Positions 1-64,000 of a stretch of DNA of 64,000 nucleotides are shown piece by piece. The position numbers and the translations under genes were made by a program. The stretch's first letter is position 1. Each line of letters starts with the position of its first letter. This DNA comes from Mytilus trossulus. Its lineage: Eukaryota. The stretch covers positions 88,164,001-88,228,000 of the forward strand of contig NC_086375.1 in assembly GCF_036588685.1 (NCBI RefSeq). Reading direction: 5' to 3'. The notes beneath the pieces are model-generated. The model saw only the letters and a list, made by a program, of their open reading frames with translations. It was not told the origin of the DNA and did not search any database.

Positions 1-329
1 TGTTTTACACGTACCACAAATAACATGCTCTGTAGATTTACAAATAGGACATGACTATACATGTGACGCTGGATTTTGGAAATAAACAAACAATACATGA
101 CAGGCAAGGAATATGAAAGTGAAATGATAATTTGTCTATATTTTTTTTTATCAAACGAAGGATCCTTAAATTATTCATAATCCCTGAAATTATATTAGGG
201 AATTTGTAGAATAATTATTAAAATGTTCAGTGGTTATGTTAAATCACTGTTTATTTTCAGGGATTATATATAATTACTAATGATTTTAGTAATTCTGCAA
301 ATTCCCTGAAAAATCAGGGATTCTACATA

Positions 330-3300
330 ACCTCTCTTCTGATACCAAATTTATCATTTTTGTTTGTTATCTACCACCCGAAAACTCATCTCGAGGAAGA
401 GATGCACAAAGTTTTTTTGCTCACCTTTAACTCGAGAATTGGTGCTTTATCAGAAACATGATGCTTAACAGAAAATGTACCGAAACGAGTTATTTTGGAT
501 AAAAGTATCAACCAGCATGGACATGAATTCGTTGAATTTTTAAATGAAGCAAAGTTCTGTGTTTTGAATGGACGATTTGCATTGAACGACAATTTTACTT
601 CGATATCACGCAATGCTTACAACTCAAGACATTGTTGACAATCAAATACTCGCTCCAAACACAGACTAGACAGGATTCCGTTAGATTTTATGTCAAGCGA
701 ATTAATTCGACAATTTTACTGAATCTTATCGGTCAAATTGAGCATAGTAGAGAAACTCAAGAAAAACGTTGACAAAATATATGACGATTTAAGCAACTTA
801 ATTATCGCAGAGATGGATGAGAATAATTCCTAAAACAAGTTCTAATAAATCCAACAGACGTTATAAGCATACGAAACCCTACTGGAATGACACTCTTAAA
901 AACTTATGGAATGAGATGCGCATGCGTGAAAAGGATTTTCTTGCGTGTACAGGGAATCGACACAGAAAACGGCTGTTCGACAAGAATTTATACAAGCAAG
1001 GGATAAATTCGACAAAACTTTGAGAAAAACAGAACGCGAATACAGACGATTAAAAGCTGTAGATATAGAAACAAAGTCAACAAAAAATCCAAGTGAGTTC
1101 TGGGAGAAAATTAAAAAACTAGGTCCGACAAAAGATATCACAATACCGATGGAAATAATCAACGAAAACGGAAATCCAGTCAGAACGGAATCCGATGTCC
1201 TTAAGAAATGGTGTTTAGATTTCCAGAATCTTTACAATGAAAGCAAAAGTGACGAATTCAACAAAGAACATTATGATCAGGCTATAATACACAAACAGTT
1301 ACTTGAACAAAACATGGAAGATCCATTATACTCGCAAAATGATCTGATAAATAATAACATAACTATAGAGGAAATAACAGATATTGTATTGCACTCACGA
1401 AACCGTTCCGCATGTGGATATGACCAAATTCTTACATTGTATTGAAATTCCCTTTGATTATAGAAACTCTACATCATCTGTTTCAGTTCATATTCGACAC
1501 AAGTATTATACCATTTATATGGAGGAAATCAATTATTTGTCCAATTCTGAAAGATTGTAACACTGATTCGAGAGACCCTATGAACTACAGAGGAATAAGC
1601 TTGTTGCCTTGTATAAGTAAACTTTACAGTGCACTTATTAATAGAAGAATCACGAATTATTTAGAAGATAATGACTTGTTAGCGGACGAACAAAACGGCT
1701 TTAGACGGAATCGTTCATGTGAAGACCATATTTTTACCCTCAATAGTGCTATCCGAAATAATGAGAACTTATTCGTTGCTTTTATCGACCTGAAAAAATG
1801 CTTTGATTTCATTGACAGGGAGATGATGCTGTACAAACTACTACGATATAACATTAATGGAAAGGTATACAACTCTATAAAAAAACTTTTACCAGAGTTT
1901 TGAATCCTGTGTGAAATTAAACGGTAAACTTACCAATTGGTTCTGTTGCGAAACGGGTGTAAAACAAGGGGACAAATTATCGCCGACATTGTTTTCGATA
2001 TTTGTTAATGACCTGGTGATGGAGTTAAACAATATGAATCTTGGAATTGGATTAAAAGACAGCAATCTCTCTATATTGCTTTACGCTGACGATATTGCGC
2101 TTTTGGCAAAAAATGAAAAGGACTTACAACAAATGTAAGACAAACTTCAGGACTGGTGCAAACGATGGAGAGTTTTGATAAACACAAGTAAATCGAAATG
2201 TGTCCATTTTAGAAAATCTAGAGCTAAACATACAAACTTTGAATTCAGCGTTGGTCGAAATAAACTTGAAAATGTTAACGAATACAAGTATTTAGGAGTC
2301 GTGTTTTCTTATAATGGAAACTTCTCAACGCATATTGAAGCATTATCAAAGGGATCAGGACGAGCATTGGGGAAAATAATATCAAGTATGCACCAGTTTA
2401 AAGAGTTCGGAGTTAAATCATACGAAAAACTGTTTTATGCCTGTGTATTGCCTATATTAGACTATGGATCAGGAATTTGGGGATGCCGTAAGTTCCAAGC
2501 TTTGGAGAATATTCAAAATAGAGCAATACGTTATTTCTTAGGAGTACATCGCTTTACACCCTTGCTGGCGATTAATGGTGATATCGGATGGCTACCTTGT
2601 CACTACCGACATTACATTAACATTGCCCGTCTTTGGAATAGACTTATATCGTTCGACGATCAGCGGATTACAAAACTTGCTTTCGAATTTGATAATGAGC
2701 GATGCCGAAACAATTGGTGCTTTGATTTTAAAGACATTCTTATTAATAAGCTTGATTTCGTCAGCCATTTTGAACGTAAGGAAATCGTCGATATGTCGTA
2801 ATTGGACTTACGATTACAAGACTTCTATCTATCTATGTGGAAAAGGGACATTATTAAAGTTTCCAAGCTTAGAACGTACATTAAACTGAAAACAATGGTT
2901 GAACAAGAATCATACATTAAACTGAATCTCAGCAAATCACAACGATCGTGCGTAGCACAATTACGTTGTGTAATTTTACCACTAAGAAAAGAGACTGGAA
3001 GGTACATTGGTGAACAACGAGAGGAACGCATCTGTAAATTCTGTACCGAAAACAAATTTTGTTCTTGACTGTTCGCTTTATACTGAACTTAAAAATGAAC
3101 ATTTCAAAGACATTATTTCAGATGTCAACTACTTGCAAATGAGCAATGACGAAAAACTTTATCATATCTTGATCAACTTTCCACGAAAAACTGCTAAATT
3201 TCTGGTGGACGCAATTAGGAAACGACGAAGTTGTATTCGGACAAGTTTAATTATTTATCAAAAACTTTAATTTATTGATGATTATAAAAAGGTTACTTCA

Positions 3301-3528
3301 ATTTTTCACTATTTTTCACTATTAATTAATTATTTTGAATTTAGCTTAATTTTAATTTTCATTATTTTGTTTGAAATCCGTGATAAAGAATTACGTTTAA
3401 TTTTTGAAAGTGAATTATAGACCCAATGGGTCGGGTGTATTTTTTTGTGTATATAATATATTGTACTTTACTGAAATGTGATTACACATGTCAATATAAT
3501 AAAAAATTTACTTACTTACTTACTTACT
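330..3528 (+). mobile_element. Degenerate, 5'-truncated non-LTR retrotransposon (LINE, RTE-X-like) with AP-endonuclease and reverse transcriptase remnants and a (TTAC)n tail
   Basis: Endonuclease motifs CYLPPENS, NSRIG and NQHG..CVLNGR lie at ~350-600. RT motifs NYRGISLL, DEQNGFR, FIDLKKCFD, GVKQGDKLSP, LLYADD and YKYLG are split over ORFs 1442-1903, 1911-2138 and 2175-2801. The C-terminal LPLRKETGRY..ERICKFC motif is RTE-X-like. The (TTAC)n tail is at 3508-3528. There are several stops and frameshifts. Confidence 0.93.
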
Positions 3529-4379
3529 AATCCCTGATTATACAAATTCACTGTAACATATATACGAGTCTAAATTGAAAACTACGTTCAAACCTATGAT
3601 TGCGTTGGATAAAAACCGCAATTTTTATACGTGTGCATGTAAAACAAATTTCGTTGTCGAAGGGTCTTAATAGTTATAGAACATTTTTCTCATGATATAT
3701 CTTTACCCGTAATGATATGGTTATTCTTATCATACGGTAGCTGTGGCTTTCCGTACACGTCGCCTGGGCATGTATTACTTATCGTGATTCTTATGTAATA
3801 GAAGAATACAAATAATATATAGAATAATTTATATCTTTATATAGCCACTTAAACAACAATGTTTCTAATCTTCCTTGTTGGCAGTTTGTCAATCAAACTG
3901 AAAGTTTATAAAATGAATTACGATTTGGTCTTCTAACATGTCTTTAAAATGGTCCAGGTGCATTGTATGTTTAGCTGATCAGTGTCAGAAGAAATATACA
4001 CCGAAATAGTATACAAGATACCCATCTGGAATCATGGATATCATGAAAATGCAAGATATGCTGTCATTGTGTCACTGTCAGTAATAATTGTATAATTTAG
4101 CTATATTTATCAAAAAACTATCTACCTTCATTTAGAAAGACGCATGTATCTTACAAATTTTAAGATCTTTTACACTTCAGTTATTAGTTACCTGTCTATT
4201 CTCTCATTTATTGTATTTGATTTGAAATTTGAATTTTCCTCATGTTACACATATTTTATATATAATGTATAAATAAAGAATGAATTGAGTGATTGTCACA
4301 TTATAAATTTGTTTTACATGATTTTTTATGCATAATTAATTATAGTTATTGAAAACCATTAACTCACTCTTATGCAGTT

Positions 4380-4710
4380 CGTTTGGAACGATTATAGTCA
4401 TTGGACGCTGAGATAACGGATACATCATATCAGTTAAGAATGCCACATAGCTTAACTTTCATCTAGAAATTGATAATGAGTGTTGGGTGATACAAAACTT
4501 GAAGACAAAATATGTAACTTCAGCTGCCTAATAGATAACTTTCAATTTCTATGTAGCTTTATTCCAGCAGCTCCCGCATATGCGGTGCATAAATCTCTCA
4601 GTTGATATGATATTCTATACTCATGTTATCTTACATGATTTCCTGCTCACACAGAAGGATTTGAACAAAGAGTTCTAAGTTGTGAAGTTAAAATCATCAG
4701 TTCGTAAATG
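4380..4710 (+). mobile_element. Penelope-like element RT C-terminal fragment (degenerate)
   Basis: The segment ~4537-4615 translates, with a frameshift, to NFQFLCSFIPAAPAYAV...SQLI. This resembles the Penelope-type NFPFLxSNIPxAPAYGVYISQLIRY motif. Confidence 0.7.
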
Positions 4711-5782
4711 ATGAAAATAATGAACTTAGAGGCAAATCAATTCGGAAAGTTCATAATCACATGGCAAAATCAAATAACAAAACATTTCAAAAAATATGTT
4801 CAAATTGTAAGTACAATCCCATCTCATTTCCATGTGACCTACCGAATTAAACTGATAACTGGATTTGTACTTACTAGTACATGAACTACAGGACGGGTGT
4901 CACATAGGGTGCAGGATGTGCTTTTACCCTTCTGGGGAATCTAGGATTACACCTAGTTTTAGTGGGATTGTGTTGTTCAGATTTTGGGTTTCTATGTTGT
5001 CAATATTGTGTTTTGTGTGCTGTTGTATGTCTGTAAGTCTGTCGGTCTTTGTCGTTTTAAGCCATGACGGTTTTAGTTTATCTTTAACTTGTGATTTTGA
5101 ATTACCATCTGGTGTCTGTTGCCTCAGGAAACATCCAAACAACAATCGAGTCATCTGAATTTACTTTTAAATGTCTATCAAATTTTTGTTGCAACTGCCA
5201 AGAAAATGCATAATCATCAAAAGAACATGGTCAGTTGTGGCATGTCTAAATATCCATAAAAATTCACCTCATTTATTAGACCCATATTAGAATTAATCGC
5301 ATCGCATTTATAGTTAGAATTAACCGCTTTCAATAATCAAAATTATAGATTCTGCTGCTTAAATTACACATAATTTGGACAAAGGTATATAACATAAAAA
5401 ACAAATAATCCACAAAGATTAACATTTAAAATCATGAGAGACTGTACAATTTATTTCCAAAATAAAAACGCATATATACAGGTATATATAATAACACAGC
5501 ATGTCATGAAATATTAAAAAACATTAAATAAAAATAAGGTAAGATTATTCAAAAGTATGCTTGAAATATTGAAACAGGTATTGGCATATCACTATTTATT
5601 AGAAATAATTAGGTACACACATGTTTGTTCATCCGATGAAAAAAAAGTAAAAATTGTTTGAAATATCAACCTAAATTCAACCTTCAATGTAGCACCACTA
5701 AATTCGGGTAAATAAATGCTGAGGATAATGAAGATAATAATAATAATAATATTATTATAAATATTGGTATCATTATTATATA

Positions 5783-7203
5783 TGTAAACCTCAGATCTAT
5801 GTACGACCTCAAATCTGTGTCCATTTCTTAATCTATGCCCCATCGTGACGTCAATCGCTAATCTATGCCCGTAAAAAAGATTCGGCCTCAAATCTGTGTC
5901 CGATTTTCAATCGTGACGTCATTCGCAAATCTGTGTTCGTTACAAAGATAAGGTGTAAAATCTGTGTAATGTTTTTTCCAATTTGTTTCGCCATGCGCAA
6001 ATTTATGCCAGTCTAATAAGTTCGGCATTATAGTTTTTTTTTATTTCATTTAGTAATTTCCCATAATTCAATATTAAATTGATGTGTGTTCTCCATGTAT
6101 GTGAAAAGCTGAATTATAGTATGCGTTTAAGAAAATCCGGCTAAATTATTTAGCTGGTATTTATAATATTGTTTCAAGTACGGTCGTACATGTATATGCT
6201 TTTTGTTTTATCAAGTCATTTTTCCATATGTGTGGTTAAAATCTTTACATGCGTGGGTTATTATTGTATGCCGTCTTTAAGAATAAAAGTACACATATTT
6301 ATTTTACTAAAAAAGACAGCCAAGAATGAATATTTGTTTGCAACTTCAACGTACTTCGTTATGAATTTGTTCATATCGCTGTTTCATTGACATTTATACC
6401 ACTTTATCTATGTTTTTCCTTGAGTACTAGCACCAAAAAATTATTCAAAATTGATAAAAAATAAAACGTTCTTTATATTTTTAATTGAAAAATTTGTGAA
6501 TCACAATAGAACATATATCAATTGTTTGGTGTTAGCTGATATCTACTTAGCTAAATGTAAAACTTGTAATAATGTCTTTGATAAAGAAAATATTTCCCCG
6601 AGAAGAATTATTCTTTATGTTTTGGCACATTTCTTCTCTCCAGAAACCAGATGTCAACACTGCAGTCCCTTTGTTTGTGGCTGGATTAGTTTAGAATTAT
6701 AAATATTCCGCAATAGTAGGAGTAAGTAAAGATATCCCGATAATTGTCAGAAAACATTTCAAAAAGATAAATCTCCAGTTGACGTTTTTGAAAATATTCC
6801 ATCAGTCCACCATTCATAACAGATTTTCCTCCGGTTTAAAAAAACAAACCATAAAGCAATTTTTAACCATGTGTATTAATAGATAAAATGTTAACCTTGG
6901 TTTTGTTATATAAACCACTTGTTCAATGTTCGTTCGGTGTGAGTTAATGCTCCGTGTTAAAGGTCGTACTTACACCTGTAATTGTTAACTTTTTATTGTA
7001 CTTGATGACGTTCTGTTATGTTTCACGTCAATGAAAGGACATAGATTTGAGCCAAACATGGCCATAGATTTGAGTAAATAAAGGACATAGATGTGAGACA
7101 CTACAGGACATAGATTTGGAACGTCTATGACGCAATATTAAAAAGGACATCTATATGCAGAAAGGACATAGATTTGAGGCCGGACATAGATTTGAGGCTT
7201 ACA
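5783..7203. mobile_element. Non-autonomous DNA transposon with ~20-bp TIRs, subterminal repeat arrays and TA flanks
   Basis: The left end TGTAAACCTCAGATCTATGT matches the reverse complement of the right end, TGTAAGCCTCAAATCTATGT. CTCAAATCTRTGTCC units repeat at the left end and GGACATAGATTTGAG units at the right end. TA is present on both sides. Confidence 0.85.
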
Positions 7204-8075
7204 TATATACCGATCAACTCTTTAATTTCTTAGGTGACAAATACGATTAAATATTTACTTACATTGAGACACGTTGTTATCACTTGATTCAGTATGCCAA
7301 TATTCATTTATGACAGCCAACCAATAAAATATAACGCCAACTAGCCCACTAACAAGCACAAGGACTTTTGATACTGTAATTTTCATATTTGCTAAACTAC
7401 ATATATACAGTGCAGTTTTAATGACAAATGATTCGTAGGTTAACGTTATTGTTTATTAAATTTATATTTTTAATTGCTTATACTACAATACTAGGGATTT
7501 AAAAAGAATAGAATCCTTTGAATTGTTTGTTTATGTCTTTTGTTAGTGTGTTGTACTACTATCCTAAATATTGCGCCTATTGCAGAATTCCGAGATAGAA
7601 TTCCGAGAAGGATAGGTTACGTCGGAATTGTCTCATAAAATGATAAGCTTATTACCCACAAAAGTATTTCATTCGATTAAGTAGATTTTTCGTTTGCGTT
7701 TTGTTTGTTCTATAGTATGTACTGTACTATTATCTGGGTCGTAGTACCAGAGGTAGAGAGGTTGGTTTGTCATACCACAACTTCTTTTTTATATTGGTCT
7801 TTAATTTGCAGTCCAAATCGAGTATTGTTTTTGGTTTGTAAACTTAGACATTAACCACATGGGTCAAAGTACTAAATAGAGTTTAAATATTTTTTATTCT
7901 ATGCATTTAGACCCTCATTAGTATTGGAGAAAGCCTTTAAGGCTTATTTGATACAGACAAACTCAACGTTTGCTGGCACACTATTCCAAGAGAATATTGG
8001 TCAGATTCCATTTTGAATTTCCATTGGAGTTAGGTAATTTTGTTTTTTGTTTTTAAATGACACTATATATATATA

Positions 8076-8968
8076 TATACAACTCGTCTAAACATCAACC
8101 CAACAATGTTAGATCTGTAAATTTGCTTTCGCAAATTTTTGGTTCTTCCCTAGCCAGGATTCGAACCCATGCTTCTGTGATATCGTGACACCAAATCGCC
8201 TGCACTACAGCCGTCCCGCTAGACCACACGACCACCTGGGCTCTCAAAAAAAGAGCTATCGCTGGCCATGTGTTACCTTTCCACGTCAGTTTTAATCTAG
8301 CGGCGTACTACAGTACATGATATATAAGGCATGAAGATGTTATTGTTACAGATCAGCTAAATTATCTGTAGTAAAGGATCCTACAAATTAATGTAAGATA
8401 CAGTCACAGAAAAAATTATATTCATAAGTACGTCTGAGTCAGTGACAACTCTACATAACGTTGAGTCGTTTGTGTTTTCTCTTATTTTTGAGATATTGAG
8501 ATAAGACGTGGCACGGTACTTGTCTATCCCAAATTCTTGTATTTGGTTTTGATGTTATATTTGTTATTCTCGTGGTGTTTTGTCTGTTGCTTGGTCCGTT
8601 TCTGTGTGTGTTGCGTTTCTGTGTTGTGTCGTTGTTCTCCTCTTATATTTAATGCGTTTCCCTCGGTTTTAGTTTGTTACCCCGATTTTGTTTTTTGTCC
8701 ATGGATTTATGAGTTTTGAACAGCGGTATACTACTGTTGCCTTTATGTATCCATCGGATCGCCATCAATGATGGTGATACATGGCTGTGTACATAATGTA
8801 TATACAACTCGTCTAAACATCAACCCAACAATGTTAGATCTGTAAATTTGCTTTCGCAAATTTTTGGTTCTTCCCTCGCCGGGATTCGAACCCATGCTAC
8901 TGTGATATCGTGACACCAAATCGCCTGCACTGCAGCCGTCCCGCTAGACCACACGACCACCTGGGCTC
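8076..8968 (-). repeat. Partial tandem of a ~440-bp unit containing a tRNA-like Pol III cassette, flanked by (TA)n and interrupted by another repeat at 8456-8744
   Basis: 8076-8243 is repeated at 8801-8968. The minus strand reads GCCCAGGTGGTCGTGTGGTCTAG (A box) ... GGTTCGAATCC (B box at 8157-8167 and 8882-8892). The same family occurs at 63235-64000. Confidence 0.85.
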
Positions 8969-9995
8969 GCATATATATACATCACATCATTCAATTCTTT
9001 CCTATGATATCGAACTCGTGAAAGGTCTAGGAGATCTGGGTATAACACGTATGCCCACTTTTACCTTTGATACAACGGCACATTTTGATTACCACTAAGC
9101 AATGCCTGAATGCAATAGTCAAGTTAGATAATGTGATATACTTTGTACACCCCCACGCTGATCTATGTACTCAGACTTTTGAAGGTCTTGGTTAGCTGTT
9201 GTAATATGATTACTACATATAGATAAGGGCCAATCTCTACTCTATTACTTTGGTCCTGGTAGATAATATTTTAGTATTGCAACAGTTAAGTTAGTGACAT
9301 TCAGGGTACCAACCCCTCAACTTCAAGAAAAAGAGAAAAAAGAAACATCCAATGCAAACAGAATCACCAAGTTATGTACAACTTAGATATGTGTATGATG
9401 CACGTTACACAGCATATAATTATGATAATACAATTTTCCCAACACAATCGCTTAAACAGAAACATCAGTAGTCTGCTATCTCGGAAATCCTGACATTTAG
9501 AGTAGTAATTTTTTTTTTTACTTTAAAATATGTTTTATTATCTCCTCAACCTCATCCTGCAAAACGCATCCACTTTGTAACGAAACAAACAAATTAAAAT
9601 AATGTAATCAATTGGGATAAATTGTTTGCATCAAAACCAGCTTTGGCTAGTTAATGATTGTTGCACACCATTGGACGCGTTTGGTGCTTTAACTGAATGT
9701 AAGAAAATAATGAACTAATAAACTAAAGACGTTTGTAACAAATATTAAGTTTACGTTAAAATTCCATTAAATTTAAAAAAAAGAAAAGAAAAAAGAGATA
9801 TTTTTAAATAAAAGTCACGGATGACCTAGCTCGTAATTCACATCTAAACACAGGAAATGATCCAGACTTGTTCTCATTTGTTTCAAAGAAAATATTTTTT
9901 TCTAAAAGAAGAATGTAGGCTACTAGCACTACTATTTGTATGCATCTATAGCTATGATTCACCAATGATTTTCTAAAAGTCGATCAATAGTTATT

Positions 9996-10059
9996 TATAA
10001 ATATAATCTTACCAGTTTGAAATGTTCTTTCGGTTTTAATGTACTTTCGATTTCAGTTT
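9996..10059 (+). promoter_or_regulatory. Putative core promoter of TNF-like gene 1: TATA box plus IRF/ISRE-like motifs
   Basis: TATAAATA lies at 9996-10003. CTTTCGGTTTT (10027-10037) and ACTTTCGATTTCAGTTT (10043-10059) read AAAACCGAAAG and AAACTGAAATCGAAAGT on the minus strand, resembling the GAAANNGAAA IRF element. Confidence 0.5.
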
Positions 10060-10084
10060 AAAATCAAAGTAAAGACAATGCAGG

Positions 10085-11896
10085 ATGCCATATATACTCC
10101 TTTCCATGTCGACCGGTAAATCTGAAAAGTATTCCAAGCATCCGTCATATACTACAGAGGGAAATAGTGAAAACAACAGCGCGTTTCTTAACAATTTTCA
10201 ATGTGAAAACATCGAGCCTAAAAGGAAAATCTCAAAATGTTGTTATGTTTGCATTTTGTCGATTATTTTGAATATAGTATTATTGATAGCCGTGTCTACA
10301 GCAGGGGTAGCTTTGCTTAAATCAAAATCAGACGTTAACAGGCAGAGAATAAAAAAGCCGTCGGAAGATTTCATACTTGTTCCGTGTGAACGAAATCCTA
10401 CAAATGGACCGAGCTTTCAAAATATCCAATACTGCCACAAAACATCGGACCAAGCAGTAAGGAATTTACTAACACTGGTATGTATAACTTATACAAGCAT
10501 TCTTAACATCAGTTTTTACTCTATCAAGTCTTTTAATTAACGTGAACAAGCTAAGGAATCTTCACATGCAAAATTATTTTAACTAAGGATTTGACTTGTT
10601 CAAACTATTCAAAATTTGTGTATTGTGTTTAGCGAATTCTTATTCATTTAGACTGTTGATACATTTACAAAATGAGATCCAACATAATTCAGAAAATCTA
10701 CCGTATATAATAGAGTATTTCGATTTTGATTTTATATCTTTATCTCAGTGTTTTTGTTTTATTTCAGCTGGGTCACATTACCATCGACAGTTTTTTTGTG
10801 CCGCTCTGCCTTGTCGATGCTAAGAGACAATATATACAATATATCATGACGTTTTCTTTATTTTCAGTTTACTACAGAGTACATCGGCCGAAGAAATTTA
10901 AGCGAAGAGCAACTTTATAAAGATGAAAACCGCCCTGTTCTTCGACAAAAACTTGGTGAATTATATTATTTGTGGAAGAATAACGCATCAGGTAAATATA
11001 AACATCAATATGAAGCTGGCTTATTCTTTTCAAAAAATTATTTATTTTTTCACTTTTGTTCAAAATTATTTTGATGTTATTTAACAAAGCTAGTAGCAGA
11101 GGACAGACGTGGACTGAGTGGGACAGGGGCCGGCATCCGCTTATGGAGCTATTCAAATGATGAATTAATAGACTATACCAGTATCACTCCGAACGGTGGT
11201 TCTTCACCTTCAACATGTTAGATTCGTATCGTGAGAACAATCGCTCTCGACCTTTTGCAAGGTCTTAGATGTGGTGTTTGTCCTTCAGCACAACATACAT
11301 GATAACAAAAGTCATATCGATAAAGAAAAAGTAGGGGCAGCACGAAGACCTTATACTTTAGTCCATTAGAATATTATCTGTTTTTTTTTTAACTGAACAT
11401 CGCAACACGTACTCACCAATCGAACAATTAAACAAACGTCTTAAAAACATCATGTACGTATCATGATACTAGTAACTAAGTTGTACAAATGATAATTTGA
11501 ATAAACAATTGTATTGCAGAAGTAACACTGATGACTTCGAAGCACACGAGAGAAGAAAGCCGCCACAACAGCAAAACATCTTTGACAGTACAATCTGATG
11601 GAAGTTATATTATATATGTGTCACTGCAGTATTGTTTCAGAGTAATCAACCAGACATCTGATAATGGTATAGTGTCTTTGAAGATTGTTCGACATGCTGG
11701 AAACAAAAACGATGTATTATTTCACAATGATGTCCATTATAGGAGTGGACTTCTATCTTTTATTCCAGAAAATATCTTACTTCCCGTGAATTTGGCAAAG
11801 GGTGACCAGCTATCCTTGCACGTCACAAATATACCAAATCTTTACGCAATGAAAATTAGCAACGTCTTTGGGTTACAGGAAATCAGACAATACTAG
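10085..11896 (+). CDS. TNF superfamily ligand-like protein 1 (type II membrane protein, ~297 aa; exons 10085-10477, 10868-10991, 11520-11896)
   Basis: Exon 1 has a TM segment (CCYVCILSIILNIVLLIAVSTAGVALL). The GT-AG introns are phase 0 and 1 and join in frame (894 nt). The last exon has THD motifs LTVQSDGSYIIYVSLQY, VNLAKGDQLSLHV and SNVFGLQEI. AATAAA is at 11992-11997. The start codon is uncertain (see findings). Confidence 0.88.
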
Positions 11897-14800
11897 TTCG
11901 GCAATACTTACACACAGTTTGACATAGAACATCCAGATTTGCAGTGGTTCATTTTATACTGAACCTTCCTATAATTGTGCAGAATGTCTGTAATAAACGC
12001 AAAACAATTTGATTCGATATTGTACTACAATGTATATGTCTTTATTTTAGCTTTACGCCTCGGTTGTTACTTTTTGATTGCGGGTTTGGTTTAGCTGCAT
12101 GCCCAAAGTTGTTGTTATTATAAACTCATTGGCAAGCAAACCACATATATAATCTATAATTTTTTTATATATTGATTTACACGAGAGATTTATTTTTTAA
12201 ATGCACGTTTTGTTTTTTAAAATTAATCCTTAGCAATTTTTGTTTTGAATGTTCATTTTCATCGATCCTCACTGCTTGAACTGTTACAAAATGCACGCAT
12301 AATAAGGAGAAAACAATACTCTAATTTCATTTTCATTTGGTTTTGTATATAAGTTCACTTAAATCTCTAATTGGTTGATTAATATGTGTGATATAGGGTT
12401 CGTTTAAACTTATTTCTTTATTGGTCAAAATAGAAATGTTCTTGAAAACCTCTGAATTTCCTTTTATTGCTTACAGATGGTAGTATTCTGCTTTTCTGCT
12501 GTCATTTTCATTGAAACGCTCATCTCTAAATATCTGTCGCTCTCTGCTAGTGATAATAATGATGTCTTAAGATGGAGTCAAACCTCACCATATGTTCGAC
12601 CCTGTATCACTATATCCTGAGGTTGGCAGCCGAACATCTACTCGTCAGCACTCGGCTTCCAGCTCAAATTATCTAGGCATTGCATAACCAGAAAGATGAA
12701 CGGTCTGTTGCTTATCCTAGTAATCCTACTGCTGAAACAGAACGAAAAAGTTTGTCACTGCTTCGGACGATATGAGTATTCTCGTTTGGTTAATCGGAAG
12801 TGTGTGAACGCCGTATATTTTCCGTCATCATCAGTTCACTATCTGGTCACCACAGTCTGAACTCTGTCGGATCGCGTTCGGGATATATTCGGTCGTTTTT
12901 AACCATGCGATAGATTCAAATCGGTTGCAAAAGGCTGTCGTAAAACGCTTCCTGAATGATATCTGATTGTTGTCGTGATTAAATAATTATTTTAACAAAT
13001 TTTAATTAAAGTTTGAATTTATAGCAACGATTCCCATGATTCTTATCATTCTTTCGACAATATTAATCGGGAATGGTGCTGTCATGGCCGGCTGTTAAAA
13101 TCAGCTTAAAGGATGTCACAATTGCAGTGGCAAATATGTGTTGCTTAGTTAGGATTTCTCTTTATAACACAAATAAATCATTTGGTATGATTCGTAATCA
13201 GACTACTATCCACCAAAACTCAACTTCACAGACGTAAATAACTACATGTAACCGTACGGCCTGCAACAACGATTACAAATCAATCCTGTACAGTCGGTTT
13301 TAAATAAAACGAAAAAAACAGAATGGAAAACAGTTACCAACAGAAACCAGAGAATTATAGGCTTCAAATTAGACAGACATGTAACACGTATGACACTTCC
13401 AGGAACAATGGTGTACTAATTTAACTGCAAGTGTTATATTTATTTGTGTCATTGGGTTGTTGTCACATAGAAACTTACCCACCTCTCTTTTAACTCATAA
13501 GTATTTTGTTTGATATAACTATAAGCGATATCCGAGAAATATTAAAAAAATACATATTGCTGGTATATTTATACATAATATTATAAAATCTATAACACAA
13601 GTTCCTTCACGTTTCGGCCATCACGGCCTTCTTCATTGGAATCTAAATAACCATTTCTTTACGCGAATGGAAACCGTACCATAAACAGTTCTACACCAAA
13701 CAACATGAATTATTAATAACAAAATATGTAGTATGGTTGCCATTGAGACAACTGTCCGTCAGAATCAAAATGAAGTAGAAATGAGCAACTATACGACATC
13801 GTAGACCTACAACTTGTACAGCAACCCAAGCGATAATATATATATATCTTTCACTGGGAACTGTACTGCCGATTTTATTCGATTTTAGAAACAATACTTA
13901 GAACATAGTCAACTTCATAGATGTAAATAATTACAGGTAACCTTAGTCTTCTACAATGAGCAAAAAGAAAGAAAGAAAGTTTAGAGAAAATAGACAGTCA
14001 ATAAGCCACCAGTTAAAATCTCTTCATAAAGTTTAACATAATCCAATTCTCTGTTGAAATCTTGATATTTATAATACCAAATAAGTTTGGTTATTGAACT
14101 GACCTGTGGAAGAGAGTTGTATTGAAATACTGTCGAAAATGTATTCATGTGCACTGTAAATGACCAGATTTTACTTGATGTTGCATTTCCATACTATGTT
14201 GGACAAATATGTATTTATTTTAATTAAAATTCTTAATGGGTAAAATAATTCATTTTCAAACTCTTCTGCCCCCTCTACTCTAAAAAAAATATATCAAATG
14301 GATGTACATGTCTGTTGTTCGTTTTCTGAACCAGACACGGAGAATCAAATCAGTGTTCTTAAGTATAGTCCGCTTTAGCTATTAAAAAAATATGCGGTAT
14401 GATTGCCAATGATACAAAAGACCAAATGACGCAGAAATTAACCACTATAGGTCACCATGCGGCCTTCAACAATGAGCCAAGCCCATATCGCATATTCAGC
14501 TACAAAAGGCCCCGAAATGATAAACAAGAAAACTAGCGCCCAAATTTATGTATAAAAACTTGAACGAAAAACAAATATGTAATGCATCGACAAACGACAA
14601 CCACTGAATTACAGGCTCCTGAATTATTGACAGACACATACATGTACATACATAATGTGGCAGAGTTAAACATGTAAGTGGGATCCAAATCAGTTGAAAA
14701 AGAATTAATTAACTCATAAGATGGATTCAAATGGAAATACATCTAACAAAAACACAGAGTTGACGTGGCTGGGTACTTGTATATCCATAGGCAACAACAA

Positions 14801-15559
14801 AAAGACACCAAGTACTGATTGTTTTCTTCATTAGTTGCAATTATTTAAGAGTCGAAAAATGTCCTTACCAATGACAAAATATGCATAGATCATTAAATTA
14901 ATGTGGAAATGCAATATGTTGATTCAATGGTAGCCGACATGTTGTAAATATCTCAGATTTGATATTGCCCTTTGCATTTGATGATTTTTTTTTTCGCAAA
15001 GTGCGATGAATTTTATTTAGTTTTTCAACGCTACCAATCTTGTTTTTTACTATTCAAAACTAAAACGTACGGGGAAAATCGGGGTTCATTGATAATATTT
15101 TTATGTCGTCAAGCAGAATATTTTTCTCTTTATCAAATTGGGAAATATTAAGCAATAAATAATAAAATCACCCATGTATGTCAAGGTTGTTTATTGTATT
15201 TATATATAGCCTTGGCATAATGTACAAATACAATTTTCTGAAAATGTGGTTGACCTATATTCGCTGTAAATTTACACATATAAATATCTTAGGATACGAG
15301 ACAAAAAGAAAATGCTAAACATACATTGTACTAAATGTAGCCACGATACATCAATTCATATTTTATTTTCTGCTAATACACACTTATCAAATCAAATATA
15401 AACGATTCATCGCATGTTAGCGTACATTACAATGATTTCTTTATATCGTATTTGTTTGTAAACATGACCTAAATATAGCTAATATTATGCTGACGTATTG
15501 CGGCAAATATCGATCCATTTATAGATTATGAAAATGGAAGTAGAATTGTACATAGCGCT

Positions 15560-15569
15560 GGGAATTTCT
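15560..15569 (+). promoter_or_regulatory. NF-kB-like site upstream of TNF-like gene 2
   Basis: GGGAATTTCT differs from GGGRNWYYCC at one position and lies ~125 bp upstream of the ATG. A CRE-like TGACGT is at ~15491. Confidence 0.35.
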
Positions 15570-15694
15570 AGTAAACAGACTTAGGTCAACATTTAAAAAT
15601 GATCTAGCCATGGAGTTTATGCATGCTTTATACTAACAGCAGGTGCTTGCTATTTAATTCATTTACACAGTTATAAACGCAGGAATCTTTAAAA

Positions 15695-18600
15695 ATGGAA
15701 TCAGATAATCCTTCGGATAACATGCTTATTAGCAATTCAACCAGTATGACAGATAGTAACAAAACAGACAAGTATACACAGAGGCTGAATAATGTGTTCA
15801 AAGTATCGCTTGTTGTAAACATTTTTCTACTCTGTACGCTCATATTTTTGTTTATTTTCAAAACGTTTGGAAAAAATGACGATGACGACGCTAAAGCTGA
15901 TTATGTTAATATAAAAATGCCGGATTCTGGAGTTTGTTTTCCATGTGATTATCTTGGACCTGATGTTAAAAAGGAGGACACTTTATATGACCACATACAA
16001 ATAACAGAAAACGGACAGAAGCTTTGTTGCATAACAAGTCTCCCAGACATCACAACGCTGATGCGAAAGGTAAATAACCTGTGCAGAAAAAAAGGGGGGG
16101 GGGTATAGAATGTATTTACATAGATGGCTACTAGTAACTCTTATGGTCTCTTATGGTTCTTCTTATATTTTTTTTATTTTGCGGACCCGCAAATTGTCAT
16201 AAAATATCAATAGGTCCTCAGAGCTACATGTTTAGGTCCGTAGCTAAACTTGACATCACTCATTAGTGTGTATGCTTGAAAAGAATCATAAAGATCATTG
16301 CTACTATATTTTTAACATGAACAAATAAAATTACGAGGGTTAAGTTGGTTTTTTTTTCGTTTAACTTCACAAAAAAAAACCCAACACCTTACTACAAACA
16401 AACAAGGATACTATCATGATGAAAATGCTGGAACAATTATTTTTTGTAATATAATATAAGGCCTACACGTATTATTTGTTTTAAGAAAAGTCTGATACAT
16501 AATTACTTAATGTCAGTGTAAATGTACATTATAAGCTTATGAACAAATGCAGATAAAATGTTCACGTTATGTAATTTGACCATTAATTTCACAATACCAT
16601 ACAACAGTGTAGTTTGATTGACGTATCATAGCTGTTAATTCCAAACTGATTCATTGAATTATTAAATATGCATACAATCAATTGTGAAAGAGTGAAGTGT
16701 TATTATCCTGATGCTTTAATTGTGCAAAAATATGAAGATAAAACTACCAAGTTTAGACCCCAATCTAATTATGTGAATAGATCATGGTGATAGCGAAAGG
16801 CAGTAAGTGATACACGATCAAATAGAGGAATATTGCGAAATCGGGGTTGAAAATTATGTCATGATGTAATTTTAGTTATTTATTTATTTTAACATTTTAG
16901 GTTGTTGAACGTCAGTTTCCACCAGGCGAACATGACTACAGTAAGTTTAATATTTCAGTTCTAAAAGAGGGACGAAAGATACCAAAGGGACAGTCAAACT
17001 CGTAAATCTAAAACAAACTGACAACGCCATGGCTAAAAATGAAAAAGACAAACAGAAAAACAATAGTACACATGACACAACATAGAAAACTAAAGAATAA
17101 ACAACACGAACCCTACCAAAACTAGGGGTGATCTCAGGTGCTCCGGAAGGGTAAGCAGATCCTGCTCCACATGCGGCACCCGTCGTGTTGCTTATGTGAT
17201 TACAAATCCGGTAAATAGTCTAATTCTGTAGGTCAAATTCATGAAAGGGAAGGGGATTGTAGTTACGACGTAAGGAACATATCCGATATCATTTGTGAAA
17301 CGGTTATTCTATAACGGTCAACCAACTCGTGATGGCGTTCGTAAAATTTACGAAGGGATGATTTCAACTTCACCATTTGGAACTCTTGGTTTAATAGCTT
17401 CTTTGTGAGTAGTAACCCTCTATCAAGAAAATCATGATAGGAAATGCAAGCACAGGAATATTGTATCTAATATATGTCAGAGTTATCTCGCTTTAAACAG
17501 ATAAATACAAAATTACATTTGAATATCGGAAATGATTATGTTTGGTTTGTCAGACATTGAAGTGAAAGAGAAATCTGTAAATGATTTTGACGATGGAAAT
17601 GTACAATAAATTATTGTTTGCGACACTTTTCCGTTAATTATCGGTCAACCTTTTCTTTACAGACCCAACAAGCTACCCATGGGAATAATATGATGTTCAT
17701 CAAATAAAAGAGTCATCTTCTACTCTATAAAATATGACATATCTGTGCATTTGAATAACAATAACATATATTTATTTTTACAGCTGAAGATTCAAGGGTT
17801 CGGCAATCAATAAAATGGTGGCGGGAGAGACCACATTCAATTCACATGTACCATGACACGACAGGTATGTACATAAATTAATGTTTAACAGTGATTTTGA
17901 AGAAAGAAACACATTTAGCTGGACCAAATTTGTTTTTGATGCGTATTTCATCATTTCTTTATAGTTTCAATTAGAATAAAAATAAAAAAATCACTCCATT
18001 CAATACTATCGTTATTTGTGAGTACAGCACGTCAAACAGAACTTGCAGAAGAAATAACTCTGTTAATTTCATAAAATATATATGGTGAAGAGATTATTAT
18101 GCATATATATGTCATGATATATCAACATCTTGTTACATATTGTGATATACATTAAAATGTCTAATTGTTTGAGTGATGGAGAGGAAAATTCCAAACATAA
18201 ACATTTAGCTGAAAAAATAGTTTGATCCGCTGTATAAAACCTGCCTGTATTAGTATAACGTTATAAGTTAGTAGGCTGTCTCATATTAGGGTTAAATTAA
18301 ATATGTAGACTATCTGTTTGTTATCAGTTAAATTTTCTTTCCTCAGCAAACAATTTAACATGGACTCTGCGAGAGGATGGACTTGGAACAGCCTTCACCA
18401 ATGGAATCCGTGCTGTTGACAACAGATTTGTAGTGCCTAGACATAATCTCGGCGATTCGGCTCTGTACTTCATATACGCAGCTGTTACATTCGACTTTGC
18501 AGACGAGAGTTACTTAAAAGTTGTACCGACAGTATATCATAACATTACTCGCCGCCACCCGAATCTGCCCAAAACAGGAGAAATTTCCATGTTGATGAGC

Positions 18601-18759
18601 AAATATGGTGGATCGGCGGAATCTGATCGAATCCATACCAGCTTCTTATGTGGAACTTTTAAATTACAAAGTGGTTATGAGATCGGTTCATATGTTGACT
18701 CGTTTGAATATGTTAAAAAATCGACATATGCTAGTTATTTTGGTATGTTTAGGTTGTGA
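15695..18759 (+). CDS. TNF superfamily ligand-like protein 2 (type II membrane protein, ~302 aa; exons 15695-16069, 16901-16940, 17784-17864, 18347-18759)
   Basis: It has a TM segment (VSLVVNIFLLCTLIFLFIF) and a Cys stalk (VCFPC..LCC). Canonical GT-AG sites with phases 0,1,1 give a 909-nt open frame. THD motifs are RPHSIHM, LTW, ALYFIYAAVTF, FLCGTFKL and SYFGMFRL*. It is a clear paralog of gene 3. Confidence 0.92.
16960..17468 (-). mobile_element. Penelope-like element 3' fragment in intron 2 of gene 2
   Basis: The minus strand translates as ..ACISYHDFLDRGLLLTKKLLNQEFQMVKLKSSLRKFYERHHELVDRY, typical of the end of Penelope RT. It is followed by a non-coding segment (GGAGCAGGATCTGCTTACCCTTCCGGAGCACCTGAG) that is also seen in diverged form at ~4900-4950. 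Confidence 0.8.
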
Positions 18760-19964
18760 TTGTGTGTGTTAGTGGACAAGGTTGTATGTGGATTATGAGA
18801 TAGAATAAGTGAGTGGGGGAATGCATCTGTGTCGTGTGATGTTATGTTTTACATGTTTAATCGGAGGTTAATATTGTACTAAATCTCTTCGTTGTTTATT
18901 GTTTATTGTTTTAAGTGTAGTTTTATCAAAATGGCACTCGTTTATAGGTTTTTATATTGAATTCGAAGTAGCTTTAAAAATTTTACGTTTTGAAAATTGA
19001 GTTGAAATAGAATGATAACAATCATGATTGTTTTTGATTGATGTTTTCATGAATCAGTTTTGTTGTTGTAAAGTTATATGTTGACAGCATAGAACTATTT
19101 ATTGTTACGTTTTTTCCCTCTGTTTAGCAATGGAAAAGTATATAAATGGCTTGGGAATGGCTTTGTCAGATTTAATTTGTTGAATTGTTCAAAATATTGT
19201 TTGTTAACCATGTCAAGACATTTTAACATTTGTTGCAGCCTTTATTGATCGTGACATTTAAGAGACTGTAAAGCTTCCGCAACACATTTTGGATTTTATT
19301 TTTAATCCTATGATTTTGTTTTCAATCAAATGACCGTCATCTTGTGTTGGATAATTTGATTAAATTGCAAATTCTTTTCTTCTCGATTTGAAAGAGTCGA
19401 AATTCCGTTTGATTATTCTTTTGTTGTATTTAGTTACATAGTATCTTTCCTTGCAAACACTGCCCTAATGCAAGCAATATAAGAATACACAATGTAGTAT
19501 GTACCATATTTGTTGTAGGTCTATATAAGTTTCTCGTTTTCTTGTGCAGCTCGAAATATTTATAAATAGTTATGTTTATATGGGAGAATATGATTCATTT
19601 CCCAAAACAAACAACCATCTGTGTGTCCATGTAATGGAAATCATTATCAGACGTTTTGTTGAATCTTTATATAACTTGGTATCATTCAAGATCCGCATTT
19701 GTCATCTGCATTATTGTAAATATGAGTATACATAATTAGTTAATAAAATTGACTCTGTTTTTTTTTATTTTTTTTTATTTATATTTGTATGTTGAGAAAA
19801 AAAATAAAGATGCTAGTAATGGTATTCTCAGTGAACTATTCAGTTGAGGTACTGCAGGAGTTTTGTTGAAGCAGTTTTTTCCAATCTTTTACTGTTTTGC
19901 GAAGAACTAGAATCTGTTATTGTCGGTTTCCCATATGAATATGGTGAGATATCGTAAATACATG

Positions 19965-20810
19965 TAGTTTCCATATTTCAGACTGACTCATATAATAAAA
20001 TTATTTGTCCACAACAACCAAAACTGACCATATAAGCATTTTATTAAGTAAATCTATACAGCAGCATAGTAAATGAGTTATATTTTCATGAAAGGATTGA
20101 TTGTATAATAAAAAAGGTAGCAATATTTGAATATTATGACTATAAAATTTTGTTCGCATAAATTTAGAGTGTCAGCATGTCCTTTTTTTATTCAAAATAT
20201 TTAATAGTAAACAAAATTAAGTAGTTTTCATACATCAGACTAATTCGTAATATATAATTATTTGTCCGAAACAACCAAAACTGACCATATAAGCATTTTA
20301 TTATGTAAATCTATATAGCAGCATATTAAATGAGTTATATTTTCATGTAAGGATTGATTGTATAATAAAATAGGTAGCAATATTTGAATATTAAGACTAA
20401 AAAAATTTGTTCACATCAATTAAGAGTGACAGCATGTCCTTTTTTTATTCAAAATATTGAATCGTAATCAAAATTCAGTAGTTTTCATACCTCAGACTGA
20501 CTCATATAATAGAATTATTTGTCCGCAACAACCAAAACTGACCATATAAGCATTCTATCATGTAAATCTATATAGCAGCATATTAAATGAGTTATATTTT
20601 TATGTAAGGATTAATTGTATAATGAATTTTGTTTGCATAAATTTAAAGTGCCAGCATGTCCTTTTTTTATTCAAAATATTGAATATTGAAACAAATTTCA
20701 GTAGTTTTCTAACCTCACACTGACTCGCATTATAACCAAAAACACAGACCATATTAGCACTATATATAGCTGCATAGTAAATTAGTTATATTTCCATGTA
20801 AAGATAGCAA
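19965..20810. repeat. Tandem repeat, ~257-bp unit, ~3.4 copies
   Basis: Units start with TAGTTT(C/T)CATA..CAGACTGACTC at ~19965, 20222, 20479 and 20702, and share a diverging AACAACCAAAACTGACCATATAAGCATT motif. Confidence 0.9.
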
Positions 20811-21019
20811 CATTTGAACATTTAAGTTGACGAGATGGTACAAATGTACATACTTATATTACACTTTAATGATACCCCTTTCAAATTATACACTGTACAA
20901 TTTACGTTTTTTATCATTTGTCAAAACAGAATCTTATCGACATGTTAATCCAAGGCAAACAAGGTGAATTTCGATTAAAAATAATGTATTAAATGCACCG
21001 AGTTTTAGTTAGGAATTCG

Positions 21020-22495
21020 AAGAGACAATTAAACACGATTACATCCTTCATAACCATACTTTAGAACTAGTAACATCTGCAAAATATCTTGGCGTAACCC
21101 TACAGTCTAACTTAAGGGCATACGATACAGTTTTGAACCTGTATTTACAAGTTCGTGAAAATTTGCATATAGGCTAATTTTTACCTGATGAAATCAAATA
21201 TGTAATAAAAAATATACCTCCATGTGCTACTTTTTGAGTAAAATGAGGTCGAAATTTTGTATATTTGCTCAAAATTCAGATTTGTGGCCGTAATTTCTTT
21301 TTCGAAAGAAAGACATAACTTTTTTGTTATAAAAGATAAACACAAATTGTTTTTTGTTAAATAATCGGTAATTTCTGTATTTTATAAATATTATAAAAAA
21401 TATGCAATTTTTTATTCAGAAATAACTCATATTTATCAAATGTTCATGAATTGAGGAAAAAACGTCATTTTTTACTGCATGTTTATCAAAATTAAAAAAA
21501 ATCCTCTATTTACAGTTTTATAAAATTCGGGTCACATATTTTCCCTGCAAAATGAAACAAAATGCCGTTTTGAAAAATAGGGGTCCATGAACTCGTTTTC
21601 AAATTAAATCAGTTTGAATGATAAAAATCAGTCGAAAAATGCATCTTTTCTCGATATATCACAGTTTGACGTCGCGAAAATAACAAATTACGTTAGCAAC
21701 GTCATTGCCTTCCCTGTAACTGTATCGTATGCCCTTAATTAAAATGGAACATTCACTACAACAACATCGTATCAAATGCAAATAAATCTCTTGGCTTTCT
21801 TAGGCGAAACTTAAAAATTTCTAACTCCAGTATCAAATCCCGTGCTTACCAATCAATAGTGAGACCAAAACTTGAATATGCCTGTAGTCTATGGGATCCA
21901 CACACAGCAGATTATAAAAATAAGCTAGAAATGATACAGAGGCGTGCGGCCCGATATGTATGTAACAATTACCACAACACCAGTAGTGTTACATCCATGT
22001 TAAACGAACTACAATGGCCCTCACTCAGTGAGCGCCGCCTCAAAACCAGACTTATCATGTTCTACAAGGTCATCCATGGACTCATTGCAATCCCATCACT
22101 AGTCCTCATACCATCAGATACTAGAACAAGAAAATTACATACTCAAACATTTCGGCAAATATCCACCTCTAAAGACAGCTACAAATGGTCATTCTTTCCG
22201 CAAACAATCATTCAATGGAACATGTTGCCACAAGTTGTGGTAGCAAGTCAAACCATTGAAATTTACAGAGATCAGTTGACACCAACTGTTCTCCACAACA
22301 TAATTTAATTCTATAAATAACAATGTACATATTTTTTAATCACTTGTTGTTTTTTTTCATGTAAATATCACCAAGTATTCTACTAAGTTAAAGATAAATT
22401 TTTGTTCATATTTTTTAAACATATACTCCGCGCATGCAACAGTTCGTAATCTTCAATAATAATGAAGCTGTAACTGTATATCAGAAAAAGAAGAT
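21020..22495 (+). mobile_element. 3' fragment of a CR1/L2-group LINE, interrupted by a TTAA-targeting DNA element
   Basis: Translation gives LELVTSAKYLGVTLQSNL|KWNIH..NKSLGFLRRNL..VRPKLEYACSLWDPH..LEMIQRRAAR..SFFPQTIIQWNMLP (ORF 21859-22308). An AAG-type tail is at ~22485-22492. Confidence 0.88.
21116..21734. mobile_element. Non-autonomous DNA transposon with TTAA TSD (Kolobok-like)
   Basis: It has a perfect 17-bp TIR, GGGCATACGATACAGTT / AACTGTATCGTATGCCC, with TTAA on both sides. Removing it and the duplicated TTAAs restores the LINE frame SNLKWNIH. Confidence 0.9.
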
Positions 22496-22827
22496 TATAA
22501 ATGGGGAACGAAACAACGTAAACCATGATGTTTATATCCCATCATATAATATTCTCCCGATGTCTCGGATAACCTTTCTTTCCCTATCGATATTTGAACA
22601 TGTAACTTTTGAAAGAAAATATATAAAATCTGCCAATCAGTAAAGTTAATGGACTTTTTGAAAATGATTTTGTGTAATTAAATATTTCGATTAAAAGAGT
22701 TTTTGAATTGTTCTGGTTTGAAACACATATACGTAAAATATTAAGACTAAAGGTCGTTTTTTATAAAATAAATGTGCAAATGAACTTGAAGTTTATTTCT
22801 AAATTTTCCCAATCAGTTAACGCGAAA

Positions 22828-23056
22828 AGTAAACGTGCGTTTACTTTCAAGTGCACGTAAAAATACTCTTGTACAATCTGTAGTAAACGCCCGTTTACTT
22901 TTAAGTGCACGTAAAAATAAATTTGAAGAATTCTGAAGTAAACGCCCGTTTACTACTGACTAAACGGACACATAGTAAACGCCCGTTTACTAGGGTAGAC
23001 ATTAGAAATTTCCATTTCGACCACGTTAACGTAATTATAGTAAACGTGCGTTTACT
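22828..23056. repeat. Array of five 18-bp palindromes AGTAAACG(CC/TG)CGTTTACT
   Basis: Copies start at 22828, 22882, 22937, 22974 and 23039, separated by 36, 37, 19 and 47 bp. Confidence 0.8.
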
Positions 23057-26000
23057 AGTTAACTGGAAATTTGAAGTTAACTAACGAAATATGTGCACGC
23101 GGCGTTAACTTGCGTTTACTTTATGTAATGCTTGGTCTGCACCCAACTGTATGCCAGCGAAACTATTCGCCAGAGGACAGTGAATAAATAAAACAAAAAA
23201 CGAAGACCATTGTACGACCTTCAATAATGAGCAAATATCGGTGACAAAAATATGAAATTCGCTCGATTCTAAACAGAAAACAAACAATTTGTGCTGAAAC
23301 ATGCCACAATGTGAGAACATATTTCGTTTTTGGAAGTCCTCTCTCTTTTAAAAAAAAAAAAAAATTCCCAACGGTTTACAATGGAAGCATCATATTATCA
23401 AATCATATTTGACAATAGAAGATGATCGGTTACCTTAATACAATGTATAAATGGATGAAACACGTAAAGAACATAAATCATCAATATTATGGCTAGTTGA
23501 AGACATGAGCCTATCCGATAATAATTCGGAAATCCACCTTAGTATATGTTGACTATATAATACATGCAAGCTGATAGGCTAATAACTACTTTGATGAGTA
23601 AGAAGTAACATATCCCCACATCAGCATTCTCATCAACCGACACTTACGTGCGAATACATTTGTAAAAACATACAAGTCAATTCCCTTTATAAGCGAAGAT
23701 TATATCGTCTTTATATTGATAATAATGCGACACAAGAACCCATGCAAAGCATGTTTACATATTGAAGAGAGCAGACACCGATGACATGAAATCAGAAACA
23801 TATGCACTTTCAAAAATAAATCACAAGGTCTTTCCCAAATACAAAGCTTAGAACGATAAAAGTGGGAGCTTATAACATCGGGAACATGGAACACACGTAC
23901 TATCAAATATCCCTTCAACTGGAGTGCACCAAGCTTGCATTAATGGTATATAGTAAAGTGTCTTACAAGAAAGAAAAGAAATCTTTTTAAAATGTGCAGA
24001 CCCCCCTCAAAAAATAAAATCAAATCAAAACTACAAGAAATACAATCCTGTAAAGAAAGACCAATTTAACGATCGTAAGAAGTTATATTCTATATTTATC
24101 TTAGACACAAAAAAGCCGAGATCAGTAATCAAATCTAGAAAAATTCAGGAGCTGCCATAAGAAAAAATGATGTTAAAATTGCTGATCAATTTAGAAACAA
24201 TAACGAAACCGTGCTCAGATAACGAAATAAATCAACTATTATTTTAAGATTTTAAGACAAACGAAAACGAGAACATCAACCGGCAAAGATAACAAAACCA
24301 TATGCATGCATAGAAAAATCATTGGTAAAGACAAATGGAATCATAGAATAACTGGCGAATCTCGACATACATTAGGTATCTGGACAAGATAATATTTCTA
24401 CAAAATTTTACCCATACATATCCCACTTTGTCAAATCTCCGTTGGTCATGAAAAATTAACTATCTAATTAAAAAAAATCAGAGTCATGCAGGACTCTGAG
24501 GAACAAACTTAAAACGGCTTCGAAACTTTCGTTTAGTTCGTATTTTCGAAAGAAGTGTCACCAGAAACTTCTGCGGTACTCTGAAGTCCCGCAAGAAGGG
24601 TTTGCTAGAATGATGCGTCTTATTTCTACTCAAGAACGGTCATCAAATGTAAGACTTTTTTCTGCTGATTGCGTTCTGTGTCATAAGACATGAATGGAAC
24701 TATAAACAACTGACATAAGTTGGAAGTTAAGCTAGCAATAAAACGAGTTCCGTTGATTGATAGTGTTTTGTACGTTTTTACGAACTTCACTTTTTTAAAT
24801 TTGTCATGGAGTTCGGTTTTCGTTGTACTTCATCATGGTAACACAATTCAAAGTTAGCTTAAGGACATGCAACATTGTGAGGCAGACTGGCAGATGAAAT
24901 TTAACTCCTCAGACTCACCATAAATCGGAATCCACTTAAGCCAAACTGCAAAACAAACGGTCACATCGTTGCCTTGTCCTGTGTCCTAAATCATATGTCC
25001 ACATGTTGTCCATGTAACAACCATATTACATGAATACAGTTATAAGTTGCTTTCAAATTTTTGTTCAATTCTTTACTTGACTTATGTCTTGTAGATGAAT
25101 GTAAATGTAGCAGTTTGGGTCATGCTTGTTTCTTATATCCTTTTTAATTCGTGTATTCGAATATTTGATTACACTATAATTGTTTAACCTAACGATTCGG
25201 GGAACGCCTTGTTGAACATTAAATTTATGTCTCATAGTGGACAGAGTGCTTCTACAATATTCACTAGTAAATATGGTGTTCTGCATAAAATATATAGCAA
25301 GGGTGTGTCTTGTTGGATTGTTTGGTTCCTTATTGGAATTGTTATCTAACTAGTAGTCTTTTAGATGCTGGTTGATTATTGAATCAGGTTTGCCATGTTT
25401 TACTAATACAGTAACTTATAATTGTGCTAAATTCCTCAAATAATTTTATAAGTGAAATATGATTTACAAATTACTTGGTTAATTGAATATATTTTGCTTA
25501 ATGATGTATACAGTTTTCAAATGATTCACTTTGTAAAAGAGGGACGAAAAATGCCAGAGGAACATCCCAACTCATATGTCGAAAATAAACAGACAACGGC
25601 ATGACTTAAAACCAATAGATACACAAAAAGTACACAAAACACAACATTATAAAGAAACTAAAAACTACTTAAACTTGTCTTGAATTACTTACATTTGTGT
25701 CCAGTTCAGGCATGTATGGTGAAAGTAGATATTTACTGGTTGATAATTAGCTGTTATTGGCTTTGAATAAGCTGTCAGTAACTGTGAATACTCTGATATC
25801 TTTACTAAGTGCCTTTTTGTTGTTGAGATGTACAAGTACCCGGTCACGTTGTAATCGTTGTAAAATATTCATCGGTAGATGTTATAATGGGGTTCGTGTT
25901 GTTTATTCTTTAGTTTTAATGTTGTGTCATGTGTACTATTGTGATTTCTGTTTGTCTTTTTCATTTGTAGCCTTGGCGTTGTCAGTTTGATTTAGATTTA

Positions 26001-27729
26001 TGAGTTTGACCGTCTCTTTGGTATCTTTCGTCCCTCTTTTGTAAACGTCACGCACGCTGTTCCTACAACCCCTATGATTCGAAACCGAATCTTCGAAATT
26101 TCCTCCGCAAAACAAAATAAAATGTTAACAAACACTAACCACTATAAAAACTAATTCAGTATATGTTTTACTTTATGTTCTTATAGCTCTTGGTCATATG
26201 CTTAGTAATATCTAGGATATTTGAGGATGAAAACAACAAAGCTATGTGAAAAAACGGATGTCCAACGTTACATTTTTGAACAACTGTTTTATCTCTTATG
26301 TATAGTGGTCCTGTTTCTTATTTTCTGATCTTCTCGAAACTTGTCAGAAGCAACGAAGTGTGTCAGTTCTTGGTTAAATTATAGGCGTTTTTTTGTCGAA
26401 TTTCGTTTGACTCGGTGGCTGCATATTAAGCTGGAATAAAAAAAATGGCCAATGACGTTTTTCGTTGACTTAACGGCTGAAAGGTAGTTTTATAAGTAGA
26501 CATAGCTAAAAATGTCTAAACAATGTGAGACAATTATAACATCTACCGAAAGAACAAACATTTGCCTCATTGTTCGTGGGTTCAAAAGTTGTAGATTGAA
26601 TAAAACCATCTTTACACAGTCGTTTTTCAAGCATAGCCATTTTGTCCATGTTATTATTTCATTTGTCCAAGCAATTAATGCAGGTTTTTTACCTGATATT
26701 TCAATACGTAATTCATAATTAACCAAAACAAAAGTTAGATACACGAAAAGAACATAAATTCTAGATTCTTTTTTTTTATTAACTGCATGTTTGGGTCTTA
26801 CAGGATTAAAATGCTACGAAACATTAAAAAACAGTAGCCATTTTGTCCAAACGTCAAAAAACGTCGGAAAATCCAAACAAACACTTTTTTTTGCGATGTA
26901 ACATGTGCAAAATTTGTTTCATTGTACTATAAATATTCTTGATATTAGAACAAATTGCGTGGTATAATTAAAAAGAAATTGCTATTTGTTACAAAAAAAA
27001 CAAACACAGTGCATGTTGTGCATGAAACGGAGGTAACTGAAAGACTTATCGGAAACAGCGACAAACAATAGTTTCATTGAATAAATGCAACCCCGTTTTA
27101 TATACGGACGGTCAGGAGAAGATTGGTACATTTTAAAAGCAAGCAATTTCAAATCACTGGGAAAATAATTTTCAAGATCGGTTTATAATAATAATTTTAT
27201 TTAATGGTTGTATTTCGACAAGTTATGTGTCAAGGAATTTTTTAATACAATTCAATTCAAATTAATCAAGGGTAAAGATGCTTTTATTTACTTGCATCTA
27301 TGCTTGCAGACTGTCGGATATATTTGTATTAGGGTTGAATCGGGATATGAAAAATTTTACAATGACAGATGGAATGCACCATGCAATTTTAGCAGCCTGC
27401 GATTAAAGTTTTGTTATAATTCATTTATTGAAAACTGTATACTTCTGTCCCATTTTTCCTTCCTTCTAGTTCATTACTTACGATAATACAACATTTTAAG
27501 GTGAATTAAGGGTAAACATAATTTAATCGATTTCCACAACATGAGGTAAATAAAATCATTGTAAATAGACATCACAAAGTTAATAGAGGCAGATTTAGAA
27601 TCAACCAACTACATAAAAAAAGCAACTGAAACTTGCAAATTGTATAAATGTACGTCAAAAAGTTCAGAAAACTCTCTTTGACGTCGTGGTGGTGTAACGT
27701 CGTGTTGTGGGAACATCGTGCGCAACGTT

Positions 27730-28200
27730 TGTACTGTTACACCACTGTCCCAGGTTAGGGGAGGGTTGGGTAAATGAGAATTTATTGTCTGTTGCTGTTG
27801 ATCATCTGCGTTGCTTGTTTATTTTTTGGTGTGTATAGTTTTTGTATTGTTCTGTTGCACCACTGTCCCCGGATCAAGGGGAGTTAAGGATACCCACTAA
27901 CATGTTTAACCCCGCCATTGTATGTCGTTTGTGCCAGTCCTAGGTCAGGAGCCTGTAGTTCAGTGATTATCGTCTGTTGCTGTGTTACAATTTGAATTTC
28001 GTTCATGTACATACATGGGGTCGACCGAGGGGGTCGATAGTGTTTTCAGTTGAATTATTTTACATTTTCTATTTCGGGATCTTTGGTATAGCTGACGATG
28101 CGGTATGGGCTTTTTTCAATGTTGAAAGTCGAACGCTAACCTACATTTGCCAATTTCTCTGTCATTTGGCCTCTTGTGAAGAGTTGTCTCATTGGCCCTC
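27730..28200 (+). repeat. Dispersed SINE-like repeat family fragments
   Basis: The motifs TGTTTAACCCCGCC..GTCCYARGTCAGGAGCCTGT and GTTGAAGGCCGTAC..GAGTTGTCTCATTGGC recur at several places: ~14385-14700 (-), 39565-39755, 49860-50135 plus 52338-52400, 53600-53850 (-) and 58140-58560 (-). Confidence 0.7.
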
Positions 28201-28774
28201 CATTTTTTAAAAACAGTCATTGAAATTTTTATTTTATCTTATTAATTAAATACTTTAATTTTATTGTTAATTTTCTCAAGCAAATTTCCACTAGACTTCA
28301 CACAAAACAAGTTTATTAGGCATACTCAAATTATCTTATTGAAATTTTGATTGGTAAGATTGTCTGATACAATACTTTCAACTTTCCCAATTGGGTTTAG
28401 AAGATACGTACAATTTTCATAAAATACACAAAAATGGAAACTACTTTTAACTTGAGGAGTATCATTCAATTAACATTATTTTAGAGTATTTAAAAAAATA
28501 TATGCTGCATGATTTTCGATAAATATAACTTTAGCTGTAATTATAGTTTAAATAAAAATAAATTGTGTAGGTTTATATTGGCTTTTCAGAAAATACGTAG
28601 CAGATAGTTTTACCAAGTAAATTCCATTTTTCTATTTATAGCCTAACGCAACAGGTCACAATAAGCGGGAAGTAAGTTAGTTATAAATAAGAAGATCGGT
28701 ATAGATTATAACAACTTCATTTAAGATAAACCCAATAGGCAGACCATTCTTAATTTGTTCCATTGTTTTGCAAC

Positions 28775-31700
28775 ATGACTTTAAATAAGAAATCTTGTCT
28801 TGAAAACAAACTTCGCTGTATACTGACTTCGTCAATTTTTGCCAATTTGTTCATGGCGTTAACTTTAGCGGCAATACTTGTCTATAAAGACAGAATAATT
28901 AAAACAGAAAGTGACCATTCAGGACAGTTAGACTCTTTTAACTTGCCTGCTGATTCTGGTGTGTGTATTCCGTGTGATTATCTTGGAAAGAACATCACAG
29001 CAAAAGACACTCTTTTTGACAGTATAACCAAATCAAAGGATGGTAAACAAAAACTTTGCTGTACCAACAAACCATCGTTCTTACCAAAACTTATTGGGAA
29101 GGTAATATATACTACAAGTCGTAAAAGAATTGGGTTTTGTGAAAACATTCGCTGTTTTAGATAAAAGTAATATGCTGATATTTCAGTGTACATTGAAATG
29201 TTTGTAGTTAATTTAGTTCTTTGATCCTCGCTTTGATCATGCTTTAAGTAATTTAGTCCTTGATGTGGTACATTTTATTATTGTTTTATTTTTAATATCT
29301 ATTATATAGTTATTATAGTTTAGTTGTATTTTGTGTACAATTTAACCAATAAATATTGGTATGATTGCCATTTCGACAACTATGTCCACCGAATACAACT
29401 GACGGTCTTCATGCAGGAAAACAAACAGCCTCTGAGCAAACAGCCAAACAAATATCGTATAGAAAGACATTACAAACTTCATCATTGGTTATCATTTGTT
29501 TTTATATTAGTGTCTAAGATTTAATAATTTGGTCTCGATTGCAAATCATATCTAATTTAATACTCTGGCACCATAATCTGTAGACCTTTGTCATATTTTA
29601 TGGATGTTGGTAGATCGGTTAATAGAATTAAATCTTTTAAATTAATAGCATACAATATTGTTTCTTTGATTTTATAGATGATAATGTCAGAACAAGAAAG
29701 AATGTCAGGTAAGTGTATTGATTCATAAACTATTTTAACACTCCGGAAGCAGATCTCAATCGTCGAGCGATTGTGTGGTTAATGTGCACCTATAATAGCA
29801 TAGGATCAGATTCCCCTATGTTACACGTCATCTAATGAGATGCAGATTTTATAGCTATTCTTATCTCTGAAAACCCGGATGTTGCGGACAAACACTCAGC
29901 ATGATTGTATTACTTTAACTTATAACATGTACAGCAGTAATGCATATCAATTTGTAAAATTGGAAAGTAAACATTTACATTGTGTTTAAATATATTAACA
30001 TATTATAATAACAAATAAATTAACAAAAAATCAAACAAAATGTTAAGTTTAATAGATTTTCAGTGTTTTAAGCGTACTAAATAATATCAATCTTTACAAA
30101 TTTTTCCTTATTCTAATTTTCCTCTTTAGAGAACAGATTTTACTTTATTTTTCATTGTTATATTTTTACCTGCTGGAAATGTAAACAATTATACAGTCCA
30201 TACTATTATTATGAATAAGTTTCACAATAATCCTAGGCCTAATAAAAAGTATTCTCTGATTATTATAATAATCACTAGCAGATTCAATTTTGAAGTAAAT
30301 TATGTGACTCAATAAAACATACTTTTTGCATTCTATTTTTGTGTAGATTTTCGCAGGGAAAGAAAAATTTAACTGAAAATGAATGAATTCTAATCTGAAA
30401 CACAATATAAGAATTAATATTCCAAATATATAATTTTGGTCTAGGTTAAGAGGGTCTTTGAAATATATATATATATATACATGTATACTTTCATAATGAG
30501 TCTTATTGATAAAATTGTACACTCATATATGTCATTTTCTATAAAATGCTTTCCTTTTTGGGCTCTAAAACTATGAATATTCTTCCATGGTAAGTTAAAC
30601 TAGACCGTCTTATAGAAAAAATTTTAAGAGAGTTTGTAGAAAATTTTGTTGCAAAGGGTACTTTTTTCTTTCTTTTTATATATATAGGGAATAATGTTAG
30701 AGGACTTTGTGTGGGTTTCTTTTCAAAGAGTACATTCCATTACTATTTTAAACTAATATTTCAACCAAAAAAGAATATTCTTCGATACTTATTTTTTCTA
30801 TATAGACAACAAGGAATGGCCTTTAAGTGTACATATAATTGTTATATAAACATTCAGAAATATTACTTATTATAAAAGAATGTTAAATCAGTCTTTACTA
30901 AATCATATTTAATTGAAATTATAAAAGAAAAAAATACTATTCCATATTAATTTCCTATAGTAATTGTTTGTTTAATACAGTAACACTACTAGTAGGGGAT
31001 AAGTTTGTCCGCAAGTGAGACGGATTAATCAGTGAGTAGATAAGGTTAACTATAAATAGAACAATCAGATAATCTGAACCTATGCTATTCCTAAAAGTAG
31101 TGTATTATTTACTAGACTGCACTGTACAAAAACAATCACTTGCTATGGAACAAAGATTCTGCTACTTTTGTCAATTGTAATTGAGATGGGTTAATACTTC
31201 TAAACTTTAATGTTACGAACTATGATCAATTACACTATTTGTATTATACGAATAAGATATTTTATTTTTATATTGTCGGGTTCTCCGAAACATATATTCA
31301 CAGTGTGGGAACGGAACTGTACGGTGTTTTAATATTTTGGTCATTCGGGAGACTGTCAAGCGGTGCTCCGACATTCGAAAAATAACAAGTCGATGAATGT
31401 AAGTTTTGATTAACGCAAACATTATAATATTAAGTTTCTGCTTAAAGATTTGGTAACGAAAACATTCTACACAATATAAAAGACCAATCAAATGCTGTAA
31501 GCGACATATACAGCCAGACGTTTTCTAACAAACGGTTAGGCTCCGAGTAAATCGCTCAAAATTCGTCATCAACATCGAAAAAAAGTTAAAAAATAATTCA
31601 AAAGGATATTCATAACTACACCAATTTTTACAATTAAGCCTTTGGTGATATATAGTCTAACCATTCTGAAAGTTCTATAACGATTGTTTCAGTAGAAAAT

Positions 31701-34700
31701 TAAATAAATCAATTTTCTTGATGTTGGTTGATATTATTGACTGTACAATCACTCGCTCGCTGGCTGTATTCTCGCTCGGAGCCTTTCTGTACAATCACTC
31801 GGGCAAAATAATAAAATAGATTGCATATTCAGTTCATTGTTTTCTATTTCTTCACTCAATATTGATGTATTAAATATATAAATAAGAGTGACCATAAATT
31901 CTACTCGTTTTCCAATTAAGTTTCAATCGAGTACACCATTCTAACGCACACGTAGTTTTTCTATACCAGAGACACATAAATCGAAAATCAGTATACAAGA
32001 CAAAAACCAAAACGTAAAGCACACATCATAATAAATATCGATTAAGAATAATAAGCTCGTCACACAAAATTCAGTCAATAAAGTAATTATTTCAAGTATT
32101 CCAATATTTTCCATATAAAAAAATGATGAATTTACTTTCAAGCTTTGGGAATTGATTTCAACTTTGGTCACAATATAAAAAAGCGAGGATTTCCTCTGTT
32201 TTCTGTGACAGCTTATTTACTAATATTATTAATATAACGGCTAGTCCGAGATTAGGTCCCAGCTTGTCTGGCAAAACAGCCGTTGGACGTCAGAGTAATC
32301 TCGGACTATATTACGGCCTGATTATGCACGAACTAATTGTCACTGGACAATAATTAAGTGTAGAATTAATCTTACGACATAAAAGTTTAGTTGAATTGTT
32401 AAGGAATATACATGTAAGATGCATGTAATACTTAAGATTTTTAGTGAAAAGAGTTCGTACAGATTCAAAGATTTAAAGTCGAGCGCTGAAGATCAAAAGT
32501 CCACATCTTAACATTTTAGCTCCAGCGATCGGGATGTAACAAATCCAGTGGTCGACTTTATATCTACACAGTGCACGACTTTGTATCTCAATTGCTTTTA
32601 AATCTTTAGCAGTGTGGATGGATTTGAAATCTGCAGCGCTGGACTTAAAATTAATGGCTCTGGATTTTTTTTAATCTCCAGCGCTTGATTTCAATAACCA
32701 CTCTCAGTAGGAAACAATCCGCAAATTATTGGGATAAAAATTAAACACCATGTTTAAAGTTGATAAGGGAGTTTTTTTTTGTTTTTTTTTCATATCGACG
32801 GGTTGTCTGTTTACTTTTTATTGATAAATTTTGGAACAAGTCTACATATCATATTATATGAACAAGAGGCTGTCACAACGACAGCAAACCGGATTTATTA
32901 ACAATTATTTGTGTCCTGGCAATATCACAAGAACCATTACTGGTGAATGGTGAAAGTGAAAATCGTCCATATCAAATTTGACCTCCATTTTGTCATCAGT
33001 ATCAACATATTAAAATTTGAAAAGCTTAGATTGAATGGTTCATGAGTAAATGCAAAAAAGTGAATGGAAACGCCATTTTATGATCTTTCATGAACCATAA
33101 ATACTGAACGGTAAAAGTCAAAATCAGAGACACATAAATCGAAGTTTATTTTATGTTTTCTCCATTAATAAACAAACAAATTCCAAAATGTACATTCTTT
33201 TATCTTGTGTTTGTATTTGACAGCTAGTTGGTTAATAATAATATAGATCTTACGTGTGTGATCGTGCTCAATTCTGTGAATGTAAATGATAAGGACGTCT
33301 CGATTACTACTTACTTTGGAGTCAATTCAATAATTTTTAGGAACACTACAACTGATGATATTAATATAGATAAATAAAGAAGTTTATCAGGTCAATGTAT
33401 ATATCATAAATATCCTATTGGCTATCAAATATAATCTGAGTTTTTATTTAAAGATATTTGATTTGTAAATTTCCGTTTTCTATACACATTTGTACTAAAA
33501 GCGAGGTTTCTCATGAATACTGTAGCCAAAATCATTACTCTGCTCCCAGGCGACATTACAGAACTGCTCCAAGTGATAATACAGTCGAAAGTTGTTTACC
33601 AACGAGCGACCGTACAGTGAAAAATATTTAGTGACTTCTGTTTTCAAAGATTTAGAACTATTTTCTAGTGTAAACATGATGAAGTTGTATATGATGGAAA
33701 AATATATAAAAATTCTTATTACACAACTTAAAATTTTGTTAAAAAAACCTTGTAAAGTCAGATTTTCAGCTGAATGAAGACAATCATTTGCATAATTTGG
33801 GTCGGAGCTCTTACTTTTATTCCATTTTTTTCCCTGTTTTCTTGCCTCTAGAATATTTTCTGACCCCTGGAATGTTTGAATATTATTGACAGATGCAATA
33901 CTTTTCTCATATGCATTAAAAGTGAGCCCAGAGATAGTAATTATATAAAACACTTAATTTCTCCGTAGCTGAAAATGCTCTCGAATGTCGGAGCTCCGCT
34001 TGACAGTCTCCCGAATGACCAAAACATTAAAACACCGTACAGTTCCGTTCCCACACTGTGATATTTAGATAACCCTAATAGATTAAACATTTAGATCGAT
34101 ATTTATATCAGATATTGGAAAATACATCGAATAACAGGTAGATAATATCTTAAAACAAATGTGTTTCACAGTACAAACTTAAACAGTTACATTTCTTCAT
34201 AAAACAAGCCACTTTTATAATTTAACATTTTATGATTTTGAAAAGAAATAATAGTTGTAAAACAAAAAAGAATATATTAAGTTATTCAATCATCAGTCTG
34301 ATGTTGTCAAACAAAGTATCAACATTTGAGGTAATAGTTATCAGAAGAAAATCATACCATGTAATACTTGTCATATCAATTGTTAGTGTTTTGTTTTTAT
34401 TTACAGAAAGTGTATAATTTGCATTTAATATATTTTTGTTTAGATACTGGAAACATTGAGGATATTTACGAACAACTTAAATGGTGGAGAAATCGACCAA
34501 ACTCAATTCACATGAATCTAGATGTTGACAAATTGAAAGGTTTGTATGATTCTAAGAAATAGCAGAATGGTTTAAAAATCATTTACTTCTTATATCTCAG
34601 TTGTTCTGTATTATTTACCTGCGGAAGTCCGCGATGTAAGCAAATGAACCATTTGAAATAAACAAAAACACTTTAAAAAAACCACAGATAGGAACAAACT

Positions 34701-35553
34701 AATTCATCCCTTGTTGTTGTTAGCAATCAACTGTCTGTTTGACAGTTAAAACTGACCAATAACTTAATTCCTGATCGGCAAAATAATAATTCCGAAATTG
34801 ACAGGTTCGAGTTAAAGCTTGTGGTTTATAAATACGTTAATCAGATAGGAACGCTATCACAAGTGAATATACAGACGTTAGCTAACAAAACATGTCAATG
34901 CAATATGTGAATTTCTAAATCAGATTGAAAATAATAAAATAAAAAAAGTAGTTGTGAACTGCCATGTTACAGTTTCCCTAGAATAAACATGTATCTGGTG
35001 AAGGGCATTCGATCTTGGGGCGGGTGTACATCGGTATTTAGTGCACTGAATCCGTTATTTTTTCGATCTCAATTAAAAAAAAAACACCAAAAGGTGCAAG
35101 TACCAAACTTTATATCCAAATGGACTTTTATTTGGTGTAAATCTGATTTCAGAAGAAAAGAAATTTGTATGGAGAACAGACAAAGACCCTCTCGGGATAT
35201 CATTCAAACATGGAGTAGACATGAACACTACGACTAACAGTATTGTAGTACCAGGTCCACATCGAGCTTTGTATTTCGTCTACGTGGCAATAACTTTTGA
35301 CTTTGGTGACATAGAATCCGTCCCAATATTCTACCATAACGTCACCAAAAGTCATCCACTATTACCTAATACCATAGATACTCTGCTGATGACCAAATAT
35401 GGAGGATCATCGGAATCAAAACGGGTATACACGAGCTTCCTGTGTGGAACTTTCCAGATGCAAGGGAATTTCAATCTGAAAACGGAAGTGTCTTCGTATG
35501 ATTACGTGTCCACGAAAAAGTACGGAAGCTATTTTGGTATGTTCAGATTGTGA
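28775..35553 (+). CDS. TNF superfamily ligand-like protein 3 (type II membrane protein, ~284 aa; exons 28775-29101, 29678-29708, 34444-34539, 35153-35553)
   Basis: It has a TM segment (ILTSSIFANLFMALTLAAILVY) and the stalk DSGVCIPCDYLG..DTLFD..GKQKLCC. GT-AG sites with phases 0,1,1 give an 855-nt frame. THD motifs are KWWRNRPNSIHM, FVW, ALYFVYVAITF, FLCGTF and SYFGMFRL*. TATAAATA is at 28682 and AATAAA at 35925. Confidence 0.92.
31299..34060. mobile_element. Non-autonomous DNA transposon with CACAGTG termini, ~80-bp TIRs and 5-bp TSD ATATT (Transib/RAG-like), in intron 2 of gene 3
   Basis: The left end CACAGTGTGGGAACGGAACTGTACGGTGTTTTAAT..CGACATTCGA is inverted at ~33981-34060. ATATT is present at 31294-31298 and 34061-34065. 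No transposase ORF was seen. Confidence 0.9.
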
Positions 35554-38046
35554 AACTTCTGACTGGTTATTAAATTTACGAAAGGGTTTCGAGAGAGCAA
35601 TCTTTATCAGAAGTTAATATGGGAATATGCGCTTTAGGTTTGCATATTGTGAAATGAAATAGACAGATAGGTCTAACTGCCAACTATTCTAACAGAAAAC
35701 ACGTAGCTGTAATTGACACTGAAGGAGATTAAGTATTGGTGTTAATGATCTCAAGTATGTTACAGGTACTGCAGCATGTGTACTTATCTAGTCAACTTGA
35801 TTTTAATAATGTAAATCAGATTTATCATGCAGTCTTTACTGAATGCATAGAACTTTTAAAGAATTTGTGTTGCCATTAATTTTGTGTACAGTTTGTTTAT
35901 GTATGACATTGTACCTTATTTGTAAATAAAGGACATGTGGATTATACGTCATCAAGAAAAGTTCAGATTAAAAGTATTAATGCAATTCAATTCAATAATA
36001 AAACTACATAAACTCTGAATTGATCAAATGACAAAAACCTATGAAATATGACATTTAGAAAACAACTGTCGACTATGATTGTTACAACAGCATAAGAACA
36101 ATTTAATAATGAAGGAACCACCACGTCAGTGTTTCCGGGCGCTTAAAATATAAGATACATGAAGATTTAAAAATAGAAGCCCCAATAGAATAGTCAATAA
36201 TAAATGCATGACAAATAGATTCAAATAGACTTAGAGAAAGTCTAACATCTATAATATAAGAACAATTTGTTCTTAATTTAATTCTGCATTCAACAAACGA
36301 AACAATATATTTCTATATAACGACATTGTGTCATCTCATACACACCTTTTATCAAAGACATTCCCCCAAAGCAAAATTCAAAAAACAACAAAAAAAAAGT
36401 AAAGTTATATAATATAACTTAAATATATCATTGTCGTCATCATTTATTACTCCACGTTTTCAGTTAAATTTGACCACAAATAAACAATTGTTCGCAACAT
36501 TACAACTCACATTAATTAGCATTGTATTATTTTATATGTAAAATGATATATAAATCAACCGGAAGCGGTGGATACTAGTATTCGGAATGAATTATATGAC
36601 TTTCAGTGAATTATTTCTTAACGGAAACATACATTTATATTCCTGATTTGTTTTTTTGGCTAAATAAATCAGAATATGGATAAATATCTTGATGCTCCTT
36701 TGGAACTTTGTTTTGCTCATTCAGCTGAATGTCGATCTATAATTATTCACTTCTGTATCATTTAGTCTCTGGTGGAAAAATGTCTCATTGTCAATCGTAC
36801 CATGTACATCTTTTTAGTATATCAGCTTAACAGGCACATTGTAGCAGGGATAACATATATCTTTAAAATGGTATTTGCACAAAGGATAAGAACAGATTTT
36901 TTGGCTAATATTTAAGCCTTGTTTAATTGGTGTATGTGTATGTAAATTAATGATGTTTTAATTCAAAAGCAAAATTCGATAGTTTATTCTCATAAAACCA
37001 TGCAAGTACAAAGGTTACAGAGAAGTTGAAAAATAATATACATAAAAAACAAAATATGCATTAAAAATGCATAAAATTCAAAAATTTCGGATGAGATAAC
37101 ATATTAAAGAATATATATATATATACTTTTATAGTCAAGTATAAAAGTTCAAATTGTATAAAGAAATACTTCCGATAAGTATAAGTATGGTATATAAATT
37201 GTGGTTGTTAAGAAGGAGTGAGCTTACTATTAATACATCTTTAAAAATTGCAGAGGTTTCTAAGTGTCTTTGTTTTTTTTTAATTAAAACGTTTGTACTG
37301 TTAAAATATTACTGTTGTCTTACTTGTAATACTAGACTATAACAAATTGAGAAACACAATTTCACATACGTCATGAAGTACTTGGACAACGAACCATTCA
37401 TTTCATTATTTTAAACATTCATAGACTAAAATTAATTAAAAACCACAATTCCTGAAGAAAAACCATTGACGAACCAGGAAGAGGGTTAAAGACCCAATCA
37501 AATTCTTTTAAAATACGTTTGTAAATTTATACATTTGTACTAGGAAGAGATCGAATATATTAACGTTTCTGTTGCGCCAGTTTCAGAACAGCGCCTTCCA
37601 ATAATAAATTAAACGAAAAAAGTATTAAAAACTAAATTAATTACCCTAAATTAAGGATACAAATTCAATTGATCCGAATTTGTTATAACATACTAGGACT
37701 GAGTTAATAGTTAAGTTGGGTTTGAATGTGTCCCTTAGTGCTAAAAGCTAGTAGATTTACTTATTTAAGTGATTACTTTTTCTGTTGATAAAAACTGTGA
37801 ACGTTTTGTGTATTTATTTTTAACTATCTACCTATGTTAAAAGATGTGTATAATGTCAAATTACAACAAAAGTAGTGTTTGTCTCAAGTAAAACTTGAAA
37901 GATTCCCGCTGCTATTGTTTGCCAAATAGGTGCTAATTGGGTACTCGATGCAATTTGGGTACTGTGACGTTATGTTTTTTGAACAGTTTATGCCTTATTG
38001 TTTTCGCTGGTCTCATATAAACATAATATGACTGAAGCAACTATAA

Positions 38047-38396
38047 GACCCCGTTTACACTGGCAACTCGATCTTAAAAAGACCAGTTCGCGTTCACATT
38101 GCACAAAGCAAAATCGATCGAGATCGATCTTATTTAATCCAGTGCGTTAACACTACAACATGAAAAGAACCGGTCTGACCTTTATTTTCACACCGAAATA
38201 TAGAAACACCTGAAACAAGATCGATTGCGATCGGTCAAAGCGTTTACACCAAAAAAAAAAAGATCGATTCAAATAAGATCGATCTTTTTAAAACCACCTC
38301 TAGAGGTAGACTTTTTAAGTCCGATTGAAGATCGATCTTACCCGTTTACACTAGAACAAATATCGATCTTTTTTTTTGTCAGTGTAAACGGGGTTT
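38047..38396. mobile_element. MITE (PIF/Harbinger-like) with TIR GACCCCGTTTACACTG
   Basis: The ends are GACCCCGTTTACACTG...CAGTGTAAACGGGGTT with TAA flanks. GCGTTTACAC and GATCGAT motifs repeat internally. Confidence 0.8.
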
Positions 38397-38508
38397 TAAG
38401 TTTGATTGGCACACTATGCAACGCTGTCAAACATTCTAGTACTACAGTTGAAACAATAACATACCAACGAGTGATCTTTTAGTGACTTCGAAAAATTCAG
38501 AAATTTTG

Positions 38509-40905
38509 CACAGTGTAGATACTATTCTGTACACTATCCGGAAGTCGCGATTTTCGAAGCGAGGATTTCAAACTGCCTAACAGAACGGTTTTGTTTTGGT
38601 GCTTTTTCTCATCATTTGTTTACTCCTATATCTATAAAGTGCTTTGCACATCTTAAATGTATGTATAGCATCATAGATATGAGTAACTGTAACAAAAACA
38701 TGCAGTAGAATATAAAATATACGTGTGCATCACACCAACTTCATAGCAAAAAGTGTAATCGATTGCCAATTTTGCTCTCGTAGTACAAAGCAAATAATCT
38801 TTTATTGTAAATATTTGCATCAGTTTACAGTTAAATATATACTGTTTCAATATTCCTACCGTATTTAAGTAGAATGTTCGTATTTCTAATAAAAATATGC
38901 TTTCCTTGAGGATCCCATAATAAATTACTGTACGATCAGTCCAAAACTGACTGTATTCTAGAAGCGATTTCAGATTTTTTGTTTGTATGACTAGTCGTGA
39001 TTTTGAAGAAAAAAAACAACAACAAATGGAAGTTTTTAACGACCTTGACTGAAAAACAACGGCAATTTGATGGTATATACGTGTCTATGTGATATTATGA
39101 TTGTGTCCATGGAACTATAACGTGTAATTTCTTTCATCGGACAATATAAATATATTTCTGATGATTTTTGTAGACGGCAAAATAATTATATTTTTGTTCC
39201 GTCAGTGTTACTTAAAATCAAATGCCTAAAAGGCAATACATGATTCGCTTGTTGACTTTGTATTAGTGTGTCGTTGCAGTTATCTGTTTAAAGATTACAT
39301 TTTTAAAGACTATTTACACCGTCTGCCGTTGACAAATTGGTGATAACATATATCAAGCCTGTCTCTTTTAAAATGACAAAAAAATAGATAGAGAAAGCTT
39401 TGTTTAAAAAATGGAGCAGTTTTAGAAAAGTGTCACGGTTGGAAATACTTGATAGGTGCCCCCATATAATGAAATGTTCAAGTCCGTATCTTATATAAAG
39501 AAACCCTATAAAAGATTTTTTTAATAAAATTCGAAATACATTCCATTTTTAATATATAAATAAGGCCGTTAATTTTCTCGTTTTAATTGTTTCACATTGT
39601 CATTTCGGGGCCTGTTATAGCTGACTTTGTGGTATTGGCTTTGCTTATTGTTGAAGGCCATACGGTGATCTATATTTGTTAATGTCTGTGTCATTTTGAT
39701 CTCTTGTAGACGGTTGTCTCATTGGCAATCTTATACCGAATCTTCTTTTTTTATATTATCATTTATGTTACGGAATCCGAGAAAAAATAATTAATAGTTA
39801 TACCAGTCACGGATTCAAGAAAAATGGGATCCGGCTGTTTGAAACTCTTTTTTTTTTTAATTTTCAATGCATTTGTATGGGGACATATATTTGGAATCCT
39901 CTTTTCTCCTGGATTTAAAAATGTCTGGAAACCCCAATGTATATTAAGTGGTTTATGAGGAGATGCCCTTACAAAACCGGCGAAACATGTTGTACCGGTC
40001 CAACGGACGAACTGAAAGACGGACTTCATTATCACTATAAACCACCGCTTTACCAAGTGGTGTACAATTGAGTGTGAAAGAGACAGATCTACATCCAAAA
40101 CAAAGTGAAGGAACTGTGATCAATTATAGGCTTCAGTACGGCCTCGAATGTTTGTAAATACATGCATTTTTATAAAACAATTACATCTGTGTGTTTGTAC
40201 AATTTTAAGTATAACGGAGGACATTTCTGAAACTTAAATAAACAAACAAACCTTCCTCTTATTTCAGCAACATTCAAACATCATTATACTTAATGTAGTA
40301 AGTCGTGTACATCCTATCAAGCTAAAACATGTTTGATAAGTTTTCAGGATGTGAATTTATTAAAATATATCTGTGTTATTAAGAAAAATGCAATCTTTTA
40401 ATGTTTCGTAAATAACTTTGAAATCACTACTAGAATACAGTGAAATAAAGACTGATCATACAGTTTCAAAATATACAAGCGAGACTGATCGTACAGTGAG
40501 AAATTCAAACAAGTGTAATTTTCTTATTTCTGGCTTCAAAGAACTGGCTCAAACTTTTACCACCACTTAAAATATACTTTATTTAGTAAATTAAGACTGG
40601 TTTTTACTGTAATTTGTACAGTAAGGGTGCAAAAAGATTGTTTTCAGGTTCACCGACTGATTTACCGTAGTGATGCACTTGAAAATCTCTTGATTAAGGC
40701 AAAGATACGAATAATGAATGTGCTTAATTTAATTATAAACCATTTGTGAATATCGATGTCAGCTGAATTAATCATTCAACAATGTACAGATGAACATTTT
40801 ACCGTTTGATATAGTATATCCAACAAATTTAAAATGTGATTCAAAAAGTTCTCGCTTCGAAAATCGCGACTTCCGGATAGCGTACAGAATAGTATCTACA
40901 CTGTG
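38509..40905. mobile_element. Second non-autonomous DNA transposon with CACAGTG termini, ~50-bp TIRs and 5-bp TSD TTTTG (Transib/RAG-like)
   Basis: The left end CACAGTGTAGATACTATTCTGTACACTATCCGGAAGTCGCGATTTTCGAAGCGAG is inverted at ~40851-40905. TTTTG is present at 38504-38508 and 40906-40910. Confidence 0.9.
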
Positions 40906-41344
40906 TTTTGATTTACTTGAAATTCTATGATAGACACATGTACAGAAAATTATAACTGAATTATAGGAAACGATTCATCTAGCGTATACGTCGATAAAAA
41001 ATCCTTTTGTTTGTTATTATTACTTATAAGACTTGAATGTAAAGTATTCATATAATGAGAAGAGGCCAGATGGGTACTCCAAATCCAGGTATATATGGTC
41101 ATGGGTGGGGTTTACCGAGGGGTTTACACATACACGACGCTGGAATGGTTCCTTTTGTATATGTCAAATATATCAATGGCTTGCAATTTTGTCAAGTAAG
41201 AATGTCAATCGGTAAGCATAGTTATCAACTTTCGATTAGACATCATTCTAAATATACATTCTGTTTGATCCGTCTTAAATTTAAGATACAATGTTATCAG
41301 ATAAAATCTTGAAATCATACTCTGAGAATTATGGTGGCCAGATG

Positions 41345-41535
41345 CGGCCATTTCGTCTTTTCGCGTTTTCTTTCACCTTCACGCGAAATCGAGAAATCGA
41401 GAAATCGGGAAATCGGGAAATCGAGAAATCGAGAAAGCGAAATCGAGAAATCGAGAATTCGGGAAATCGAGAAAGCGAAAACGCGAAATCGAGCAATTAA
41501 GAAAGCAAAAACGCGAAAATGCGAAATCGGGAAAT
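41345..41535. repeat. Low-complexity GAAATCG(A/G) repeat array
   Basis: Tandem GAAATCGA, GAAATCGG and GAAAGCGA units account for ORFs 41291-41500 and 41331-41537. Confidence 0.8.
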
Positions 41536-41544
41536 GAAATAGAT

Positions 41545-42290
41545 ATCTAGAAAATATTTGTCAATGGGTTGATGAACACAAAATGTTAGTTAATGTGTCA
41601 AAAACTAAGACAATGTGTATAATTTCAAAACAAAAACTGTCTGTGATGTGTAATGACACATTAAATGTATCCATTAATGGCCAAAAGATTAATGAAAGTC
41701 ACTGTGAAAAAGTCCTAGGTATTTTTGTTGACAAAACTCTTTCTTGGTATGATTAAATTAATCATGTAATCAAAAAAGTTAATTCTTCATTAGCTTTATT
41801 AAAAAGAATCAAGAAATTCTTGAATCACAATGCACGAATTCTATTTTACAATGCGTATATTCTTTCACATTTGGATTACTGTTGTTCAGTATGGGGAAAC
41901 TGTAACAAGTTTTTAGTTGACAGTTTACTAAAATTGCAAAAAAGGGCAGCTAGAATTATTTTAAACGAACACGATATTCGTAAACCATCCATTGAACTAT
42001 TTAAGGAATCTGGAATTATTCCTGTTACTAAGAGAATATCTTACCACAATCATTATTAATGTATAAATCAAAACACCAACTGGCACCAACATATTTATCA
42101 AATCTTATTGCCTACAAGTAGTAAACAATCGTACAATACTCGACTTTCATCATCGGATAATTTTATTGTCCCTAAATCAAATACAGAATTATACAAATCT
42201 TTTCTTTTAGTGGTCCAAAAGTGTGGAATTCATTGTCCAGTAAAATTAAAAAATCAAAAAGTATACAAGTCATTTTATTTTGAAAAGTGT
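41545..42290 (+). mobile_element. L2/Crack-like LINE 3' fragment (degenerate)
   Basis: Translation gives WVDEHKMLVNVSKTKTM..EKVLGIFVDKTLSW..FYNAYILSHLDYCCSVWG..LQKRAARIIL, with stops and frameshifts. Confidence 0.85.
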
Positions 42291-42326
42291 TAAATTTTTA
42301 AGTTAAGCCACAATGTATACCATAGG

Positions 42327-44345
42327 TTTTAAGGTCTTTCCTCTCCGCGAGAAAAGACCTTATTGTTTTTCTCCTGTTTTTTTTTTCATCCATCATTTGT
42401 TTGACATGGCCTCCCCTCGTTTCTATTGGAGTTATCAAGACCAAATATGGACCATCGGTAGACCTCATTATGAGGTATTACCAGATGAGGCTGTGTAGGA
42501 TTTCATCATCCCCTTTAGAAGTAATCTCCCTTTTATTGTTTTTTTTCGACATGGCCCACCCTCGTTGTTTTTGAAGATATCATGACTTTATTTAGACAAT
42601 AGTTAGATCTCATCATGATGTGTTACCATATGAGGCTGCTAAGGATTTCATCATTCCCTATGTGAGTTATGTCCCCTTGAAGCAATTTCTTTCTTTTACA
42701 TTTTTCTCAAAAAGTATTTAAGATAGAATCCATTTGAAAACGGCAACATGTACAAGACCAGATGCCAATGTTAATTAACATATACACTCATTTTGCTGTT
42801 AACCCTTATAAGGAGTTATTTCCCTTAAAAAAATATACACAATTTTTGAAAAATTGTATCTCGAGAACCGGAAGTCGTAAAGACTTGGGACCTACACCAA
42901 TAATCTTAAGTTCATATGACCTTTAATTTGCACCCAAGGTCAAAGGTCACCGAGTGCAAAAAAAAATTACGCTGCAATTTTAAGCTTCCATATTAAGAAA
43001 ACGATAAGAGTTTGCTGCATACTTACAGCGGATAAAATGTTCCTCTCGACGAGCTCTACAATTTATACACTGAGCTCAAAAGAGTCCGACACTCTGTTCA
43101 AAAGTTACGACGGGATGATTCTTAAAAATATAGTATTGTGTGTATATCTTTTTAAAGTTAACAGATATCAACCTACTATAAACTTAAAAGATGATCAGTA
43201 GTTCAAGACCTTCAATTTGAGGTCAATCTCAGGTCATGATGAAATTTCACCTTGACCTTCACATTATACTATGACCTTGACCTTGTGATATTTAAAAGGT
43301 CAAGTGGTCCTGAGTTGAATGGTGATAGTCCCATGTCTTTACGACTTCCGGTTCTCAAGTTTTGTATTGCATCATATATTTGATGATTAATTGTGACCTT
43401 AGTGAGCTTTAAAATTGTCTTAATTCTTTTTCTATAATGTTGTCCTTTAACTGTAGATCATTTATCATTTAACAGATTTGAGATATCTATTGTCGTTTTA
43501 GAGATAATGCAGTTTTAAGTTTTGCGAGCGGAGGCATGTATTTCTGAATCATCAAGCGCTTACCACTTAAAATGTTTAAGAAATTGAAGAGGTTGACATA
43601 GTTATATGTTTGACCAAATACCAAAAACATTCCATGGAAAAAAACACCAAAAATTCAATTTGAAATTTTCATGTTTTGCATTGACTTTGTAAGTTTCATA
43701 ATTTCTATTTATATAGTTGATATTGCATCATTATTTGCACTTTGTCAAATGGGGTCATCTGATATATCAAATTGAAGGTCTTAATAAACTCTACTTAAAA
43801 ATGAAAATTTGAAACCCCCTTTTCATCCAAGGGAGACGGGTGGGGTCATTTAGTGCAAACATTCAAATTTCTCAGATGGTAAGGTTGTCGCATATCAAAT
43901 GAAAGAACATAAAGCGAACATTTCAAATTTCAAATTGACGTCTCCCAAAAATGAGTTGGATGGGGTCATTGAGTGCAAAAAATAAATGTTCTTTTAAGGA
44001 AGGGTTGTTGTATATCAAATGAAAGGTCATGATGTGTACATTTCAAATAGCAAATTCCTGACCTCCAGAAATTAGTAAGATAGGGTTATTGAGTGCAAAA
44101 ATCAAACTTTCTAGAATATGGCGTTGTCGCATATCAAATGAAAGTTCATATACTCTATGTTACATATATAATAATTCCGATCTCAAAAATGTAGGCGGAT
44201 GAGGTCATTAAGTGATAAAAGTAAAAAGTTTCAGAAGGTATGCTTGTCGTATATCAAACGAAAGGTCGTACAAAGTACATTATGAAAGCATCACTTTTAC
44301 AGGAAAGACCTTTCAATTGTTTTACAAACAATTGAGATACTAGTT
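42327..44345 (+). mobile_element. Helentron-associated (HINE-like) non-autonomous element with internal tandem repeats
   Basis: The 5' end is TTTT+AAGGTCTTTCC with a nearby inverted AAAAGACCTT. The 3' end has the subTIR GGAAAGACCTT followed by the hairpin CAATTGTTTTACAAACAATTG and T-rich sequence. Internal repeat units are ~150 bp (42400-42680) and ~118 bp (43750-44290). Confidence 0.78.
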
Positions 44346-44512
44346 GTTTTTGTTGTTATATTAATTTAGGTCAGTCAGTGGGCCCCCACTTATGAAAATT
44401 CCTGGATCCGCCACTGCACACGTTGAGACCCCCTCGTTTAAATGGTCATCTATTATATACTAGCCGGCCTAAGAAAACTATTCTCTGTGACATGTTTTTA
44501 TTTAAATGAAAT

Positions 44513-44537
44513 GGGTAAATCCTACTATTTATAAATA
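44513..44537 (+). promoter_or_regulatory. Putative promoter of TNF-like gene 4: kB-like site plus TATA box
   Basis: GGGTAAATCC (44513-44522) lies 7 bp upstream of TATAAATA (44530-44537). Further GGAATTT motifs occur on the minus strand at ~44559 and ~44596. Confidence 0.4.
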
Positions 44538-44652
44538 GACACGGATGTACTAGTAATGAAAATTCCTGTGCTCTTTCAGCGAAAACCTAATCAATAGAAA
44601 TTCCAGAATTTAAAAAAAAGTAAATAAACAATACCGATTACATTTTACAAAC

Positions 44653-46282
44653 ATGGATGTATATGCAGACAACGCATTACTTGGGGACACACCATTTGTG
44701 GATAAACAGTTTAATATTCGTAAATCCAATAATTCAAACATTATCAAAATAGGATGTTGTTTAAGTGTATTGATATTTTTCTGCTTGGTAACAATTTTTA
44801 TATTAATTATATTGAATCTCTTGCATATCTCGCCGCTACAGAATGAGCAAGTTAACATTATAACCAAAGAAACACAGTATCATATATTGCTACCGACACA
44901 TGCCACGAATGATACGACTGCAGTGCAAAACGCGAAAAAAGTGCCGTATATTAAAGTACCAACAACAGAATCGGCAGTGTTAATCCTGATGTTTGTAAGT
45001 AAGACTTTATTTTGTTTTTCTTTTTCTCAATATAAATACATTAAATTTGTAAAATAATAAGATACAGAAGGCTTGTGTATAAAAGAAAAGGTCTTGTGTT
45101 ACTAAGATAAAGTAGCGATAATATCAGGATTATGGTTGAGATTCATGTGCTTATCACATCGTGTGTTGTTTTTATAAAGATTTTTTTATGTGTTATTTTT
45201 GTATTTTCGTTTTAATGGTATGATAGACGTTTGGTGGTGTAACATCTTACGAAGTTTATCAGAAATATTTTTGCAATGATTCTTCTCAAGCCGGTGTTAT
45301 GAGCCGTCTTAAACTGCAGTGCGATGTGAGCTTTGTTTAGCTTCGTGTTGAAGGACTCACTGTGACTTTGAGATGAAGAACAGCTTCACAGGCGCTGTTC
45401 CTTCGTTGTGTGTGTTTTGTTGTGTACAATAAAACATACTGATTTCGTGTCATGAATATCTCATACCCACTGTGTTTCTATTTTTATGTCCATATTTCAT
45501 AAATCTTACCCCATACTAGAGAATCAAATATATTACATAAAAAATGGGTTGATTTTTCTTTTTCTCTTTTTTTTTTACAGTATTCAATGTCATGATAAAT
45601 TTTTCGTCAATTTTAAATCATTTAACATTTGGTCATGTCGGTCCATGTCTTTAGATATGTATCTGACATTACGATAGGGTTTTGCCTCATTGACGAAGGC
45701 GGTATGTTGGCCTGAATACACGTCTTTGATCTTTGGTTAATATTTCTATACATAACCAATACACTTTTTCACTTTTATTAGATTTCAGGATATTTTATAA
45801 CACATGAGAATACCACAGACACAAAGGAATCAAACAGGAAGGACAATACATTTCCTATAGCACAGCCAATTCAAATAGTAAAAGGCAGCTATTCATCGAC
45901 AAATGTGTTTATAGATACTGATCCTCCTTTGAAAGCCTCCGGTGGAAATATTTCGACAGGTGTGAGGATATCCTCCGACGGTTTATACTACCTTTACGCC
46001 TGTATACAGATTTCCTGCTATTGTAAGTCAAAAGCAGACGTTACTATTTATGGGATAACTCATTATATTCAAATAAACTCTGGAAATTCGAACAAAACTA
46101 TTGTGGAAAAGACAATACAGATTCCTCATGGCATTGGAGTTTACAAAACGAGTACCATGTTTGTTCCAGTTCAGTTGAAGAAACACGATGTAGTTAGTAT
46201 GCACCTTTCTGACGATACTTACGTTTATAATTCTAGGAAATCTAATGTTATAGGTGTATTCCTGATGTCACAATCACTTTGA
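44653..46282 (+). CDS. TNF superfamily ligand-like protein 4 (type II membrane protein, ~280 aa; exons 44653-44994, 45782-46282)
   Basis: It has a TM segment (GCCLSVLIFFCLVTIFILIILNLL). The donor GTAAGT at 44995 is phase 0 and the acceptor TAG at 45779-45781 is in frame (843 nt). THD motifs are VRISSDGLYYLYACIQI, VQLKKHDVVSMHL and SNVIGVFLM. Confidence 0.85.
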
Positions 46283-49200
46283 CCAATTCATTAAATTCAA
46301 CTCTCATATAATAGTTATATTCCTTTAACCTCGATTATCCGATTCATTAAAGGAAATATCAGATATTCGTTGGTATTCCTGTCTGTTTCCATATTACTAA
46401 GCGTTTCTGATATTCACTTTCAATTGGTGTTAATCTGTCTATCAAAACGTAAAAACCCTCCGTCTGTAAATGGAATGTGTTGAAGCATGTTCTTTAACCT
46501 TTTATTATTGTTATTTGCTTTCTCATAAAATTCTCCCACCCAAAAAAAAACTAGCGAACGAACAGACGGGCATAATGAATGTTATACAACAGCTTAATAT
46601 GATAAATGTTTTGCTTCTTCCAATACATTGAAAATATATTCTCAGTTTCTGTAAAACAAATTGCCATTGGATGATTTGGAACGGCAACGATAAAAGAATC
46701 ACTGTTTAAATTATTCGTAAGTTAAAAAGATTAACTTCATGACATAAAGTTGTGTAATGATATGGTTTCAAAAAAATAATTTGTATATGATAATTATAAA
46801 TAACATTTAGATTGTTTATGAAAGTCTTCAAAGTAGAAAATAATTGAATAAAAACTTGTATGATTACGATGGCTTCAACAGGCCAAGTATTCCTGTATAT
46901 GTACGTGTAGACAATATCTTGGATTGCAATTCGTTTGTCTAAAATAGCTATAGCTATTGAATGCTTGCAGTGAACTATGTAAGCTAGTGTCAACCAACTG
47001 TAAACATTTAGAACGACAATTATAGGTAATATGACACATTAATATCAACAATTGCATGATAATGGTTATGTACATACTACCATATCAATTCTTAAAAAAG
47101 TTATAAATATTTTAGATGTAAGACTATTCCTGTACATGATAATGAAACCAGCGCAAGGAAATTGTTTTGGATTTTATTTATTTTGTATTTTCTTGGAACT
47201 TTTAACAAATGAAACAGAACTATGAAAATATTTAGATGAATCCCCTGTCGATTTGAAATCTTTTTCGTCAGAACAATTGATGACTTCACATACGATTTCA
47301 AGTATATAAATATGGTAAACCGAGATATATCTACGCAATCGTCATCGTGAATGAATTTTTAAAAATAGTCGAAGCTATTGAAACCAAATAAGGAACTTTC
47401 ATCAAAATGTAATGTTTTCGAATTTTGAACCTATGACAATCAAACAATGGCCTTTTTGGGGAAATCGTAAAAAACATTCACGCTATATGGAAATGTGCAT
47501 TTACTGGAAGACTTAAGTAGTTATTTTGAATTATGGTAACAATTCGTAAGATTGATAGTTGACGACCAGACTACATTTGTATACATTATGAGAATAATAT
47601 TTTTGTATGTTTATTTTTTCTAATACCAAAACTTGTAAGGCAAATACCAACCCGTCTGTCTTTTAATATTACAAGATATACTGCATTACTGATTTTACTG
47701 CACTATATGCTTATTTTCAAAATGGAATTATCCTCAGTGGTGCTCATAACCTACCATACTATCAAACTATAAGGGGGAAATGTCATGATCAATTATCTTT
47801 AAATGATTGAGTGTACGATTCCTGTGAAGGCTTAACATATTTTAAAATATTGAAAATCCCAAAACACAATATTTTGATCTTAAAAGTAACATTTAACTAG
47901 ACCCCAATATGATATTATGATATAAAAAAAAAAGAAAAATTAACAATTTGTTGTTACAAAATGCTTTGTAAACTAATTATAAACTGCGTGGAATCTTAGG
48001 GTAAGTACATTTTCTGAAAAAAACTTTGTTTCTAAAAACACCCTTTCTAACACAATCTTGACCTATTTCCTTTATGAATAGAAAACTACTTATTCATGTT
48101 CACAACTATTTGAAAAGATGTTTGCATCTGATTTCATAAGTTATTACATCTTAAAATAATTAAGATTTACCAAATATTTAAACAAAAATTTAGAGGTACA
48201 TACTATGAACAAAAAAATACCACATCATAACTAAATACTGTATTGAATATTGGATAAACAAATACCATAACACGTTTTATAGCAATTCGAATTCACACTC
48301 AGCAAAACTGTAATTTTGGGAATAGTAAATGTTCGGTACTTTAAGGACCAGACGACGTAAATGGTCAACCACAATCTGAGATGTGATAAAAATGCCCTTA
48401 GTTAGTTTAGAAACAGACACATCATATGAATCAACCAATTCGTGATGATGTCCCTTAAATTTGATTTTTTAATTTTTCGTTCTCATAACTTTGTTTGAGC
48501 AGTTTCTGCTCAAGGAACACACTCCTGTATATGAAGTCCATTAAGTGTGAACATGCACAAGTATAACGTATCAAATGAAATATATAAACATCATGCGATT
48601 CGGCAGAAGGCATGTTACTGCTTTAAGATGGGAAAGTGATAATTGGGAAGTAGAAATCGTCCCGTTTGTAATTGATTTAGGGTTACCTGTGTTAGCCCTC
48701 AACTAACCTTGGACACTTTTTTTTTTATCAATTTAGCATAAAACAAGAACAAACAACAGTAGATAACTGTTTTAAACGACTTGAATTACAATAACGGTCA
48801 TTCAATTACGGAAGTATGATTAACACAAAAAAAACCATTCATTTTATTTTTGAAGCTCAATCATAATTAAATTTATTGAGTCACCAGTTTACTTCACCGG
48901 GATTTTTCCTAGACTATTATAAACAGATTGTGAAAAAAAACCCCACTACAATACACTAAACTAATGTCATATGCAATATCAAACCTAGATTATATGCCCG
49001 ATAAAAAAACAATGAACAGAAATTAGGTTATAAACGATTAGATTCAAGTTTTATATTCTCAAACCATGATAGGCCGTCAGTGTATTTATAGAACTACGAA
49101 AAATGAACTATTGTCAATTAGACAACTATTTATAGAACAAAGGACAAATATATGAATAATTTCTGGTAACCTTATGGCCTTCAATACGAGGAAAAAACCA

Positions 49201-50135
49201 CACTGTACATATATAGCCAAGGTTTATTCCTAGAGTGCCAAAACCTTTTGTTCTGCCTACGAAATATAGGTAAAACAAATGTTGGCATTTTGTCTGTTGT
49301 TGAGAATTGTTTCATTTTCAATCGCACACCACATCTTATCTTTATAAGTAACATTTTTCTGTCTTTCATTAGTTTGTTTCAGTTTTAATTTCTTACTTTG
49401 AATTTAAACATATTTTTCTCATTATTATTCAACTTAAAATAAATTTTATTATTATTTTATATCATTAGGCAAAACTTTTATCTAAAAAAATGATAAATTT
49501 GCATGGCGAAAAAAAGGTTTTTTTTTAACTTCTCTTTTTCTACTTTTATAGACTTTTGTAGATTTTTTTTCTAAAACAACATCAATTCATTCAAACAACA
49601 TCTTTTCGTTTGTTTTGAAGGCATTCGAGGACGAGATTTTGTACAAAATGTAGACATCCAAGGAAGGCACCTTATCCAGATAAAAAAAAAACCACGTATA
49701 ACAAAAGTAAACAAAGTGCTTCTAAGCCTTGTTCATATATATTTTATGTTTGGAAATAACGTGTATAGTTGTTATATATGTGTTTTCATTGTGTAATCAT
49801 ACGTTTTTTGATTGTGTTCAGTCTGCCAATTGATATTTTATCGTGTGTTTTTCTATGTTGTGATGTTATGCTATTGTTTCAGAAAAAGGGAGAAGGGTTG
49901 GATCCATTAAAACGTTTAATCCCGCTGCAAATGTTTGCACCTGTCCTAAGTCAGGAATCTGATGTACAGTAGTTGTAATATATACGTTTTTCTCGTTTCT
50001 CGTTTTGTTTATATAGATTAGACCGTTGGTTTTCCCGTTTGAATGGTTTTACACTAGTAATTTTTGGGCTCTTTATAGCTTGTTGTTCGGTGTGAGCCAA
50101 GGCTCCGTGTTGAAGGCCGTACTTTAACCTATAAT

Positions 50136-50587
50136 GATCCAAGGACACAGTTATCGTCCTTTGGTTTTCATTGTCTACGAATATAGTCCCTAGTGTAAAC
50201 AGTGTATAACTTGCTTGTTTTATTTGATACACTTTCCCAATTTATTTCTTGATATTAAATGCATGAAATATTAAGTAGGCGGATGTAATTACATGTCAAA
50301 AACATTTGGGTGCTGAATCTTTATGTTAAGTAGTGAATTGGTCCAGTTCTAAAAGGTCAAATTTTATCACGTCTGAAGCTGTCAAACTGAATTTTAAACC
50401 CCCTTAACACAGAATTGTCAATATTTTGAGTTAGAGCTAGGAGAAGTTTCTATAATTTTGACATTATTTGTCTCTCTTGTAGTACACTACACTGTAAAAT
50501 CTTTTTGAGAAAGAGCAGGTGCAATTTTTTTAATTTGAATTTATTGTCTAAAAGAAATGCACTACGAAATAACTGTGTTCTCGGGCC
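50136..50587. mobile_element. ~452-bp MITE, copy 1
   Basis: Imperfect TIR G(G/A)TCCAAGGACACAGTTAT / ATAACTGTGTTCTCGGGCC; highly similar to 51885-52337. Confidence 0.8.
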
Positions 50588-51884
50588 TAAGAGATGGATT
50601 CCTGAAATCTGGATTCTGTACTTTGGGAACTTTCCTGAATGATTTGCTGGTTTCAATTTGTCAAACTCAATAAAAGTAAAGGATTTACATCTTTGGTTTA
50701 CAGAAATTCTGTTAAAATGTGCCATTTTGGCATTCTATGGCTTTAATAAGCATTTTAAAGCAGTTTACATTTTATGCCTAAGAGGCATGCTGACTTTCTA
50801 TTTGACAGCTTTGTTTTTCCTGATATTTGTGTTTCTATAAATAAATCAAATTTAATTAACCATTTGTGAACTCTGAATATAGAGAAAAGTAGATTATCAC
50901 AGAAAAAAAAAATGCAGCATATTTTGTATTCATGGCCCTGGTTAAACAGCCTAATTCATGTATGTAAAATGTGAAGCGCTTTGTACATCAAATCTGTAGT
51001 CCATCACAATAATTTCACTAAATCTGCAAAAAAGCACTTTACTATATCCAGTACACCTTAATCTTTTATAGGCTACCATATTTTTTTCCTGTATGATAGT
51101 AAGTGGTCCAAATTCATACCTATTGAGACTAAAACTAAATGCAAGTTTTCCATTGAAAAGTGAAAAAACTGGCCCTCAGACCATATTGTCTTTCAAAAAA
51201 TTTAAATGCAAGATTCCTTTTGCAATTAGACTTCTTCTATCATAACACCTTAGCATAGAAATGAACAAAAAGTAACACATTTTTACTTCTGATAGCTTCT
51301 GTGTGCATTTTTATATGTCAATATGGACTACCGCCTAAATCGACTCTAAATAATTCTCAGTACTACATGGCCCAAGACCATTGTATACTCATGTGGTATA
51401 CTTTTTGTAACTTTTCTATACATTTAAAGTACATTTGATATATATATGAATTAATAATTTAGGCTTAAACAACTCCAAAAACTTCAAATTGGCTGAAAAA
51501 AATGCATATTTATATAAGGCTTCCCTGAATTGGAAAATCTCTATTTTCAGGCATAGGCTCATACAAATTTGACTTTGGAATAATTACAATACATCTGATA
51601 AATAAAATGAGTGTGCAGATGCTTCTAATACTTAATATCTAATATTCAAGAGCATTTAAAAAGCAAATTTTTGCAAAATTAATTTTTTTTAGGCCAAAAT
51701 CTTTACAGTTGAAGATATTTGATTTATACGTCAAAAATAAACGTCCAAATGTCATTACTAAAATGACCCCAAATTCTCTTATATATGACATATGGCCATG
51801 AAACTTGGCAGACTATCTCATTAGTGCCTCAGCTTAGGTTATGCAAAGTTTTATAAAGATTGGTCAAGTCTTTCTGTCCTATTA

Positions 51885-52337
51885 GGTCCAAGGACACAGT
51901 TATCGTCCTTTGGTTTTCGTTGTCTACGAATATAGTCCCTAGTGTAAACAGTGTATAACTTGCATGTTTTATTTGATACCTTTTCCCAATTTATTTCTTG
52001 ATATTAAATGCATAAAGTATCAAGGAGGGGGATGTAAATACATGTCAGAAACATTTGGGTGCTGAATCCTTATGTTAAGTAGTGAATTGGTCCAGTTCTA
52101 AAAGGTCAAATTTTATCACGTCTGAAGCTGTCAAACTGAATTTTACACCCCCTTAACACAGAATTGTCAATATTTTGAGTTAGAGCTGGGAGAAGTTTCT
52201 ATAATTTTGACATTATTTGTCTCACTGGTAGTCCACTACACTGTAAAAATCTTTTTGAGAAAGAGCAGGTGCGATTTTTTTAATTTGAATTTATTGTCTA
52301 AAAGAAATGCACTACGAAATAACTGTGTTCTCGGGCC
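51885..52337. mobile_element. ~453-bp MITE, copy 2 (direct repeat of copy 1)
   Basis: Same TIRs and internal sequence as 50136-50587. Confidence 0.8.
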
Positions 52338-52584
52338 TCATGGTTTACTTTTAAATTGTTATTTGGATGGAGAGTTGTCTCATTGGCACTCACACCACAT
52401 CTTCCCAAATCTATATATCTTGTTTTTGTTTTGTTGTGTTGTTTCGTTAAAGTGCAGTTTTAGACACATGTTTCTAAATTTCATAATGTAACAGTTCAAT
52501 AATTTACTTTCAACGAATAACTGGTGAGTAAGCATCAAGTTAACGCACAATTAAATGGACCAATAATTTTCGTATATCATATAT

Positions 52585-52930
52585 AATTAGTTATCAAGGT
52601 ACCAGGCTTATAATTTGACATTTACTTTGACGTGTATCGCCTACATAAGAACTATCATTGACGCTCAGATCAAAATAGACAAACAAATAAAAAGTTGAAG
52701 AGCATTAAGGACCCAAATTTGCAAAAAGTAATCGTGTCAAATACGACTAAAGTAATCTATGTCTTGGATTAGAAAATACTTAGTACTTCAAACTATTGAT
52801 ACGTTTGCAAACGGTCAATTTATAAAAATGACCATATAGTGCTCACTACTGTGCTGGTGAAACCCTAGTAAACGAAACGTCCAACAGCATTGAAAAAAAT
52901 TTATCAAAGGTACCAGGAAACAATTTGATA
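52585..52930 (-). repeat. Degenerate unit of the hammerhead-bearing (retrozyme-like) repeat
   Basis: It is bounded by direct repeats TTATCAA(A)GGTACCAGG at ~52591 and ~52901. It is similar to 54993-55140 and 59260-59430. The ribozyme core has decayed. Confidence 0.65.
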
Positions 52931-55014
52931 TGCAAACGCATATGCTGTGATATGATATGATATTATAACACATTCACATCATACATAGGCAATAATGTGA
53001 TGTTATGATATTAACACCATACACATGAACGTGAATAAAACTTATCGTGAAATACAGATTTAGGCAAATGAAATCAGTTATAACAAATTTAACCATCTCT
53101 GATTATCAACGCTTATCCAACAGTGCTACGTGGAAGATATTCATCGGTTAGGTCTCAAATAACAATATTGTCAGAGCATCAGTAAATAATGTTTTCTTAC
53201 TCATTCAATCGAATAGAATCTAAGCGACTGATATATAAACAACACAATCGTTAACTGTTTAAACTTATTAGTTATCATCTTAAGATGACATGTTTAGCAA
53301 CTTAAACCTATATTTGTGATGCATTGATTATAAGGAAATTAGCAAGAAAAGTAAATAATTCTTAAGTTGTTCAAAGATTTAAATGGTGTTAATTTTTGTA
53401 TGATTTTGAAAAATAATCTTATGAATTTGAAACTTCAATACAGAACAGTAACACGACCAACTACCCGACAACCAGCAGAAAAAATACTCATAAACACAGC
53501 GAGAACATCCCAAGGAGTTTAGATTGTCCTTAATAATTCAGCGAAATGGACGCCACATTAAGCTCCCAAAATATGCAAATGGACTAAATTTAAAAAAAAA
53601 AACAAGCCTGGGCTTACAAAGGCTATTTGTTCCTGACTTGGGACAAGCGCAAAATTGGTGATGGGCTAAATAGATATAAGAAGATATGGTATGAGTGTCA
53701 ATGAGACAACTCTCCATCCAAATCACAATTTATAAAGTAGACTATAATAGGTCTTCAACACCGAGCCTTGGCTCACACCGTACAGCAAACTATAAAATAC
53801 ACCCCACCCTCAAAATAAACGACCATTCAAACGGAAAAATCTATATTAAAAAAACAAGAAACACTTATGAAAATGACAGTTGTTATCTTATGGAAGTACA
53901 CCACTAATTCATGGTCCCATTGCTTTCTATGTTAAATTCCTCCGTTTCAAGAAGGAACACCTCTTTTGTTTTAAGTTCAAATAAAGTGGCAACTATTGCA
54001 TTTCAAAGCAACACTTTATGGTGTCTTCTACTGAAAAAATCAACATACCTTACATGGCATATAAGAAAGAACTGGTTCCCGGAACTTCGGATGTACCAAA
54101 ATAGGTACTTCAAATCTGACAAACAGACAAAATGAACTCTCTTTTTAAAATTTGATGCAGTTTTTTTAATATTCCTAATTAAAAGTTCAAAAGTGTTCTA
54201 CAATGATCACCAGTCCTTCAGCTTTCATTTCATACCAAAAATACCTAAATAATCTATATATTTTAGAAGTTAAACTCATGCGTAGGAACTATTTTGTGTT
54301 AAATTTGTACTACTTTCTGGTATGTGATTTCTGGCCATTAGTGGTGTTACACCTTATAGTTCGTTTACTTGTGTGTTGCATTGTCGTTCTGGGTTTTTGT
54401 TGCACGTCAGTGCTTCTGTTGTTTCGTTGTTTTCCTTTTAAAGTTTATGTGTTTACCTCAGTTTTAGTTTGTAACCCGGATTTGTTTTCTCTCACTCGAT
54501 TGATGACTTTTGAACAGCGATATACTATTGTTGCATTTGATTATTGATTACATCAACAATTGAGTCGACAACCACTTAACAGGTTCCTTGTAGGTGCAAA
54601 CACATGCAGTGGGTTTATAGGTACCAGCCTTCACCCTTTCCGGAAACAATACTATAATATCACAACATAGAACGTCACACTATAAAACATGTATATATAT
54701 ACATGTAGCAAATGTCGAGTTAACAACACCACATCAATACGCAAAGTTAAAATACTAGTAGTTGAAAGTCCAAATCAGATGTAAGAATAGGAAACAGAAG
54801 AAACTAAGAAAAATCACAATGAACAGCACACTTTAACAAGTTAATATTAGCAATTACCGATGAGCCAGTTCACAATTCATTAAAAGGGGGCATGATGTAC
54901 CATTTAGGGTAAGAAATGGACCAAAAGTACTATAGGAATACTTCATACTGAAATACTACTGGAATAATACGCTATATAAAAAAAAACTAGCTGGTACCAG
55001 GATTATAATTTAGT

Positions 55015-55058
55015 ACGCCAGACGCTCGTTTCGTTTACATAAGACTCATCAGTGACGC
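55015..55058 (-). ncRNA. Type I hammerhead ribozyme motif (Penelope/retrozyme type)
   Basis: The minus strand reads GCGTCA-CTGATGA-GTCT-TATGT-AAAC-GAAA-CGAGCG-TC-TGGCGT. The core CUGAUGA/GAAA/GUC is intact, stem I is 6 bp, stem II has one mismatch and stem III is minimal. Confidence 0.8.
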
Positions 55059-56097
55059 CCATATCAAAACATTTATAAAGCCAAACAAGTACAAAGTTGG
55101 GGAGCATTGAGGATCTAAAATTCCAAAAATTTGTACCAAATATGTAGTAGAGAATTGATAAGAAGTACTTAGTAGTGGATTCGTAAACGATAATCAACGA
55201 GCGACTTTAGTCTGACGTCAGAGAAATGGGTTAAGACTTAGGTAATCTATGCCTGGGATATTCATTACTAAGATAATACTTTTCATGAAGATAATGCTGA
55301 AATATAACTAAATTCCGATATACTGCCAGAAAAATACTTCTTCGTAAAAACTGCTGAATATTTCGTCACATAGAGATACTACGTCAATAGTACCTCATAT
55401 GCAATAAAGATACTACTGGAAGAATACTTTAAACATATATTATTACAATTACCTTTCAAAACTCTTTTCAGAAGTCAGGAATATGTAATTAGTTGATTAT
55501 CATATTGTCATGTCTGCATATTTTTTTTATTATTTGGGAAACTTGGTAGTATGGGAGATCTTTGGTCGTTTCTGATTTTATTTTGTAGAAATTGTACCTA
55601 TTTAGAGGTTGAGATATTGTTAATGCACTGCCTTTTGTCGAAAATTCCATGTTGCACTATGGCGGTATTTGGATTATATTTGTAGATTGCTTTCTCATTT
55701 ACGTAGTCCCCACATATCTTGAGACTTATGTAGGCATTTGTAACAAATGACAATCATTTGTAGAATTTTTTCTTTATTCTATACTCTAGAAATCTTGAAT
55801 GTGGAACAAATTTTAGAAAAAAGAAATCTATTCCTGTGTTTGAAAAGTCCCAAGTGTTCAACATTTTAACAAATACAATGTTTAAATGACATAGAGGTAA
55901 GTCACCTAATAACATAAATAATTTGATAGGTTTTAAAATAATTTGTTTTGAATAAACGCCGCATTTAATAACACAAAAAGCTTGGGTAAAGAAGACAACA
56001 TTTGTAAGTGCTCTTAATGTAATTTTATAATGTTAGTTCCTTTAAAGTAACGATATAAAAGAATTCAAAGTCATACATAATTTATTCTATGTTATAG

Positions 56098-56627
56098 ATG
56101 TGTACAAAATAGAAACTAAATTTTCAGCAAAGTCTTAACAACTTTATATTGAACAAAATCTAACGTTCATCAACACAAAGTACAATACCTCTTTTCAGAA
56201 TTATAAAGATGCTGAGACATCAAACATTATCAAGAGCATAGTACGTTATTATAAACCAGCACATTTATATCTTCTAAATAAAATATTTGTTCCTGCATTG
56301 TCTACCAGACAAACTGAGTCAGTTAATCAGCCATATCAGATCCGTCATCAGTCCGACAATGTCGTCAACCAAACTCACAATGATAAAGGAACTAAATTAT
56401 GCACACGGATACAGGATCTTGGAATTACTGAATGGGATCAGGATGGAAGCTTTTGGTTGCAAAAATGTGACATACACAACTGCTGTCAGTCGATAAGAAA
56501 TACGAAATAATATTCTATTTTCTGCCAGAACAAAGGACATCCTGAACTCGGAATGTTTACCTACTACGCAACGAACGGTAGAACTATATTGTGCCATGAC
56601 TATGATATGTATACAAATAAGCGCTAA
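56098..56627 (+). pseudogene. Possible decayed coding exon, unknown product
   Basis: After an acceptor-like TTATAG, one frame runs ~176 codons with two internal TAA (56136, 56508). It is Cys/Trp-containing and more GC-rich than its flanks. No family was recognised. Confidence 0.3.
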
Positions 56628-59600
56628 TATTTCGCATGCATGTGTACAGCTCATTCACTTTGTTTGTGTACTAATGTGTTTGTTTGTGTAGTTGTACATT
56701 TATTTGTTTAGAAGACAGAATTATCAAATCTTTGTCAAAACGGGCTCATTTAGAAAAAAATACAAAAAAAAATGAAGAAATGAACCCTCTTCAAATAAGA
56801 ACTTTTCCGAATTTGGCATGCTCTCCATGTAGTAAAATTAAACGATATGTACTCGTAAAACTAGTAGTTGGATAACTAGTTAATATTATAATATTATTAG
56901 CATAATTTTTTCCGAAATGCGGAGCGATAATTGTCAAGTAGTTACGATCGGGCTTTAATGAGTTATCAAATTTGTAGTACACAAGGGAGGAGAAAAGAAA
57001 TTATATGCAGATGATCAGACAGTATTGGTGATCAACATTCATTACAGTAAATAAACGAACATAGTAGCGCTGGTCATTCATACATCCAGTCAATGATAAC
57101 AGATATGTAATTCTATGCTATCAATTAATTAGAGTATATAAATTTATACAATTAATAAGGTATTGGTTTAATGCGGTACAAAAACAAAATTTAAAAAATC
57201 AAAACAAAACAAAACAAAACAAATAAAAAAAACCAACACACAACCATATCAATGTGACAAAGTCACCATGGAAGTTTTATTTTACTTTTTTACCCGAAAG
57301 AAATAATTTATTATTTTAGAATATTACTTGTATCAGGCTACAGTCTAATCAACGAAATTCCAATACCACCCCATTGATTTTTTTATTGGGTTGTTTGATG
57401 TTAATATTTCCTATTTGCAGTCCTGTATTCCTGAATTCGAGAATTGAGCAGTTTGAATTATAATTAACATATAACACAAAAAACTTACAAAATACACGAC
57501 AAAACACAAAAACAAAAGATAGCAATTCAAATTCCAAAATTATTAATTTATTTGGTAAAGAAACTTGCATTTTATGTTTGATGGTAAAAACACTTTGTAT
57601 TTGAATTTGAACATGGTAAATGAACTCTACATTTGAATTTGACATGATAAATGAATAATCCATTGCTATTTGGGTTTAGTGGGAAGTTTAGGATTGTATT
57701 TACCCAACAATTGGCTAAATGTTTATTATTAACATCAAATGATTATGATTGTCCTGATTTTGACACTCACATCAAATTCAATTTTGTAGATCTCTCAAAA
57801 ATAAAATAAATGATGATAAATTGCAAATCGAAGACATATAGATAATACTTGGACCAAAACAAAAAACAAAAAGACAAACACGTTCATGAAACTAAACACA
57901 CTGAACTATGAACTTCACTTTAAGAAACAGCTGAACCTGATATGCTGCATAGTATACTATCGTGTTGTGTTAATTAGTTGCATTACAATCTATTTCTGGA
58001 TCATATTCAGTGATAGTTTATTCCTAATTTTCTAAATTTTATGATTGTTGCCTTCATTTCATTACAATCAAAAAATATTCATGGAAATTGATGGGATCAC
58101 GTGTAACTACACATGGTAAGCGAGATGATTGAGTGCCATTGAAATAAGATGCAGTCTGATTTCCAATGAGACAACTACCTTACTAAGTTCAAATGATGAA
58201 AGTAGCAGCTTGGGTCATCACACAACTTTCCGGAAAACTATACCGTATATGAATAAACGCAACATGTGTGTACCGATGTTAAAAAGTCATCAATCGATTG
58301 AAAGACAAATACAACCAGGTAACAAACTAAAACCGACGGAAACACATTAACTATAAGAGGAAAACAACGACACAACAGAACACTGAAGTGCAAAAAAATC
58401 CAAAAGACAATGCAAAATACATAGAAACGAACTATTTGATAACAACTGTCATATTCCTGACTTGGTACACATGTACAAGACATTGTAAGGAAATAATTGT
58501 TGGTTGAATCTTGTTTTGTGGCTAAATGAAACCCGCGTATATGGCAATGTTAAATATACCACTAAAATGACAACACTACATGGAATACAGTACAAACAAA
58601 TGAAAAAACCCACCAAACACTCAAGACAGAGAAATACTAGTACATAAATAATAGAACAATTCGACATGTCAATCACAAAATAATATCGAATGACTAAAAT
58701 TAATTTAGGACAGGAAATAAAAGCAGCATAATATAATTGCGAACTGTGCGTCTGTCACACGAATGTATCAACGCCACAAAATGTAACGTCGCAGGTAAAT
58801 TTCATATATATATATATAAATCTAGATTAGATTACAAGAATATTAATACATAATTGTTAGTTATTGTGCACTAAATACTAATGAAATATAAAAAATATAT
58901 AATAGTATAATGTGGCGATGTTTATTTTTATTTTTCATTTATTCCTATTCCTTTTCACACTGTTGTTAAATAATATAGTGTACTTAGATCTTTAAACGTT
59001 AAATGGAAATCAATTATCTTACAATCAATATCAATAGATATTACAGTATGCCTTTTATGCAGTAGGTATTTTAAAAGTTATATTTTAATCTCATACGCAA
59101 TACAGAATTACACAAAACTATATTTGAATTTTATAAATTATAATTACGCAATATGACATATCCTTAACATGAAATCATGTTTAAAATATAACATTCTTAA
59201 AATCTTTTTTAATATTTTACGCAATTAAGAAACAAATTTACAAATAAACTCATCATATAAATCAAATAAAGTACGAAGTTGAAGAGCTTTGATGACCAAA
59301 ATTCCTAAATGATTTTTGCCAGATATAGACAAGGAAATATATTCCTGAGGTGGAAAAGCCTTAGTATTTCAAAAATTCAAACATTTTTGTAAATAGTTGT
59401 ATTTATTAGTCAATAAATATGACCATATTAAGATTTATTCCTATGAAGAATAAATCCGGTTATCGGAGGAAAGTGGGCTTACGTTTTGGGAGTTGTCCCG
59501 CCTTGCACACGTGGTGGAACTTATTATGTATTATGAGTCACGTTAATTATTTTAACCTTGACAACTGTGACGTCATCATTCTTTCTATATCACGTACGAT

Positions 59601-60074
59601 ACAGCAGAGGGATGACGCAAAAAATTGGGTTCCGGATGAATGAACTAATGTTTGTTTCAAAAGTTACCCACCCACCCACCACTTAGATTAAAGACATACT
59701 CCTAAAATGTAGTTGATATGCACGTGTTAAAATGTTATATCATGTTGTTCGTTTTTCTGCTGTTTTTGTTCTATTTGCAGGTTGAAATGACTGGTAGGTT
59801 ATTCCGATAGTAATCCCAATCATTTGTCACGGGTTCAGACAAAGACTCAGACCATTGTAATCCCAATCCTTCGTCACGGCTTCAGACAAAGACTCCCACC
59901 ATTTAATGGCGAAAATAGCGACACAACATCTACAAATATATTATGCTTCTTATAATGGAATTATGTATCCGCTGAGCTTCTGTTTCCCAGGGCCAGCATC
60001 ATATATAGTTTGGAAGCAATAATGTTAATAAGGATATTATATTGATATATAAGGAAATGACATTATAAGAAATA

Positions 60075-60292
60075 ACAATAAGGTGGAAAAAAGGAATAAG
60101 AATAATGTGGAAATAAGGAATAAGGAATGGACAATAATGTGGAAATAAGGAATAAGGAATGGACAATAATGTGGGAATAAGGAATAAGGAATGGACAATA
60201 ATGTGGAAATAAGGAATAAGGAATGGACAATAATGTGGGAATAAGGAATGTGGAATGGACAATAATGTGGAAATAAGGAATAAGGAATGGAC
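60075..60292. repeat. Minisatellite, 32-bp unit ACAATAATGTGG(A/G)AATAAGGAATAAGGAATGG, ~6-7 copies
   Basis: Units start at 60131, 60163, 60195, 60227 and 60259. The array lies inside a ~1-kb insertion (~59431-60447) that appears to split a retrozyme-family fragment. Confidence 0.9.
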
Positions 60293-60668
60293 TATAAGGT
60301 TTAATTATATATACTAGGGACTTGCCAATTATGTTTCTCGGCAGTCCCATTCTTTGTCAAGCCGTGGCCGTACAATTTTGTACTTTTGCCAAATAAATAT
60401 TTCTAACTTTATATGTGTATGTCATTTGGCCCCACGTTGTCTCAGATAACAATGATAATTCATGTCAGCACAGACGTGCTGACTACTGGGCTGCAGAAGA
60501 CATGCACTTATTTTGTAGATAAGATATCAGATATAAGTTATATCTATCTACTTTTAGATGTAGATTTTTAGATATGAGTTATATCTATCGTCGTTATCAC
60601 CCTGTCATGGATGTATATACCATATCTCTCTTCCAAAAAATTGAAAACAACACCTTTAATTATTTCTT

Positions 60669-60710
60669 GCGTCCGAAGCGCTTTTCTGGATTTACCTTCA
60701 TCAGAACGAT
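60669..60710 (-). ncRNA. Minimal type I hammerhead ribozyme motif (second family, probably impaired)
   Basis: The minus strand reads ATCGTT-CTGATGA-AGGTAAATCCA-GAAA-AGCGCT-TC-GGACGC. The core is intact and loop III is the palindrome AGCGCT. Stem I appears to lack one base. Confidence 0.65.
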
Positions 60711-61654
60711 CAAAGCCAAAAATTTGAAATCCGAAATTGTATAAAGGCAACAGCAGTAAACCGCTGTTCAAAATTCATAAAACTGAGGGAAACGTATCAA
60801 GTATAAGAGAACTACGACACAACACCGGAACGTAACACATACAGAAACGAACTATAATGTAACAATAGCCATTGTCCTAACTTGGTACAGGGCATTCAAT
60901 GAAAAATAAGGTGGGTTGAACCCGCTTTAATGACAGTATATATAAGAACCGAGACTATGAAGAGCTATGTGTCAAAAATACCTAAAATAATTGTCAAATT
61001 CATCCTTCGACATTTAATTATAAGTAACAACTAAATAGCAAGAAAAACGTTACATCTGCATCGTCATTATTTTATAATTATAAGCGAATACATCTCTTTT
61101 GTCAAAGAAGGCTTTTTATCGTAATACCCTCGATGATATTGAAATTGTAATTTATAGAGTATAATACAGACGTGCACAGACAAAGATCACACAACAAAGA
61201 ACAAACTATTTTTTAACGTTATGTAAAAAGTAGATGTGGAACAAATGACATTGAATTAAGTAGCTATAGGCCATCGGTCATGTTTCACAATATGCAAATC
61301 GAAAACCGTATGTAGTAAACTTTAAAAGTAAAGCCATGACAGAGTGTGGAACAATTTAAACGAGAATACCAGCGGCCTTATTTAGAACAAACATGTTAAC
61401 AATTTAAAACCGAGTATTAACGTGACTAAAAGGGAAAGGAGAGAGAGTGGATATGCTACGTCAGTCTCATTTGTAGAACTGAATATAAGTTAAACCATTT
61501 CATAATTTGTTGATACTGATATTTCAGAAAAAGAACATCAACGATTTGAATTATTGATTGTGCGAAAATATTGCAGAATGAATGCACTAATGAAAAACAC
61601 TGGGTTATAAATTAAGAATGATACAAGATCAGAAGACTAATTTAAACTCAATCC

Positions 61655-62233
61655 TTAATGAGCTTTGACATTGCTGATTCCCACGGGTCTATTTCCAAAC
61701 AAAACTAATAACCCTATACTATAAAATTTGTAGATTGTTTCGTTCAGGTATAATACTATACCATTAGAATTGCTTGTCATGTTGAAATAGTGTGGCACTT
61801 TGAACAAATCATATTTAAACCATAGTTCATCACCATTTATATTCAAATCACCGTTAGATACTGGAATGACACCTACGTGTCCCGCTTTACAGCCTTCATA
61901 TCGAGCGACATACTTTGTTACTTTAAGATACTTTGTCCTCGAGAATTCATAGGAACATTCTTTATCGAATAACTCTGTGTGTACGATAATGCCTGCAACA
62001 CGACTCACACATATTTTATATTAAGTTTTGGTTGACACTGATGAAGGAGTTAGTATATGATAGCTCCATGCATGTAGATCCTTCTCTATAGTAACGGTTG
62101 CGTCAAATACTGATAAATTATCAGCTATATCCGATACTAAAATATATAATGATCCATTATATATAATATGCATACTAGAATATATATTTTTAAAACACTC
62201 TAAATTATAAACTCTCCTATTTATTCTTTCTAT
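61655..62233 (-). pseudogene. Possible disrupted coding exon (~190 codons, one internal stop), product unknown
   Basis: ORFs 62021-62242 and 61655-62008 are in the same frame, separated by a single TAA (62021-62023). An acceptor-like TGTTTCAG precedes 62233 on the minus strand. Confidence 0.4.
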
Positions 62234-63234
62234 CTGAAACATATGTTTTTAATATTAATCAGTTTATTTAAACTATTTTGATGGTGTTTTTGACCAAACT
62301 CCATTTAAGATTCGGTTATGTATCTGAAAGGGCACTAGTATTATAATTGATTTTACCATTGATCAGCCCGCCGGTACCATTAATTTAACACGAGCAATAG
62401 AATAAAGAATCAACCCGCTTTAAACTATAAAATTTCACGTTCCGGTTAATGATATCTATCACAAGGACGGCAATTCGTTAGGATCGCAGAGTTCGAGGTT
62501 GCGTTTCTGTAAATAAATACCATGCAATTTCCAGGAGGAACTCACTTTGCGGCTGAAACTGCCCTTTTTACTATGCAACTACGTATAAAAATTACACCCG
62601 GGAAGGGAAGTTGATATGCACTACTATTTTATTCAAAGGTAAAAACATAGGACTGTGCGGCATACTTTCATCATATTCATGCCCCGAACTTGTTATTTTG
62701 AACTTTAAAAAGTACAAAATTTCTGTACTAACCCTACCTTCACCTTGTGACTACTTCACGATTCAACTTTAAATGATATTTTATACTGGTAACAGTCCCA
62801 AGTTTTGTCTCTATGAGATGACATAGAGATATAATATCTGAGAACCAGTGTGTCAACAAATCAAATTATCTATGAATATAATATGTCTCCCAAAAAGAGG
62901 CGTGTTTCTACTACTCGGTAATAAGCATTCCTTCGGGCACCAATTGTGTCCATTTAATAGCTTACATATCTGTACTGTCACAAATCACAGTTTGTGTCAA
63001 AGCCAGAAAAGACCATTCGAAATGCTATTATATTTCACGTTGTCATACTGATATTTATTTGTTAATAATAAGGAATCCTTAAATATACTGCTGAAATATA
63101 CCAAAAGGAACTTACAATCAATATTCGAATATTAAGAGCAATAACTGTTCGTTTTAGTTTCACACGAGAAAGTCTACACACAAATGACTACAAAAAGAAC
63201 GATAAAGCTTGGGTGTTAGTTTTCCATGTCATTT

Positions 63235-64000
63235 TGTATCTGGCGTAGTTCTACAGTACATGATATATTAGGCATGAAGATGTAATTTATACAGATAAGC
63301 TAAATTATCTATAGTAAATGATCCTACAAATAAATGTAAGTTACATTCACAGAAATAATTATATTTATGAGTACGTCTGAACCAGTGACAACTCTACAAC
63401 AGATTTATCAATCGGATCACCAGCAGTGATGGTGATACATGGCTGTGTACATTATATTTATACAACTCGTCTACCCAACAAGGTTAAATCTGTAAAATTT
63501 GCTTTTGCAAATTTTGCAAATTTCTTGTTCTTCCCTCGCCGGGATTCAATAAGGCGTGAAGATGTTATTCTTACAGATCAGCTAAATTATCTATACTTAA
63601 GGATCCTACAACTGAATGTAAGATACAGTCACAGAAATAATTATATTTATAAGTACGTCTGAACCATTGAAACAGATTTATCCATCGGATCACATGTAGT
63701 GATGGTGATACATGGCTGTGTACCTTCTGTATAAACAACTCGTCTAAACATCAAACCAACAATGTAAGAACTGTAAATTTGCTTTCGCAAATTTTATGTT
63801 CTTAACTCGCGGTGATTCGAAACCTTGCTACTGAGATATCGTGAAACCAAATCGCCTGCACTGTAACCGGTGCCCTAGACAACACGACCACCTAGGCTTC
63901 TAACATGAAGCTTTCGGTTGCCGGATGTTACCTTTCCATGTCCGTTTTTATCTAGCGTAGTACTACAGTACATGATATATAAGCCATGAAGAAATTATTT
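63235..64000 (-). repeat. Diverged tandem copies of the ~440-bp tRNA-cassette repeat, running off the window end
   Basis: It matches 8076-8968 (CAACTCGTCTAAACATCAA, GATTCGAA, CAAATCGCCTGCACTG, CTACAGTACATGATATA). One unit is internally deleted at ~63548. Confidence 0.85.

Follow-up and report, generated by a model that had tools for sequence, protein, structure and literature searches.

A 64,000-nucleotide stretch of Mytilus trossulus chromosome DNA (the window; G000:C3:88.16-88.23 Mb) holds four intron-containing genes on the + strand between positions 10085 and 46282. The locus raises the question of what these genes, here called g1 to g4, encode and how they are related; an earlier note, made from the DNA letters, had taken them for divergent TNF-family ligands. 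The answer reached here is that the locus is very probably a tandem cluster of four intact TNFSF ligand genes. All four share one architecture, in which a short N-terminal tail is followed by one transmembrane (TM) helix, a stalk and, at the C-terminus, a TNF homology domain (THD); their exons are listed in Table 1.

Table 1. Exons of the four genes, with positions counted from the first nucleotide of the window.
Feature	Position	Strand	Description	Evidence
g1 exon 1	10085..10477	+	131 aa: tail, juxtamembrane CC, TM helix, stalk with LVPC...YC cysteines; ends in LLTL, phase-0 GT donor	ORF, donor, hydropathy
g1 exon 2	10868..10991	+	124 nt; THD start (RPV...YLW); phase-0 acceptor, phase-1 donor	
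g1 exon 3	11520..11896	+	remaining THD and stop codon	PF00229 29.1 bits
g2 exon 1	15695..16069	+	125 aa: tail, TM helix, four-cysteine stalk module (CFPCDYLG...DTLYD...CC); ends in LMRK, phase-0 donor	contigs X1, X3, X4 join 16069 to 16901; alignment A3
g2 exon 2	16901..16940	+	40-nt small exon, stalk	
g2 exon 3	17784..17864	+	81 nt; WWRERPHSIHM, first THD strand	
g2 exon 4	18347..18759	+	main THD exon and stop	PF00229 38.7 bits; spliced contigs
g3 exon 1	28775..29101	+	109 aa: tail of just 15 aa, then TM helix and four-cysteine stalk module; phase-0 donor after LIGK	ORF, donor
g3 exon 2	29678..29708	+	predicted 31-nt small exon, MIMSEQERMS	
g3 exon 3	34444..34539	+	96 nt; WWRNRPNSIHM, first THD strand; phase 1 in and out, like g2	
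g3 exon 4	35153..35553	+	main THD exon and TGA stop	PF00229 36.7 bits; acceptor
g4 exon 1	44653..44994	+	114 aa: tail, juxtamembrane CC, TM helix, stalk without cysteines; ends in ILMF, phase-0 donor	
g4 exon 2	45782..46282	+	166 aa and stop: stalk end, complete THD	PF00229 24.4 bits (ORF)

All four last exons score above the 23-bit cut-off of the Pfam profile PF00229, and a six-frame local profile scan of the window returned exactly these four THD exons. The full-length g4 protein lies slightly below the cut-off (22.1 bits), and the database homologues score 30.1 bits (P0008, close to g4), 27.0 bits (the g1 orthologue) and 39.4 bits (the g3 orthologue). Since part of the bivalve TNF repertoire sits at or below the Pfam threshold, profile-based counts of mollusc TNFSF genes are likely underestimates. 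Each exon 1 contains a strong 19-residue hydrophobic window (KD means 1.9-3.3) preceded by a basic tail with 3-4 K/R, and AF2 placed a long helix across the predicted TM window in its models of g4 and of the database protein P0063. The four products are predicted to be type II membrane proteins with an N-terminal cytoplasmic tail and without a signal peptide. Hydropathy and PF00229 agree with the order of tail, single TM helix, stalk and C-terminal THD that the earlier note had read in each gene, and all the motifs that it quoted are present (WWRxRPxSIHM, FLCGTF, SYFGMFRL, SDGxY, PVxLxKxD, SNV[FI]G and the juxtamembrane CC).

The fold was examined with a sequence profile and with AF2 models of g4 and of P0063, an orthologue of g3. 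When a profile of the g1/g4 types was searched against the PDB, the 24 best matches were all TNFSF chains, with RANKL first (E 3.5e-4), followed by TL1A, LT-alpha, TRAIL, FasL and CD40L. The g4 model is weak overall (mean pLDDT 52.9; 58-84 in the THD), and its best 50 Foldseek matches in the PDB are all TNF ligands (FasL E 1.5e-7; TM 0.56-0.73). For the P0063 model the mean pLDDT is 82.4, rising to 88-97 within the THD, and its matches to TNF-alpha, FasL and LIGHT have E ~1e-10 (TM 0.76-0.87, rmsd 2.4-3.5 Å). No C1q chain is found among the listed top matches of the two Foldseek searches or the PDB profile search. Domain identity and fold are established on these grounds.

Exons were searched individually, and full-length comparisons were made through the database proteins P0001, P0046 and P0063; the g2 model is built on RNA contigs placed on this DNA, and those of g1, g3 and g4 on annotated or homologous proteins. 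The nine junctions of the four models are each GT..AG and in frame. At the four phase-0 introns predicted after LLTL, LMRK, LIGK and ILMF, GT follows directly upon the donors at 10477, 16069, 29101 and 44994, and the predicted counts of 3, 4, 4 and 2 exons match the models derived from contigs, the RefSeq protein and collinear homologues. The earlier note had named RNA as the check on the junctions: spliced contigs confirm the three in g2, a RefSeq protein confirms the one in g4, and the five in g1 and g3 are backed by homologues.

The runs over g2, labelled 'RNA?' (a guess), were taken as RNA because their contigs are spliced; such contigs come from four runs with two organism labels. The joints 16067/9 to 16899/901 and 16940 to 17784, both GT..AG, occur in contigs of X1, X3 and X4, the joint 17864 to 18347 is present in all four runs, and a contig of 1119 nt from X4 covers the entire coding sequence of the g2 model (909 nt, 302 aa), so that transcription and splicing of this gene are directly observed. 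For g4, the NCBI RefSeq protein LOC134709821 (P0001, 280 aa) is identical (100%) to exon 1 (residues 1-114) joined to exon 2 (residues 115-280). The g1 model (894 nt, 297 aa) follows the M. galloprovincialis protein P0046, with which exon 1 is collinear over residues 2-133 at 79% identity; exon 2 is 95% identical to P0046 residues 134-174 and likewise to P0006 residues 66-106, and in exon 3 the junction residue and downstream sequence agree with both proteins, with a fitting acceptor and phase. M. galloprovincialis VDI52013.1 is collinear with the three g1 exons (79-95% identity). Conservation in other Mytilus species is shown, as are the gene structures, with exon 2 of g3 as a predicted part.

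The g3 model (855 nt, 284 aa) follows P0063, a transcript-derived protein of 278 aa that is collinear with all four exons, the 31-nt exon 2 included, and whose cluster contains several 278-aa members on contigs of 1.4-2.0 kb. Exon 1 is collinear with P0063 residues 4-106 (57% identity), exon 3 is 65% identical to residues 118-148 with fitting splice sites and frame, and exon 4 is 78% identical to residues 149-278. A search of the intron for similarity to the g2 exon-2 peptide gave no match for exon 2; in a splice-signal scan, the proposed exon is the sole intron candidate that combines fitting phases with a GTAAGT donor and a strong acceptor, and the P0063 peptide MIMTEKERAE, at the same place, is identical to it at 6/8 positions. 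Exon 3 may alternatively start at a phase-0 acceptor at 34407. Over the kept tree columns, exon 4 is 98% identical to the Logan ORF P0005. The C-terminal extension of P0005 and P0007, in which W comes right after FRL/FRI, was considered as a stop loss and rejected; it most likely reflects a prokaryotic gene caller reading TGA as tryptophan.

The four genes represent three old lineages, namely g2/g3, g1 and g4. In the THD exon g2 and g3 are 50% identical, and identity between types at the locus is 19-26%. Both g2 and g3 lie inside a clade of the four-cysteine-stalk group supported at 98/95, and the view that they form one subtype, with the four-cysteine stalk common to both, holds. Within this clade g3 groups not with g2 but with the paralogue LOC134712259 at C3:69.51 Mb (support 100/95), 18.7 Mb away, and a clade made up of g2 and g3 alone is rejected by a narrow margin (p-AU 0.044). 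The companion proposal, that g1 and g4 form a second subtype, fared less well: the shared motifs are present, but identity between the last exons is only 24.6%, close to the level of cross-type pairs, and the two genes fall in separate well-supported clades; a joint g1+g4 clade is absent from the tree, yet not rejected (p-AU 0.25). A divergent lineage found so far in mussels and transcript assemblies only is represented by g1, and another such lineage by g4. The M. galloprovincialis orthologues of g1 and g4 lie on one scaffold of 169,916 bp, with near-consecutive accessions in the range VDI52013-VDI52018.

Genome-wide, at least 18 PF00229 exons were found, 14 of them on C3, and further paralogues include a g4-like gene at C3:88.62 Mb and the g2/3-like gene at C3:69.51 Mb. 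In a putative TNF/EDA-like array 754 kb downstream, the THD profiles gave a single marginal match (E 0.002, 13.8 bits). Among 1.84 billion representatives, a profile of the four domains matched just 42 proteins at E<=1e-3, and the organism-assigned ones are all molluscan, in line with the lineage-specific invertebrate TNF locus that had been proposed. A search for annotated full-length g2/g3 proteins gave only LOC134712259 and its relatives; since this search has a length window and samples words, the missing annotated proteins say little.

A subfamily was defined here (it is not a curated one) by a C-x2-C ... CC stalk, a WWRxR motif ahead of strand A, the motif SF(L/V)CG and, at the C-terminus, (Y/F)FGxF(K/R)L. 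In the alignments A3 and A4 (20 sequences) the four stalk cysteines are nearly invariant (>=90%). Members are found in Mytilus, Pinctada, Argopecten, Saccostrea and Crassostrea, including C. gigas LOC105319516 and LOC105341146, together with a distant Haliotis protein, and alignment thus assigns g2 and g3 to a mollusc-wide TNFSF subfamily with a four-cysteine stalk. The module is partly kept in g1, and its cysteines are lost in g4. In the AF2 model of P0063 the stalk region has a pLDDT of 72-81 and consists of a small three-stranded sheet followed by helices; an Atlas feature search with the module returned no usable match. It is conceivable, though we consider it rather doubtful, that the g2/g3 type is a mollusc-specific TNFSF class in which the stalk is a disulfide-bonded mini-domain between membrane and THD, with g1 and g4 as derivatives in which it was lost. 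Such a mini-domain may serve as a covalent trimer lock or as a second binding surface. If so, the locus would document how a cytokine stalk was remodelled step by step, and it could be a source of mixed trimers. The conserved cysteine module is worth a structural look.

Three copies of the g4 THD modelled as a homotrimer gave 0.47 against 0.00 for the best control; contact agreement between runs was at least 55% and partner pLDDT at least 55. Of 30 proteins solved as same-chain pairs, 21 reach the mark used here, and of 23 single-chain proteins, 0 do. The score supports a predicted trimer, although it may stem from solved TNF trimers already known to the predictor. We propose that each gene encodes a type II protein of 280-302 aa, with a short basic tail, TM helix, stalk and jelly-roll THD. 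By analogy with characterised TNF ligands, the THD would trimerise at the cell surface or once shed and would engage cysteine-rich TNF receptors. We infer that these proteins trimerise in vivo, bind receptors and act as cytokines or in immunity. The cluster is part of a large TNFSF complement, most of which lies on this one chromosome, and probably arose by old tandem duplication with at least one dispersal, followed by fast divergence.

Other readings of the locus were weighed against this one. Because C1q and TNF have the jelly-roll fold in common, the C-terminal domains could in principle be C1q globular heads, the more so as the TNF score of g4 is borderline and hundreds of C1q transcripts occur in M. 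edulis (PMC3308963). The C1q profile PF00386, however, has zero matches to the four last exons at E<=10 and to the full proteins at E<=1, and the PDB profile search and both Foldseek searches are topped by TNF ligands only. Bivalve C1qDC proteins are secreted, and the type II TM topology without a signal peptide that is predicted here speaks against them as well. With no PF00386 match and TNF ligands first in the fold searches, C1q identity is effectively refuted and can be considered exceedingly improbable.

Granting that the domains are of the TNF type, one or more copies, above all g3, could be decaying duplicates that have lost expression or function in M. trossulus. This reading draws on the g3 exon with WWRNRPNSIHM, which matched only paralogues in a set of 5.8 billion proteins, although such negative protein searches are limited by a length window and by word sampling. 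The reading frame is intact in each of the four genes, the splice sites are canonical and the phases agree, and the g3 THD is closely matched by the Logan ORF and by full-length P0063 with its cluster of equally long members; decay is therefore judged quite unlikely. It is also unlikely, if a little less so, that paralogues of the cluster, g2 paired with g3 or g1 paired with g4, are expressed together and assemble into heterotrimers in the manner of LT-alpha/LT-beta. Such an arrangement would fit the adjacency of the genes on the same strand, the similarity of g2 and g3 in the THD exon, and the solved precedent of LTa1b2, which is among the Foldseek matches of g4 (4mxw). Adjacency by itself, however, is weak evidence, identity between g1 and g4 is only 25%, and g3 is nearer to its distant paralogue than to g2. 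The reading as four intact TNFSF ligand genes is kept.

For TNFSF biology the cluster adds one more case to an expansion of TNF genes that is known from bivalves. Expansion of TNFSF in molluscs is documented (PMC12843592, PMC3308963, bioRxiv 10.1101/2024.07.27.603686): C. gigas has 23 TNFSF genes by the count of Gao et al. 2015, as it is cited in PMC12843592, and M. edulis has 12 TNF-domain transcripts, with TNFR-domain transcripts, FADD and TRAFs also reported (PMC3308963). It is established that mollusc TNFSF genes have undergone tandem, lineage-specific expansion, so the view of TNF evolution is unaltered. The gain is that four mussel genes now have models at exon level and are assigned to a family; in the entries examined, g4 and its homologues are labelled in databases as 'uncharacterized protein', 'hypothetical' or, automatically, 'THD domain-containing protein', and a literature search found no paper naming these Mytilus genes or their cluster.

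Compared with known systems, the mussel proteins resemble the vertebrate TNFSF (TNF-alpha, FasL, TL1A, LIGHT, RANKL, LT-alpha) in their type II architecture with a C-terminal jelly-roll THD, and in an exon plan in which the tail and TM helix are encoded by exon 1 and most of the THD by the last exon; the vertebrate ligands are also their best structural and PDB sequence-profile matches. However, the solved ligands are only 12-22% identical to them, vertebrate orthology is not assignable, and the four-cysteine stalk and WWRxR of g2/g3 are absent from the ligands matched here. With the published mollusc TNFSF expansions they have in common the many divergent, lineage-specific TNF ligands of bivalves. 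The bivalve C1qDC proteins, for which PMC6835236 describes massive expansion and tandem duplication, are alike in jelly-roll superfold, expansion and tandem duplication, whereas the mussel proteins have no C1q profile match, are TM-anchored type II proteins and find TNF ligands first by fold. In arrangement, a parallel is offered by the tandem clusters of chordates, of the LTA/TNF/LTB type or as in the tandemly arranged tunicate TNFSF-T2/T3 genes (PMC12843592), which share birth mainly by tandem duplication and adjacency on one strand; in the mussel, by contrast, the neighbours are old, deeply diverged lineages rather than recent duplicates, and a close relative of g3 is dispersed to a distant site on the same chromosome.

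The window, positions 88,164,001-88,228,000 of C3, consists of AT-rich eukaryotic DNA (GC 0.28-0.36); C3 is a 94.3-Mb contig within the 1.30-Gb assembly of the bay mussel Mytilus trossulus, a bivalve mollusc. An earlier note had proposed four same-strand TNF-family ligand genes here (g1-g4); its eight large ORF pieces are all in the ORF list and on the + strand, and the motifs it quoted were all found. A profile of the four C-terminal TNF homology domains (THDs), searched against the six-frame translation of the entire window, matched these four THD exons only. A phase-0 donor (GT) closes all four first exons, after LLTL (10477), LMRK (16069), LIGK (29101) and ILMF (44994). Since this intron follows a hydrophobic patch at the end of the stalk's first part in each of the four genes, its shared position suggests that the four gene structures descend from one ancestral form.

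Exon coordinates of the four TNF-family ligand genes in the window
Gene	Exons	Strand	Product	Basis of the model
g1	10085-10477, 10868-10991, 11520-11896	+	297 aa	consistent phases, collinear homologue
g2	15695-16069, 16901-16940, 17784-17864, 18347-18759	+	302 aa	spliced read contigs
g3	28775-29101, 29678-29708, 34444-34539, 35153-35553	+	284 aa	frame, phase, homology
g4	44653-44994, 45782-46282	+	280 aa	RefSeq protein

The nine junctions proposed earlier are all supported, although read contigs on this DNA, mapped across only 6 kb around g2, support three of them, all in g2; homology searches were run per exon, with the exons unjoined. The g2 model is proven by reads: contigs from four public runs (four studies, two organism labels) skip three stretches, all GT..AG, namely 16070-16900 and 16941-17783 in three of the four runs each and 17865-18346 in all four. 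One 1119-nt contig covers the entire coding sequence, and contig depth is 30-170 over exons and ~0 over introns, except at two high-copy repeats (14.4-14.7 and 16.96-17.45 kb). The g4 product is identical at every residue (100%) to the NCBI 'uncharacterized protein LOC134709821 [Mytilus trossulus]', and a homologue of 277 aa is encoded by a Logan contig of 925 nt that must represent spliced mRNA. Exons 1-3 of g1 are collinear with its 299-aa Mytilus galloprovincialis orthologue VDI52013.1 (79%, 95% and 91% identity), junction residue included. In g3, exons 3 and 4 were placed by frame, phase and homology to g2, and exon 2 (31 nt) comes from the 5.3-kb gap separating exons 1 and 3, where no other candidate combines a strong acceptor and a perfect GTAAGT donor with the right phases. 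All four g3 exons align collinearly with P0063, a transcript-derived 278-aa orthologue whose cluster members lie on contigs of 1.4-2.0 kb, and P0063 reads MIMTEKERAE at the position of MIMSEQERMS in exon 2.

Two g3-like ORFs, P0005 and P0007 (Logan, ENA and JGI contigs), carry a W and ~30-45 further residues beyond the conserved C-terminal FRL/FRI. The extension was rejected as real, since the window has a TGA stop at that point; the tails are probably a database artefact of ORF calls with a code reading TGA as Trp.

The C-terminal exons scored 29.1 (g1), 38.7 (g2), 36.7 (g3) and 24.4 bits (g4) against Pfam TNF (PF00229, gathering cut-off 23 bits), and no Pfam match to C1q was detected on these four exons, even at E<=10. 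Full-length g4 scored 22.1 bits, slightly below the cut-off, which would fit LOC134709821 being without a precomputed Pfam domain and may be the reason for its 'uncharacterized' name. In every first exon, a basic tail precedes a single strongly hydrophobic stretch of 19 residues (Kyte-Doolittle mean 1.9-3.3), and the predicted topology of all four products is type II, as in TNF ligands. The best 24 PDB matches of a g1/g4-type profile were all chains of the TNF ligand superfamily (TNFSF), with RANKL first (E 3.5e-4), then TL1A, LT-alpha, TRAIL, FasL and CD40L. Fold models cover g4 and P0063. The AlphaFold2 model of g4, from a shallow alignment of 16 sequences, is poor overall (mean pLDDT 52.9; THD 58-84), and its best 50 Foldseek matches in the PDB were all TNF ligands (FasL, E 1.5e-7). 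The P0063 model is confident (mean pLDDT 82.4; THD 88-97) and matches TNF-alpha, FasL, LIGHT and LT-alpha (E ~1e-10, TM 0.76-0.87, rmsd 2.4-3.5 A). Pfam, the PDB profile search and Foldseek all bear out the earlier assignment to TNF rather than C1q, with a TNF fold found and no better C1q match.

Modelled as three copies, the g4 THD gave an interface score of 0.47 (best control 0.00). This passes a mark that 21 of 30 proteins solved as one-chain pairs attained, as against 0 of 23 with single-chain structures, though a pass of this kind can stem from solved TNF trimers that the predictor has memorised. Between runs, the contacts of the trimer model agree to at least 55%, with partner pLDDT of at least 55.

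Across 20 aligned g2/g3-type sequences, which range from mussels to scallops and oysters, four stalk cysteines (C-x2-C ... CC) are near-invariant. The stalk region of the P0063 AlphaFold2 model (pLDDT 72-81) forms a small sheet followed by helices. A Pfam search with exons and full proteins gave no match of this module to a known domain. Part of it is kept in g1 (LVPC...YC), and it is absent from g4.

A six-frame PF00229 scan of the M. trossulus genome revealed at least 18 THD exons, 14 of them on C3, including a five-exon array at 82.54-82.61 Mb. Family profiles located a g4-like THD exon, similar to M. edulis XP_071165356, at C3:88619559-88619912, 390 kb downstream of the window, and a g2/g3-like gene, LOC134712259 (C3:69512608-69512994), 18.7 Mb upstream, the closest paralogue of g3. 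THD profiles over C3:88982000-89032000, 754 kb downstream of the window, gave only one marginal match, at 88992833-88993060 (E 0.002, 13.8 bits).

In a maximum-likelihood tree of 46 THDs, g2, g3 and the 69.51-Mb paralogue form one clade (support 98/95), with g3 sister to that paralogue's group (100/95); an exclusive g2+g3 clade was marginally rejected (p-AU 0.044). g1 falls in a starred clade with two transcript-derived proteins, and g4 in a separate starred clade with the 88.62-Mb paralogue and M. edulis proteins. Forcing the g1 and g4 clades together cost 2.3 log-likelihood units and was not rejected (p-AU 0.25). Last-exon identity is 50% for g2/g3, 24.6% for g1/g4 and 19-26% for cross-type pairs. 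Given these placements and identities, the proposal of two subtypes, with g1 and g4 bracketing g2 and g3, is half right: the cluster comprises one clear subfamily, g2 and g3, plus two further old lineages.

Only 42 proteins among 1.84 billion cluster representatives matched the four-domain profile at E<=1e-3, indicating that g1-g4 are not generic TNF sequences. Organism assignments were looked up for 29 of the 42, and every assigned protein was molluscan: M. galloprovincialis, M. edulis, M. coruscus, M. californianus and M. trossulus, along with Pinctada imbricata, Mizuhopecten yessoensis, Argopecten irradians, Saccostrea species and Crassostrea gigas, and one distant protein of Haliotis asinina. 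The relatives are labelled 'uncharacterized', 'hypothetical' or (UniProt, automatic) 'THD domain-containing protein'. Orthologues of g1 (VDI52013/14) and g4 (VDI52016-18) lie on one 169,916-bp M. galloprovincialis scaffold under near-consecutive accessions, and the arrangement is therefore older than the split of M. trossulus and M. galloprovincialis.

The window also holds repeats. In all four runs, contig depth rises into the thousands at positions 14400-14700, upstream of g2, and 16960-17450, in g2 intron 2 immediately after the 40-nt exon. Both stretches have many loose ends and are linked by opposite-strand joints; they look like high-copy transcribed repeats. A degraded non-LTR retrotransposon with three consecutive ORFs lies at 945-2801 (+), the middle ORF matching Pfam RVT_1 (49.7 bits). 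Mutually similar open frames at 21739-22305 (+), between g2 and g3, and 41538-42290 (+), between g3 and g4 (…LEYACSLWDPH… and …LDYCCSVWGNC…), gave no Pfam match; they resemble the part of LINE ORF2 that follows the RT domain. This points to intergenic spacers filled by retrotransposon debris. A short coding-like tandem repeat (…NREIEKS(G/R)NREIEKS…), with several open frames on each strand, lies directly upstream of the second fragment, at 41291-41540.

By homology, the products of g1-g4 would be membrane-anchored trimeric ligands signalling via TNFR-type receptors. Co-regulation and heterotrimer formation, both suggested in the earlier note, are hypothetical. In g1 and g4, the juxtamembrane CC residues are candidate acylation sites. 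The contribution of this analysis is the correct annotation of g1-g4 and a modestly interesting stalk module; the cluster's proteins are already in public databases, and TNFSF expansion in molluscs is already published. In M. edulis, TNFR-domain transcripts, FADD and TRAFs have been reported, together with 12 TNF-domain transcripts, 8 of which have a TM segment (PMC3308963). C. gigas has 23 TNFSF genes according to Gao et al. 2015, as cited in PMC12843592, one mollusc has up to 27 paralogues (bioRxiv 10.1101/2024.07.27.603686), and tandem duplication is the usual route to new TNFSF genes (PMC12843592).
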